A DNA stretch of 52,923 nt from a virus (Duplodnaviria; Caudoviricetes). The first letter of the stretch is position 1; each line of letters begins with the position of its first letter. A program made the position numbers and the translations under genes. Of this stretch, positions 1 to 52,923 are shown piece after piece. The stretch lies in IMG/VR virus record IMGVR_UViG_3300038456_000063, positions 1 to 52,923 of that record. The stretch is one strand, 5' to 3'. A model generated the notes under the pieces. The model searched no databases. It was given only the letters and a program-made list of their open reading frames with translations, and had not been told where the DNA came from.

Positions 1-294
1 TGGCATCCCAATCGGCCTCTTCTTGGCGGGCACGCTCATGGCCGCAGTCGGTGACATAGAGCGTGTAAACGTCTTCATAAAAGTGCCCTTGCTCGCGCTC
101 CACGAAGTCTTCCAAGATTTGGAAGGCGGCGAAGAGCATCAGGTGGTCACGGTCGCACCACGTCGGCGGCAGGGCCTCGCAGGTCACGACGTTGTACTTG
201 GCCACAGTCGGCACTTCAGCCAGTACCAGCGGTCGTTGAACCAGCCGCAGGCCGCTTGCAGCCGGCGTCGTAGGCTTCGGTTACGCTTGCTCAT
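1..294 (-). pseudogene. Phage hypothetical protein with an apparent 1-nt frameshift near 200; runs off the window start
   Basis: ATG at 294 gives MSKRNRSLRRRLQAACGWFNDRWYWLKCRLW then stops at 184-186. A shifted frame from 199 continues openly as KYNVVTCEALPPTWCDRDHLMLFAAFQILEDFVEREQ... with GC3-rich codons. Confidence 0.5.
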
Positions 295-310
295 GGTTGC
301 CTTCTGTCTA

Positions 311-358
311 CGAAAACTCCCGTTTCAGCCCGGAGGCTGAAACGGGAAGAGTTTCACG
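311..358. terminator. Strong intergenic hairpin (terminator or processing stem)
   Basis: CCCGTTTCAGCC-cgga-GGCTGAAACGGG 12-bp perfect stem between two minus-strand genes; AGTTTT follows on the minus strand. Confidence 0.6.
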
Positions 359-365
359 ACTCGCC

Positions 366-1001
366 TCACGGCGTCTGGGCCTCAGTCGTTTCGGGCGGGT
401 TGATCGTGATGGTGCCGCCCGTGAGTTGCACCGGGGCGCAGCCGTCCATCTGGATCGTGGCGCTCTCAATCGGGAGGGTCACGCCGGGCACCGGGAACTC
501 CGCTGCCGGGCCGTCACCCGCCGTGGCCGCGACGGGATCGGCGGCCATTTGCTGGGCAACCACGGCGGCGGTGTCGTCCGGGTCCGCCACAGGGGCCGCG
601 TCGGGGATGCCTACCGGGCCGGGTTCGCCGGCCGGGCCGGGATCGTCGGGAATTCCCTCCGGGGCCGCGTCAATCGGGGCATCGACGGGAAGGGCCGTGG
701 CGTCCACAGGGGCGGCGGCCTCGGGCACACCCGCCTGGGCCTGGATGGCAGCGAACTGCTCGGCGACGGCAGCCGGGACCGGACCCGGCTGGCCTTGGCC
801 CAGAATCCGGGCGACCATGAGTTGCTCGCGGACTGCCGGCGGCAGGGCCTTGAGCATCTTGATCTTGTTCAAGCAACAGTGCTTGGCCTTCTTGCCGGAC
901 CCGCAGGGGCACGGGTCATTGCGGCTGATGTACGATTGGCCCAGGTTGGCCGCCGCCTGCTTGCGGGCGGCCTTCAGTCTCTTCTTGGCGCGTGAACTCA
1001 T
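366..1001 (-). CDS. SEC-C motif (Zn-binding) protein with Ala/Pro low-complexity tail
   Basis: SRNDPCPCGSGKKAKHCC matches the SEC-C signature. Start trimmed to MSSRAKK (ATG 1001). Confidence 0.8.
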   Translation of the reverse strand: MSSRAKKRLKAARKQAAANLGQSYISRNDPCPCGSGKKAKHCCLNKIKMLKALPPAVREQLMVARILGQGQPGPVPAAVAEQFAAIQAQAGVPEAAAPVDATALPVDAPIDAAPEGIPDDPGPAGEPGPVGIPDAAPVADPDDTAAVVAQQMAADPVAATAGDGPAAEFPVPGVTLPIESATIQMDGCAPVQLTGGTITINPPETTEAQTP

Positions 1002-1017
1002 GGTCTCTCGATTTCTT

Positions 1018-1194
1018 TCAGTTGAGGTTGTAGCCGAACGCATGGGCCGCCATGCCCAGGCCGGAAAGGACGACAACGAAGGCAATGTAGCCGTCGATGT
1101 CCCAGAAGCGCCAGGCCAGGGCTCCACCCACGGCGATGGCTACTCCAAGCACGGCTTGTCCGATGTTCTTGGCGGTTTCGTTCAAGACGAGCAT
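1018..1194 (-). CDS. Small membrane protein with two hydrophobic segments
   Basis: MLVLNETAKNIGQAVLGVAIAVGGALAW...IAFVVVLSGLGMAAHAFG; GGAGG directly precedes the ATG. Confidence 0.55.
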   Translation of the reverse strand: MLVLNETAKNIGQAVLGVAIAVGGALAWRFWDIDGYIAFVVVLSGLGMAAHAFGYNLN

Positions 1195-1433
1195 CCTCCC
1201 GTGAAGTTGTCGCTGGCCCCGATGGGCTTGCTGACCGGGGCGATGTTCGGGTCGTCGGTTTGGGTGGCGGCCTCGACGGGGTTGCCCACGTTCTGCCAGC
1301 CGCCGGGGCCGTAAACCTGCCCTGACCCACCCTGCACGGTCCTGGTCTCCGGGTTGCGGTCCACGGGATCGACCATGCCGTTCTGGACGAGTTGGGTGAT
1401 AATGGGCTTGCTGTTGGTGACGATGTTCTGCAT
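1182..1433 (-). CDS. Hypothetical protein (MQN... small protein)
   Basis: 83-aa ORF with GC3-biased codons that packs between its neighbours. Confidence 0.6.
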   Translation of the reverse strand: MQNIVTNSKPIITQLVQNGMVDPVDRNPETRTVQGGSGQVYGPGGWQNVGNPVEAATQTDDPNIAPVSKPIGASDNFTGGCSS

Positions 1434-1442
1434 GACTGAAAC

Positions 1443-1667
1443 TCACTTTCCGAGTGGAGCCTTGCCCCAACCCACTTGATGCCAGAGTCGTTCGTGGTAA
1501 TAAAACAGGACCAGCTTCATGGCGAAACAGACGCCGGTGAAGGCAAGGCAACAGCCAAAGTTGCCAAACCACAGATAGGCCATCCACAGGCCCACCAGGT
1601 TGCTGAGAACTTCAAACGACAGACCCTTGGTGAGGGTCCGTTTCGAGGTACTGGAATCAGGCTTCAT
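1443..1667 (-). CDS. DUF2061-like small membrane protein
   Basis: S..RTLTKGLSF...hydrophobic...FYYHERLWHQVGWG matches the DUF2061 pattern. Confidence 0.75.
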   Translation of the reverse strand: MKPDSSTSKRTLTKGLSFEVLSNLVGLWMAYLWFGNFGCCLAFTGVCFAMKLVLFYYHERLWHQVGWGKAPLGK

Positions 1668-2308
1668 TTCTTCCCTCGCTTTACCGTGGTGGGCTTGACA
1701 GCCGGGGCCTTCTTGACAGACTTGGGCTTGCTGGGCTTGTTGGGCGAAGACTTGCAGTGCTCGCCCATCCAGTCGAAGAAGTACCAGCGGTTGAGCCGGT
1801 CGATTACCGGGTCGTGGGCAATGTGCTGAAGGTAGGTCTTCACTTCATCCCAGGTCGAGAAGATCATTTCAAAGGGCAAGGTGCCGAAGAGCCAATCCGG
1901 GGTGTGCTCGACGCCCTGCTCAATGCGAATCAGGATGGGCTTCTTGCAGCGGTTGGCCCAGAACAATTCCTCGTAGGTGCCCGTGGCATGGATGTCCAAG
2001 TCGAGGTTCACGACCAGGAAATCGCTCACGTCCACCATCCGCAGATCGACGGGGCGAATCTGCCGCATTTGGGTGCGGATGAATTCGTAGTCGCCGGCCT
2101 TCTTGGCTTTCTGCCGGAGGGCACGGTTCTCCAAGTCTTCCACGCCGATGTCGATAGGCTTGCGGCAGGGATCGAGCCAGAGGATTTTCAGGTCGCTCAA
2201 TGACTTCATCAGGTCTTGACGCCAGCCCACGCCGCCGTCCAGCACGCGGTCCATTGCCCCGCACAGGTAGCCACGGTTCATGGCCAGTCGGTTCATGGTT
2301 TTCTTCAT
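1664..2308 (-). CDS. Nucleoside 2-deoxyribosyltransferase-like / nucleotide N-glycosidase
   Basis: YLCGAMD...GWR, DLRMVDVSDFLVV and GTYEELFWA...KPI motifs of the NDT superfamily. Confidence 0.75.
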   Translation of the reverse strand: MKKTMNRLAMNRGYLCGAMDRVLDGGVGWRQDLMKSLSDLKILWLDPCRKPIDIGVEDLENRALRQKAKKAGDYEFIRTQMRQIRPVDLRMVDVSDFLVVNLDLDIHATGTYEELFWANRCKKPILIRIEQGVEHTPDWLFGTLPFEMIFSTWDEVKTYLQHIAHDPVIDRLNRWYFFDWMGEHCKSSPNKPSKPKSVKKAPAVKPTTVKRGKK

Positions 2309-3054
2309 GGCAGTAGTTCCGCGAACTTGGAGGAACCAATGCGGGTGCAGCCCATGTCGAGGTACTGGCACGCATCGGCGTAGGTGTTGATGCCGCCGCT
2401 GGCCTTGACTTGGCACCGGCCTTGGAGGACATCGAGCATGATCTTCACCATGCCGGCGGTGGCCCCTTGTGGGCCAAAGCCGGTGGAAGTCTTCACAAAG
2501 TCCACGCCCAGATCGACACACAGGCGGCAGGCGTCGGCAATCTGGTCGGGCGTGTAATAGCACGTCTCCAGGATGGCCTTGACGGTCACACAGCGTTCGT
2601 GGGCGGAATGGATGATGGGAACCAACTCGTTCGCCACCGGAGCCGAGTCGCCGTCCAGGAACCGGCCGTAGTTGATTACCACGTCAAGTTCCGTCGCGCC
2701 GGCCTCCATCGCCAACATGGCTTCCATGACTTTGGCGGCCGGGCAGGCGTTGCCGTGCGGGAAACCAATCACGGCAGCTACCCTCTCCGTATAGAGAGTT
2801 GCAAAAGAAACGAGACTGGTTGTGACGCAGACGGATTTTATTGCGTAGCGTTCCACCAACTCGCAGGCCGCCCGCACGTCTTCCAGGGTGGCCGTGGGTT
2901 TCAGCACCGCCAAGTCCAGGGCGGCGGCGATCCGTTTCACGCCGCAGGCCCGTCCATTGATCTCGCGGGCAACTTCCCGCTTGATCTCGGCGGAACGGGC
3001 CATTGCATTGGCGTACATGACATCGGCAGAGGGGAGGATCAGCTTGTCGGACAC
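2305..3054 (-). CDS. deoC: Deoxyribose-phosphate aldolase
   Basis: VIGFPHG, ELDVVIN, VKAILET, FVKTSTGF (Schiff-base Lys), VKASGGI and RIGSS motifs. Start uncertain (GTG 3054 or ATG 3018). Confidence 0.92.
   Translation of the reverse strand: MSDKLILPSADVMYANAMARSAEIKREVAREINGRACGVKRIAAALDLAVLKPTATLEDVRAACELVERYAIKSVCVTTSLVSFATLYTERVAAVIGFPHGNACPAAKVMEAMLAMEAGATELDVVINYGRFLDGDSAPVANELVPIIHSAHERCVTVKAILETCYYTPDQIADACRLCVDLGVDFVKTSTGFGPQGATAGMVKIMLDVLQGRCQVKASGGINTYADACQYLDMGCTRIGSSKFAELLP
2793..2825 (-). promoter_or_regulatory. Bipartite phage promoter-like motif, copy 1 (inside deoC)
   Basis: Minus strand TCACAACCAG-N11-TTGCAACTCTCT. Confidence 0.65.
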
Positions 3055-3881
3055 AGTTGGTCTCTCATTAGTTGGCAGTATTCGGGGGAAATGTCGATGC
3101 CGATGGAGAGCCGGCCGTGGGCACGGGCGTAGTTCAGGGTCGTGCCGCTGCCGGCGAAGGGGTCCAGCACGGTCCCGCCGTAGCGGCAGGTTGCCAGGAT
3201 GGGGAGTTCCACCAGTTGCTCGGAAAAGGTCGCCCGGTGGCCCTTGCCGCCGTGCGAGGAGGGGACTTGCCAGGTATCGTAGGGCGGCATGACGCCGCCC
3301 TTCTGAGTGCGGCGGCCGACGGTCTTCTTGTCGAAGTAGTAAAACCGCTCGCGGACAAAGTGGAACATATACTCGTGCGACATGGCGCAGCGGTCCCGCA
3401 CTTGGTCCGGGGTGGGGTTGGCCTTGACCCACACGTTGTCGTTGCGGACGATCCAGCCCTCGCCCTGCATGGCGATGGCAAAGCGGTGGGGAAGTAGCAA
3501 TAGCTGCTTGCCACGGGTCCACAGGCCGGGACGCCGCTTGTCTTGCGGCCGGCAGCCGAAGCGGCGGGCGGACTGCTTGTTCTCGCCTCCTCGGGCCTGC
3601 CCCCGGCCGCTCCAATAGGTGTCGCCCAGGTTCACCCACAGCGAGCCCGTATCGGACAACACGGGTATCAAAGCACGGAAGACTCCGACCAACTTGTCGA
3701 TGTACTCCTGTGGGTCGGCCTCCAAGCCAAGCTGGCCTTTCACGCCGTAGTCACGCTGCCCGTAGAACGGCGGCGACGTGACGATGCAGCTTACCGTGTG
3801 GCCGTGGCTTCTCAGCCACTTGGCACCGGCGACGGCATCGGCGTTGAGGATCGTGGTGTAGAGGTCTTGATGGAAGATCAT
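3039..3881 (-). CDS. DNA methyltransferase, N6_N4_Mtase family (beta class, probably N4-cytosine)
   Basis: TSPPFY catalytic motif IV comes before the VLDPFAGSGTT SAM-binding motif. Confidence 0.9.
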   Translation of the reverse strand: MIFHQDLYTTILNADAVAGAKWLRSHGHTVSCIVTSPPFYGQRDYGVKGQLGLEADPQEYIDKLVGVFRALIPVLSDTGSLWVNLGDTYWSGRGQARGGENKQSARRFGCRPQDKRRPGLWTRGKQLLLLPHRFAIAMQGEGWIVRNDNVWVKANPTPDQVRDRCAMSHEYMFHFVRERFYYFDKKTVGRRTQKGGVMPPYDTWQVPSSHGGKGHRATFSEQLVELPILATCRYGGTVLDPFAGSGTTLNYARAHGRLSIGIDISPEYCQLMRDQLCPTS

Positions 3882-4327
3882 AGCCGCTCCAACTTCTCGA
3901 TCCGGGGCGTGACCTGGGAGTGTCCGAAACAGGGCCACCAGTCGTGGAGCGACTCGTGGACGAGGATCAGAGAGCCCGTGCCGACGGGGTGCTGAAGGGT
4001 TTCGTAGTCCAGCGTGACGCCGGGACAGAATGGGCTATTCATGCCCAGCGTCTTGTCGCCGGGGAACGAGGCCAGCGGCATGACCATCACGTCCCACGGG
4101 CCGATCTTGTGATAGCGGGCGATGCAGTAGTCCAAGACATTCTGCAAGTCAGGATCGTTGGTGCGGGTCTTCAAGACCTTCAAGTGGTCGATGGCCTTGT
4201 CCAGCCAGATTTGCTCGTAGGTGTGTTCACCCGTCGTCATGTAGTACAGGCCGCCGACAAAGGGAGCGGCGAGCATGAACATCGGGGCGACCATCACGAT
4301 CAAGAGCCAACGGCAGTACCGCTTCAT
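3878..4327 (-). CDS. Membrane-anchored protein with HExxH zincin-like motif
   Basis: N-terminal hydrophobic segment; LILVHESLHDW...GH. Confidence 0.55.
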   Translation of the reverse strand: MKRYCRWLLIVMVAPMFMLAAPFVGGLYYMTTGEHTYEQIWLDKAIDHLKVLKTRTNDPDLQNVLDYCIARYHKIGPWDVMVMPLASFPGDKTLGMNSPFCPGVTLDYETLQHPVGTGSLILVHESLHDWWPCFGHSQVTPRIEKLERL

Positions 4328-5445
4328 CACTCGGCCTCCCCGTTGTCTTGGGCGTTTTTGCGGTCGAGGTAGTCGGCCGACTTGCTCTTGAGGATCATTC
4401 GGCCCCGCAGCACGTCGCTGTAGGCTTCCACCACGGGCGTGATGACGATACCCTCGCGGCCCTTGAACTTGCTCTTGATGCCCTCGGGGCTTATCAGCGT
4501 GGTGGGGCCATCGGTGAGGGCCTCGACCATCTTGTGGCTGAAGGGGCCTTGGTAGAGCAGCGGGGCCAACTCCACGTCGTTGTTGTGGCACATGGCCTTG
4601 ACAATATCCCAGTCGAGATAGTCGCCATCGTGCGTAATGTCGAAGACGCGGAAGCCCACGTCGCCGGCCGGGATGCCGTAATCCATGTCCTGGATGCCGG
4701 GTCCGTACAACTCGCCGAAGACCACGATGTTGCGGCGCTCGCCGCAGAGGGTGTTGAGCATGTTCAAAACACCCTCGATCTCCAACGGCCGCCAGTAGAT
4801 CGACAGGTGGCCCTCCGTTTCCTTGGAGCGGTTCGTGTGGTGGCTGCCGGCCATGAATTGAAATTCGCCGTCGTGATAGACGCATCCCACCCGGCTGTTG
4901 GTGCCGTGAATCTTCTCCGTCACGCGGACGATGGTGCCGACCGGGATGGCGTCGGGGTGGCGGTAGTAGTTCTGAATGTCCGTGTACTCGTGGAACATCG
5001 GGCATTCCGGGGCCAGCCGGCCTTGGCCGCCGCCGCTGTTGTGAGCGGTGACGCGCGGCGGCTCGTACTTCTGGCCGGCGTAGAAGCCGGTGACGTTGGC
5101 TTGCTCCGTGCCGGCCCAGGCCGCGAGGTGCGCCAACTCGGGCGGCAGCTTGGCGATGAAGCCGTAGCTGGCGATGGTCCGCAGCCGGCAGGCGGCAACC
5201 CGGCAGGGAATCTTCAGGCCCTCGAAGGTCGCCGTCTTGAGGTACTTCTGCACGCCCAGAACCTCGCTCACGACGGCGGGGATCAGCATATCGGGCGGGA
5301 AATAGACGATGGCGTCTCCGGCCTGATACTCGCCCTTGGGCACAACCACTTGCGTGCCCAGAATCTTGGCGATCTCCAAACGGTCGGCTTGCGGGTGCGG
5401 CTCGATGGCCTTGATGGTCTCGACACTGATGATGATTTCGGACAT
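4327..5445 (-). CDS. ATP-dependent RNA ligase, DRB0094-like (Rnl2/Rnl5 type)
   Basis: N-terminal OB-like IEPHPQADRLE; TEKIHGTN (motif I), FGELYG, FDI, REGIV and ILKSKS. Confidence 0.9.
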   Translation of the reverse strand: MSEIIISVETIKAIEPHPQADRLEIAKILGTQVVVPKGEYQAGDAIVYFPPDMLIPAVVSEVLGVQKYLKTATFEGLKIPCRVAACRLRTIASYGFIAKLPPELAHLAAWAGTEQANVTGFYAGQKYEPPRVTAHNSGGGQGRLAPECPMFHEYTDIQNYYRHPDAIPVGTIVRVTEKIHGTNSRVGCVYHDGEFQFMAGSHHTNRSKETEGHLSIYWRPLEIEGVLNMLNTLCGERRNIVVFGELYGPGIQDMDYGIPAGDVGFRVFDITHDGDYLDWDIVKAMCHNNDVELAPLLYQGPFSHKMVEALTDGPTTLISPEGIKSKFKGREGIVITPVVEAYSDVLRGRMILKSKSADYLDRKNAQDNGEAE

Positions 5446-5513
5446 GCGCGTACCTTCAGACAATTGGTGGTTACTGGGTCTCTACAGAGGGATTTCAGGC
5501 GGCCCGAACGGGC

Positions 5514-5753
5514 CTATTCGGCAGAAGGAGCATCGCCGCGCTCCTCGGTCTCTTGGGTCGTCACGACCAGTTGCAACTTCACCGGCGCTCCGGGCTTCAT
5601 CCCGGCGGGCCACAGGTCCAGCTTGAAGGTGCCGCCGCCGGGCAGCTTGCCTTCGACGGCAGGCCCGGCAAACTGCTCGGCCACGGCCTTTTCGACGGGC
5701 CACTCGTAGACATAGCTGGTTACGACGTTGCGTTGAATCTGGAACTTGGTCAT
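5514..5753 (-). CDS. Hypothetical protein
   Basis: 79-aa ORF with consistent codon usage and operon packing. Confidence 0.55.
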   Translation of the reverse strand: MTKFQIQRNVVTSYVYEWPVEKAVAEQFAGPAVEGKLPGGGTFKLDLWPAGMKPGAPVKLQLVVTTQETEERGDAPSAE

Positions 5754-5763
5754 TGGTTGTCTC

Positions 5764-6609
5764 TTAGGAAATCAGCGTTAGGGCGCGTGCCTTCAAGTAG
5801 CCTTCGACGACAAAATACTCGTCGCTGATCGTGCCGTCCGTGAAGTAGTTGAAGCTGCCGATGTTCGTCTTGACGGTTCGCCAGAAGCACACCGGGACGC
5901 CGGAAATGCGGAACACGTCGGCATTGCCCCAAAGGGTTTCTTCCACGGGGTAGCGCTGCTTCACATAGGCGTACAGGCAGTCGTAAACGCTGGCGTCGTC
6001 CGCAAGTTCTTCCTGGCGGCGATCTGTGCTGACCCGCCGCATCTGCACGTAGCGCAGATGCTTGAACCGCGAACAGAAGTCGATGATGTCGAAGACTTCC
6101 GCGTGGTTGAATCGCGTCACCACAATCTGGACTCGCGGGCGCTCGGTCTTGGTGATGATCTCTTCCCAGTCGGGAATGACCCGCGTGTCCATCATGGTCA
6201 TGCTGACGTGCGGCTTCAGCGTATGTATCGAGTAACCTGCCGATAGGTCGCACTGGTTAATGACGTGCATCCGCTTCATGGCGAGGTGGCCGTTCGTCCG
6301 CAGCCCCACTCCGAAGCCACGCTCGTGAAGGTGCTCGATCAACTCGCTCAAGTAGCCGTAGAGCAGGCTGTCCGTGTTCTGGCCGGTGATGTACAGTTTG
6401 CGGATGCCGTGCTCTTGGCAGCGGTCAAGGAACTCCTCGAAGCGGGGCCATTGCAGATAGGGTGTCCACAACTGGTTCTGACCGGCTAATTCCGCCTCAA
6501 TGTCCCTGCCCAGGCAGAAGTAGCAACGGATGTTGCATTTGCCTAATAGGTTAATGTTGGCGAAACTCGGTGCCTCGCGCTCGCGGTTCTTGGTGAACAA
6601 GTCGTTCAT
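5764..6609 (-). CDS. Radical SAM protein
   Basis: CNIRCYFC (CxxxCxxC), LYITGQNTDSLL (GGEP-position variant) and LRTNG. Confidence 0.85.
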   Translation of the reverse strand: MNDLFTKNREREAPSFANINLLGKCNIRCYFCLGRDIEAELAGQNQLWTPYLQWPRFEEFLDRCQEHGIRKLYITGQNTDSLLYGYLSELIEHLHERGFGVGLRTNGHLAMKRMHVINQCDLSAGYSIHTLKPHVSMTMMDTRVIPDWEEIITKTERPRVQIVVTRFNHAEVFDIIDFCSRFKHLRYVQMRRVSTDRRQEELADDASVYDCLYAYVKQRYPVEETLWGNADVFRISGVPVCFWRTVKTNIGSFNYFTDGTISDEYFVVEGYLKARALTLIS

Positions 6610-7445
6610 CGCGTGCCCTGCCCCCAGTCGTTGGTGTAGCCTTCCGACGGCTGCCCGCGTTGCTGCTCCGTGGCGTCCACGGCAAAGGTCTCGCCCTCGC
6701 TCGTCGGCGTGCCTTTCAACAGCTTGTTCTTCTCGACCAGCCGCAGGCACGCCTTGTAGACCGCACTGCCGGACAGATCGGACATGAGCCAGATTTGATG
6801 GGTTGAGAAAAAGCTGCTAAAGCCGTGCTCATAGTGCAAGTCCATGAGGGTTCGCATGACGGTCTTCTCGTGAACCGTCTCGGCCTCGTGTTCCGCCGCT
6901 CCCAGCTTCGTGCGGCGAATGCCGTACTCGACATCCAATTCGTCAATGACGCCTTGCAGGTCGCCCGGCTGGACCAGGGTGTAGGGGACGTGCCAGGCGT
7001 CCAGGTAATTGACGATGGTGCCGTGGATCGAGGCGGCAGCCTCGGCCGTCTGGTAGCGGCCTTGCGGCTTGTACTCGACCTTGCGGTCCACGAGGAAATT
7101 GATCGACTGGTGGGCCAACTCAAAGGCGTCGGCAACGTGCTTCAACTCGCTCGCCGCCGGCAGTTGTTTCATGCAGGCATACATGACCTGCAAGAGCATT
7201 GGCGAATCCGTGACGATGATGTTCACGCCCGATTGCAGATAGAGGTCTTCCGTATGCAATTGGCTGGCGAAGGTGTAGACATGATCGAACGACTTCAATT
7301 GCCGCTGCTGGTAGGCCCAGGTCTTGACGAACTCTTGGACCAACTCGGCGTCGAAGCCCTCGGCCTTCAAATAGCCGAACAACTGCGCCGCCAGGGTGCT
7401 TTTCCCGACACACGGACCACCAAAGAAATTCACTCGCAGACTCAT
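6606..7445 (-). CDS. P-loop kinase/ATPase (AAA_28/NadR-like) with possible C-terminal winged HTH
   Basis: GGPCVGKST Walker A, ELVQEFVK and IVTDSP; the C-terminal THQIWLMSDLSGSAVYKACLRLVEK resembles a wHTH. Confidence 0.75.
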   Translation of the reverse strand: MSLRVNFFGGPCVGKSTLAAQLFGYLKAEGFDAELVQEFVKTWAYQQRQLKSFDHVYTFASQLHTEDLYLQSGVNIIVTDSPMLLQVMYACMKQLPAASELKHVADAFELAHQSINFLVDRKVEYKPQGRYQTAEAAASIHGTIVNYLDAWHVPYTLVQPGDLQGVIDELDVEYGIRRTKLGAAEHEAETVHEKTVMRTLMDLHYEHGFSSFFSTHQIWLMSDLSGSAVYKACLRLVEKNKLLKGTPTSEGETFAVDATEQQRGQPSEGYTNDWGQGTR

Positions 7446-7466
7446 TCCAAAACTCCAAAAACCAGT

Positions 7467-7593
7467 TCGTCGATCGGCTACTTGCGTGGCAGCTATGTCG
7501 GTGCTATAGTCTCCGCTGCTACACGCCCAATTTACGTTCCCACCCGGAGCGGCCAACACCGAAACTGGGCCACTCACCCTCACCGATCAACGA
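7467..7593 (-). ncRNA. Candidate structured RNA A (long irregular rod)
   Basis: Nested minus-strand helices: UCGUUGAUCGGU/GCCGAUCGACGA, GUGGC/GCCAC, AGUU/AGCU, UCGGUGUUG/UAGCACCGA, CCGCU/AGCGG. G-U pairs favour the minus strand, and it fills a gene-free gap. Confidence 0.55.
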
Positions 7594-7602
7594 CCTGTGC
7601 GG

Positions 7603-8334
7603 TTACTCACCGGCCATTCGCTTCTTGGCCTGATGATAGTAGGTCTCGCAGTTGCGGCAGGCCCGGCAGTAGCCCATGTCGATGCTGCCGCACATGCTCA
7701 CGAGCCGGTTGTCTTGGTAGCGCTTGAGCACGTAACGCATGAAGTCCTTGGTCGGACACCAGTAGGAATTGATGTGTCGGACACGCCACTCGTAGCACTG
7801 GCCCACGGCGATCTTCCACTGCTCGGGCACGACCGGTTCGTGGTCGTAGTAGGACATGAAGGTCAGCACGGCGGGGATGCCGTCGCTGGTCCACCACCGC
7901 ACGGCCTCGTCGATGTAGGAAAGGTTGGTGCTGGACACGCGGAGGCGAATGAACATGAGGTTCCGAGGCACTTCATCCGCGAAGCTCGGCAACCATGCTT
8001 GCTCCTCTTCCCTGGGGTTGGCCGTGAGGACCACGGGACCGGAGAAGTCCAACTTGCCGCGCACGGAAGTATTGAAGAAAAAGTTCTTGTACCGCTTGGC
8101 GGTCTCGACCACCAGCTTGCGGTTGATGTTGCTGTCGTTGCCGCAATTCATCCGCACGATGTCGTCGCCGACTTCCTCCGGCGTCGGCACGGTCGGCACT
8201 TGGGTGTAGTAGGCACCCGGCCGATTGAAGAAGCACTGGTTGCAGCCGATGGGGCACTTGCCCTCTTGGGGCACACAGTCCCAGAGGCCCATGCCTTCCA
8301 TCTTCGGATTCCGCTTGACAGTTGGTTCGCTCAT
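7603..8334 (-). CDS. Radical-SAM-like Fe-S protein (possibly GP88-like)
   Basis: CPIGCNQC, VRMNCGNDS and C-terminal CRACRNC. Confidence 0.6.
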   Translation of the reverse strand: MSEPTVKRNPKMEGMGLWDCVPQEGKCPIGCNQCFFNRPGAYYTQVPTVPTPEEVGDDIVRMNCGNDSNINRKLVVETAKRYKNFFFNTSVRGKLDFSGPVVLTANPREEEQAWLPSFADEVPRNLMFIRLRVSSTNLSYIDEAVRWWTSDGIPAVLTFMSYYDHEPVVPEQWKIAVGQCYEWRVRHINSYWCPTKDFMRYVLKRYQDNRLVSMCGSIDMGYCRACRNCETYYHQAKKRMAGE

Positions 8335-8708
8335 GTTGCACTTTCTGCGGTTGGTTGGCTGGACTCTCCGATCAGGTGTTCGGCGACCATGATGCCTGTC
8401 CTACGGACAAGGCAGCCGGCCCAGTAGACGATGGCGTGTTGATGCTTGCCCCGCTTGGCTGCTTCCAACTCGCCCAGAGCTTCGAGCACGGCCCGGCCCA
8501 GGTCGGTGGTCACGGGCTCGAATTCCGAATCCTCCACGGGCGTCAACTCGGGGTCCATGTACCGCAGGATGGTTTCCAGTTTGCTGTCCAGGGCGGGCTC
8601 GAATTCGCTGCCGCTGCCGCCGCACGTATTGCGGGCCTCAATCCTTTTCAGGATGTCGGTGGCGAGCATCCAGTGCTTAATCAGCCGGCGTAAGTTGTCC
8701 TTGGTCAT
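8331..8708 (-). CDS. Hypothetical protein
   Basis: MTKDNLRR... ORF with ATGA overlap into the downstream gene. Confidence 0.55.
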   Translation of the reverse strand: MTKDNLRRLIKHWMLATDILKRIEARNTCGGSGSEFEPALDSKLETILRYMDPELTPVEDSEFEPVTTDLGRAVLEALGELEAAKRGKHQHAIVYWAGCLVRRTGIMVAEHLIGESSQPTAESAT

Positions 8709-9288
8709 TGGCGGTCTCAAAGGTGAAGGTGGATTCGATCTGGTTTCCCCATTGGCTCCATCCGGCCCTGGGTCGCCGGGCGAACAATTCCAGGTAAGGC
8801 CCCGGACTCTGCTCTTCAATCAGGTCATAGAAGAAGTCAGGCTTGACGCTGTGCGGCTGCCGGGGCAGGAGGTATGCCGTGGGCCGGCACGGACCCGCCA
8901 GACGCAGGCTGCCACGCACCGCGAACAGAAGATGCTCGGTCGCGGAGCGGAAGTAATATCCCGTCTTCATCGACGGCGACCCGTCCGCCTTGACCTTCAC
9001 CCACGTCAGCAGCGTCTTGGGGACAAAGCCCCAGGCCCGTGCAATCTCGTGGGCTTCGACAAGGAACGAGTTGGTCGTCCACAGGTACAAATGGGCCGGC
9101 TTCTCCACCACGCTGGGTATGGGGATGGCTTTGATCGTGGCGATCGCCATGCTCCCGTACCGTCCGGCCGACCCCGCGCTGCCGGTGACGCCGGCCCAGC
9201 TATTGGGTCGGTGGTCCGGTGCGGCACGCGGGCCATCTACGTTGTCGTAGGGCCAGGGCGGGTCGGCGTAGATGGTGGAGAACTTCAT
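8677..9288 (-). CDS. MT-A70 family adenine methyltransferase
   Basis: TIYADPPW, LYLWTT, WVK, HSVKP and YLELFARR. Confidence 0.9.
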   Translation of the reverse strand: MKFSTIYADPPWPYDNVDGPRAAPDHRPNSWAGVTGSAGSAGRYGSMAIATIKAIPIPSVVEKPAHLYLWTTNSFLVEAHEIARAWGFVPKTLLTWVKVKADGSPSMKTGYYFRSATEHLLFAVRGSLRLAGPCRPTAYLLPRQPHSVKPDFFYDLIEEQSPGPYLELFARRPRAGWSQWGNQIESTFTFETANDQGQLTPAD

Positions 9289-9298
9289 GGTTGAACGG

Positions 9299-9607
9299 TC
9301 AGTAGGTGCGAATGGGTTGCGGCAGTTGCTTGACGCCGAATCGGTTGGTGGGTGCCCACCACACGGTCTCTTCATGGGCCTTTTGAATCTCGGCGGCCCA
9401 CTTGGCGAGGGCCTCAATGTCTTCCGACTTGAGGATCAGCATGTCGCCATACCCGCTCTGTTTGTGCCAGCGGCGCAGGGTGTCGAGGATGTAGTTGGCC
9501 AACATCCCGTTCGGCTCTCGCAGCGTGAGCGTGCAGATCGGCTCGGGACGGAACAGCGCGGGCCGGAAGCATCGCCGCCAGCGCTTGAACAGCCTCAGCA
9601 GGGTCAA
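9299..9607 (-). CDS. Hypothetical protein
   Basis: 102-aa ORF with operon packing. Confidence 0.5.
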   Translation of the reverse strand: MTLLRLFKRWRRCFRPALFRPEPICTLTLREPNGMLANYILDTLRRWHKQSGYGDMLILKSEDIEALAKWAAEIQKAHEETVWWAPTNRFGVKQLPQPIRTY

Positions 9608-9855
9608 ATATCCTCCGCACTGCTATCGTTGCAGTCCGTACACTGCACAACCGGTGTATAGTTGTCGTTAATCTCGCCCTCGTAGGAGTCGTGTGTCGGG
9701 ATGGCAGCGGCCCCACGTAGGATGCAGCCACAGGACTGGCAGCGACCCACAAGACGCCGAAGGTCTTTGCCCTTCGTCTTGAAGGTTTCTGGGTTGACAC
9801 GGCGGCCCTTGTAACGCAACTCGCCGGGCTTAATGAAGGTAGGGGTGATGCTCAT
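9604..9855 (-). CDS. Small Zn-ribbon protein
   Basis: CQSC...CTDC pairs. Confidence 0.55.
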   Translation of the reverse strand: MSITPTFIKPGELRYKGRRVNPETFKTKGKDLRRLVGRCQSCGCILRGAAAIPTHDSYEGEINDNYTPVVQCTDCNDSSAEDI

Positions 9856-10007
9856 GTTGTGGTCTTGTGAAAGCGGCAGATGCGGAAACCAAAGAGGTAC
9901 ACGTCGATGTAGCGGTAGTCGCCGTAAAAGCAGACGACGGTGCTCAAGGGGATGAGCGCTTGCCGCCAGTAAAAGACTTTGAAGAAAGATGCTGTACGAG
10001 GGGACAT
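9852..10007 (-). CDS. Small hypothetical protein (51 aa, not in ORF track)
   Basis: MSPRTASFFKVFYWRQALIPLSTVVCFYGDYRYIDVYLFGFRICRFHKTTT; GGAAGG upstream; ATGA overlap with the next gene. Confidence 0.5.
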   Translation of the reverse strand: MSPRTASFFKVFYWRQALIPLSTVVCFYGDYRYIDVYLFGFRICRFHKTTT

Positions 10008-10156
10008 GATTGCCTTCCAGTGATGGGTTGGTATCGGGCCTTAATGACGAGGGCGGCCCACATCAGGACAATGCCGACCACAATCCAGCGGCCAGGACAA
10101 TCAAGATGAAAGCGGGGAACCGCTTCATTGGTTTTCTCACTTGGCTAGGGTTGAAG

Positions 10157-10897
10157 TCAGACTGCCACTTTGCGGCGACGAATCACCCACACTATCGCGG
10201 CGATCGCGCCGGCGACGGCAAGCAGGATGAAGGTCGAAGGCTCGGGCGTGACGACACACTGCTCGATAGAGACATTGCCCACGGTGCCGTAGGACGGCAG
10301 TTGCCCGTTGCTGTTGTAGTCGCTGCTCGTGCCCGTGGCCCCGGCGGCGAGGAAGTCGATACCGACTACTCCGGCGTTGGCAATCGTGTTCGCAAAACCG
10401 ATGCCGGTATTACCCACGGGCCACACGGTAAAGTTCGCCGGGTTCAGGGTGATTGAGAACGTCTCCCAGCCGTTCGTGCCGTTGCTAATGTCGATGCTCG
10501 ACGACGGATTGCTGAGGTAGTAGTTGTCGTTCCAATCGCTTGCGATAGTGAAGCGGGCCAGGGCCGGCTCGCCGCTAAGCACCAGACAGGGAGACGCCTT
10601 GAGGGTGACGGAGAGCGTGTCACCGACCTGGAAACTCTGCGAAGTCAACTGCTCCATGCCGTAGAGGCGCTGGCCGTCCGTACCCGTGCCCGTGACGATA
10701 CTGGCAATCGTGTTGCCGGACGTGGTGGACGTTATCAGGCCCGCATACGGGCCATCGCGGTTCTCGGGGCTGCCGTCGATGTAGCTGAGGTTGATGCCAG
10801 TGGGCGTAATGGTCTCGGTATTCGCGAGGCTGAGTTCGCTGGCCGAGGCCGTAATCGCCAAAGCAAACAGGAACAGGATGGGTAGCAGGTACTTCAT
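10157..10897 (-). CDS. PEP-CTERM sorting-domain surface protein
   Basis: Signal peptide MKYLLPILFLFALAITASA, an S/T/N-rich body, and C-terminal TPEPSTFILLAVAGAIAAIVWVIRRRK (PEP, TM helix, basic tail). Confidence 0.9.
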   Translation of the reverse strand: MKYLLPILFLFALAITASASELSLANTETITPTGINLSYIDGSPENRDGPYAGLITSTTSGNTIASIVTGTGTDGQRLYGMEQLTSQSFQVGDTLSVTLKASPCLVLSGEPALARFTIASDWNDNYYLSNPSSSIDISNGTNGWETFSITLNPANFTVWPVGNTGIGFANTIANAGVVGIDFLAAGATGTSSDYNSNGQLPSYGTVGNVSIEQCVVTPEPSTFILLAVAGAIAAIVWVIRRRKVAV

Positions 10898-10931
10898 TGG
10901 TCGTTCTTTCACTGGGGTTAGGACGCGGAGT

Positions 10932-11102
10932 TTACTTTCTCCGCATGGCTCGAATCTTGGTTTGCCGTCTTTTCGCAGACGGCTTCTCGTATCGCTCCCG
11001 TTCGCGCAGTTCTTGGCGAACGCCGGAGCGGTCGAGAATCTTTTGCAGGCGGCGGTAGGCCGATTGAGCGGTTTCCCGCTCGCGTAACACGATCTTGACC
11101 AT
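10932..11102 (-). CDS. rpsU: Ribosomal protein bS21 (phage-encoded; not in ORF track)
   Basis: Hand translation gives MVKIVLRERETAQSAYRRLQKILDRSGVRQELRERERYEKPSAKRRQTKIRAMRRK (56 aa) with the YEKPS hallmark. ATG overlaps the ligase stop (TAATG). Confidence 0.88.
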   Translation of the reverse strand: MVKIVLRERETAQSAYRRLQKILDRSGVRQELRERERYEKPSAKRRQTKIRAMRRK

Positions 11103-12238
11103 TACTCCACGTCCCGCTTTCGGAAGTAGCGGGCCTCTTTGGGAATGCCGTCGTCGGTCAACTCCCGATAGATGAAGGTCACGGTCTGGCCCTTGCGGAA
11201 GACCTGACCCTGGAATTGCTCGGGCATATCGACGCCCGGATGCTGCGAGGCGTAGACCGACATTTCGCTGGTCTGGAAGGCCCGCTCGGCATCGGTGAGG
11301 CCGGAGAGTTCCAGCCGCTTGCCCTTGTAGTCCACGATCAAGGCCCCGATCATGCCTTGCAGGCGGCTGCCCTTGAGGGTCTCGCGGCCCGATGTGAAGC
11401 CAATCACCCGGCCCTCGGCATCCTCAAAGGGCTTGAACTTCAAGATGCCGTCGTGGCGCTTGGGAATCCAAGTCGCCGTGGGGTCTCGCATGACCACGCC
11501 CTCGCCGCCCTTGGCCAGCGTCCGGTCCAGGTGCAACTCGACCAGTTCGCGGGCAGCGGTCTCGTCGTTGGGCAGGAGGGTTTGCTGGTGCAGGAAGCAA
11601 TGGTCGTTCTGCGTCTCGATGGCCTCCGAGAGAAACTTCAACTCGTCGGCAAAGGTCGCGCCGGGGTTGAGGAAGCGGAAGTCGCCCTCAAACTCCTCCA
11701 TCCGCTGTTTCATCCATGCCATGATTGTGACGAAACTCGTCGTCACGACCATGTTCGTGTTCTTGATCTCGCCGTCGCCGAAAACTGCGTCCAGCGGCGG
11801 GCAGGAGTAGACGGCGTAGGCGATCTTCTTGAAGCGGGGATCGGGCTCGTCGCCGCCGCAGATCGAGCGGCAAAGCTGGAAGTTGCCACGCCCGGCCCAC
11901 AACTCCCCGTCCGCCGGGCAGCAAGGAAGCGAATTCAGAAACCAATCGGGAGCCATGATGGGGTTGCCGTAGCGGCTCCACAGGCCCGTGGCGATAGGCT
12001 TGATCTTGCCCTTCAGCTTGCCGGTCTTGGGGTCCGTGACCGAGGCCCAGGGGACTTCAATCGTGGGGACGCCCCGGCTCAAACCGCCATCCCAAAAGCA
12101 ACGGGTGCCGTCGAGCTTCTCGGAAATGTACCGGCCGGCGACCCGGAACGAGCATTGGCCCTTGCGGTCCTTCTTCTCGGGTTTGAAAGGCTCGGCCAGT
12201 TGGAGGAATTCGCGGCGATTGGAGGTTGCTTTTGCCAT
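11102..12238 (-). CDS. ATP-dependent DNA ligase
   Basis: SEKLDG, DGELW, GEGVV and LKFK motifs, with a C-terminal OB fold ending PKEARYFRKR. Confidence 0.92.
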   Translation of the reverse strand: MAKATSNRREFLQLAEPFKPEKKDRKGQCSFRVAGRYISEKLDGTRCFWDGGLSRGVPTIEVPWASVTDPKTGKLKGKIKPIATGLWSRYGNPIMAPDWFLNSLPCCPADGELWAGRGNFQLCRSICGGDEPDPRFKKIAYAVYSCPPLDAVFGDGEIKNTNMVVTTSFVTIMAWMKQRMEEFEGDFRFLNPGATFADELKFLSEAIETQNDHCFLHQQTLLPNDETAARELVELHLDRTLAKGGEGVVMRDPTATWIPKRHDGILKFKPFEDAEGRVIGFTSGRETLKGSRLQGMIGALIVDYKGKRLELSGLTDAERAFQTSEMSVYASQHPGVDMPEQFQGQVFRKGQTVTFIYRELTDDGIPKEARYFRKRDVE

Positions 12239-12266
12239 TGCTCGGTAGATGCCCTTGGGAGTTGGG

Positions 12267-12467
12267 TTATGAGGGGAAAGCGGCTTGGAGGAGTGGTTCC
12301 ACCGAATCGCGGTCGGCGGCACGGCGGATGTTTACACGTCGTTCGATCTGGATGGGCCGGCTGAAGACCCGCAGGCCGGGACGCCAAGCGGCGTGCTCAA
12401 GGAAGCGGGCGCTGATGAATTCGACAGTGTGTATTGGCGTTTCTCTCGAAAGTGGTGTGCTATCCAC
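12267..12467 (-). CDS. Hypothetical protein (GTG start 2 nt after promoter motif)
   Basis: 66-aa ORF that fills the gap; possibly leaderless. Confidence 0.4.
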   Translation of the reverse strand: MDSTPLSRETPIHTVEFISARFLEHAAWRPGLRVFSRPIQIERRVNIRRAADRDSVEPLLQAAFPS

Positions 12468-12469
12468 CT

Positions 12470-12502
12470 AGAGAGTTGCAAAAACTTGCACACTGGTTTT
12501 CA
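12470..12502 (-). promoter_or_regulatory. Bipartite phage promoter-like motif, copy 2
   Basis: TGAAAACCAG-N11-TTGCAACTCTCT, intergenic, upstream of the ligase/bS21 genes. Confidence 0.75.
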
Positions 12503-13120
12503 AGGCTGCGCGGATTTTTGTCCGGCCACTCGAAACTCCCCTTGCCGGGCCAGCAGGCGGCCGAATCCTTCGACCAGATACATCGACGTGGAGCAACGAT
12601 GGAGACGGTTCCAGGGGCGGGGCACCAGCAGGGCTTGACCGCCATATCTGCGGAAGAGGCGGCAGTTCTTCTCGTTGTCGTCCACCAGCAGCGAACCGGA
12701 TTGGGCGAAGAACCATTTGCGGGGCGTAATCGCATAGCTGCGGTGCATCCACTCGGGGAAGTGCGCGTGAATCCAGTCCACCTTGCCGGCCGCACAGGCA
12801 GGGTCTTTGGTGGGGCTGGTGGCGATGATGATGTTCTCCCGGCCCACCAGCCGCTCGCACTGCTCCAAGAGCCAGGGGTATTGCGGCGACTCCGGGACGC
12901 CAGCCCAGTCCTGCCGGTTGAACCACGACCAAAAGGACGGCCGGGTGAAATACTCCCCGCCCAGCAGTTTGTTGGCAACCAGCGTCAGGTCCACGTTCCC
13001 GGTTATGGGGTATTCGCTGTAGTCCGTGGGGCTGATCTTGCAACCCACAAGACTCAGGAAGTGCATGGAAAGCGTATTGCATACGTCATCCAGGTCAAGA
13101 TAGATGCGACGTATCTTCAT
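12500..13120 (-). CDS. HAD-family 5'(3')-deoxyribonucleotidase
   Basis: YLDLDDV motif I, ATSP, GKVDWI and LLVDDN motif IV. Confidence 0.85.
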   Translation of the reverse strand: MKIRRIYLDLDDVCNTLSMHFLSLVGCKISPTDYSEYPITGNVDLTLVANKLLGGEYFTRPSFWSWFNRQDWAGVPESPQYPWLLEQCERLVGRENIIIATSPTKDPACAAGKVDWIHAHFPEWMHRSYAITPRKWFFAQSGSLLVDDNEKNCRLFRRYGGQALLVPRPWNRLHRCSTSMYLVEGFGRLLARQGEFRVAGQKSAQP

Positions 13121-13788
13121 CGCTTGGCCTTTCTCGTATCACGCAAGCCGGCCTTGGCCAGCACGCGACGATACAGGTTCTCTTTCAAGCGGTAGGTGGT
13201 GGCCAGCGACGTGCCGATAACGGCGGCGATCTCTTGCAGGTTGTAGCTGGCCTCACGCATATCGACGTAGGTTCGCTCTTGCTCGGTCTCGCAGCAGGAT
13301 TCAATCAGGTCGCGCATTTCCGCGAGCGTCTCGGCACCGTCGCACGCGCAGGTGTCAGGGACCGCGCCGGAGGGCGTCATGGTCCTGATCCGCTTGCCGT
13401 TGGCCGTGGCGTTGTACTGCGTCTTGTGCGGAATCCGAATCATGGATTCGTCGTCCGTGAATTGAATCAACTGGCACATGATGGAGACGCCGATATACTC
13501 GACCGGAGCAGCCACGCCGCTGCCGTCCTTGGCGATGCTGTTTACGGCGTTCACCAAGCCGACAAAGCCGGCACTGGTCAGGTCGTCGCGGAGATAGGTA
13601 TACTGCGGGAAGGAAAAGATATAGTCGTCCACCTTGGACACGACCAGCGGCATGTTGCCTTCGATCATCGACTTGCGGGCCTCGACATCGCCCAGGGCGA
13701 CCTTGGGCGCGAGTTCCAGGTTGTCTTCCACGTTCAAGGGTGGCGACATCTGCGAAACGAGTTCACTGTTGTACTTGCTCATGGTCAC
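13117..13788 (-). CDS. RNA polymerase sigma-70 family factor (phage-encoded)
   Basis: Region 2 ARKSMIEGNMPLVV...DDLTSAGFVGLVNAV, MIRIP, and region 4 HTH YNLQEIAAVIGTSLATTYRL. Confidence 0.85.
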   Translation of the reverse strand: MTMSKYNSELVSQMSPPLNVEDNLELAPKVALGDVEARKSMIEGNMPLVVSKVDDYIFSFPQYTYLRDDLTSAGFVGLVNAVNSIAKDGSGVAAPVEYIGVSIMCQLIQFTDDESMIRIPHKTQYNATANGKRIRTMTPSGAVPDTCACDGAETLAEMRDLIESCCETEQERTYVDMREASYNLQEIAAVIGTSLATTYRLKENLYRRVLAKAGLRDTRKAKR

Positions 13789-14264
13789 GCTTTCGGATGG
13801 AGGATTGCGTCGATGCGCCAGGCGCAGATCGGCTCGAAGTTGTAGATGTTGAAGTCGGCGCTGCTGTACTCGTAGCCGTCCGGGTCGTAGATGCAGCCAC
13901 GGTCGTAGGCGACCATGTGGCCGCAGCGGATGCCCATGCCCTCAATCACGCCTTGCGTCGTGTAGAGCGTGTCGTAGAAGCGGAGGTTGAGATCGCGCTG
14001 GCCCAGATGATGGCCGGCATAGGGGCGACCAATCACGTCCAACGACACCGGGAAGATTTCCACCGGCGTGGCGGCAAAGCCCCGCTTCAGGCAGCAGTCG
14101 ATCAACTCCTGCATGTGGAAGCCGCGACGTTGCTCAAGACCAAGCGGGAACACGCCGCCGTCGTGGCCGATCTCGGCGATCAGGTCCGCGACAGGCACAT
14201 CGAGCACCATCGCAAAGGACGTGATGGCACACTGCCATCGTTCGGGTTTCTTTTGTAAGCGCAT
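13785..14264 (-). CDS. Papain-like (C39-like) peptidase-fold protein
   Basis: Q.....WQCAITSFAMV (catalytic Cys), GHMVAY (His) and IYDP (Asp). Confidence 0.55.
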   Translation of the reverse strand: MRLQKKPERWQCAITSFAMVLDVPVADLIAEIGHDGGVFPLGLEQRRGFHMQELIDCCLKRGFAATPVEIFPVSLDVIGRPYAGHHLGQRDLNLRFYDTLYTTQGVIEGMGIRCGHMVAYDRGCIYDPDGYEYSSADFNIYNFEPICAWRIDAILHPKA

Positions 14265-14313
14265 AGAATCAGCCAGTTAGAGGTTCATCAGCGAGGGTTA
14301 AGAGAGCGGCGGG

Positions 14314-14727
14314 CTAGTCGAGTTGTGAGCGTTCAAGCTCTTCGCGGTCTAGCTCGTCGAGCAGTGCGTCGATGTCGGGAATCCGACCCCACGACTCTTT
14401 CCAGTAATCTTTCCAGTTGGCCTTCTTAAAGAGTTTTCCGTACTCTTCATCGGTGGCGGCGGTCAGTATCCAGATGCCGACACCCTTGGCGTCCCACAAG
14501 GGCCACTTCTGTTTCTGGGCCTTGGTGAAGCAGTATTTCTTCGGTTGCTTGCAGTCGATCCAGCGTGTGCCCCATTTCTCGTGGGCAATGAACAAGTCGG
14601 GAAAGCCGGTTTGATACAAGTTCCCGTGGGTATGTTCCACCATCCAGCCACGGGCCTTGAGGAATTTGATGAGCGCTTGCTGGATGTACCATTCCGGGCC
14701 GTGGGCGGGTTGGCGAATCTTCCTCAC
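14314..14727 (-). CDS. VRR-NUC / PD-(D/E)XK nuclease
   Basis: E..IQ...IKFL, GFPDLF, WIDCK and TKAQ. Confidence 0.75.
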   Translation of the reverse strand: MRKIRQPAHGPEWYIQQALIKFLKARGWMVEHTHGNLYQTGFPDLFIAHEKWGTRWIDCKQPKKYCFTKAQKQKWPLWDAKGVGIWILTAATDEEYGKLFKKANWKDYWKESWGRIPDIDALLDELDREELERSQLD

Positions 14728-15023
14728 GTTGGCGTCTCCCAGGTCAGGCTCTTCACCAGCCGCCGCCCGCGCCGCTCGACCCGCCAGATGCGGGCGGGCG
14801 TGTGCGGCTTCACGGCATAAGCAAACTCGCCGGCCGCAGCGATGGCGTCGAGCCGGGCGATCAGCGCCGGGTTGATGGGGTCAACCAGCCTGGGTCGTGG
14901 GACCAGTCCCAGGAAATACCAGGGTCGGACGATCTTCCATTCGTACTTGGGGAAGAGGTTGCCGATGAAGGTCCAGCGACGGTCGATCGTGACTTCAATT
15001 TCGTAGTGGTTGACGTATCTCAT
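14724..15023 (-). CDS. Hypothetical protein
   Basis: Overlaps the polymerase stop (TAATG) and the next gene's start. Confidence 0.55.
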   Translation of the reverse strand: MRYVNHYEIEVTIDRRWTFIGNLFPKYEWKIVRPWYFLGLVPRPRLVDPINPALIARLDAIAAAGEFAYAVKPHTPARIWRVERRGRRLVKSLTWETPT

Positions 15024-17530
15024 TACATCATTTCCTTGGCGCGAATCTTGACTGTTTGTGCGGTGCCCTTCTTCTCGGCCCAGGACTCCATTTCCTTGTG
15101 CCAGGTAATACCGATCAACGGCACCTTGGGGCGGAAACTCTCCACGCTCTCGCGGACGACTTCCACGATGGTGTCGCCCAACTCGGGCTTGGTCACGGTG
15201 AGAAGTTCGTCGTGGACGTTCATAATGGACAGCCGTAGTTCACCGATGCCCGGCGGCTGCAAGTCCCACAGCTTGCGTTGCACGGCCTTGGTAATCTGGG
15301 CACCGGGGCTCTGAATCTCGTGGTTGGCAGCGGCCCGCATGTTGGCGGCCTGCATACCGAACGAGGCCCCGTAAAGCGCCGATGACACGGCACCGCCGGC
15401 CGTCTGCACGCGATCGCGCCGCACGACTTTGACCTTCACGCCGGACCAGTTCTTGGGCGGCTTGCGGGCCAGATCGAAGAGGGCCTTGCAGATTGTGTTT
15501 TCCAGGCTGAAGTAGCGGCGGAAGCCCAGGAAGGATTCGATGTACTCGGCCGGGTCCGCCCAGACCACCGCACTGCCCAGCCCGCCGGGCTGTCGCATGG
15601 AGCAGAAGGCGTTGAAGGTCTTTTCGCGGGCCTTGGGGATACCGGGGAATTTTTTGAAGAATCCGTCTTCAGCACGTTGAGCCACTTCGGGCGGAAGGCC
15701 GAATTTGCCCACGAGGGTATTCCAATCCCCTCCGTAAATCATCCCGAACACACCCTGCTTGCCCTTGGTGTACATATCGAACTCGGTGTCAGCCGAGGCC
15801 AAGATGTCTTCGTAGGTCTTGCCGGGGTACATTTCCATGCCGAACAAGGCGTGAATCTTCTTGCCACTGCACAGAGCCGCCCGCAAACTGGGGTCGTTGT
15901 ACACGGCGTCGGCCAGCGTTACCTCAAATGAATCGAAGTCGCCGCCGCAGAGGATGTAGCCGCCCCAGGTGAGCGGGAACATTCGCCGCACGTCTTTGGT
16001 GTGCTTGATGCCTTGCGGATTGAGACCGTCTGCCCCGGCCATGCGGGAAGAGAGAGTACCAATCACCACGAAACTCGCATGGAACTTGCCGGCCAGGAGC
16101 AGCTTGTTGTAAAGTTCCACTTCCTTGGCGGCGATCTTCACGTCGAGGATGTCGCCGGCGCGGACTGCGGCGGGGTGCTTGCCGGCACGCAAGACGCCCG
16201 TGCCGTGGCAGCGGGCGCACGCGGGGTCAGGCTCGTCGCCGCAGCGCGTGCAGGGCTCGTCTTCCGTGACTTCCCAATTCTTGATGGCCTCGATATTCGA
16301 CTTCTTCGTGGAGGCTTCCAGAATCACGCCCTCGGTCTCGTCCATCGCGGACGTGATGTAGGCGCGAACCTCGCCCGGCTTGTTGACGTTGACCGGGGAG
16401 TTGTCCACGATGTACTGGGCCTTCGCCAACAGGTCTCTCATGCCGGGCTTGTCGATCTCGAACCCGTGCCAGCGCACGATGGGGACCATGCAGGCCAGAG
16501 TCGAGTCGTCGTCACCGGGCGTAGGATCGCCGAAGTGATGGTCGAGGGCGCGGGTGTAGACAATATCGTCGTTGGCGTACTCGCGGGCGTCCGCCCGTGT
16601 CGCCCAGTGCTCGATGAATTTGCTGACGACGCCGGGCCAAGCATAACCCAGCAGCTTGTCTTCGCCGGCCTTGGGTTTGGCCTTGGGCTTGACCACTTCA
16701 TCGTCGTCGCGCTCGTCGTCCATGCCGAGGGTGTTGACCGGCACGGGGTCTTCCTCCACGGCGACCTTGATCTTGCCCTTCCGCTTGCCCCAGACTTCCC
16801 AATTCTTCTCCGGCGACGAAACGGCCAATGCTGTGGGCGCATAGCCCAACTCGTAGGGCCGCCAAGATGTGGACGGTTCTACGTCTTTGTAATGGAACTT
16901 AGGCTTGTAGCCGAGCGCGTGTTCGGCCAAGAACTTCAAACCGCCAGCGGGATTGAAGCGCAGCACCACGTCTTTGAAATCGGGGTCAAGGTCGCCGAAG
17001 CGGTCCTTGCGATCAAAGACTTGCCAGCGCGGGGCGTCCGGGTCAGCAGACCGGGCAAAATAGATGGAGTCGAGTTGGATACGATTCTCCAACTCGCTTC
17101 GTAGGGCGTGGGCCAGAGTGGTGGGTACTCGCTTGATGCGAATATCCTCACGGGCCATGAGAGCCTGATAGGGGCCTTTGCGGCTGTGCAGCATCAGGTC
17201 GAGGGCGGCGGCAGGCTTGACGCAGGGGCCGTCCTGGGCCTGCGGTTCAAGCATGGCGATCTCGTTGATATGCTCGCACGGAATCCAGTCGCGCGGGCAG
17301 AGCCGGAAGGTCGTGTAGGTCTTGACGACCATGAACCAGTCGAAGGAGAGATTGAAGCCGACGACGGCGTGCTCGCAAAACCACTCGATCAAGTCGAGCG
17401 TCTCGCCGATGGGATGCCGCCAGACTTCATAGAGCGTAATCGGCCCTTCTTCCACGGCGTACTGGAAGAGAACGGGCGTGCCGAAGAGGCCGCACGTTTC
17501 CGAGTCGAGATAAAGTTTCTTTAGGGCCAT
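15023..17530 (-). CDS. Family A DNA polymerase with 3'-5' exonuclease
   Basis: LDSET (Exo I), GFNLSFD (Exo II), YANDD (Exo III), GTLSSRM, GDFDSFEV (motif A), KQGVFGMIYG (motif B) and NVHDE (motif C). Confidence 0.93.
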   Translation of the reverse strand: MALKKLYLDSETCGLFGTPVLFQYAVEEGPITLYEVWRHPIGETLDLIEWFCEHAVVGFNLSFDWFMVVKTYTTFRLCPRDWIPCEHINEIAMLEPQAQDGPCVKPAAALDLMLHSRKGPYQALMAREDIRIKRVPTTLAHALRSELENRIQLDSIYFARSADPDAPRWQVFDRKDRFGDLDPDFKDVVLRFNPAGGLKFLAEHALGYKPKFHYKDVEPSTSWRPYELGYAPTALAVSSPEKNWEVWGKRKGKIKVAVEEDPVPVNTLGMDDERDDDEVVKPKAKPKAGEDKLLGYAWPGVVSKFIEHWATRADAREYANDDIVYTRALDHHFGDPTPGDDDSTLACMVPIVRWHGFEIDKPGMRDLLAKAQYIVDNSPVNVNKPGEVRAYITSAMDETEGVILEASTKKSNIEAIKNWEVTEDEPCTRCGDEPDPACARCHGTGVLRAGKHPAAVRAGDILDVKIAAKEVELYNKLLLAGKFHASFVVIGTLSSRMAGADGLNPQGIKHTKDVRRMFPLTWGGYILCGGDFDSFEVTLADAVYNDPSLRAALCSGKKIHALFGMEMYPGKTYEDILASADTEFDMYTKGKQGVFGMIYGGDWNTLVGKFGLPPEVAQRAEDGFFKKFPGIPKAREKTFNAFCSMRQPGGLGSAVVWADPAEYIESFLGFRRYFSLENTICKALFDLARKPPKNWSGVKVKVVRRDRVQTAGGAVSSALYGASFGMQAANMRAAANHEIQSPGAQITKAVQRKLWDLQPPGIGELRLSIMNVHDELLTVTKPELGDTIVEVVRESVESFRPKVPLIGITWHKEMESWAEKKGTAQTVKIRAKEMM

Positions 17531-17576
17531 AACGTAATCGTGGTGAAAGTTCGTGGAGAGCGGGAGCCGGCGACGG

Positions 17577-17762
17577 TCAGGCGGCCTTTTCTTCCTCTTC
17601 CTCGTCCATGAGCCCCTCGGCAACGAGGTTCGCCTTGGCGCGACCGATCTGCCTCAGCGCAGCGGCCATGCCGTTGGCATCCATGTCGGCGGCGCACTCC
17701 ACGAATACTTCGTAGCAGAGGGCCAAAGTCTTCCAGGCTTCACATTGCTGTTTGATGGTCAT
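17577..17762 (-). CDS. Hypothetical protein
   Basis: 61-aa ORF with an acidic tail. Confidence 0.55.
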   Translation of the reverse strand: MTIKQQCEAWKTLALCYEVFVECAADMDANGMAAALRQIGRAKANLVAEGLMDEEEEEKAA

Positions 17763-17775
17763 GGTTTCTCTCGGG

Positions 17776-17926
17776 GTTGCGTGAGGGCTTCCGGCACATC
17801 GCGTGACTTTCCGCCAGCCACGGCGGGACTATCCTTACGGCCGGGCTACGGTCCACCCCAGTCGCCAGCCATCGCGGTTATGGGATCAGCGTATGTTTAC
17901 GCAGACCGGAAGCCCTCCCACACAAC
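17776..17926 (-). ncRNA. Candidate structured RNA B (multi-branched)
   Basis: Perfect 12-bp closing stem GAGGGCTTCCGG (17783-17794) / CCGGAAGCCCTC (17906-17917); inner hairpins GCGUA-AACA-UACGC and CCGCC-GUGGCU-GGCGG, plus GACU/AGUC and CGCG/CGCG; intergenic. Confidence 0.55.
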
Positions 17927-17937
17927 ATTTCAAAGGG

Positions 17938-18303
17938 TTAGAACACGTCGTAGGTCCAGCCGGGGCCAGCAATGCTGGCCGTGACGACCGGGCCTGTCAG
18001 GAAATCGCCATTACGAAAGTGAAGGAACATCTGCATCGTGCGGCCGATCCAATGGTCGATCCCCACGCTGGCGTCCAGAACGTAGACGCCCCGGAGGTAC
18101 TGGCCAATCGTCGGCTCCCGCAGCAGCGGAGTCGTACTCGCGACCTCGATCAGACACCGCGCAGGATCAAGCACGACGATCTCGAAGAGCAGGCTGTCTG
18201 TCTCGACGATGATGCGTGTGCCCTTTTTCTGCTTTGTCAGGTCGATCCCCGGCTGGGATTTCAGGGCCGCCAGGGCTTCTTCGGGCGTTGGTAGCGTCTG
18301 CAT
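17938..18303 (-). CDS. Hypothetical protein
   Basis: GGAGG RBS before ATG 18303, directly downstream of promoter motif copy 3. Confidence 0.7.
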   Translation of the reverse strand: MQTLPTPEEALAALKSQPGIDLTKQKKGTRIIVETDSLLFEIVVLDPARCLIEVASTTPLLREPTIGQYLRGVYVLDASVGIDHWIGRTMQMFLHFRNGDFLTGPVVTASIAGPGWTYDVF

Positions 18304-19171
18304 CGTTTCCTCCACTAAGAGAGTTGCAATCGGCCGCTCTCTGGTTTTCAAGTTCGATGTCTTTTAGCAACTCCTTGTCGCTGACTTCGCCCATCGACCA
18401 CGCCAGGGCTCGCGTCGGCAGGCCGTTGACCCCAAAACCGAACATCTTGAGGATCATGGCGTTGATCTGTTCTTTGGTCCGCCTTGATTTGAAAGTGCGT
18501 TTACACGCATCGGGCAGTCCCGGCAGGCGTCCGCTCTTGCCACCCAATCGGCGGGCCTCGGCCGTCTTGTTGGCGATGAAGACCTGATCGTCCGGGGCCT
18601 CGCGGTGGAGGCGTTCGATGGTCACGGCCGACAAGAGGCCGGCGGCGGCCTGGGCCTGAATCTCGGGTGAGAGGGTCAGCAGGCGAAGACGGGCGGCGAC
18701 CCACTTGGTAGACCGGTTCAAGTCCTTGTGGCCCTGCCGGAGCGTGACGCCCTCGGGGTACAATCGCTGAAGGGCGATGGCCTCTTGCAGCATGTTGAGG
18801 TCTTCGCGCTCAAGGTTCTCGGTGAAGTTCAAGAGGCGGGCCTGATAATCGCTCAGGCCACGGCGGACCATCGCCGGCACGCGGGTCCACTTCAGATAGA
18901 ATTCGACGGCCCGGAAGCGGCGGTGGCCGGCGAGCAGGCGGTATTCGTAGCCCTCGGGCAGGCCGCCCTCAACCTCGGCGACGGGCTGGACCACGACGGG
19001 GAAGTCAAGGCCCTTTAGCTCGGCACCGTCCCCCTTCTGGCGAATGCTGTCGGCAAGTTCGGAGACCGATTCCAGCATGAATTGTCCCCGGCAGTTGAAG
19101 TCAGCATCGTAGTAGATGCTGCTCAACGGCAGGGCGAACACGTCATACTGGGGGAGTCTCTTTGCTGCCAC
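18167..19171 (-). CDS. ParB/Spo0J-like protein
   Basis: LADSIRQKG, PVVV, LLAGHRRFRA (GxRR CTP-binding motif), ENLEREDLN, and HTH RSTKWVAARLRLL. Confidence 0.88.
   Translation of the reverse strand: MAAKRLPQYDVFALPLSSIYYDADFNCRGQFMLESVSELADSIRQKGDGAELKGLDFPVVVQPVAEVEGGLPEGYEYRLLAGHRRFRAVEFYLKWTRVPAMVRRGLSDYQARLLNFTENLEREDLNMLQEAIALQRLYPEGVTLRQGHKDLNRSTKWVAARLRLLTLSPEIQAQAAAGLLSAVTIERLHREAPDDQVFIANKTAEARRLGGKSGRLPGLPDACKRTFKSRRTKEQINAMILKMFGFGVNGLPTRALAWSMGEVSDKELLKDIELENQRAADCNSLSGGNDADATNARRSPGGPEIPAGDRPDKAEKGHTHHRRDRQPALRDRRA
18318..18350 (-). promoter_or_regulatory. Bipartite phage promoter-like motif, copy 3
   Basis: TGAAAACCAG-N11-TTGCAACTCTCT-TAGTGGAGGAAACG-ATG. Confidence 0.75.
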
Positions 19172-19316
19172 CGGCCGTCTCCTCAATATCGACTTGCACG
19201 TCCATCGAATCCAAATCGAGCCACTCACGGAGTTGGCCCTTGACCACTCGCACGACCTCTTCCAGGTCGGTGTCGTCCGGCAACCCGTGAAGTTGCACGC
19301 TCAAGCCGATACACAT
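19143..19316 (-). CDS. Small acidic hypothetical protein (57 aa, not in track)
   Basis: MCIGLSVQLHGLPDDTDLEEVVRVVKGQLREWLDLDSMDVQVDIEETAGG... Confidence 0.5.
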   Translation of the reverse strand: MCIGLSVQLHGLPDDTDLEEVVRVVKGQLREWLDLDSMDVQVDIEETAGGSKETPPV

Positions 19317-19319
19317 GGC

Positions 19320-20096
19320 TCACCCCAGTACCGTGTTGTTGAGCATCGGCCCGCAGTCCCAGTCCCAGACTTGGACCACGCCGTCGCCGATCCAGGCGAA
19401 ACTATTCTTGGCGGCGCACCACGACCCGGAGTTGTGATACCACTCGCCCTTGTGACCCGGCGTATGGGTGTGGCCGCCGATTACCACGTCGCATTCGCCC
19501 TTATCGACGTACTGCTTCAGACCGTCGATCAGTTGCACGTCGCGCGGCTTCTTGCCCCAGAAGCGAGCATGAAAGCTGACCATCTTTTCCAGGGTGCCGA
19601 CCCACAAGTCCTCGACGCTCCGTTTGCCCCGCATGGGGCCGCCGTTGCGGTCTTCCAGAATCCCCGTGATGGTCGTCAGGATGCGGCTCGTGCCCGGCAT
19701 TTCGTCGGCACAGTAGGGATCGGCCTCGTGGCCGTGGACGATCTTCACACGCAGCTTGCCGTCGTTCAGGACGAACGGGGTGGTCATGCTGTCGAAGAGC
19801 GGATGGTTCAGGAAGTGCTTGCCGACGAAATGCAGCAAGTCAACATCGTGGTTGCCGAGGATGTAGACGGCACCCATCGCCGCCAAGCGGTCGAGCAACG
19901 GCAGATAGTGCTCGATGCACCGGCTGAGATTGCACTGCCAGAGATCGAAAAGGTCTCCGGCGATAATCAATCGCCCGGCCTGATCGCCGATGAAATCGAG
20001 GAAGCGGCCGAATTGCTGGGGCCGGTCGCCATAGGCGAAGCGGTCGCGGGGACCGCCATCGCACAAGTGCAGGTCGGAAACGATAAAAGTCTGCAT
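19320..20096 (-). CDS. Calcineurin-like metallophosphoesterase (LpxH-like)
   Basis: SDLH, GDLFD, GNHD, HGH, GHTH and NSGSW. Confidence 0.85.
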   Translation of the reverse strand: MQTFIVSDLHLCDGGPRDRFAYGDRPQQFGRFLDFIGDQAGRLIIAGDLFDLWQCNLSRCIEHYLPLLDRLAAMGAVYILGNHDVDLLHFVGKHFLNHPLFDSMTTPFVLNDGKLRVKIVHGHEADPYCADEMPGTSRILTTITGILEDRNGGPMRGKRSVEDLWVGTLEKMVSFHARFWGKKPRDVQLIDGLKQYVDKGECDVVIGGHTHTPGHKGEWYHNSGSWCAAKNSFAWIGDGVVQVWDWDCGPMLNNTVLG

Positions 20097-20114
20097 GTTG
20101 ATTCTCCAAAGGAA

Positions 20115-20182
20115 AGGCGGTGAGAGGGCTCGAACCTCCGCGCAGGATTTGTGACCTTGCTCTACCGCTGAGCTACACCGCT
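20115..20182 (-). ncRNA. tRNA-like element with shortened anticodon arm (pseudo-tRNA, possibly CAC/Val-derived)
   Basis: AGCGGTG TA GCTC AGCGGTA GAGC AAGGTCACAAATCCTGCGC GGAGG TTCGAGC CCTCT CACCGCC T. D and T arms look normal, but only 19 nt separate them (about 22-23 is normal); 1:72 is an A-C mismatch. Confidence 0.65.
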
Positions 20183-20189
20183 AAATAAG

Positions 20190-20262
20190 CTGCCGAGGTA
20201 GGACTTGAACCTACGACCACGCGATTAACAGTCGCGCGCTCTACCAACTGAGCTACTCGGCA
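20190..20262 (-). tRNA. tRNA-Asn(GTT)
   Basis: TGCCGAG TA GCTC AGTTGGTA GAGC G CGCGA CTGTTAA TCGCG TGGTC GTAGG TTCAAGT CCTAC CTCGGCA G; canonical cloverleaf with no encoded CCA. Confidence 0.95.
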
Positions 20263-20286
20263 ATTGCCGGCCGCAGCCGGCTGGTT

Positions 20287-20693
20287 TCAGATGTCCACCG
20301 GAAAGCCTCGGGTGGGGTCGATGCCGTCGTCCCGGTCGTGACCTTCCTCGTCGTCGAGTTCGGTGTCGTCCAGGTCGTCTTCCTCTTCCTCGTCCAGGTC
20401 GAGATCGTCGCAGCCCGTGCAGCCATAGCAACCGGGGTCCATGCCAAGCATGTCGATCAACTCGTCCGCGAAACGCGGGTTCGTAAAGACCGTCTCGATG
20501 GTCCAGTCATGCGTGATCTTGGTCAGATCGTCGATCTGGGCCGCCATGTCCAGGGCGAGTTCTTCCGTGTCGAAGATGGCCACGGCAATGCTTAGGCCAT
20601 CCTCGTTATAGGAGAGGAGCCAGGTGCCGGGGACATCGCCTTCGGTGATACCGCTGAAGACGATGCCGGTGAGATTCTTGGGTGTCCTACTCA

Positions 20694-20694
<1 letters not shown>
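20287..20694 (-). CDS. Acidic hypothetical protein with CxxCxxC and D/E tail
   Basis: CYGCTGC followed by DDLDLDEEEEDDLDD. Confidence 0.65.
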
Positions 20695-20951
<257 letters not shown>

Positions 20952-20999
20952 GGTAGTGCTCCACGAAAAGGACAGGGACAGAACAGGGTAAGTAAAAAG

Positions 21000-21078
21000 C
21001 GGCACCGGCAGGTCTCGAACCTGCAACATTCCTTCCGCCAAACAGGCGGTCGCCACGAGCCACTTGTGCGTCGGTGCC
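21000..21078 (-). ncRNA. tRNA-like element (degenerate, GTT/Asn-like loop)
   Basis: Perfect acceptor GGCACCG/CGGTGCC, T arm GCAGG TTCGAGA CCTGC, D loop containing TGG, an irregular anticodon arm CCGC-CTGTTTG-GCGG, and a long variable region. Confidence 0.6.
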
Positions 21079-21083
21079 AGTCG

Positions 21084-21374
21084 CTAGCTGTTGGGCTTGC
21101 GGCTTTTCGCCTTCATTTCGGCAATCACAGTTTCGAGTGTCTGGTACTCGCCGTTGGCCATTGCCTCGGCACAGCGGCGGTGCATTTCAGCGTTGTACTT
21201 GACCACCACGTCGTCCTTGGCGAACTCGAAACCAAGCCACTGCCAGGACACGGAAAAGTGCAACTCGTGCCCGGCGTCCCAGAACCACTGTCGCTTCAAG
21301 AGCGGGATGAAGGTCTGGACCAAAAAGAGCGAGTTGGCCAGGAAAGTAATCAAGGGTACAAGCAGTCGAAGCAT
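21084..21374 (-). CDS. Hypothetical protein
   Basis: 96-aa ORF with a hydrophobic N-terminus. Confidence 0.5.
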   Translation of the reverse strand: MLRLLVPLITFLANSLFLVQTFIPLLKRQWFWDAGHELHFSVSWQWLGFEFAKDDVVVKYNAEMHRRCAEAMANGEYQTLETVIAEMKAKSRKPNS

Positions 21375-21386
21375 GACAGTCTTTCT

Positions 21387-21977
21387 TTAACGATGGTGTC
21401 CACCGCCGCCGCCATGTCCACCGCCGCCCGGATTGGGCCGAGGGGCGGGTGACGGCCGGGGAGTGGGTGACGGCCGGGGAGCGGGTGACGGCCGGGGAGC
21501 GGGTGACGGCCGGGGAGTGGGTGACGGCCGGGGAGCGGGTGACGGCCGGGGAGCGGGTTGCGGGCGTGGCTCGGGCCGAGGTTCAGGACGGGGTTCAGGG
21601 CGTGGGCCGGGGACGAAGCCGCCGTGCCCGCCGTGTCCACGGCCGTCGCCAATGATGATGGGAACACCAATGATGATGGGGTCCACAATAATGATCGGGT
21701 CTCGGATAACGACGCCTCGCGGCCAGAGGATGCGGCTGCCATCGGGGACCAGGAAGTTGTTGCCGCTCGGGGTGTGGATGATGGAGCCTCGGGGCGGGTA
21801 GATCGGAAACTGAACATACACGCCAGGGGCCATGAGGCACGAGCCATCGGGGATCGGCAGAACGGTGCGGTCCATCAACTGAAGCTGCGAACCGTAGGGG
21901 ATGGTGAAGGTCGTGGCCTTCGCCGTGGTGGCGAAGAGCATCAAGACCAGGGCAAGAAGCATTGCAAGGTATTTCAT
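21387..21977 (-). CDS. Secreted Pro/Ile-rich protein with PRPSPA repeats
   Basis: Signal peptide MKYLAMLLALVLMLFATTAKA, GGAGG RBS, and C-terminal GGGGHHR. Confidence 0.75.
   Translation of the reverse strand: MKYLAMLLALVLMLFATTAKATTFTIPYGSQLQLMDRTVLPIPDGSCLMAPGVYVQFPIYPPRGSIIHTPSGNNFLVPDGSRILWPRGVVIRDPIIIVDPIIIGVPIIIGDGRGHGGHGGFVPGPRPEPRPEPRPEPRPQPAPRPSPAPRPSPTPRPSPAPRPSPAPRPSPTPRPSPAPRPNPGGGGHGGGGGHHR
21447..21554. repeat. 18-bp tandem repeat x6 (GGGTGACGGCCGGGGAGY)
   Basis: Units start at 21447, 21465, 21483, 21501, 21519 and 21537; encodes (PRPSP[A/T])n. Confidence 0.9.
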
Positions 21978-21990
21978 GGAAACCTCCAAA

Positions 21991-22425
21991 TTAACGGTGA
22001 TGGCCGCCACGGTGGCCGCCGGAATGGTTGGGGACCGAACGGGCCGGTCTCGGATAGCGCGGATCAGTGGGCACGTAGATCGGGTCAACAATAATCGGCG
22101 TGGTAATCGTCGGTGGGCTCACGGGCTCAACGATGATCGGTGGTGGTATGACTCCAGGCACCTGCCGCGCGGGGAGCAGGAGCCGCGAGCCGTAGATGAT
22201 CTGGTAGACGACGTGCTTGGGCGTGACGATCTTGGAGCCTCGCGGCGGGAAGTCGGGAAACTCCGGTATCAGGCCGGTCTCCGGCTCCGGGGTCTCAAGG
22301 ATCGAGCCCTCGGGTATGCGGTACGTTACCCCACCCGGCGTCACGACCCGCGTGCCGCTTGGGATAGCGAACGTCTCGGCCGTTGCCGTCGAGACGAGCA
22401 GGAGTAGGGCAACGAGATACTTCAT
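21991..22425 (-). CDS. Secreted protein, paralog of 21387-21977
   Basis: MKYLVALLLL signal; shares TFxIPxG, IPxGS, FPxxPPRGSxIxTP, IIVDPI and GGHHR with its neighbour. Confidence 0.75.
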   Translation of the reverse strand: MKYLVALLLLVSTATAETFAIPSGTRVVTPGGVTYRIPEGSILETPEPETGLIPEFPDFPPRGSKIVTPKHVVYQIIYGSRLLLPARQVPGVIPPPIIVEPVSPPTITTPIIVDPIYVPTDPRYPRPARSVPNHSGGHRGGHHR

Positions 22426-22793
22426 GGCTTGGGAATGTCCAAGGTCGAGAAGGCCAGAACACGCATGTCTTCCAGGTGTCGCTCGATGGCAGCCTGCGTG
22501 CCGGCGACGGCCTTGGCCTGGGACGGCCGCAGTCCGCACGTCCAGAGTCGGTCCATCAACTCCTGGGCCTCCTCGTGATGCAGGCGGAAGGTCGGCTCAA
22601 CACACGTACCCTCGGGAACCTCGAAGTCGAATTCCAGGTGCTTGCATACGCCGCGTCGTTCCCCGTTCTTGTGCCGGGTGACGACGAAGCTGATATATTC
22701 GTCGCACCACGGGTTGGCATAGGCCACGGCAGCGGTGAAGTCGTAACAATCGTAACCAGCTAAATTACGCAAGATCGTCGTGTCCTTTCGCAT
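22422..22793 (-). CDS. Phage hypothetical protein
   Basis: EAQELMDRLWTCGLRPS...RHLEDMRVL, a pattern I associate with phage hypothetical proteins. Confidence 0.6.
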   Translation of the reverse strand: MRKDTTILRNLAGYDCYDFTAAVAYANPWCDEYISFVVTRHKNGERRGVCKHLEFDFEVPEGTCVEPTFRLHHEEAQELMDRLWTCGLRPSQAKAVAGTQAAIERHLEDMRVLAFSTLDIPKP

Positions 22794-23052
22794 AGAACTC
22801 AGCCAGCGTGTGCAGCACATCGTCGTCCTGCATTTCCACCAGCTTGAAGATACGCAGGGGTTTGTGCTCGCCGAACATGACTTCCGTGTAGCGATACGTC
22901 GGGCTCGGCAGCGGACACGACGGTGTTATTGGCTTGTCGAATCCAAAGGCATTGAAGGGCCTCGGCACCTTCATCAGCAACACGGTCAGGCCATCATCAA
23001 TGGTCTTGACCATGCCGTCGCCAGGACCGCCGACCAGTAGAACTTGCTTCAT
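22765..23052 (-). CDS. Hypothetical protein (LxGGPxDG motif)
   Basis: LLVGGPGDG N-terminus. Confidence 0.6.
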   Translation of the reverse strand: MKQVLLVGGPGDGMVKTIDDGLTVLLMKVPRPFNAFGFDKPITPSCPLPSPTYRYTEVMFGEHKPLRIFKLVEMQDDDVLHTLAEFYAKGHDDLA

Positions 23053-23240
23053 TTCTTCTCCAAACGCAGGTCAAGAACCAGGACATCGCCGGGCTCGCAG
23101 TTTAAGTCTTCGAGAATCTTGAGCCGGATCACGCCGCCGAGCTTTACGGTACAGTCCGCTTCCACTGCCTCGGGCGCGCCGCCCTTCGGCAGATGGAAGA
23201 TATTGATGCGGACTTCAGGCATAGGCTTGCAGGAAGCCAA
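23049..23240 (-). CDS. Hypothetical protein
   Basis: Operon packing; the start may be at 23222. Confidence 0.45.
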   Translation of the reverse strand: MASCKPMPEVRINIFHLPKGGAPEAVEADCTVKLGGVIRLKILEDLNCEPGDVLVLDLRLEKK

Positions 23241-23409
23241 TGAGTCCCTGCGGATCGAAGCGGAGTTCGTCGTCGGTGGCGAGCGTAATCGTTCCCGGCG
23301 GGAAAGCGATACGCGCGATGCCGTCTCTCCGCACGATGCTCTGGGTGGTCAGATCGACACTGGCGATCCGTTCGCCGTCTCGCCAGTGCTCAATGGTGTA
23401 GCGGTTCAT
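23215..23409 (-). CDS. Hypothetical protein
   Basis: 64-aa ORF preceded by GAGG. Confidence 0.5.
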   Translation of the reverse strand: MNRYTIEHWRDGERIASVDLTTQSIVRRDGIARIAFPPGTITLATDDELRFDPQGLIGFLQAYA

Positions 23410-23416
23410 GGTGCCC

Positions 23417-23746
23417 TCACATGAAATAGTGAATACACCACGCCATGCCGGTGGCCATCAGGACGCCGACGATCCCTTGCAGGACCGTGGCGGTTCCCTT
23501 CAATCGCTCCAGGCCCAGCATGACCGAGATTGTCATGGTTAGTCCGATGGCACCCAGGATGCCGAGGCCGGGGAAGCCCAGCGGCACAACGAACCACAAC
23601 CAGAGCTTCGTGATGCACCAGCCGCGAATGGCAATCAGCAGGACGATGTACAGAACGCCCATAAGGCTGAGGGTGCCGAGGCCCGTGGCCTTGATGATGG
23701 CATCCATATTCGGATCGGGTTTCTTTGCAGACGTTGCGGTGTTCAT
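23417..23746 (-). CDS. Multi-pass membrane protein
   Basis: Three to four hydrophobic segments; LWLWFVVP. Confidence 0.65.
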   Translation of the reverse strand: MNTATSAKKPDPNMDAIIKATGLGTLSLMGVLYIVLLIAIRGWCITKLWLWFVVPLGFPGLGILGAIGLTMTISVMLGLERLKGTATVLQGIVGVLMATGMAWCIHYFM

Positions 23747-23763
23747 ACGTTTCTCGCGGGTTG

Positions 23764-23892
23764 TTAGTAGAGGAAGTGATGGATGTTGTGGACGGCGTGC
23801 CCGGCGTTCATCCGGGCAAAAACCGCCACGAGCGTAGCTATGGCCGCCGCAAGGCTGAGCAGGGCGGCAAGGACGGGGAGAGCGTCTTTCAT
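23764..23892 (-). CDS. Small single-TM protein
   Basis: MKDALPVLAALLSLAAAIATLVAVFARM...; ATGA overlap with the upstream gene. Confidence 0.4.
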   Translation of the reverse strand: MKDALPVLAALLSLAAAIATLVAVFARMNAGHAVHNIHHFLY

Positions 23893-25205
23893 CGCAGTGG
23901 GCCGATCTCCCGCCCGCCGTCGATCAGGTATCGCTTCGGGCCGTTGGCCTCGCTCTCGTGACGCAGCTTGACGTTCATGCGCCAGGTGATGCCGTGCTTG
24001 GCATTGACGCCGTGAATCCATTGGGCCGGCTCACGGTAGCCGGAGAACGAGTTGTAGGCGTAGGAGTCGGTGCCGACCCAGGCCCCGTTGACCAGTAGCT
24101 CGCCGTCGATGTCCGACAACGTACTGGCCGTATGGTGGTGGCCGACGCAGAAATAGCGGCAGCGCTGCGCACCGCCCGCCGCACCCAGGGCGATCAGGCC
24201 CTTTTGCTTGCGGGTCATGGCGTACCAGGGGATACCGCCGTTGGAGCGAACGTCGTCACCGTGGGCGATGTTGAAGCCGACGCCGTTGATATTGATGTTC
24301 GCGGACCACGAATCGGGAATCGTGAAGCTGACGTTGGTAAGCGAGCGGCTGTGCAGCCGCGCGACTTCCGCCACGAGGTAATCCCAGTTGTCCTGTGCGC
24401 CGAGGTAGTCCTTCTTCGGTGTGCGGCGGCCGTGGTTGCCCGCCAGATAGAGCACGTTGACTTGCTCGAAATGGGCCGCCAAGTCGCGGAACATGAGCGA
24501 GTGAAGCTGGCCGATGGCGAGGCAATTGCGGAACTGGTTGCGATAGTATGACCGCTCGCACGCCTTATGGATTTCGCCGCTGGTGAAGTCGCCATAGGCG
24601 AGTACCCACAGCACGGGGAACTTGAACTTGGGCGAAAGCGTGTCGTGGCACCACTCGACGACCGTATCGACGTACCGCTCGGCACGGGCGCAAGAAATGG
24701 GGAAGTTGTAGTTTTCCAGGCCGCCGACCTCATCCGGCCGCACGACCTGATCGTGGTGGCCGTCGCTCAAGTGCATCACGCAATGCTCGGAAATCTCGGC
24801 CTTGCGGCGGAAGTCCATTGCAGCGGGGAGGGCCGCGAAGGGCTGGATGCGCTGTTCCATTTCGCCGGTGATGGCCTTGAACAACCCGCCGATCTTGGCA
24901 CCCGCCTTGACCTTCTGCCGCTCGCGGTTGCGCTCTTCGGTCAGGTGGACGATCTCGGCTTCCAACTCCAAGACCTTCTTGTCGGTCGGGTCGTAATCCT
25001 CGATAGGCTTGTGCTGGCCGCCAGCCTGCTTCGGGCAGGGCTCCTGGCCTTCCGGCCAGGGCACGTCCTTATGGACACGGCCCGTGGCGATGTCGCTCAC
25101 GATGGAGCGGCTGACCTTGTGTTTCTTGGCGATCTGCGGTTGCGGGACTTTGGCCGCAATCTGCGCCTTGATAGCGGCGACTTTCTTATCGGATAGTTTC
25201 GTCAT
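23889..25205 (-). CDS. HTH + calcineurin-like phosphoesterase/exonuclease
   Basis: N-terminal HTH QPQIAKKHKVSRSIVSDIATG and a coiled coil, then SDGH, GDF, GNHGR, HGD and GHHH. Confidence 0.82.
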   Translation of the reverse strand: MTKLSDKKVAAIKAQIAAKVPQPQIAKKHKVSRSIVSDIATGRVHKDVPWPEGQEPCPKQAGGQHKPIEDYDPTDKKVLELEAEIVHLTEERNRERQKVKAGAKIGGLFKAITGEMEQRIQPFAALPAAMDFRRKAEISEHCVMHLSDGHHDQVVRPDEVGGLENYNFPISCARAERYVDTVVEWCHDTLSPKFKFPVLWVLAYGDFTSGEIHKACERSYYRNQFRNCLAIGQLHSLMFRDLAAHFEQVNVLYLAGNHGRRTPKKDYLGAQDNWDYLVAEVARLHSRSLTNVSFTIPDSWSANININGVGFNIAHGDDVRSNGGIPWYAMTRKQKGLIALGAAGGAQRCRYFCVGHHHTASTLSDIDGELLVNGAWVGTDSYAYNSFSGYREPAQWIHGVNAKHGITWRMNVKLRHESEANGPKRYLIDGGREIGPLR

Positions 25206-25215
25206 GGTGCTTTCT

Positions 25216-25374
25216 TCAATCAAAGTCCCTTGCGTCAAGGGGCTTGTCTTTGGTCTCTGGGTTCTGCTTAGCCTTACGCCGATTACGCCGGTGAAGGGCC
25301 TTCTTGAAGTCGCGCTTCCGATTGGGCGCGTCCACGATGCGGCTGACTCTCTTCCAAGCGCGAGGCCGTCCCAT
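25216..25374 (-). CDS. Small basic protein
   Basis: GGAGG RBS; MGRPRAWKR...FKKALHRRNRRKAK. Confidence 0.6.
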   Translation of the reverse strand: MGRPRAWKRVSRIVDAPNRKRDFKKALHRRNRRKAKQNPETKDKPLDARDFD

Positions 25375-25441
25375 GTGAGCCTCCGAATCAATGGGAACAG
25401 CGGGGCGGGAATTACCCCGGCCCGGCGGATTGCGGGAACCG

Positions 25442-26431
25442 TCAGATGGCCGTAAAGTACGGCCGGGCGGACTTGTTGATGATGGCTTGAGCAGCCTTCG
25501 TGTTGGCCTTGATGCAGGCGCGGATCGCGCCGAGGATGCTGCCACCCTGCGGCCATTGCTCCGTGCCGTCGCACATCTTGGGAATCGCCGTCACTTTGAC
25601 CGTGGGGTCCAGTGCCCACTCGACGCCCATCGTCTTGGCCCAGGGAAGGATTCGACGCAGAGGAACGATGAAGTTCAGGCCGGCACCGCCGCCACGGGTG
25701 AGCATTCCCATGTACTTGCCGTCTTCCAGGAACATGCCGCCGCCCGACGAGCCGGGGTAGGCCATTGTGGAAGTCTGGTCGAACATCTTGCCTGTCTTAA
25801 TCAGGTCCACGTCGGTCTGCGAAATGACGCCGTAGCTTACGGAGTTGTAGAGCCCTTGCGTGCAGCCAACATGGATCAGCTTGGTGCCGATCTCTTGCAG
25901 ATCAGCGGTGAGATCGAACGTCGCGCTGACCGTGGCGGGCCGGAAGTTGTCTTGCAGGATTTCCAGTAGGGCAAGGTCTTCGCCCTCTTCGGGATCGCTG
26001 TAGGCAATGACTTTGGCCTGAACATCCGACGAGCCGATCGCGCGGCCCTTGTAGCGGAATTCCTGGTGGATCGTCACGTTCTTAAAAGTCTTGTCGCTTT
26101 TCATCTGTTCGCGGACAACGTGCCCGGCGGTCCAGACGTAGGAGCGGGTCACGTCGCCGACTTGGCGTGTCACCAGAGTACCGCTGCCGCTGCCGTGGTC
26201 CACTTTCACCAGGACGCTCACGGTTTGCAGATCGGCAAGGATTTTCGCGGGCGTCGGGGCGGCCGGAGCAACCGGGGCAACCGGGGCGGCGACCGGAGGC
26301 GCGGGAATGGCCGGAACTTCTGTGGCGACTATGGCCGGTGGTTTGGGGACCACGATGGCATTGGGCTTGGTGGCAAATGCCGCGCCGGCAAGCAGCAGAA
26401 CGGCACACAGGGAAAGGATCACGGACTTCAT
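25442..26431 (-). CDS. Secreted trypsin-like serine protease
   Basis: Signal peptide, Pro/Ala linker, GSGSG, and the TAGH / DLALL / PGSSGGG catalytic triad. Confidence 0.88.
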   Translation of the reverse strand: MKSVILSLCAVLLLAGAAFATKPNAIVVPKPPAIVATEVPAIPAPPVAAPVAPVAPAAPTPAKILADLQTVSVLVKVDHGSGSGTLVTRQVGDVTRSYVWTAGHVVREQMKSDKTFKNVTIHQEFRYKGRAIGSSDVQAKVIAYSDPEEGEDLALLEILQDNFRPATVSATFDLTADLQEIGTKLIHVGCTQGLYNSVSYGVISQTDVDLIKTGKMFDQTSTMAYPGSSGGGMFLEDGKYMGMLTRGGGAGLNFIVPLRRILPWAKTMGVEWALDPTVKVTAIPKMCDGTEQWPQGGSILGAIRACIKANTKAAQAIINKSARPYFTAI

Positions 26432-26465
26432 GTTGCAAGGCTCCAAATGCAAGGGGATACAGGTT

Positions 26466-26783
26466 TCAAACGCGAACGGTGTCAACTTGCTCGACTTCGA
26501 GCAGGCTGTCGTACTCGGGGACCAACCGACAAAGCAGGGCCTCGTGGAGAATGTCACTCAAGGTTTCGGCGTCACTCGACATGCTGCTCACATCAACGTG
26601 GACAACGTGATAGACACCCTCTTCATGCTCGCCGTTGTCGGGGAGCCTGACTTGGATTGCGTCCACCGTGTCCCAAGGGCGGCCTTGGAACGCGCGGGAC
26701 AGGCAGTTGATAATGACCTCGCGGGTCGGGATCGCTTTCCAGTTGCCTTCGTACAGCGTGAATTTGTAGGTGGCCTGGATCAT
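26466..26783 (-). CDS. Hypothetical protein
   Basis: ATGA overlap with the helicase stop. Confidence 0.55.
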   Translation of the reverse strand: MIQATYKFTLYEGNWKAIPTREVIINCLSRAFQGRPWDTVDAIQVRLPDNGEHEEGVYHVVHVDVSSMSSDAETLSDILHEALLCRLVPEYDSLLEVEQVDTVRV

Positions 26784-28747
26784 GTTCGGTACTCCTCGAA
26801 TTCACCTTCCTGGGTAGCGGCGTCGTTCCAGTCAACGTCCTGCATCAACTCGCCCATCGTCATCAATTCCAACTTGCGGTTGGCACGGATCACGTCGAGC
26901 ACACGCTTGTCGCTGGGTAGGTGGACCAGATCGACGATGGTGCAACCCAGGTTCTCGTCCATGCCCTTACGGTGGATTCGATCCTCCGACTGGACCCGGT
27001 ACTCCGGCTTCCAGGAATTGCTCCAATAGACCGCCATGCGGGATTCCACCAGGGTCAAGGACATACCGCCCGACTCGGGGTTGGCAACGAAGGCCACGCG
27101 GGGATGGGCCTCAATGTTGGCCCAGTAGTCCAGCGGCTCTTCCTCCACGGCCGTATCGTCGTGCGGCAGGACTTGGAAGTTGCCCTGGTCGCAACGGACC
27201 ACGGACCACTTCTCCCGCTTCATCAGGTTCACGACGCGATCCACCGACCCGGTGAAGCCGGCGAAGACCACGATGCGGCCCGTTTCCTCGCATTCGTCCA
27301 GGAGCATCCGCAGGGCGGCGTCCTTGGGACAGGCGACCTCGCGGGTGATGCGGACGATCTTGTGGACTTCCATCGAACCGCCGCAGACCGGGCAGGGTGC
27401 CTTCTCTTCGATCAGGCGCGCGAGTACCTCGTCCGGCAGCAGGTCGGTGCCGGGGTAGCAGCGGTCGCCGTCTTCCGGGTCGCGCCAACTGGCCACCGTG
27501 CCGTCCGTGCAGTGCGTGCATTTGGTCATGCCCTGCTTCTCGTCACGGTACTGGAAGCCGTCGCTCAACTCCCGCAGGAGGGTCATGCCGGTGACGGCGT
27601 TTGGGGCCGCTTCCACAAGGGCCTTGGCCACACGGAGGATGCTGGCGCTGGGCTTGCAGACGATCTGGCGATAGCGTTTCTCGGGCAGGTTCAGACAGTC
27701 TTTCTTGTGCTTGATAATCACCAAGCCCTTGAGCCGCTCGTGGAGGTAGGCGACCTCGTTCTTGCTGGGCACGAAGGGATGATACTCGGCCGGATCGGTG
27801 AGGCCGTCGAGTTCATGCGGCCCCTCTTCGCGCGTCTCGCCGCACTGGTTGCATTTGTTCTCGTCGTCGCGCCAGCCGGTGCGCTTCTTGAAGGAAGCCG
27901 TCTCGTACTGCTGATCGACCATGAAAGCCATGCGGGCTTCCATCGCCCTGGCACTGCCCTCGCGGAGGAAACCGGGCCATGCAATCTCGCACTGACTCCA
28001 CCAGTCGATGGGCGTCTTGGGCGACGGCGTACCGGACATCTCAATCACGTACCCGCCTTCCACGCCCCACTTCTCGCGGATCATATCGGCCAGCCGTTGA
28101 GCGGCCTTCGATCGCTGGCTGGTGGAATTCTTCAAGCGGCTGGATTCATCGCAGATCAGGCCGTGCGGCGGTGGCACGCCCTCGGGCCACTCGTCAATCA
28201 CGCGGACCAGACCTTCGTAGGTGTGGTACTGGATGTCGAATTGCTCGGCGGAGAACTTCCACTTGCGGAATTCGCGCTTGATGTTGGGCAGGCTCGTCTT
28301 GGGGCCGATCCAGAACCAATCATGGACGCCAGATCGCTCAATCAATTCCTGGGCCGAGAGGGTCTTGCCCGTGCCCATTTCCGCCGCCCAGAGTTGGAAG
28401 TGGTAGGTCAGGCCAGCGTCGGTCAAGTCCTTCTGGTGCGGCATGAGGGGCCGCTGGTACTCGTGCCGGATGATGTCGCGGTCGAACCAGGCGAACATAT
28501 CCTCGCCGCACATGAGCGCAAGCTGGAAATTGTTCCGCTGGCAATCCTCGACCGACCATTGCTTGATCGGGTTCTCTTCCTCATAGCCGTGCCACCGCGA
28601 GCCCTTCATCGCCTTGATTTCGTCCTTCAGGCTGAAGGGCGACTTGACAAAGAAGATGCGGCCGTCACGGCGGTCGATCTCAGCCGGACTGAGGACGGTG
28701 CGACCGCTGCTGGTGGTGGTTCTTAGCTTGATCTTTTCAATGGCCAT
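26780..28747 (-). CDS. SNF2-like SF2 helicase
   Basis: PHQ, AEMGTGKT, ICDES, SGTP, GGMSLTL and QSEDRIHR. Confidence 0.92.
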   Translation of the reverse strand: MAIEKIKLRTTTSSGRTVLSPAEIDRRDGRIFFVKSPFSLKDEIKAMKGSRWHGYEEENPIKQWSVEDCQRNNFQLALMCGEDMFAWFDRDIIRHEYQRPLMPHQKDLTDAGLTYHFQLWAAEMGTGKTLSAQELIERSGVHDWFWIGPKTSLPNIKREFRKWKFSAEQFDIQYHTYEGLVRVIDEWPEGVPPPHGLICDESSRLKNSTSQRSKAAQRLADMIREKWGVEGGYVIEMSGTPSPKTPIDWWSQCEIAWPGFLREGSARAMEARMAFMVDQQYETASFKKRTGWRDDENKCNQCGETREEGPHELDGLTDPAEYHPFVPSKNEVAYLHERLKGLVIIKHKKDCLNLPEKRYRQIVCKPSASILRVAKALVEAAPNAVTGMTLLRELSDGFQYRDEKQGMTKCTHCTDGTVASWRDPEDGDRCYPGTDLLPDEVLARLIEEKAPCPVCGGSMEVHKIVRITREVACPKDAALRMLLDECEETGRIVVFAGFTGSVDRVVNLMKREKWSVVRCDQGNFQVLPHDDTAVEEEPLDYWANIEAHPRVAFVANPESGGMSLTLVESRMAVYWSNSWKPEYRVQSEDRIHRKGMDENLGCTIVDLVHLPSDKRVLDVIRANRKLELMTMGELMQDVDWNDAATQEGEFEEYRT

Positions 28748-29976
28748 TATTTGCTCGGTTTCGTGAGTCGGGAGATTGCGATGTCGCAGTTGTGGGCGTC
28801 GAGTTCGACGCCGATGCAGTGTCGGGCCAGGCTTTGCGCGGCCAGGAGAGTCGAGCCGCTGCCGGCGAAGGGGTCGAGGATCACGCCGCCGTCTGGCGTG
28901 GAGAGCAACGTGAGCAGGTACTTCATCAGGGCCAGGGGCTTGACAGTGGGGTGGTCATTGCCCGACCCCTTTTCCTTCTTGGCGGCCTTGGCGCAGTAGA
29001 AGAAGCGCGAGGCCCCGCCGCTGTCGCCATAGCCCGTCAGGTCACTGCCGGCGCGGTTGGCGTCGGAGCCGTAGATGCCGCTCTCGCCGGACGTGCCCTT
29101 GCGTTTGCCGCTGGGTTTGCCGCTGGTGAGCGTGCCCGTCTGGTTGTCCAGTTGAGCCGCTGCTTCCTCGTCTAAGAGGAGATTGGCAGGCCAGCGGCCC
29201 TTGGTGGATTCGATGAATTGGGCACCGTTCTTCTCGGCCGTCCGCTTGATGCGGTTGCCTTGCTGGCCGTGGAAAGTCGTACCGTTGCGGTCGGCGTTGT
29301 ACTTGTAGCCGGGGTTCTCGCCGATGCGGCAGCCGTCGATATGGAAGCCAGCCACGCCCCAGTTCTCGGCGTTCTGGGCAATCGTGCCGTCCATCGGCTT
29401 CATGGCCAGGATGATCGGCTCCCAGGCCGGCTTCAGGGCTCCGGCCCAGCCGGTCCACGCCTTGGCCAACTCGGTGGCCGGGGCGGTAATCTCGACGGTC
29501 TTGATTCGCTCCTCAGCCGTGTGACCGCTGACGCCCTTGCCGTAGCTCACGCCGCCACTGTTGGCCGAGAGGGTGTAGCCGGGCAGGCCCATCTTGGTGC
29601 CAATGACCTTCCGCTCTGCCCCTTTGGCCTTGTCGATCATCTTGCCCACGTCGGCCGCCTTGGGAAAACCGCAGCCGTAAAGCCACATGAGCGTGTCGCG
29701 GATGTCCCAGCCGGCGTCTTCAATTGCGCAGGCCAGATGATGCCAGGTCCGCGTGCCGCCGAAGGCCAACATCAGGGCACCGGGCTTGCAAACCCGCAGA
29801 ATGGCCGCCCAATACTCCGGCCCAGGGACTTGGCGGTCCCATCCCCTTCCCATGAAGGAAAGGCCGTAGGGCGGATCAGTCACGACAAAATCGACCGACG
29901 ACTCGGGCAACGTGGGAAGCACGTCGCGCAGGTCGCCGTCGTAAAGCGCAATGCCATTTTCGTCGTGACGCTTCAA
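28747..29976 (-). CDS. DNA methyltransferase, N6_N4_Mtase family (beta class, DPPY)
   Basis: VTDPPY, LKPAWEPI, GRWPAN, HPTVKP and LDPFAGSGST. Confidence 0.92.
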   Translation of the reverse strand: MKRHDENGIALYDGDLRDVLPTLPESSVDFVVTDPPYGLSFMGRGWDRQVPGPEYWAAILRVCKPGALMLAFGGTRTWHHLACAIEDAGWDIRDTLMWLYGCGFPKAADVGKMIDKAKGAERKVIGTKMGLPGYTLSANSGGVSYGKGVSGHTAEERIKTVEITAPATELAKAWTGWAGALKPAWEPIILAMKPMDGTIAQNAENWGVAGFHIDGCRIGENPGYKYNADRNGTTFHGQQGNRIKRTAEKNGAQFIESTKGRWPANLLLDEEAAAQLDNQTGTLTSGKPSGKRKGTSGESGIYGSDANRAGSDLTGYGDSGGASRFFYCAKAAKKEKGSGNDHPTVKPLALMKYLLTLLSTPDGGVILDPFAGSGSTLLAAQSLARHCIGVELDAHNCDIAISRLTKPSK

Positions 29977-30042
29977 GAGGATGCCTTTCGGAGATAGAGC
30001 GTTTACACACCCGGAGTCGGGCGTTGGTTCGTGGCTTCACTT

Positions 30043-30075
30043 AGAGAGTTGCAAAGCGTGAGAAACTGGTTGTGA
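30043..30075 (-). promoter_or_regulatory. Bipartite phage promoter-like motif, copy 4
   Basis: TCACAACCAG-N11-TTGCAACTCTCT, intergenic, upstream of the methylase/helicase genes. Confidence 0.75.
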
Positions 30076-30080
30076 CGGTT

Positions 30081-30602
30081 TCACCGATTTCTCTTGTCCT
30101 CCAGGTAGAACGTCTGGTCCGAGGCGTTCCGGGCACGGAGGTCGGCCCACACGTTCAAGCCAGCCGTCTCGAAAAGGGAGTAGACCCGGTTGAAGCACTG
30201 CCGCACCGGCAACTCCACGGACGGATCGCTCCCCGCGCGAACGGCGTCTCGCCACTGCGCCAGGGTTCCGGTAATGACGGCGATCTGCACCGAACCTACG
30301 AGCGTGTCGGCGACGACAAAGGGCATCGTGGAGCATTGCAGAATGTCCAGCATGTCGCGGCTGTCGGCGGCGACGAGGATGCTGAAGCTGACGTGTACCA
30401 GGAGGCTGGGGAAGAGACCCACGGGACTCCTCTGGTCCCGTATCGCTGCCAAGCAACTGAGGAAGCGTTCGGCATCCGTCAAGTCGCGCGGGCTGGCGTC
30501 GGCCTTGGCGGACGGGCTGTAGCCCAGGGCCTCGAAACTCAGACCCAGGAAGGTCGTGAAGTCGATGCTGGGCTTGTTAATGAGTACGGCATCGGGCTTC
30601 AT
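30081..30602 (-). CDS. Hypothetical protein, possible degenerate ThyX fold
   Basis: LVHVSFSILV and VITGTLAQWRDAV resemble ThyX EHxSFTF and TxNxRxWR; the RHR motif is absent. Confidence 0.4.
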   Translation of the reverse strand: MKPDAVLINKPSIDFTTFLGLSFEALGYSPSAKADASPRDLTDAERFLSCLAAIRDQRSPVGLFPSLLVHVSFSILVAADSRDMLDILQCSTMPFVVADTLVGSVQIAVITGTLAQWRDAVRAGSDPSVELPVRQCFNRVYSLFETAGLNVWADLRARNASDQTFYLEDKRNR

Positions 30603-30617
30603 GGGAGTGACTTTGGG

Positions 30618-30812
30618 TTACTTGCGTTTGGATTCCAGCTTGTGGGCCAATTTGACCTGCCGTGTTACGCAGAGCAGGAGGTTGTTGATGATGGGCGCGA
30701 AGCGGAGCGTTTCGTCGCCGGCCTCCAAGACCAGGGCGTCGGTGGTGATGCGGAGGAGCGAGATCGTTTCGCGGGTACGCTTGATGGCCTTGCGGATTTG
30801 TTTCTTGGACAC
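30618..30812 (-). CDS. Hypothetical protein
   Basis: GTG start; basic helical 64-aa product. Confidence 0.5.
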   Translation of the reverse strand: MSKKQIRKAIKRTRETISLLRITTDALVLEAGDETLRFAPIINNLLLCVTRQVKLAHKLESKRK

Positions 30813-30844
30813 GGGACTGCCTTGAAAAGAAGTGGAAAGAAAAG

Positions 30845-30950
30845 GGACACAGCCGGGACTCGAACCCGGACGCATTGAAAGCTGACGAGACTTTAATGGT
30901 TAAAGGGTGTGCTCGTTCAGTCGAATGTTGCTGGCTTACAACACTGTGTC
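30845..30950 (-). ncRNA. tRNA-like element with ~34-nt hairpin insertion in the anticodon loop
   Basis: GACACAG/CTGTGTC acceptor, GTTG-TAAGCCAG-CAAC D arm, TTCGA/TTCAA stem enclosing 41 nt that begin CT-GAA, TGCGT variable loop, and CCGGG TTCGAGT CCCGG T arm. Confidence 0.65.
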
Positions 30951-30954
30951 TGTG

Positions 30955-31062
30955 GTGCCCGCAGGTGAGCGCTTCACCTGCGGACGGAATGACCCGGCAA
31001 AGTGCGCAGAGAGGACCAGCAGGAGATCATCCTGCCCATGATGGTCGTCATGCGTGCCGAGG
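30955..31062 (-). ncRNA. Candidate structured RNA C, immediately 5' of the tRNA-like element
   Basis: Nested CUCGGCA/UGCCGGG, CGCA/UGCG, GACCA/UGGUC and GCAGGA/UCCUGC, then a 10-bp perfect hairpin CCGCAGGUGA/UCACCUGCGG. Confidence 0.45.
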
Positions 31063-31068
31063 CGTTGA

Positions 31069-31809
31069 CTAGCGAGCGCGGGCCTTTTTGCCGGCGGGCT
31101 CTTTCACGACCTCGACGCCATCGCCCTTGCACTCGATGAAGGTCGTCATTTCCTTCTTGAGCCGCTGCATTGTCGGCATCTTGGTGAAGGGATTGCCGCA
31201 CTTGACCACGACGGGAACGTGCCAGGAGTAAGTGCCCTTCTCCACGAGCCGGCTCTTGAGCGTCAACGGCAAGGGGCCGTGCGCTACCAGGCCGTCCACG
31301 TCGTTGCCGGCCGCCTGCTGACGGGCGATGTCGGCCGTCGTCAAGGGCAGGAACGGGTAGAGCTTCTTGGCCTCGCTGCGGGTGCTCTTGCTGCCGCAGA
31401 AGAATTCGAGGAAACGGCCGGTGCCGCGCTCGATGACGAGGAAGCTGGGGCCGTACATGCAGTGCGATTCCTTTTCGAGCGACTGCGCGGCAATCCGCTT
31501 GAACTCGTCGGACTCGGGATCGTAGTTCACGATCACGGCGTCGGTGTCGGTCATGTCGATGGCCTTCGGGCGGCGGCCCAGCGGCAGAATGTCGATGGTG
31601 TCGCCCAGGTCGATGACCTCTTCACCCTCGGGAATGCCGTAGCAACCGGGGCGGACTTGCCCCTTGTTGATGGCCTTGCCCTTGGTGTAAAGCTGCAAGC
31701 GGCCGATGAACTCGGTGCTCTTGGCCAATTCGGCGAACTGATCGTCAGTGCCCAACTGGGTGGAAGGAAGCTGGTTGAAATCGACGGGGACCAGATTGTT
31801 TTCGGACAT
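31069..31809 (-). CDS. Hypothetical protein, possible ssDNA-binding protein
   Basis: GAGG RBS and AT-rich leader; beta-rich sequence ending in KGTYSWHVP; sits in the replication module. Confidence 0.5.
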   Translation of the reverse strand: MSENNLVPVDFNQLPSTQLGTDDQFAELAKSTEFIGRLQLYTKGKAINKGQVRPGCYGIPEGEEVIDLGDTIDILPLGRRPKAIDMTDTDAVIVNYDPESDEFKRIAAQSLEKESHCMYGPSFLVIERGTGRFLEFFCGSKSTRSEAKKLYPFLPLTTADIARQQAAGNDVDGLVAHGPLPLTLKSRLVEKGTYSWHVPVVVKCGNPFTKMPTMQRLKKEMTTFIECKGDGVEVVKEPAGKKARAR

Positions 31810-31952
31810 GGTGCAAAACCTCAGAGTTGAAGATTGGAAGAGAAACTTAAAGACAAACGGCAAACAGGGATCAAGCAGGGCGGGTGGCCGGTGCGGGTGG
31901 CCGGTGCGGGTTACATGATTAGGTCTCCGTGGCAATAAAGTGTGCGGATGTT

Positions 31953-32840
31953 TTAGGGTTCGGGGCGATCTGTGAAGTGCTTTCGCATTCGTTCGGCCTG
32001 CTTCCTGCGCTGCTCGTCCAGGCTCTTGGCATCCAGGTGCATGACCCAATCCAAGCAGGCGTTCCAACCGTCCACGGCCGTTCGCGCCTTGCCGACAGCC
32101 AAGAGGGTCGGACCCTCTTGGGGTCGCTCCTTCTCGGTCAACAGGTCACGCAGATTGCGAAGGTGCGCGATGGGCGTGAACTCGGCCGCAAAGAGTACAT
32201 CCAACTTCCCCTGCCGCGCCGCCTCCCGTTGCTGCTTGATGAAGACAGACACGGTGGCTTTGAATTCGGGGGTGGGTGCCGTCTTGGCAAAGTCCACAAA
32301 GCGATCTTGCTGGTTGTAAATGACACGGGACAACACGTAGGCCGACATGAGGGGAATCTCCCCACGGTCCACAGCCTTCTGGATGGCGGGTTGCAGCCGG
32401 AGTAATCCAAGCTGCTCGCCGATCCAGCCGTGACTATTGTGGACCATCCTTTGCAGCCGGGCATGAGACATGCCGGGGTGGTCGTCCAGTATCTTCTTCA
32501 GCCGTCGTGCAAAATCGCACTTCTTCGTCGTGGGTCGGATTGCATTGGCTTCAATCTGCGAGGCCAAAACCATTTCGTCCGTCATGCCGTGCCTTATCAG
32601 GCAGGGCACAGGAGTTAGCGCCAGTTCCTCGAAAGCCGTGTAGCGGTACATCCCGTCTACGACTTCAAACTTCCCAGGAATGCGCGGCGATGGCCGCACG
32701 CAGATCGAGTTCAACGGCCCGTTGGCCGCTAACGAATCCCGCAACTCCATGTACTCCAGCGAATCCTTTTCCACGATCCTGAGCAGCAGGTGGGTTTCGT
32801 GGATGTCGCAGAGCGGAATGTCACGGCTTTCGATCTTCAC
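31953..32840 (-). CDS. ParB N-terminal domain protein (divergent)
   Basis: LRDSLAANGPLNSICVR, EVVDGMYRY, EANAIR, and HTH-like HNSHGWIGEQLGLLRL. An in-frame GTG at 32867 is an alternative start. Confidence 0.8.
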   Translation of the reverse strand: MKIESRDIPLCDIHETHLLLRIVEKDSLEYMELRDSLAANGPLNSICVRPSPRIPGKFEVVDGMYRYTAFEELALTPVPCLIRHGMTDEMVLASQIEANAIRPTTKKCDFARRLKKILDDHPGMSHARLQRMVHNSHGWIGEQLGLLRLQPAIQKAVDRGEIPLMSAYVLSRVIYNQQDRFVDFAKTAPTPEFKATVSVFIKQQREAARQGKLDVLFAAEFTPIAHLRNLRDLLTEKERPQEGPTLLAVGKARTAVDGWNACLDWVMHLDAKSLDEQRRKQAERMRKHFTDRPEP

Positions 32841-32862
32841 AGTGGGCTCCGAGATCAACAAC

Positions 32863-32959
32863 AACACCTACAGGAGATGGTAAAAACGAGCTTTTTTTTC
32901 AGAAAACATGGCAAAGTTTTTGAAAAAAAGGACCGTTTTTACCATCTCCTATAGGTGTT
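32863..32959. promoter_or_regulatory. Long AT-rich inverted repeat at the divergent strand switch (twin promoter and/or origin)
   Basis: AACACCTAcAGGAGATGGTAAAAACG (32863-32888) pairs with CGTTTTTACCATCTCCTaTAGGTGTT (32934-32959) at 25/26 positions; inner TTTTTTTCA/TGAAAAAAA arms. Confidence 0.75.
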
Positions 32960-33030
32960 AAGTGCCAGTCTTTCCCGCGCCGGAAACGGCAAAGCGAGAG
33001 CGTGTAAACGCACCCTATCAAGGAAGCGAC

Positions 33031-35742
33031 ATGAGAGTCACCCAAGCCATCCAAGTCTTCCTCAATGCCCGCCAACTGCCGGCCAACGCCGATCTGGTTG
33101 CGCGCTGGTCGTCAGCGCACGAAACCCAGGTCAACGTCGCCGCCGGCAATGGTGAACCCGTGGAGGGCAAGCGGACGACCTACAGCGATGGCATCAACGA
33201 GTGGTGGAATATAAGGCTGCCCAAGAACGCCAACAGCGACCCGTCCTGGAACGACTACGAACTGAAGTTCCCCTTTGAAATGCACGCCGAGGGCATCGGC
33301 TGCACGGGCTGGGACTGGGCCGCGCAGCGCTCGCGCTGGGTGGCCTTCGACTTTGACAGTCTTACGACGCACGCCAAGGGCGTGGGCGTCACGGACGAGG
33401 AATTGGAGCGGGTCAAGCTGGCGGCCGAGGCCCTGCCCTACGTGGAGACCCGGTTGAGTACCAGCGGCAGCGGCATCCACCTTTACGTCTACTTCGACGC
33501 CCAGGGCGTGCCCACGGCCAACCACACCGAACATGCCGCCCTGGCCCGTTGCGTGCTAGGTATGATGTCAAGCGACACGGGCTTCGACTTTGCCAGCCAG
33601 ATCGACTGCTGCGGCGGTGTGATGTGGATTTGGCACCGCAAAATGACGGCCGAGAACCACGGTCTCTCGCTTGTCAAGCCGGCCACCAAGGAACTCTCCG
33701 TGGCCGATCTGCCCACCAACTGGCGTGACCATATTGAGGTCGTGACCAAGAAGCGGAGCAAGGTGCGTGTAAACGCGGTCGAGGACGACAAACTCGATTC
33801 CTTCGAGCGTTTGGCTTCCAGCCGCAAGATCATCCCGCTGGACGAGAGCCACAAGCTACAGATCGAGTCCCTGATGCGGACTAATTTCACGACCTTGTGG
33901 ATCGCCGACCACCATCTGTTGCAAACACACACCTGCGCCCTGGCCCGTCTGACGGAAGAGCAGGCCGGGGAGTTGGGGCTGGTTGGCATCTTCAAGACGA
34001 TCTCCCAGGGCAACAATCCGGGCTCGCCCAATTGCTTCCTCTTTCCCTTGCCCAACGGTGCCTGGAAAGTCTACCGCTTTTCCCAGGGCATCAACGAGGC
34101 CGACACTTGGAGCCAGGACGGCGAGGGGTGGACCACCTGCTACTTCAACCGCACGCCCGATCTGGCCGCCGCCTCCAAGGCCCACGGCGGCCTGGAAGAC
34201 CCCGACAAGGAAGGGCAATACGTATTCAACGAGGCGGCCCTGGCCATCAAAGCCGCCGAGGCCCTCGGCCAGAAGATCGAACTCATGGACGAAATGATGG
34301 ACCGCGAGGCCCGCCTGAAGACCAGCAAGTCGGGCCGGCTGGCCGTGGAGATCGAGAAGCAGAAGGACGACAACCCCAAGAAGATGCCCGGCTGGATCGA
34401 CAAGAAGGGCAAGTGGGTCCGCATCTTTGAAGTCAAGACCGAGAGCACGAAAACCGACGAACTCGGCTTTTCGGAACACGACCATTTGATGCGCGAGTTG
34501 GTGGCCGCCTCCAAGGAAAGCGCCGGGTGGGTGTTGTTCAAGGACGGCGAATGGATACGGGAGCCACCCGGCAACATCAAGATGCTCCTGCAAAGCAAGG
34601 GGCTCGGCAAGCCGGAGGCCGAGGCCATGATGGGCGAGGCCATCGGCAAGAGTTGGACACTGGTGAATCTACCTTTCAAAGAAGAATACCCTGGCGGGAG
34701 ACAGTGGAATATGGATGCAGCGCAGTTGAAGTACGAACCGGCCATCCTTGGCGACGATGAAGAGCCCACGCATCCCCACTGGGACAAGGTGCTCAATCAT
34801 ATCGGCCAAGACCTGAACGCCGGCCTCCGCGACTCGCCGTGGGCGCAAAAGGCCGACATCAAGACCGGCGCTCAATATCTTCTGGCGTGGGTCTCCTGCA
34901 TGATTAAGTACCCGTTCTCGCCGCTGCCTTACCTCTTCCTCTATGGGCCGGAAAACAGCGGCAAGTCGATCTTCCACGAGGCCATCGCCCTGCTAATGAC
35001 CAAGGGCTGCGTGCCCGCCGATCGGGCCTTGACCAGTACCGGCGACTTCAACGGCGAGTTGGCCAGTTGCATCCTGGCTATCGTCGAAGAAAAGGACATT
35101 TCCAAGGCCAAGGGGGCGTTGAACAAGATCAAGGAATGGGTCACGGCCCGAATGCTTTCCATCCGCAAAATGCGGTGCGACAGCTACTCGCAGCCGAACA
35201 CGACGCACTGGGTCCAGTGCGCCAACCGCCGCGAGAACTGCCCTGTCTTTCCCGGCGACACCCGCATCACCGTTATCCATGTGCCGGACCTTCTGCCGGA
35301 CCAGGAAATCCCCAAGGAAAAGCTGATCGAGAAGCTCACGGAAGAGGCCGCTCATTTCATGTACTCCCTGATGAACATGGAATTGCCGGAGCCCTCCGGC
35401 CGTTTGCGGCTGCCCATTGTAATGACCGACAGCAAGGCGCGGAGCGAGGAAGAGAACCGCAACTCGCTGGAAGAATTCGTCGCCGACTGCTGCTACGAGG
35501 CCCCTGGGGTGTTGACCCCCTTCAAGGACTTCTTCGACAAGTTCTACGAGTCGCTGACCGTGAACGAGAAGGGCGACTGGTCCAAGCAGCGGGTTATAAA
35601 GGGCATCCCCTCGCGCTTCCCCACGGGGACGCACAGCAACAACAAAAAGTGCATCGCTAATCTCTCTCTGGAAGAAGTCACCATCGCCCCCGGCACCAAA
35701 CCCCTTGTCTTCGCGGGCGACAAGTTCGTTGTAAAGGAATAG
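33031..35742 (+). CDS. AEP primase fused to SF3/D5-like helicase
   Basis: AFDFD and TSGSGIHLY (AEP motifs); YGPENSGKS Walker A, IVEE Walker B and CAN motif C. Confidence 0.85.
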   Translation: MRVTQAIQVFLNARQLPANADLVARWSSAHETQVNVAAGNGEPVEGKRTTYSDGINEWWNIRLPKNANSDPSWNDYELKFPFEMHAEGIGCTGWDWAAQRSRWVAFDFDSLTTHAKGVGVTDEELERVKLAAEALPYVETRLSTSGSGIHLYVYFDAQGVPTANHTEHAALARCVLGMMSSDTGFDFASQIDCCGGVMWIWHRKMTAENHGLSLVKPATKELSVADLPTNWRDHIEVVTKKRSKVRVNAVEDDKLDSFERLASSRKIIPLDESHKLQIESLMRTNFTTLWIADHHLLQTHTCALARLTEEQAGELGLVGIFKTISQGNNPGSPNCFLFPLPNGAWKVYRFSQGINEADTWSQDGEGWTTCYFNRTPDLAAASKAHGGLEDPDKEGQYVFNEAALAIKAAEALGQKIELMDEMMDREARLKTSKSGRLAVEIEKQKDDNPKKMPGWIDKKGKWVRIFEVKTESTKTDELGFSEHDHLMRELVAASKESAGWVLFKDGEWIREPPGNIKMLLQSKGLGKPEAEAMMGEAIGKSWTLVNLPFKEEYPGGRQWNMDAAQLKYEPAILGDDEEPTHPHWDKVLNHIGQDLNAGLRDSPWAQKADIKTGAQYLLAWVSCMIKYPFSPLPYLFLYGPENSGKSIFHEAIALLMTKGCVPADRALTSTGDFNGELASCILAIVEEKDISKAKGALNKIKEWVTARMLSIRKMRCDSYSQPNTTHWVQCANRRENCPVFPGDTRITVIHVPDLLPDQEIPKEKLIEKLTEEAAHFMYSLMNMELPEPSGRLRLPIVMTDSKARSEEENRNSLEEFVADCCYEAPGVLTPFKDFFDKFYESLTVNEKGDWSKQRVIKGIPSRFPTGTHSNNKKCIANLSLEEVTIAPGTKPLVFAGDKFVVKE

Positions 35743-35748
35743 GTCATC

Positions 35749-35928
35749 ATGTTGATCCTTGTCTACAAGATCACCGGCAAGTACACCCCCTCGATCTTTA
35801 CAGCCACATGCGTGGCGGAAGTTGAGTCGGACAAGATACCTCGCAATCAGGCCGCCTTTGCGGCCCGGCACGGCGGCGACTTCATCGACGTTGCCCCGGA
35901 GCCCGTGGCGGAAATGGCAGGTGTCTGA
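35749..35928 (+). CDS. Small hypothetical protein (59 aa, not in track)
   Basis: MLILVYKITGKYTPSIFTATCVAEVESDKIPRNQAAFAARHGGDFIDV...; TGATG overlap with the next gene. Confidence 0.55.
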   Translation: MLILVYKITGKYTPSIFTATCVAEVESDKIPRNQAAFAARHGGDFIDVAPEPVAEMAGV

Positions 35929-36167
35929 TGGCCCGCTTCATTCCTTGCGAGGGCTCGATGTACGAGGTCTGCACGCTGCTGGAACTCGGCGACCTGCAAA
36001 ACTTCGTCGGCGGCCTAGTGCGCTTCATCGCCATTGGTTTTGGCGACAACATCGTCTGCCATGAAGATGCCCTCAGCATCTATCCCGAAAACATCACTGC
36101 CTCCTCCCTCTATCACCAGCCCATCCACGGGCCGGCGGTCGTCCTGCAAATGAAGGAACTCCTATGA
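35928..36167 (+). CDS. DUF3846-like protein
   Basis: LGDLQNFVGG...IVCHED...IHGPAVV. Confidence 0.55.
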   Translation: MARFIPCEGSMYEVCTLLELGDLQNFVGGLVRFIAIGFGDNIVCHEDALSIYPENITASSLYHQPIHGPAVVLQMKELL

Positions 36168-36814
36168 TTGTTATTGGACTCGGCCACTACTCGCGCACGG
36201 GCAAAGATACCGTTGCCAATTACTTCCTCGAATGCCTCAGCGAGTACAAGGTGTCGATGCGGGCCATCAAACGCTCGCTGGCCTGGAAGCTGAAGCAGCA
36301 GTGCTACGAGTTGTATGCCTGGGCCGGCGTCATGCCGCCCGAGCACTACGAGACCAAGGAAGGCGAGAAGGACCGCGATGTCAAGCTGCCGGCCCTGGGC
36401 ATGACGGCGGTGGAACTTTGGGTGGCCTTCGGCACCAAGGCCATCCGCAACAACGTCCATGACCGGACGTGGCTGGACTACCTCTTGAAGACCGACCACC
36501 AGTGCGACGTTCTGCTCATTCCCGACATTCGCTTCCCCAATGAGGCGGACGCGATCAAGGAAATGGGCGGACTGGCCATCAAGGTCGTGCGGCCAGGCTA
36601 CGGCCCCCGCAAGACCGTGGCCGACCGAGCCCTCTTGGGCTACGACGGCTGGGATTACGTCATCGGGGCCGAGGGCACGATGGACAGCCTGCGGCACTGG
36701 GCCTCCCGCTTCGCCTGCCACGTTGCCGGCGGCAAGAGTATTCCCGTGCAGACGGCCGCCGAAAGGGCCGCCGCCCTGAAGGTCGAGAACATCGAACCTT
36801 GGGAACCGGCGTGA
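36164..36814 (+). CDS. Deoxynucleoside monophosphate kinase
   Basis: IGLGHYSRTGKDT, LAWKLK, FGTKAIR and DIRFPNE. Confidence 0.85.
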   Translation: MIVIGLGHYSRTGKDTVANYFLECLSEYKVSMRAIKRSLAWKLKQQCYELYAWAGVMPPEHYETKEGEKDRDVKLPALGMTAVELWVAFGTKAIRNNVHDRTWLDYLLKTDHQCDVLLIPDIRFPNEADAIKEMGGLAIKVVRPGYGPRKTVADRALLGYDGWDYVIGAEGTMDSLRHWASRFACHVAGGKSIPVQTAAERAAALKVENIEPWEPA

Positions 36815-36842
36815 CTATCATCACAATGGTGGTATACATGAT

Positions 36843-37025
36843 ATGCGAGTCACCAAGCGCAAGTGGAAACAAAAAGGCGGCCTCTGGAACACGGAGGCCG
36901 CCGACAAGATGGGGTCCGGGTACATTCCCTATCCCAAAGCCTGCGCCCGCATGGGCGATGGCCGACACGGCGGTAAGAAACTCAAGACCTTGCGAGCACA
37001 CCGACAAGACCGAAAACCGACATGA
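36843..37025 (+). CDS. Small basic hypothetical protein
   Basis: 60-aa ORF with ATGA overlap into the DnaQ-like gene. Confidence 0.4.
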   Translation: MRVTKRKWKQKGGLWNTEAADKMGSGYIPYPKACARMGDGRHGGKKLKTLRAHRQDRKPT

Positions 37026-37636
37026 AGACCTATTCCTCCCTCGTGACCTGCAACGGCAATCTGCTGGCCTCCATCGACTTGGAGACGACCGGCACGCAGC
37101 CGGGCTTCCACGAAATCATCCAGATTGCCATTGTGCCGCTCAATAGCGACATCCGCCCGATCGCCGACTTGCCGGTGTTCTACATGAACATCAAGCCCAA
37201 GTACCCCAAGCGGGCCTCCAAGGCGGCCACGCTCAAGCACGGCATCACGATTGAAGACTTGGTGCTGCACGCCCCGGAGTCGGAGAAGGTCGAGGATATG
37301 CTGGTGGAGTGGTTCGAGCGACTGGACCTTCCCTTCGGCAAGGTGCTCGTGCCGCTGGCCCACAACTGGGCCTTTGAGTCCAGCTTCCTCAAGGCATGGC
37401 TGGGCGTGGAAATGGTGGATAAGGTTTTCCACTCGCACGCCCGCGACGGAATGCTCACGGCCATCCACCTGAACGACCGGGCGGCCTTCGCCGGGGAGCC
37501 GGAGCCCTTCAACCGGGTCGGCCTCGGTTCGATCTGCAAGAAGTTCGGTATCGTCAACACGCACGCCCACGACGCGCTGGCCGACGCCTACGCCGGGGCT
37601 GAGGTCTACCGGGCAATGGCAATGGGGATGATCTAA
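37022..37636 (+). CDS. DEDDh 3'-5' exonuclease (DnaQ/RNase T-like)
   Basis: IDLETTG, EIIQIA, AHNWAFE and HDALADA. Confidence 0.9.
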   Translation: MKTYSSLVTCNGNLLASIDLETTGTQPGFHEIIQIAIVPLNSDIRPIADLPVFYMNIKPKYPKRASKAATLKHGITIEDLVLHAPESEKVEDMLVEWFERLDLPFGKVLVPLAHNWAFESSFLKAWLGVEMVDKVFHSHARDGMLTAIHLNDRAAFAGEPEPFNRVGLGSICKKFGIVNTHAHDALADAYAGAEVYRAMAMGMI

Positions 37637-38584
37637 ATGGGTACACCAACGACCGTCCTGACATTGGCGCAGTGGAATCAGATTCTTACCAATATCAACA
37701 ATTCTAGCGCCAGTTGCGGGAACACGCCGCTGCCGGCCGTGACCGCGCCGCACCGTTGGTCCACGACCGACATACTTAACGCCCAGGTCGCCTGTGCAAA
37801 CGGCGGCCCATATACCACGCCGGTCGGGCCGCCATACTTGTGGCAGCAGAAGATCATCGACGAACTCAATGCAGGAATAGCAAAAGGCTGTTGCACCTGC
37901 AATAAAGGCGTCGATGGCAAAGTGATTCCTTTCGGCCCGGTAATCAATGCCACCGTCCAGACTTCTTGTGGCGGCGCACCGTTTCCCACCAATACAACAG
38001 CGCTCGCCCCGTTAATTAACGGCTACCAAGCTGTTGGACCAGGAATCAACGGACGAGGCTGGAAGGTAATCAGCTATCTGCTCGTAAACGGCAAACCAGT
38101 CTACCCCTATTCGGGTGTCTGGGCTTCCGGCACGGTCGGTTGTAGCGGCGCAATTGTCTGCAATAGCGGCACGATCAATCAGGTTTGGGGCATCGCGGTC
38201 TATGGTGGTAACACGCCTTGCAACGATGCTAACTATCTGAACTCGATTGCAGCCGCGCAGGCCATGATCGCCGCAGGCGGTCAGCCCGTGTCAGCTTGGA
38301 TACCACCCCAGCCCCCTGGCTGGTATCAACTGCAATTCTGCATGGTCATCGGCATCGGCGGGGCAACCTGCCAGACCGGCGGATGTCCGCAAACGTGCGG
38401 TTGTAATTGCAGTAACTACGGCGTGTATCTTTACACGGGGTCTAACTCATTCGTAAGCTGCGCGTGTGGAAACTATGCACAGTGCAATCAAATAGCCTCA
38501 AGCTGGGCCAACAGTGGCGGCGGCTGGGCGTCGATATTCTCTTGTGGTGGTGGTGGCGGTGGCGGTGGAGGAGGCCGTAGTTAA
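37637..38584 (+). CDS. Cys/Gly/Asn-rich protein with poly-Gly C-terminus (possible virion fibre)
   Basis: Many Cys residues, almost no acidic residues, and visibly more A/T at third codon positions than its neighbours. Confidence 0.6.
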   Translation: MGTPTTVLTLAQWNQILTNINNSSASCGNTPLPAVTAPHRWSTTDILNAQVACANGGPYTTPVGPPYLWQQKIIDELNAGIAKGCCTCNKGVDGKVIPFGPVINATVQTSCGGAPFPTNTTALAPLINGYQAVGPGINGRGWKVISYLLVNGKPVYPYSGVWASGTVGCSGAIVCNSGTINQVWGIAVYGGNTPCNDANYLNSIAAAQAMIAAGGQPVSAWIPPQPPGWYQLQFCMVIGIGGATCQTGGCPQTCGCNCSNYGVYLYTGSNSFVSCACGNYAQCNQIASSWANSGGGWASIFSCGGGGGGGGGGRS

Positions 38585-38586
38585 TC

Positions 38587-39267
38587 ATGTCTGAAATCAA
38601 AATTAGCATTATTGGTCCCGAAGTATTCGCCCCCGGCGAAATACCTGCTGTAACCCCTGTTGCGGTGCCTAATGCGGAAGAGTTCAACCGGGCGGTCGGT
38701 TCAAAGGTTATTTTTGTCGTTGATTGCGTGTATCGTACTCGAATCAATCACAACGAAAACACCGGCGATCACAGTTTGCACTGTGGGAATTCTCTCTGCG
38801 AGCACAATGGCAAAGAGGTCACATATCGAATCTGCGCATTTTGCCCCTTGCGAAAGGATGGGGCGCAGACTGTGATACCCGTGCCGACGCCTACCGCGCC
38901 GCCCTCCGAGCCACGCCCCGATCTGGCGGCCATCGCGCTGACCCTGCCAGCACCGAACCCGGAGAAGGATGCCGAGCGGACCTTCCAGCGGCCGATCTTC
39001 CATGCGGACGGCAGGATTGAATATCCCAGGCGGGACAAGGACTGGGAGCCGCCGCAGAACATCAACGGATATGTCCGCGACCCGGACAACAAGTGGGTCT
39101 TTCACCCCTTGTGGGTTCCTTGTGCATTCCGCCATCAAACGGCCTTCCTCAAGGCCAACTGCGGCTGCATCGACGTGATCTGCCGCTGCAACTCGCCGCA
39201 ATCACCTATGTTCGCTCAACGTCTCGCCCACGAAACGTGCGCGAATTGCCCCGTAAGAAAGAAGTAA
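38587..39267 (+). CDS. Cys-rich hypothetical protein
   Basis: Two C-x-x-R...C...CxxCPxR modules. Confidence 0.65.
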   Translation: MSEIKISIIGPEVFAPGEIPAVTPVAVPNAEEFNRAVGSKVIFVVDCVYRTRINHNENTGDHSLHCGNSLCEHNGKEVTYRICAFCPLRKDGAQTVIPVPTPTAPPSEPRPDLAAIALTLPAPNPEKDAERTFQRPIFHADGRIEYPRRDKDWEPPQNINGYVRDPDNKWVFHPLWVPCAFRHQTAFLKANCGCIDVICRCNSPQSPMFAQRLAHETCANCPVRKK

Positions 39268-39290
39268 GAAAGAAGTAAGAAAGAAGTAAG
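39253..39290 (+). repeat. 11-bp tandem repeat (GTAAGAAAGAA x3.5) across a stop codon
   Basis: Units start at 39253, 39264, 39275 and 39286 (partial). Confidence 0.9.
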
Positions 39291-39298
39291 GAAAAACA

Positions 39299-39997
39299 AT
39301 GCAAGCAACCGTCAAGCCCTGCCTCAAGTGTCCCGAAGGTACGGCCGGTACACCCATCGCCCTGAACATGCAAGCGCCGGGGCGGGGCCACGACCAGCGC
39401 ATCAATTACGTCCTCAACGAGGGCGACGTGCGGGTGTTCCACTACACATTGGGTCAAGCCATCCCGGACGTGGAAATGAAATACGGACGCCCGGTGGTCC
39501 ACGAAGATGGATCGTTTGAGTTCCCGGTGCTGGAAGGGGTGGGCGATGCCGTGGGGGAGCCCGAAGACCTCTACGGCTACGAGCGGGACGGCGAGAATCG
39601 GCGGCTGTTCCGTCCGATGTGGCCAGATTGCTCCGAACGCGCCTTGGGCGTGTTCGTTCATGCGGGCGTCATGGCGGTGGCCGGCAGATGCAATCACTAC
39701 CTGGCAGAGCACTTCACCAGACCAGTCACGGTGGACCAGTGCCGGGAGTGCTCTGCCCGTCGCGCCAACCCTAAGCGCGAGCCAATGCCGAGAACGGCGA
39801 AAGAATTCATCGCCCGTGCCGAGGCCAGGGCGAGAGAGGATTTGAAGAAGAAGCTCGGCGACGATATTTTCGAGCGGGCCGAAGCGAACCTCAAGGCATG
39901 GCACTTTGGCAGGACCGTGAAGCCAGCGGTGCCTGTGGTGCCGACTACAAATAGAATTGCGAATTCGTCATCGCGTGGTGGTCCGCCTGCGTCGTGA
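39299..39997 (+). CDS. Cys-rich hypothetical protein, paralog of 38587-39267
   Basis: Shared RPxxHxDGxxExP...GYxRDxxNxxxFxPxWxxCxxR...C...CxxC. Confidence 0.65.
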   Translation: MQATVKPCLKCPEGTAGTPIALNMQAPGRGHDQRINYVLNEGDVRVFHYTLGQAIPDVEMKYGRPVVHEDGSFEFPVLEGVGDAVGEPEDLYGYERDGENRRLFRPMWPDCSERALGVFVHAGVMAVAGRCNHYLAEHFTRPVTVDQCRECSARRANPKREPMPRTAKEFIARAEARAREDLKKKLGDDIFERAEANLKAWHFGRTVKPAVPVVPTTNRIANSSSRGGPPAS

Positions 39998-40520
39998 GCA
40001 GCTTGAACACCTTGGTCTCGGCAAAGTTCACCAGCTTGGCACGCACGATATGCACGCCGTACTGCCGGAGTTCCTTGCGGACTTCCTTGGTCATGGTGTT
40101 GGTAATCGACTCGTCCGCCGTGCCGTGGAGAATCTCTTCCAGGGTGTGCGTGGCGACGACGCGAACGACAGCGGACTGGGTGAGATCGTTGACGGTACTG
40201 TCCACGTCCCAGTTGGCCTTGCCGATGGCCTGGATGATGTCCCTGATCTTGTAGACCACCAGCGTCTTCACGGTGACTTTCTTGGCATCCTTGGTGGTCA
40301 AGACCTGATCGGGAATGGCAAGCGTCTGGCGGGCCGTGACCAGTACCTCAATCTCCGTGGTCAGCGGCCAGTAGAAGTGCAGGCCCGGTTGGAGGGCCTT
40401 GATATGCTTGCCCCGGACCCACTTCACCCCGGCATGGGTCGCCCGGATGATAACAATGTGTGGGATGAATCGGTAAAACGTCTCAATCAGTTGACTTAGC
40501 CATGCGAAGGCTGATTCCAT
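39945..40520 (-). CDS. SPFH / Band 7 domain protein
   Basis: GVKWVRG, PGLHFYWP, QVLTTKDAKKVTV and LRQYGV. Confidence 0.85.
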   Translation of the reverse strand: MESAFAWLSQLIETFYRFIPHIVIIRATHAGVKWVRGKHIKALQPGLHFYWPLTTEIEVLVTARQTLAIPDQVLTTKDAKKVTVKTLVVYKIRDIIQAIGKANWDVDSTVNDLTQSAVVRVVATHTLEEILHGTADESITNTMTKEVRKELRQYGVHIVRAKLVNFAETKVFKLLTTQADHHAMTNSQFYL

Positions 40521-40581
40521 CGGAGCACCTTTGTTGCTGGGCGTTGTCGCGTTATGTCGCGTTTTGTTTTGTTCCGAAAAG

Positions 40582-40617
40582 AAAAGGGCATCCGGGCGTA
40601 AGCCTGGATGCCCTTTT
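40582..40617 (-). terminator. Rho-independent terminator (possibly bidirectional)
   Basis: AAAAGGGCATCCGGGC-gtaa-GCCTGGATGCCCTTTT; TTTTCTTTT follows the stem on the minus strand. Confidence 0.8.
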
Positions 40618-40643
40618 GTCGTTGGTAGTCGCCTGATCCGCTC

Positions 40644-40916
40644 TTAGGGAATCGGGCACGGTGCGTCCGGGGCCGGGTTCGGGCTGCCGGGCAGCATGTC
40701 ACGGCGGGCGTGCGCTTCCTGCATCATGGTCAGGAGTTTGTTCTTGACCGGCGAGGAAGGCGTGCTGGCCGAGCCGAGATCGTGGGACTCACGAGCCTCT
40801 TTGGCCGCCCACCGGGCGTCTTGAACGTCCTGATGCACGGCGTCGTTCGTCCGGCCCTGGGCCTGGATCAAAACGATGTCCGGCGAGGGACTGTTCATAT
40901 TCCCTACGTTCTGCAT
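40644..40916 (-). CDS. Small protein, MQNVG...PDIVLIQA family copy 1
   Basis: AAGGA RBS; MQNVGNMNSPSPDIVLIQAQGRTNDAVHQDV. Confidence 0.65.
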   Translation of the reverse strand: MQNVGNMNSPSPDIVLIQAQGRTNDAVHQDVQDARWAAKEARESHDLGSASTPSSPVKNKLLTMMQEAHARRDMLPGSPNPAPDAPCPIP

Positions 40917-41010
40917 AGTTGGTCCTTTAGGCGTAATCCATGTGGTTGCTGCGGAGCCCGCGCATCTTAGCACGGGCTCCGCGTTATTCGCACAGGCTTA
41001 CTGGGTCAGC

Positions 41011-41241
41011 TTACTTGCCAACCGTGTCGGCCGAGCCGCCGGCCCCGCCGTCGATGCCATTCCAACTGCCGTCGTAGACCTGGGCCTTGTTCTGCTCGGG
41101 AACCTGACCCATCTGCTTGCGGTACTCGTTGGCGCTCTTGGCCATCGCCACGTCGCGGTCCACTTGGTCGCCGGTCTTGCCTTCGGCCTGAATCAACACG
41201 ATGTCGGGGCACTTGCCGCTCAATCCACCTACGTTCTGCAT
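41011..41241 (-). CDS. Small protein, MQNVG...PDIVLIQA family copy 2
   Basis: MQNVGGLSGKCPDIVLIQAEGKTGDQVDRDV. Confidence 0.65.
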   Translation of the reverse strand: MQNVGGLSGKCPDIVLIQAEGKTGDQVDRDVAMAKSANEYRKQMGQVPEQNKAQVYDGSWNGIDGGAGGSADTVGK

Positions 41242-41315
41242 GATACTATCTTTCTCGAAAGAAAAGGGAAACAAACTTGGAAGCAAGCCTACGTTGGCTT
41301 ACCTCTCCACTCGCA

Positions 41316-41495
41316 CTACTTCTTGCGGTTCTTGGCCATTGCCTGCAACCGCTTGGCCAACGCAACCTGCCGGTTGGTCGTTGCGTCTTTGTGGGGCATC
41401 GACTCGAATTTGGACAGGCTCACGCCCGCCGCCTTGGCCTTTGCCTTCAAAGCGCCGGGGTGCTTGATCGCACCCTGAATCCAGTGGTCAGCCAT
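41316..41495 (-). CDS. Small basic phage protein (WIQxAIKxPGAL type; not in track)
   Basis: MADHWIQGAIKHPGALKAKAKAAGVSLSKFESMPHKDATTNRQVALAKRLQAMAKNRKK; GAGG RBS. Confidence 0.65.
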   Translation of the reverse strand: MADHWIQGAIKHPGALKAKAKAAGVSLSKFESMPHKDATTNRQVALAKRLQAMAKNRKK

Positions 41496-41535
41496 TGGAT
41501 CGCCTCGCTAAAGGGGTTAAGGGTTAAACTTCGGG

Positions 41536-44500
41536 TTACGACGACGGGGCTTGGAGGAACGCCGTGGCGATGCCTATTTTTTGGCCGGTCGAATCGTACT
41601 TCAAATCAACCTCGGCACCGTCTGGCATGTCGTCCGTGGTGGCATAGATGCCTGCCCCAGTGGCGTCAATCATCATCAACGTCGTCTGGTTCGTCGCACT
41701 GACATCAACACCAGCCGGCGGCGGCCCGACCGTGAATAGGTCAGTGAATCTGGCGTCCGTGCCCGTCGTCGTCAGGGCTTTGTTAAGCGGCCCGTCGTCG
41801 GTTCGGTTGTCTGCAACTTGAGCCACGGCCAACTCCAACCTCAAGCCACCTTTGGGATTGATGCTGAAGAAGTCTCCCAGCGACCCGCCGATCCCTGGGA
41901 ATGCCTGTGCATTCGAGATGTCCGTAATCCTCGTCTGCCAAAGGTCGATCTCAATTGGCTCGGCCGGCAGCGGCTCGTCAATCCACTGTTCCTCGTTGAG
42001 GAAGTTAATTCCTCGCGTGAGATAGGGCCTCGTGCCCGAAGGGTTCACGGCAATGGAGCCTGCCGGAAAGACCGACTGGGCCTCGAAACCCACGTCCGTA
42101 GGGGTCGGATCGCCGTAGTCGCTTCGGGGTCCGTAGACAACATTCGGACCACCTACAAAAACCGTCTGCCCGCTGATCTCGCCATTTACAACACCCGTGG
42201 GCAGATTGCCGCTGGCCCATATCCCGATCCCACCGCCACCGGCAGCGCCGCTGGCGATCTCGTCTGCCGGGGGCCAGGTTACGCTAGCCGGCAGCTTGGA
42301 AGGCCAATAGAAGGGGTAATAATCCATTTCCCCTGCCTTGACCGGCAACTCCAATTCAAAGTCGATGCAATCTTCTGCGGAATTGTAGCTGGCCTTCTTC
42401 ACGACGGCCGAGATCGGCCCGGACGTGGCGTAATTCTTGCCGCCATCGTCAAAGAGGATTGCATCCAGCGTCTCGAAGTTCAGCTTGTTCAGGAAGGTGC
42501 GGAACTTGAGCGTTTTCCACGTCGTTGACATGCGGATCATCCAGAAGGTCGCACACTTCAGAATGATGTCCGGCTGGTTGTAGATGAACCAGTTGAAGGA
42601 CTTTTCGTGCAGACCGTACATCGCCAGATTATGGCGTAGAATCATCGTCTGCTCGTGCTTCTCGGCATCGGACGGATAGGGATTGTCCGGGGCGAGGCTC
42701 AGCCGCCAAGTGACCTTCATCTTCGTCACGATATTCTCGGTGGGCGTATAGGCCACTTCCACACCCTGCTCCGAGTCAATGTCGCTGACCGTGATAACGC
42801 CCACGACCTGATTCTGCGGCGTATTGACTGCCACCGAGTAGGAGGTTTCCTCCGTGTAGACGGGCGTTTGGTTCCCGAACATATCGGTCGTCCAGCCCGT
42901 GATAACTTCCGTCGTCGTCGGGGTGGCCTCAACCTCGACAGGCTGGCCCGAGGCTGCGGCGACTGAGCCGGGCACGGCCGCCCACGTTGGGTCCAGGTGC
43001 CAGGTCGTGGGATCGGTCGCAATGACGCCTGCCAGATTGAAGTTCGGCAGCGTCGGCTCCTCCGGCAGGTACTTCATGTAGAACACGTCGTCGGAAATCC
43101 ACAGGGCACAGCGACATTGGAAGGCAATGTCCCGCAGGATTTCGATGATGTTCTTCGTTTCCAGGAGGGCGAAATTCGAGGGGAAGGCTTGGAGCTTCTG
43201 CCAGCAGTAGTTGAAGCTGTCGTTGTCCCAACTGAGGTCCGTATAGGTCTCGATCAGGTACGCGATGATGTCCACGGTGTTCGGTCCCACCGAGGATTGA
43301 AACGTCACGTAGATTTCGTTGCTCCAACCCTGGTTCGTGCCGTCGTCGTAGCGGTACGTGCTCAACTCCCGCTCCATCGTAATCACCACGGCCGTAATCG
43401 AGCCGTAGTTCACGGTGGAGACCGTGTACCAGTCGGTCGGCACCGTCGTCAAGACGTGCGGGCCGTCGTATTGCTTGAACGCCTTTACGGTCAACACCGT
43501 GCCGGGCACGATGCTGGCGACGTAGGAAACTGCGTCCGCCGTCTCCATCTTGACCGTCTGGCCGCCTTCCTTCCAGAAGATTCGTAACCAGGTACTCGCC
43601 GGTGGCAATTGGCCCACACCGAGACCGGGCGTGTTGACGCCCGACTTCGCGGGGCTGACCAGACAGCCTACGGAACGCATCGTGCAGGGCGGCGTGCATC
43701 CATTCGCCGTGCCGCAGGCCCCGTTCCAAAGCGTGTCCTGACTTAGGCCGTCGATGCCGCTTGAGAGCCAATCGCAAAGCGAGCCGCAGGGAACCTTCTG
43801 CGAAATGTCAAAGGCTTGATGGGTCACGCCGCCGGTCTTCGCCGACTCGCACTGCCCCTCTTGAAAAGTATAAAGGTCCGTGGCAAGCTGTACGGCGTCG
43901 TCCAGATTCACGCGCTCGCTGCAATAGAACAAGTTGCCATCAAAATAGCCGTAGAACGAACCGCCGCCGATGTTGACCCAAATTGGCGTGTTCTGCGGGA
44001 AGTCTTCACCGCCCAAGGTCTGGATCGGATTGTCGCCTACGCCGTTGGTGGCACAGTAGTCGGCCGCATCGTGGCGTGAGAGCGTGATGCACTCTTCCTT
44101 GGCAGCGACCTTCCGCGCCTGTTGGAGGTTCTTCTGCATCAACTTGTTGGCCTCGTCCATGCAGACGGCGCTTTGCAGTTTCTTGCTGGCACAGGGATTG
44201 GCCGGGTCGTAAGTGCGCGAATCGTAGCCATTGAAGGAAGAGATTCCCTGCTGGCCTTCCCAGTCGGCCCAACACATGGCGGCGCTCAACAGCATGTCGA
44301 TCTTGACATTGTTGACGAACATATTCTGATAGGTTGAGACATCCTTGGTGGCACCGCTGGCGTAGAGCGGCGCAGCCAGGGCCGCATCCGAACCCGAGGG
44401 GATGCCTACGGGCGTGATCGTGACGGCTTGGCAAATCCGGGTGATCTGCGTGGCCGGACAATCCTGCGTGGTGCCAAAGATCATCGGCCATGCCTTGCCG

Positions 44501-45003
44501 CACATGGCGCTGGGCAGCCAGCTAAATTGTCCCTCCTCCGGCGAGAAGCCGACTTCCTGGTCTTCCAGGTGCGAGAGCACGGTAATCTTCACGGTGCGGT
44601 CGCGCTCGTTCCATGACACCGGGGTGTTGATCTTGCCGGCGAAAATCAGGAACATATCGCTCATGTCCAGCCCGTTGAACCACTGGTAGACCCGCACGTC
44701 CTGCTTGTGGAAGTCGTACTGGTCGTAGAGGCTCTTGATCGAGCCATCCGTGTCGTCCAGGGTGAGTTCGATCTGTGCGGAACTCCCGTTGCCCAACACG
44801 ATGTCCACTACGTCGTCCAGGGTGCCCAGGGCAACGATCTTGCCGGGGATGGCCGGCGGGCCGGGGATGTCCCGGTCGGCATAGCTCTGGGTGGCGGCGG
44901 CTCCGTTCGCATCAACATACCAGTCGATCTCGACAATGCAGATCGGCTCATTTCCGTAGCGATTGGCCAGCTTGGCAAGACCGTTGGCAGAGATATTACG
45001 CAT
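41536..45003 (-). CDS. Tail tip / baseplate hub-like protein
   Basis: N-terminal IELTLDDTDG...VRVYQWF...IFAGKI, GKAWPMIFG, LRDIAFQCRCALWI hub-like segment; lies downstream of the Dit-like genes. Confidence 0.7.
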   Translation of the reverse strand: MRNISANGLAKLANRYGNEPICIVEIDWYVDANGAAATQSYADRDIPGPPAIPGKIVALGTLDDVVDIVLGNGSSAQIELTLDDTDGSIKSLYDQYDFHKQDVRVYQWFNGLDMSDMFLIFAGKINTPVSWNERDRTVKITVLSHLEDQEVGFSPEEGQFSWLPSAMCGKAWPMIFGTTQDCPATQITRICQAVTITPVGIPSGSDAALAAPLYASGATKDVSTYQNMFVNNVKIDMLLSAAMCWADWEGQQGISSFNGYDSRTYDPANPCASKKLQSAVCMDEANKLMQKNLQQARKVAAKEECITLSRHDAADYCATNGVGDNPIQTLGGEDFPQNTPIWVNIGGGSFYGYFDGNLFYCSERVNLDDAVQLATDLYTFQEGQCESAKTGGVTHQAFDISQKVPCGSLCDWLSSGIDGLSQDTLWNGACGTANGCTPPCTMRSVGCLVSPAKSGVNTPGLGVGQLPPASTWLRIFWKEGGQTVKMETADAVSYVASIVPGTVLTVKAFKQYDGPHVLTTVPTDWYTVSTVNYGSITAVVITMERELSTYRYDDGTNQGWSNEIYVTFQSSVGPNTVDIIAYLIETYTDLSWDNDSFNYCWQKLQAFPSNFALLETKNIIEILRDIAFQCRCALWISDDVFYMKYLPEEPTLPNFNLAGVIATDPTTWHLDPTWAAVPGSVAAASGQPVEVEATPTTTEVITGWTTDMFGNQTPVYTEETSYSVAVNTPQNQVVGVITVSDIDSEQGVEVAYTPTENIVTKMKVTWRLSLAPDNPYPSDAEKHEQTMILRHNLAMYGLHEKSFNWFIYNQPDIILKCATFWMIRMSTTWKTLKFRTFLNKLNFETLDAILFDDGGKNYATSGPISAVVKKASYNSAEDCIDFELELPVKAGEMDYYPFYWPSKLPASVTWPPADEIASGAAGGGGIGIWASGNLPTGVVNGEISGQTVFVGGPNVVYGPRSDYGDPTPTDVGFEAQSVFPAGSIAVNPSGTRPYLTRGINFLNEEQWIDEPLPAEPIEIDLWQTRITDISNAQAFPGIGGSLGDFFSINPKGGLRLELAVAQVADNRTDDGPLNKALTTTGTDARFTDLFTVGPPPAGVDVSATNQTTLMMIDATGAGIYATTDDMPDGAEVDLKYDSTGQKIGIATAFLQAPSS

Positions 45004-45055
45004 ATTGAACCTCGGTAGTGAGGATGGACGGAGAATCCGCGCACCGTCTCCATCA

Positions 45056-45088
45056 AGAGAGTTGCAAAACGGACGTATCTGGTTTTGA
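45056..45088 (-). promoter_or_regulatory. Bipartite phage promoter-like motif, copy 5
   Basis: TCAAAACCAG-N11-TTGCAACTCTCT, intergenic, upstream of the tail-tip gene. Confidence 0.75.
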
Positions 45089-45100
45089 GGATTTTGCGGA

Positions 45101-45499
45101 TTATTGCAGAATCCCCTCAAACTCGATGTCGATGGCCTGAATCTCGCCACGGGGCCAGCCCTGCCGGGCCGGAGCCGCCCGTTCAGGGGTGTCGAACTCG
45201 AAGGGGTTGTTCATAAAGTTCCCAACCCAGGTACGCCCCAAGTGGTCAATCACGTAGATTTTCGAGGCAAAGTAAGACTGTATAAACGCTCTCAGTTCCA
45301 GTCCCTTGTTGCGGGTCAGTTGGAAGACCCACTTCAGTTTTCGCCGGCCGCCCTTGGTCTTGATGTAGGTGTAGCGGGTGCCATCCATCGCCCGCTTCAC
45401 CGTGACCGCATCCGTCAGGCTCATGGCATCGCTGAACCTGGGGTCAGGGAGCACCGTCGTGGTTTGCATCGTCGGATACGGGGCTTGCAAATAGAACAT
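45101..45499 (-). CDS. Distal tail (Dit/gpM-like) protein
   Basis: KRAMDGTRYTY...RKLKWVF...LRAFI...IDHLGRTW; GGAGG RBS; tail-module context. Confidence 0.55.
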   Translation of the reverse strand: MFYLQAPYPTMQTTTVLPDPRFSDAMSLTDAVTVKRAMDGTRYTYIKTKGGRRKLKWVFQLTRNKGLELRAFIQSYFASKIYVIDHLGRTWVGNFMNNPFEFDTPERAAPARQGWPRGEIQAIDIEFEGILQ

Positions 45500-45509
45500 G
45501 ATGGCCTCC

Positions 45510-48167
45510 CTAAGCCGTGACAAGTTGACCCTCGAACTCCAAGGAGCCCGTGTAGCTGTACTTGCTGTCTTGCACCACCGGGTCAGTGGGCTTGGTGATG
45601 ATGCCAGTCCATTGGCGGCCCTCCCAATCCCAGAGGCCGATTTCTAGGCCCAGGTGGTTCTCCATGAATTCCAGCAAGGCTTCCGCCTGGGCAGGCTTCA
45701 ATGCAGAGAAGGTCAGCACGAGGGTCTGAATCTTCGGCCACATGGGGTCTGCGTAGACGACCAGCGTACCGCCGCGAGTCTCGCGGCTGATACGGTTGAA
45801 CTGCAAGCGGTCCTTGTTGCCAAACTCCGGGGCACGCAAGACGAGGGTGTCCGTGGCCGTGCCCGTAGGCGGGTAGAACAAAGTAAACTCGCCGGGTGCC
45901 AACGAGCTAGGACCAGTCAAGGTGGCTGGCGGCGGGGCCGGGTTGCCGGCGGTGCCGCTGCCCACGAAGGGGTGGTAGTCCCTCTTCACCAGCGCATAGG
46001 GCACGATGTAGACAAACGACTGCTCGACGACGATGTTGTCCGTGACGTGCAAGGCCCGCACGACCTTGACCGATGCCTTGTCTCCAATGGACAGGAAATC
46101 AATCGTCGGCGGCTTGCCGAGGGTGGCCAAAGCCATGTCGCCGAGAACGAGAGTGTCACCCTCGTCAGCCGGCACAACCGTGTTCGCGGCATCGTGGAGG
46201 GCCAGGGCGTCGGTCGCCCCTGCCGTCAGTCCGCCAGCGTGGACCACTCCGCAATCGGCGATGTGTCCGAATGAAAGCCGGTCTACTTGCACTTGCGAAG
46301 GATGTCCGACATTTCCTCCGGCGTAATCCTGCAAACCCGTGAAAGTGGTTTCGGACTCCAACGTATCGGGGTCGATAATTGAAGTGACCAACTGCGTGAG
46401 GGGATCGACCGCGCCGACGTAAACCGGCCCGGCTTCCCCGGCAACATCCGACACGGACAAGGCATCGGTGGCCGAGGCCCACTTGGGGCTGTGATAAGCC
46501 AAGACCCCCGAATCCGCAAGAGTCGTGATTGGGTCTTGTACCGACAGCCGTATCTTGGTGTTGTGGACAGATGGCGAGTCGGACACAGCGATAGTGTCCG
46601 TAACGGCCACGCGATGTGAGGCGTTCCGGCCGTTGCCGGCGTCTTGCACCTTGATCGTGTCGGTTGCAGCGGCACGCTGCTCGGAGTCGTGGCCGCCGGC
46701 TAGATTGGACACCGTGACCGTATCGACTGCCTTGGCTTGCGTCACCTTCCGGGCGGTCGCTCGATCCGAGATCGTCAGTGGATCAGCAATTCGTTTGGCG
46801 ACTAAGGCAGTGGCACTGTCGAAAAGTTGCAAAGCGCCGCTGTTGCCTTCTTCAATCGACTTGTGCCAGACGCCTTGATCCGTAATGGAAAGGCCGTCCA
46901 ATGCGGCGATTGCGAAGCTGTGCCCCGCCATGTTCGGTTCGGCAAAAGCCAGGTTGTCCGTCACAGCGCCGCTGAACGGTCGCCCATAGTAGGGAGCATC
47001 GTTCAAGGCTATGGCGTCCGTCGCGCCCACACCACGCGATACGAGGAGTGTCGCCTGTTGACCGAGAGAAAGAGCGCTGCTGGAATTCGCCAACTCGGCC
47101 GGAATGCGCTCTGCCATGAGGTAGAGTTCGCCGATGGACGTGACCGAGCCACCGTTATTCGCCGTGGCCAAGAGTCGATAGTAGCTGTAGCTGCTCGTGA
47201 GCGCCAGCGGATAGGCCCGCCGTTCGCCCGCATTCCAGCCCGTCTCCGCAGAGATCGCGTTGGTGAGCGTGACCCACGTACTGCCGTCGTTCGAGCCTTG
47301 CAGGCCGAAAGCCTGGGGCATTTCATCGGCGTGGGCGGGGTCAAGGGGAGCCCACAAGGCGAACGAGACGACTTCCGTGGGGCTGTTGAACTGGTATTGC
47401 CACCAGACCGGAGCACCGGTCGTAGGCACGGCCGCTATCGAAGCTATGCTGGTATCATCATAGGCGTTGTCGAACGCCATGTAGGCCGTGGACGAGCCAT
47501 CCGAGGAACTTGCCACGCCGACTCCCGCTGGCGTGGTGTTGCCCGACATGATCGGGACCAGATTGGGCGGCCCGTACAGGAACAACTCGCCCAGCGAGAC
47601 TTGGCTGGGGTCGCCATTGTTGGCCGTGACCGTAAGCCGATAGTAGGTGTACCAGTCGGCGAGATCGACTCCGAAGACCCGCTTCTGACCGGCCAGCCAA
47701 TTGGAGGCATTCGTCACCGTCGCCAAGGTCGTCCAATTGATCCCGTCGTTCGAGCCCAAGAGGCGGAAGTTCTGGGGCATTTCGGCCGGGTAATTGTCTG
47801 AGCGGCTCCAAAGGGCAAAACACTCGACCCTTTGCGGTTGCGGAAACTGGTACTGCCACCACACCGGGTAGCTGGCGGCCAGCACGCTCATGTGGTTGTC
47901 GTCATTGCCGCCGTCAAAGACGCGATAGGCAGGATCGCTGCCGGAACCGAAGAGGGCCGACGAACTGGCCACGCCGAGGGGCGTGTTGTCGCTCGTCATT
48001 ATCGGCGTCAAAGGCAACTGGATGCGGACTAGAGACACCGAGGCTGCATCGCCCATCGCCAGGGCATCGGTATCGTTGGTTCCGCCGAAGGCGGTGGCGT
48101 CGGCACCGACGATGATGTGGGCCAACTCTGACGAGGCAATTCCAAGTCTGCCAGTAAATGCACCCAT
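45510..48167 (-). CDS. Tail protein: two discoidin/F5/8-type C domains, repeat stalk, C-terminal Dit-like domain
   Basis: Duplicated PxMxxxxTPxGVxxSS...AY.xFD...WWQYQF...MPQxFxLxGSNDGxxW...YxYYRL; DxLxxxD stalk repeats. Confidence 0.75.
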   Translation of the reverse strand: MGAFTGRLGIASSELAHIIVGADATAFGGTNDTDALAMGDAASVSLVRIQLPLTPIMTSDNTPLGVASSSALFGSGSDPAYRVFDGGNDDNHMSVLAASYPVWWQYQFPQPQRVECFALWSRSDNYPAEMPQNFRLLGSNDGINWTTLATVTNASNWLAGQKRVFGVDLADWYTYYRLTVTANNGDPSQVSLGELFLYGPPNLVPIMSGNTTPAGVGVASSSDGSSTAYMAFDNAYDDTSIASIAAVPTTGAPVWWQYQFNSPTEVVSFALWAPLDPAHADEMPQAFGLQGSNDGSTWVTLTNAISAETGWNAGERRAYPLALTSSYSYYRLLATANNGGSVTSIGELYLMAERIPAELANSSSALSLGQQATLLVSRGVGATDAIALNDAPYYGRPFSGAVTDNLAFAEPNMAGHSFAIAALDGLSITDQGVWHKSIEEGNSGALQLFDSATALVAKRIADPLTISDRATARKVTQAKAVDTVTVSNLAGGHDSEQRAAATDTIKVQDAGNGRNASHRVAVTDTIAVSDSPSVHNTKIRLSVQDPITTLADSGVLAYHSPKWASATDALSVSDVAGEAGPVYVGAVDPLTQLVTSIIDPDTLESETTFTGLQDYAGGNVGHPSQVQVDRLSFGHIADCGVVHAGGLTAGATDALALHDAANTVVPADEGDTLVLGDMALATLGKPPTIDFLSIGDKASVKVVRALHVTDNIVVEQSFVYIVPYALVKRDYHPFVGSGTAGNPAPPPATLTGPSSLAPGEFTLFYPPTGTATDTLVLRAPEFGNKDRLQFNRISRETRGGTLVVYADPMWPKIQTLVLTFSALKPAQAEALLEFMENHLGLEIGLWDWEGRQWTGIITKPTDPVVQDSKYSYTGSLEFEGQLVTA

Positions 48168-48179
48168 GAGATTACCTCG

Positions 48180-49877
48180 CTAGATTACTGGGGTTGTCCC
48201 GTCCGCGTTCAAGCCATTGTAGAGGTTCGTGACCTCTGCCTGGGTGAGAGCCCGGTTGTAGATGCGAATGTCGCACAAGAGGCCACGATAGCGATACTGT
48301 GGATAGCTGTTGTTCATATCCAACTGTGCCATGCCGCCCACGGCCACTTGAGCCAGTTGATCGTTGGAAGTGAAACCACCGACCCCGGTGTCGGGCTGAC
48401 TCACGGAGTTCAGATAGTATTGCGGAATGCTGGTCGGATAACCGACCGGCAGGATAATGACAAGGTGATACCACGTATCCTGGCTGGGGACGGCCGCGAT
48501 TCCCGAACCGCCCCAGTCATAGTCCTGGCTGATGGAGCCCGCATTTATGTTCGTGCTCCAATTGGCGCTTTGGTTCTGTGTTCCGTAACTGAACGCGCAA
48601 CCGGCGACACCTGACCAACTCACCGAGGAAGGCAGCTTGAACCAAAGGGAAAGGGTTCGCGGGTTGTATCCAAAAGGAAGGCTCCAACCTCCGACGCCCG
48701 TGCCTTCGGTCGTGTCCCGCACGACGACAGCGCCCGCGCCGTCCAGAGGGAAGACGGCGCTGCGACAGTTGGGGTTGGCAAGGTTCGCCGGCACGTCCGT
48801 CGAAAGACTCGGCCATGTGCCGCAGACCACATGCTGCAAGTGATTGCCCAACCCGGAAGAATCGGCAAAGCCGCCCGTGGGGTCGGCGTCATTCAGCTTG
48901 TACCAAGCGACAAGTCCCGCCTCCGGCAGATCGCCGGTGTAGCCCTCGTACCAGGCAAGCAGGGTATGGCTCGTGGCCACGTTGTTTTGGGCCATGCAGA
49001 AGAAAACCAACTGGTCGGGCAGGCCGCCGTTGAAGGTGCCGTCTTGCTGCTGGCTGCCGCCCCACACCAGAATCCAGTCGATGCCGTTGTTGGAGACGAA
49101 GAAGCCCCAGCCAATGCCCGTGTCCGTCACCAGAGCGGCCTTGATCCAAAGCCGTTCGTTGCAGGACACGGCAGTCGGACCCAAGTTGTAGCTGTTCGGT
49201 GTCGAGTCCGGCCCCGACTGACCGTTGCGAACAAAAATCTGCGATGTCGTAGGACACCATTGCAGCAGAGAGACCGCTCCCGTCGTGCTGCATCGAAAGC
49301 CGATTCCTTTGAAGCCGACACTGTTGCTGTTCGATCCCGCATCCACACAGGCCACTAGCTGGGTCACGGCCCCGGAAGGCAGGGGCCGGGTGAGAAACAT
49401 GCCGGCCGCGATGTTCGCGCCGACAGGCTTGAAGACCGAGATTCCGCCGCCATTCTGCGTCATTACGGCGTTGTGGTCGAGGTCAACGACACCGAAGTCG
49501 CCGGGGCTCAAGGCGTTGCCGATTTGCAGTGGGTTGCCCGTGGCGTTGACAATACGAAAGGGAAGCTGCGTCCCGGCCCAGGGGAGGTTGTCGGACAAGT
49601 AAGTCTGCACGGAGCCGGTGGTCAAAATCGAGGCCAGGGGCGTCCTGTCGTCGTAGGCGGCAGGGGTCGTGTTTTCCACGCCCCGGACTACCGTGAGCAC
49701 GTCGCCCGTGCGAGCGGTGCAAAGCACAATCTCGGTGCCAATCGTCAAGCGATAGTCGCCGCCGGCCGGAAACAAGGCACCGTCTCCGGTCTTCAACGTA
49801 AGGGTCGTCGCCGTGGACGTGATGCTACCATTCAGCGCGGATACGGCGGCGTTGACAAGTTGTTCGCGTCGAGTCAT
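48180..49877 (-). CDS. Tail fibre / receptor-binding protein with LamG domain
   Basis: RREQLVNAA N-module; GLVAWYKLND...WYHLV...GLLCDIRIYNRALTQAEV LamG signature. Confidence 0.75.
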   Translation of the reverse strand: MTRREQLVNAAVSALNGSITSTATTLTLKTGDGALFPAGGDYRLTIGTEIVLCTARTGDVLTVVRGVENTTPAAYDDRTPLASILTTGSVQTYLSDNLPWAGTQLPFRIVNATGNPLQIGNALSPGDFGVVDLDHNAVMTQNGGGISVFKPVGANIAAGMFLTRPLPSGAVTQLVACVDAGSNSNSVGFKGIGFRCSTTGAVSLLQWCPTTSQIFVRNGQSGPDSTPNSYNLGPTAVSCNERLWIKAALVTDTGIGWGFFVSNNGIDWILVWGGSQQQDGTFNGGLPDQLVFFCMAQNNVATSHTLLAWYEGYTGDLPEAGLVAWYKLNDADPTGGFADSSGLGNHLQHVVCGTWPSLSTDVPANLANPNCRSAVFPLDGAGAVVVRDTTEGTGVGGWSLPFGYNPRTLSLWFKLPSSVSWSGVAGCAFSYGTQNQSANWSTNINAGSISQDYDWGGSGIAAVPSQDTWYHLVIILPVGYPTSIPQYYLNSVSQPDTGVGGFTSNDQLAQVAVGGMAQLDMNNSYPQYRYRGLLCDIRIYNRALTQAEVTNLYNGLNADGTTPVI

Positions 49878-49893
49878 GGTATCACCTGTGTCT

Positions 49894-51525
49894 TTACAAA
49901 ACTATCGCCGTGCCGTCTGCATTGAGGCCAGAGTAGAGATTAGCGGCTTCCGTCTGACTGAGGGCACGCTTGTAGACCCGAATGTCGCAGACTTGGCCCA
50001 CGTAGTTCTGGTCCGTCGCGCCGGTCGCCCGCCGCGAGAAACAAATGCAGCCGGGTTGGGTGTTGATATATTGACTCATGGCCGTGGGCACCAGCACGCC
50101 GTCCACGTAGAAGGTCACAGTGCCGGAGAGGCAGACCACGGCAACGTGATGCCAGTTTCCGTCCGGCCAAGTGCTGTAGGGTGTTGGCCAACTGCTGGGG
50201 GAGACCGTGTTGGCCGAGGCCCAGCCCATATCAATACTAAAGCCGCCGGAATTAAGCTGAACCACGAACTGCGCGCTGTTCGTTACCTCTCCGTGGCCGA
50301 GCAAGTTCCCGCCGTTGGTGGATTTGAACCACATGGCATAGGTTCGATCCACGCTGCCAATCGCCCACATGCCGAAGTCGCCTGCCCCGGCGTTGCTGGC
50401 GTTGAAGCAACCGGCTGAGCCGTCGAAACTGAGGCTGCTCGTAAATGGCGAGCGGGGAACGTCCGTCAATGCCGCAGGGGATGTTTGCTGGCCGTTGGTG
50501 TACGTGCCATCGACCTGCATGTGCAAACTCGCCGGCCCGTAATCGGCTATGAGACCTTGGGCCGGGTTTTCATTGCACTTGTACCAGCTTATCAGTCCCG
50601 TCTCGGTGAGGTTGGCCCCTTCGTCCCAGGCAAAGAGATTCGCCGTGCTGCCTTGGGCGCTGGCAGACTGGGCCAGGAAGCCAATCTTATCAGGCAGGGA
50701 GGAGCCGAAGAGTGAACTCAAAATCTGATACTGGATCGGCACCCAGGTCAGACCGTTGCTGGATACGCTAAAGACCGCCGTTACCCCGTTGCAGCAAAGC
50801 CGCAGCCACATTCGCGGCAAGAAACTGACGACAGGGGTGCTCCCCCAGTTCGTGTTACCCCAGGTCGCGGCACTGGCCGTGCCGACAGCGCTAAATTGCT
50901 GCACGGTCAACTGGGAAGTGATCGGCGAGTACAACAGGGCGACACCGACGCCGGTGGTTGAATTGCAGAGTCCCAGGCCGGCATTCAGATTAGCCGCCCC
51001 GGAGACTCCCATTCCGCCCACGCACGCAGTCACCACGTAAGGGAACGGCGACGGCAAGGGGCGAGTCAGCCATGTCGCATAATTGCTGCCATTCGTTCCA
51101 CGCCGGTTGACGGTGATTGTTGGCCCAAGCTGCTTAATGCAGGGAGTGCTCCCGCTCTTAATCACGGTAAAGCTGCTGGCGGTCAGGGGATTGCCGTCGC
51201 TATCCGTGAGCCGAAGGGGCGGTTGCGTATCGACCAGTGGGATATTGTCCCGGAGAAACGCCTGGACGCCAGCTTGGGTCAGGACATGGACCACGGCGGC
51301 GCTGCTGGCATGGGACGTTGCCGTGGTCCCTTCAATCCCGCGAACAACGGTCAGAGTGTTGCCGGTGACGGCCGTGCAGAGCACAAGTTCCTTCTCCACG
51401 AGCAGGCGAAAATCGCCGGCAATGGGCAGGACGCTCGTGCTAGCCACGGAAAGGACCGTCGCCGCGCCATCGACGCCAACCGTCAGCGTCGTGGCCGCAT
51501 TATTCATCAGTTGTTCGCGTCTCAT
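49894..51525 (-). CDS. Tail fibre / receptor-binding protein with LamG domain (paralog)
   Basis: RREQLMNNA N-module; GLISWYK...DGNWHHVAV...GQVCDIRVYKRALSQTE. Confidence 0.75.
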   Translation of the reverse strand: MRREQLMNNAATTLTVGVDGAATVLSVASTSVLPIAGDFRLLVEKELVLCTAVTGNTLTVVRGIEGTTATSHASSAAVVHVLTQAGVQAFLRDNIPLVDTQPPLRLTDSDGNPLTASSFTVIKSGSTPCIKQLGPTITVNRRGTNGSNYATWLTRPLPSPFPYVVTACVGGMGVSGAANLNAGLGLCNSTTGVGVALLYSPITSQLTVQQFSAVGTASAATWGNTNWGSTPVVSFLPRMWLRLCCNGVTAVFSVSSNGLTWVPIQYQILSSLFGSSLPDKIGFLAQSASAQGSTANLFAWDEGANLTETGLISWYKCNENPAQGLIADYGPASLHMQVDGTYTNGQQTSPAALTDVPRSPFTSSLSFDGSAGCFNASNAGAGDFGMWAIGSVDRTYAMWFKSTNGGNLLGHGEVTNSAQFVVQLNSGGFSIDMGWASANTVSPSSWPTPYSTWPDGNWHHVAVVCLSGTVTFYVDGVLVPTAMSQYINTQPGCICFSRRATGATDQNYVGQVCDIRVYKRALSQTEAANLYSGLNADGTAIVL

Positions 51526-51528
51526 GCT

Positions 51529-52923
51529 TTAAGCCCCTTCGTCCCATGCCAAGAGGGTTCCGGTTTCCTGCGAATAGTTCTGCGTGCCGGCCCAAAAGAC
51601 CACGGTATCGAGCGCCGGGCTGGTGGCTGCATAGGTGCTGAGAAGCGTCCAATGCACACCGTCCGCCGAAACACTGTAGGACGACGTTCCATCGCCGTTG
51701 ACTCGGACTTGCAGCCACAGCCGGGAAACACTGCTGAAATCCCCGCCGTTGTAAGCTATGCTGCCCCGATTGTTCGTGGCGAGCCACTCCGCTACCGTGA
51801 GTTTCGTTTCATTGGCAAACCAGCACGTTATGAGCCTTCCATTGCCGCCGCCGCCAGCCGCCTGCTGAAAACTCGCCAGATTTATCAGGCCAATGCCAAC
51901 ATCGGAGAGAATAGTACCGCCCCAGGTCGTGCTAAGCCCTGTTACGCAGGCCGTGACTTGCGACGAGGCGGGGAGCGGGCGTGTCAGGCAAACGGCGTGA
52001 TAGCTGCCGTTGCCGTAACGCAACGCGACTTCAATCGTGCTGTCAACCTGTCGAACCCATCCGCCCCCGACCTGGGCGATGATGCCGAAATCGGAAAGTC
52101 CCAAGGGGTTGCCGAGGGCGTCTACCAGACGGAAGGGCCGCTGCAAGGTGCTCGTGTAGGGCACGTTGTCTTGCAGCAGAGTTTGCAATGAGCCTTGGGT
52201 CAGGACGTGGGCCACGACCGCGCCGCTGACATGGGCCGCTGCCACCGTGTTTTCCTGGCCCCGAAGGACCGTCAACACGTTGCTGGCAACCGCCACGCAG
52301 AGCATGATTTCCTGGTCCACCAGCAGGCGAAAATCGCCGCCGGTCGGAAACTGGGTGCCATCCGTCACGGTAATCGTGGTGGTTGTCGCCAGGGCCGCGC
52401 TTGCCAGTTGGGAGGCCGAGAGGTTCTCGAATTGTTCCCGGCGCACCGGGGACAAGATCAAATCGCTCGTGCTGCCGGTCGTGGCCGCAGCCGTCGTCGG
52501 CGTGCCGACCGTCACCAGGGACGTGCTACTTTGAATGCTGTGGTCCGTGGCAAGGTAGTTCGCCGAGCGGCCCACAAAAGTGATCCGCACTTCATCCAGG
52601 TTGCCGACAAACTGGCCGGAGCCGTTGCTATCGTTGCCCATCACAATGCCCGTGCCAGAGCCGCCGCCGATACCGCCATATTGGCTCACGGCGAGGGGGC
52701 TCCCGTCAACAGCATAGATATAGTTCGTGGGCGTTCCTTGTCCGCCGCCGTTGTAGGAGACGGCAAGCTGATGCCAACTGTTTTGGTTGTTGTCGAGGGC
52801 AACGACAGAGGAGTTAGAGACTAGCGCGTTGTAGCCTCTGAACCCGGAATAAAGCGTGTTGCCTGCCAGGCTGGGACTGCCAATCTCGCCAGTCGCCAGC
52901 ATGAACTCGCTCAAGCCGCTCAT
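51529..52923 (-). CDS. Tail fibre protein (probably 5'-truncated by window): LamG followed by RREQ module
   Basis: SWHQLAVSY...FVGNLDEVRI LamG, then internal VRREQFENLSA module ending LLAWDEGA. Confidence 0.7.
   Translation of the reverse strand: MSGLSEFMLATGEIGSPSLAGNTLYSGFRGYNALVSNSSVVALDNNQNSWHQLAVSYNGGGQGTPTNYIYAVDGSPLAVSQYGGIGGGSGTGIVMGNDSNGSGQFVGNLDEVRITFVGRSANYLATDHSIQSSTSLVTVGTPTTAAATTGSTSDLILSPVRREQFENLSASQLASAALATTTTITVTDGTQFPTGGDFRLLVDQEIMLCVAVASNVLTVLRGQENTVAAAHVSGAVVAHVLTQGSLQTLLQDNVPYTSTLQRPFRLVDALGNPLGLSDFGIIAQVGGGWVRQVDSTIEVALRYGNGSYHAVCLTRPLPASSQVTACVTGLSTTWGGTILSDVGIGLINLASFQQAAGGGGNGRLITCWFANETKLTVAEWLATNNRGSIAYNGGDFSSVSRLWLQVRVNGDGTSSYSVSADGVHWTLLSTYAATSPALDTVVFWAGTQNYSQETGTLLAWDEGA

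Follow-up and report, generated by a model that had tools for sequence, protein, structure and literature searches.

Five copies of a bipartite motif in an uncultured phage: a probable promoter class of the phage's own divergent sigma factor

INTRODUCTION

Phage-encoded sigma factors that serve private promoters are a classic means of timing viral gene expression, and promoter classes of this kind are known for the middle and late factors of SPO1, gp36 of phiEco32, and gp55 of T4. Bacillus phage SPO1 is named in PMC13401047. In these systems, as we propose here, a sigma-70-family phage gene redirects the host core polymerase to a private consensus, which recurs where phage gene blocks begin and does not occur in the host. 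The DNA considered below, called the window, is the whole 52,923-nucleotide stretch of a viral record (IMGVR_UViG_3300038456_000063). Compared to SPO1, phiEco32, and T4, its phage differs in having a probable Planctomycetota host and, as judged from sequence, a three-part candidate promoter with a 12-nt invariant downstream block and a sigma gene that would lie inside the promoter class proposed for itself.

Extracytoplasmic function (ECF) sigma factors are a second point of comparison. Their promoters carry an AAC or AAAC core in the −35 element and GTC or CGTC in the −10 element, and the distance from AAC to the downstream box is generally shorter than 19 nt. ECF (group 4) sigma factors are used as orthogonal sigma/promoter sets (PMC7826278 and PMC6101570). 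The family described here shares with them a sigma2-linker-sigma4 architecture without region 3 and a specificity that varies from lineage to lineage. The upstream boxes of most of our lineages have an AAC or AAAC core, and GTC or CGTC occurs in the downstream boxes of the relatives L008, L019, L022, and G007. Unlike ECF factors, the present sigma is nearer to group 3 (SigF/G and RpoS) by sequence, and in the window AAC and the downstream-box ACT are 19 nt apart.

The best solved relative is the sporulation factor sigma F of Geobacillus/Bacillus, whose sites bear no resemblance to the present candidate promoter; Planctomycetota are not known to sporulate. The alignment to sigma F (1l0o chain C) covers regions 2.1 to 4.2, but ~45 residues equivalent to region 3 are missing from the phage protein. 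Among the papers listed by full-text searches, none dealt with this phage family, its sigma factor, or its promoters.

RESULTS

The phage and its relatives

The phage is uncultured, and the window represents ~51% of its genome. When 20 kb of the window was compared to deposited phages by megablast, nothing matched. Its relatives are proviruses within Planctomycetota metagenome-assembled genomes (MAGs); the host group is probably Planctomycetota, and the host itself is probably a Pirellulales-type planctomycete. A single-protein query found no relatives among viral contigs, and these were recovered once an alignment was used as the query. Because all relatives were retrieved via the sigma factor or its neighbor gene, co-occurrence of sigma and motif is partly by construction. 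As a control, we looked for a relative without the sigma among the DNA-polymerase relatives and found none. Two relatives are used repeatedly below: G001 (114 kb, CheckV 100%, roughly complete) and G008, a 9.3-Mb Pirellulales MAG with ~135 kb of prophage.

Five exact copies on one strand

A previous reading of the sequence alone had described five minus-strand (coding-strand) copies of an invariant AACCAG box and 12-mer, exactly 11 nt apart and preceded by TSAM. Searching the window for TTGCAACTCTCT at up to 1 mismatch, we found five sites, each an exact match on the minus strand, starting at 2793, 12470, 18318, 30043, and 45056. The expected count was 0.14, and none of 100 shuffles reached five. 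The full pattern AACCAG-N11-TTGCAACTCTCT at up to 3 mismatches returned the same five sites only (expected, 0.03) and nothing on the plus strand of the window, and a position weight matrix scan of both strands revealed no weaker sixth copy. The spacer was exactly 11 nt in 5/5 copies. The 4 nt ahead of AACCAG (TCAC, TGAA, TGAA, TCAC, and TCAA) all fit TSAM, so the description held in each of these respects. The copies and the A-rich tracts beside them are as follows.

2793..2825, minus strand: copy 1, TCACAACCAG-N11-TTGCAACTCTCT, within deoC coding sequence
2835..2842, minus strand: A-rich tract AATAAAAT, ~10 nt upstream of copy 1 (approximate, by eye)
12470..12502, minus strand: copy 2; DNA ligase start at 12322, 148 nt downstream
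18318..18350, minus strand: copy 3, within the 3' portion of a ParB-like open reading frame (ORF), with syntenic copies in relatives
30043..30075, minus strand: copy 4, in the interval that separates 30081-30602 from the DNA methylase/helicase genes
45056..45088, minus strand: copy 5, in the gap ahead of a 1155-aa tail-like gene
~12514-12519, 18362-18366, 30087-30090, and 45092-45105: A-rich tracts of copies 2 to 5 (approximate, by eye)

In the common layout, an A-tract precedes an upstream box, which a fixed spacer separates from the 12-nt box; GTGG comes next. Across 41 aligned sites, three columns ~45 nt upstream of where the 12-nt box ends had an A/T fraction of at least 0.8.

All five copies (5/5) lie upstream of genes and point in the same direction as them. 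Copy 1 occupies about codons 272 to 283 of the open frame 2305-3639, a member of the DeoC family (Pfam DeoC, E 2.7e-16). GC content around the motif is 0.47 against 0.61 across deoC, which bears out the earlier remark that this copy sits in an AT-rich stretch of coding sequence. The next separate gene begins at ~2563, and G001 and G008 also have a copy inside deoC. The opening TGA of copy 2 is the stop codon of an NT5C-like gene (12500-13120). Copy 3 is followed by GGAGG, 5 nt, and the ATG at 18303 of a 121-aa ORF, beyond which come the DNA polymerase and then the sigma gene. The methylase start (TTG, 29976) is 67 nt downstream of copy 4, and the ATG of the 1155-aa gene (45003) is 53 nt downstream of copy 5.

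The RTG after the motif and RNA contigs

The sequence-only reading had also seen an RTG 2 nt past the motif at four sites, with the implication that genes start there. The triplet is real: GTG follows three copies and ATG one, while the fifth has ACG. The idea that it opens a gene or a leaderless message was rejected at 3/4 sites (copies 2, 4, and 5). The ORFs that the RTG would open at these copies are 66, 54, and 81 aa long, have a non-coding GC3 of 0.43 to 0.64 compared to ~0.8, and overlap real genes out of frame. The GTG of copy 3 is in frame, yet GGAGG-N5-ATG comes after it. For the four RTG-bearing copies, the true downstream gene starts are found 15 to 148 nt beyond the motif, and the orthologous ligase site of G001 has no RTG.

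One metatranscriptome (run X20) gave contigs of depth 2 to 5, which cannot show starts and may include DNA carry-over. One of these contigs ends at 12460, 5 to 7 nt past the GTG of copy 2, a weak hint of a start, and another (29875-30093) spans copy 4. RNA cover elsewhere in the window was too thin for use.

Phage specificity, direction, and conservation

The motif is phage specific and directional and is not a host signal. In G008, 13/14 copies at up to 1 mismatch lie inside the prophage and 1/14 outside it; the sequence-only reading had named an equal frequency in host chromosomes as counting against its proposal. A reversed-pattern control in G008 gave 4 matches at up to 2 mismatches. G001 has 11 copies, 9 on the minus and 2 on the plus strand, and the two plus-strand copies head plus-strand gene blocks. 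Downstream of each of the 11, within 19 to 158 nt, comes an ORF on the same strand whose GC3 is of the coding type. No copy occurs in the late structural block of G001 (~64 to 95 kb). Three more copies from the window phage were found outside the window on near-identical metagenome contigs; metagenome matches outside this phage were mostly opposite-strand ABC-ATPase coding sequence and scattered singles.

Other relatives have private versions of the motif with the same architecture (6 copies in G006 and 5 in G007) in the same syntenic places, and the box register is common to G001, G006, G007, and G008. The boxes are constant inside one genome, and the spacer sequence varies between orthologous sites. 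Exact k-mer and dyad discovery in 28 relatives' loci yielded clear families only in L007, L009, and L011; synteny-anchored comparison contributed private pairs from eight further relatives (L008, L019, L020, L022, L025, L030, L032, and L034). In distant DNA-polymerase relatives, scores were no higher than the 22 to 25 out of 36 of wrong-strand and coding controls.

A divergent two-domain sigma factor

The proposed reader of the motif is the following gene.

13117..13788, minus strand: sigma-70-family protein, 223 aa, probable ATG at 13782; candidate motif reader

PHROG 351 ("RNA polymerase sigma factor") matched this protein with an E value of 2.3e-10. The NCBIfam models for SigF/G, RpoS, and sigma70-ECF gave E values of 1e-6 to 1e-7, all far under cut-off (e.g., 30.9 versus 311 bits and, for sigma70-ECF, 27.2 versus 42.9), and the Pfam sigma models did not match the window protein. 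Even in its family, Pfam sigma models reach only 4 to 5 of 18 members and do so weakly (Sigma70_r4 or r4_2, E down to 1e-4), with Sigma70_ECF matching 2/18. The scores under curated cut-offs therefore point to a divergent member that Pfam and NCBIfam models do not capture.

A family profile searched against the PDB aligned over its full length with SigF (1l0o_C, E 1.1e-16) and, from region 2.1 onward, with SigA, RpoS, and RpoD structures (E 1e-8 to 1e-11). Region 2 (2.1 to 2.4) is recognizable by sequence, the single sequence matching RpoS region 2 at E 1e-3, and the most conserved family block reads GNMPLVVSKV...LRDDLTSAGFxGL. The SigF alignment spans region 4, where the AlphaFold2 (AF2) model places four helices (152-212) consistent with a helix-turn-helix (HTH). 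That model (pLDDT 80.2) has helix groups at 20-113 and 152-212 and predicts sigma2, a low-confidence linker, and sigma4, without a region 3 domain. All 50 Foldseek matches listed from the PDB were sigma factors, the best being sigma32 (E 7e-5, probability 1.00); the low global TM-score (0.41) reflects a different placement of the two domains. By profile and predicted fold, the protein is a genuine, divergent two-domain member of the sigma-70 family, as had been proposed.

The sigma is a core gene of the clade. We surveyed 16 loci of DNA-polymerase relatives, 2 of which were too short, and the sigma gene lay downstream of the DNA polymerase in all 14 informative ones. No anti-sigma gene was recognized adjoining it. 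Among 50,697 deposited phage records there was no close sequence relative, and the only matches were 3 gut-metagenome records at 24 to 36% identity. The profile search collected 180 clusters at 50% identity (E ≤1e-30).

DISCUSSION

A candidate promoter class and its reader

We propose, with a probability of roughly 0.6, that the five copies are a phage-specific promoter class at which the host core polymerase is directed by the phage sigma factor at 13117-13788. Each promoter would consist of an A-rich tract, a TSAMAACCAG box, 11 nt, and TTGCAACTCTCT, with transcription probably starting in the GTGG that begins 2 nt past the 12-nt box. Such a start would put the A-tract at about −50, the upstream box at about −33 to −27, and the 12-nt box at about −16 to −4. 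This geometry would correspond to the UP element, −35 element, and extended −10 element of a bacterial multi-subunit holoenzyme. Two elements at a fixed spacing are indeed present, with the hexamers inside the boxes only putatively assigned. The data show the motif with its statistics, phage specificity, orientation, and conservation pattern, as well as the predicted sigma fold; we infer where transcription starts, which parts are the −35 and −10 elements, that the sigma binds host core, and that it reads the motif. The promoters would drive replication and nucleotide-metabolism modules (ligase, polymerase, methylase/helicase, and the genes after deoC) as well as one tail gene. With the sigma gene itself downstream of copy 3, the circuit would be self-reinforcing once early transcription supplies some sigma. 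The sigma gene thus sits behind one of its own putative promoters, and we identified no early promoter from which the loop could begin.

The promoter part of the sequence-only reading has therefore gained from the phage specificity, direction, and synteny of the motif; its assignment to the sigma is by association, and the covariation of sigma residues with box sequence is mixed. The window has nearly the same 12-nt box as L009 and a different upstream box, yet their region-2.4-like segments are identical at only 4/21 positions. The window and L008 share AAAACCAG, and their sigma4 HTH is identical at 16/33 positions, versus 18/33 for the window and L009. In favor of the link, L019 and L022 have the downstream box in common along with a near-identical region-2.4-like segment, and they differ in both the upstream box and the sigma4 helix. 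As for the boxes of the window itself, its upstream box is shared with L008 and its downstream box nearly so with L009.

Other readings of the motif

In one alternative, which we judge unlikely, the same promoters are read by the host holoenzyme with a housekeeping sigma factor or one of the many alternative ones of planctomycetes, possibly together with another phage activator at the upstream box, and the phage sigma serves a different class, such as late genes. The motif is nearly absent from a host genome outside the prophage, and it varies sharply between phages while staying invariant within each, which indicates a phage-encoded, co-evolving reader. The A-tract, on the other hand, would suit any bacterial holoenzyme, the sigma4 helix does not covary consistently with the upstream box, and a position downstream of a copy is awkward for a factor needed there. 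The copy-less late block of G001 also needs some other signal, and the sigma might therefore serve another, unrecognized promoter class. As for an activator, no other co-conserved transcription factor was recognized; two ParB-like proteins are present, but ParB family proteins are expected to bind palindromes, and the motif is none. Also against this alternative, the coding strand of 13101-33100 has no site matching the sigma-70 consensus, in agreement with the earlier statement that TTGACA/TATAAT is not matched, although a TG three bases ahead of AACTCT recalls the extended −10 element. The missing sigma-54 −24 box was likewise borne out: the motif contains TTGCA, but none of the five copies has GG 10 nt before the GC of TTGC.

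We regard it as quite improbable that the motif is instead a non-promoter cis element aligned with transcription, acting in RNA processing, translation control, antitermination, replication, or recombination. Two copies do lie in coding sequence, one within deoC and one where the ParB-like ORF ends, an RNA contig crosses copy 4, and CTCTCT, read from the sequence, is complementary to the GGAG 3' of it and could mask a ribosome-binding site in read-through RNA. However, a variable 11-nt spacer between invariant boxes, an A-tract, and a distance of 15 to 160 nt to gene starts are promoter features, the two boxes are by eye not complementary to each other, and a dispersal of ~1 copy per 10 kb at block heads is unlike the clustered iterons of an origin.

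A promoter of an unrecognized phage-encoded RNA polymerase, single-subunit or non-canonical, is very improbable: the long invariant block ending before a G-rich start is like single-subunit polymerase promoters, the L009/G006 version looks much like the T7 class III consensus, and the window holds only part of the genome, but the bipartite layout, variable spacer, and A-tract better suit a holoenzyme. A search for T7-like RNA polymerase (PF00940) in 5 relatives' records rated 100% complete gave no candidate, and control genomes likewise gave none, so that its sensitivity is unproven. None of the 29 G001 ORFs of at least 300 aa matched a PHROG family named RNA polymerase; 27 fell in other PHROG families (several of unknown function) and 2 had no match (333 and 1059 aa). 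For the 1155-aa tail-side ORF, the nearest Atlas clusters are partly Phage-tail_3 (20 to 42% of members), which is a lead only, and PDB sequences gave no match.

Significance

The principle of phage sigma factors with private promoters is known. What is new is a sigma family that Pfam misses and that deposited phage genomes lack, and its setting in uncultured phages of ~100 to 136 kb integrating in Planctomycetota, a phylum in which transcription signals and phages have received little study. A third new point is the comparative pattern, which suggests many lineage-private promoter specificities on one small scaffold. If the promoter class led by the phage sigma is confirmed, it would offer a rule for annotating transcription units in these phages, as well as candidate parts for orthogonal expression that might be used in planctomycetes. 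More tentatively, the phage may belong to a large uncultured family of Planctomycetota phages and prophages in which each lineage pairs a minimal two-domain sigma with a private, highly stringent three-part promoter whose boxes are exchanged independently between lineages (L019 and L022, for instance, have just the downstream box in common), forming a natural library of orthogonal pairs. If that were true, the family would offer self-reinforcing orthogonal pairs in a phylum with few genetic tools.

A bipartite motif recurs five times on the minus strand

The sequence-only reading had described a five-copy bipartite motif on the minus strand and proposed it as a dedicated promoter class of the phage's own sigma factor. 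The motif itself was confirmed by pattern search, shuffles, and a PWM scan. Its downstream 12-nt box, TTGCAACTCTCT, occurs in five exact copies in the 52,923-base window, exclusively on the minus strand (2793, 12470, 18318, 30043, and 45056); dinucleotide-preserving shuffles gave a mean of 0.14 copies, and none of 100 got to five. Searching for AACCAG-N11-TTGCAACTCTCT with up to three mismatches returned the same five sites and zero plus-strand matches. The four bases 5' of AACCAG fit TSAM, an RTG (GTG or ATG) lies two bases 3' of the motif in four of the five copies, and no further, weaker copy emerged from the PWM scan. The copies are placed as follows.

2793-2825, minus strand, copy 1: inside deoC, about 40 codons in
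12470-12502, minus strand, copy 2: 148 nt 5' of the ligase start
18318-18350, minus strand, copy 3: in the end of a ParB-like ORF, then GGAGG, five bases, and ATG
30043-30075, minus strand, copy 4: in the gap 5' of methylase and helicase genes
45056-45088, minus strand, copy 5: in a 97-nt gap 5' of a 1155-aa gene whose closest Atlas clusters carry Phage-tail_3 in part

The RTG was considered as a start codon for copies 2, 4, and 5 and was rejected. The short ORFs it would open are noncoding in codon-position composition and lie out of frame over real genes; thus, the RTG more likely belongs to the signal itself. At copy 2, the TGA at 12500-12502 is both the opening of the motif (TGAAAACCAG) and the stop codon of the NT5C-like gene, and in the relative genome G001 the TAA ending a ParB-like ORF overlaps the motif's end. 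G+C at copy 1 is 0.47 versus 0.61 for the deoC gene, and within the deoC frame this copy encodes VTTSLVSFATLY in the window. A deoC-internal motif sits at the same place in G001 (24465-24494) and in G008, a Pirellulales MAG (contig 9, 4278 and 5014), where the presence of two copies 736 nt apart suggests a local duplication.

Genome context and probable host

The window, a whole IMG/VR virus record with a G+C of 60.5%, has a rated completeness of about 51%. The minus strand carries nearly all genes of 1-32,867 and of the stretch from 39,945 onwards; a plus-strand block occupies 32,962-39,997. Pfam and PHROGs named replication and nucleotide genes (DNA ligase, family A DNA polymerase, helicase, primase, two DNA methylases, RNA ligase, an NT5C-like nucleotidase, and DeoC), two ParB-like proteins, and tail and tail-fibre genes at the right end.

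The phage is present in peat, bog, and wetland metagenomes from 17 studies. Relatives of the sigma-like protein were found in Planctomycetota MAG contigs (Pirellulales, Thermoguttaceae, and Planctomycetaceae), some of 0.5 to 1 Mb, and one 2-kb contig with such a relative is labelled Granulicella. In IMG/VR, several related records count as proviruses, with lengths of 100 to 136 kb. The ORF at 10157-10912 has a C-terminal PEP-CTERM sorting motif (Pfam E value of 3e-4, just above cut-off), which fits an exosortase-bearing host. At about 19700-21000, each of four runs showed a 3- to 10-fold rise in public-contig depth, along with numerous loose ends and back-joints, and G+C at codon position 2 of the ORF at 20694-21056 is very low (0.24). 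This region looks like a low-complexity, possibly acidic repeat common to other organisms.

The candidate reader is a divergent sigma factor

The 223-aa product of 13117-13788 matched no Pfam sigma model. It matched PHROG 351, "RNA polymerase sigma factor" (E value of 2.3e-10), and several NCBIfam sigma models at E values of 1e-6 to 1e-7, all below cut-offs. Against solved sigma factors, an 18-member family profile matched SigF best (E value of 1.1e-16, whole length), followed by SigA, SigK, RpoS, and RpoD. The AlphaFold model (pLDDT of 80) has a helical domain at residues 20-113 and a four-helix domain at 152-212, joined through a linker modelled at a pLDDT below 50 (residues 140-151), with the region-3 domain absent. 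All 50 matches listed by Foldseek were sigma factors. Evidence other than Pfam is consistent throughout, and the assignment to the sigma-70 family stands: by profile and fold, this protein is a divergent member outside the curated family models.

The family comprises 69 word-index relatives and 180 clusters at 50% identity (E values up to 1e-30). A search of 50,697 deposited phage records gave none closely related to it. The sigma gene lies just 3' of the DNA polymerase in all 14 relatives' loci long enough to tell. In the relative L033, positions 12600-13400 hold at least three tandem units of about 300 nt, about 2 kb 3' of the sigma gene, each with two hairpin-forming inverted repeats.

The motif belongs to the phage

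G008 (9.3 Mb) carries a prophage of about 135 kb, occupying the last part of contig 5 and the first part of contig 9, with a sigma 65% identical to that of the window. At one mismatch or fewer, 13 of 14 motif copies in this MAG fall in the prophage. The reversed-pattern control gave 4 matches at up to two mismatches. On contig 9, a near-exact copy at 121687, about 100 kb past that contig's prophage part, closely resembles the copy at 20924 and may mark a second related element or remnant.

A metagenome collection scan returned 51 loci that match the motif exactly. Thirteen were the window's own five sites (99.5 to 99.9% identity), and five were three more sites beyond the window in the same or a near-identical phage. 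About 21 lay on the opposite strand in an ABC-ATPase signature region (e.g., L078, L080, L082, and L092). The motif's reverse complement is one codon choice for this signature (…QRVAIARALV…); these matches are a coding coincidence and a trap for pattern searches. About a dozen were scattered single matches, roughly the number expected for an 18-base pattern in such a collection.

Relatives keep the architecture

In G001 (113,838 bases, CheckV 100%), whose sigma is 64% identical, AAAACCAG-N10-TTTGCAACTCTT matches 11 sites when three mismatches are allowed, nine on the minus strand and two, in plus-strand gene blocks, on the plus strand. A same-strand ORF of coding-type composition begins 19 to 158 nt 3' of every copy (11/11). 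In more distant relatives the architecture persists while the sequence differs: GCGCGCASAA...CGTTTTACGACTCTCT recurs six times in G006, and ACTCCAAA-N12-CGGCAGTCTATC five times in G007. Comparison anchored by synteny, 5' of the polymerase operon and 3' of the sigma and nucleotidase genes, gave lineage-private pairs in L008, L019, L020, L022, L025, L030, L032, and L034. Boxes are invariant inside one genome; spacers differ among orthologous sites of different genomes. About 45 nt 5' of where the 12-nt box ends, an A/T-rich tract reaches an A/T fraction of at least 0.8 over 41 aligned sites, many of them orthologous and so not independent. For the most distant polymerase relatives, the motif comparison gave no signal above its controls.

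Which factor reads the motif

We believe that the motif is a promoter read by the phage sigma, with a probability of about 0.6. It is phage-specific, co-directional with genes, and accompanied by a genuine sigma, but the covariation of sigma residues with boxes is mixed: a modular reading accommodates L019 and L022 but not the window-L009 and window-L008 pairs. Finding sigma and motif together is in part a product of how the relatives were chosen, and there is no relative lacking the sigma to serve as a control. The G001 structural block has no motif copy, so the sigma could serve a different, unrecognized class. A promoter read by another factor, which the mixed covariation would allow and the near absence of the motif from G008 outside its prophage speaks against, is distinctly less probable. 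A consensus scan of the coding strand of 13101-33100 found no sigma-70-type site, and terminator-like sites were at chance level; this does not weigh much for or against the promoter reading.

That the motif is a non-promoter element is unlikely given the variable spacer between invariant boxes, the A-tract, and the placement 5' of gene starts. As for the transcription start, one low-depth metatranscriptome contig ends at 12460, 5 to 7 nt past the copy 2 GTG, and another (29875-30093) crosses copy 4; a start cannot be read from such contigs, which may also reflect carried-over DNA. Recognition by an unrecognized phage polymerase is very improbable, since five roughly complete relatives yielded no T7-like RNA polymerase (the search's control genomes likewise gave none) and none of 29 G001 ORFs of at least 300 aa matched a PHROG family named RNA polymerase.

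A proposed phage circuit

With transcription placed to start in the GTGG after the motif, the 12-nt box would lie at about −16 to −4, AACCAG at about −33 to −27, and the A-tract near −50. TG-C-AACTCT could then represent an extended −10, placing A at −11 and T at −7 in this inferred register. The register does not fit L008 (CTCGTCTCTCTT). The boxes of L008, L019, L022, and G007 have GTC or CGTC cores, which recall ECF −10 elements, and the AAC cores of upstream boxes recall ECF −35 elements.

SPO1, phiEco32, and T4 have known phage sigma and promoter pairs. The window's proposed system would work like these and like orthogonal ECF sigma/promoter sets. A full-text search, within the literature it reached, found no paper on this phage family; the principle is already known from phage sigma/promoter pairs.

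The divergent junction of the minus and plus blocks (32863-32959) holds a 43-nt inverted repeat, whose arms are 88% complementary and separated by 11 nt. In the direction of its own gene, each arm reads TTTYTGAAAAAAA...CGTTTTTACCATCTCCTRTAGGTGTT, and the 22-nt core has exactly two copies in the window, with 0 expected. The repeat may represent a second, early class of promoter or operator. The first sigma would be supplied by read-through from another promoter, for which this repeat is a candidate region. The phage sigma would then direct host core polymerase to the motif and so to the replication module and one tail gene; as copy 3 lies 5' of the sigma gene, such a circuit would reinforce itself.
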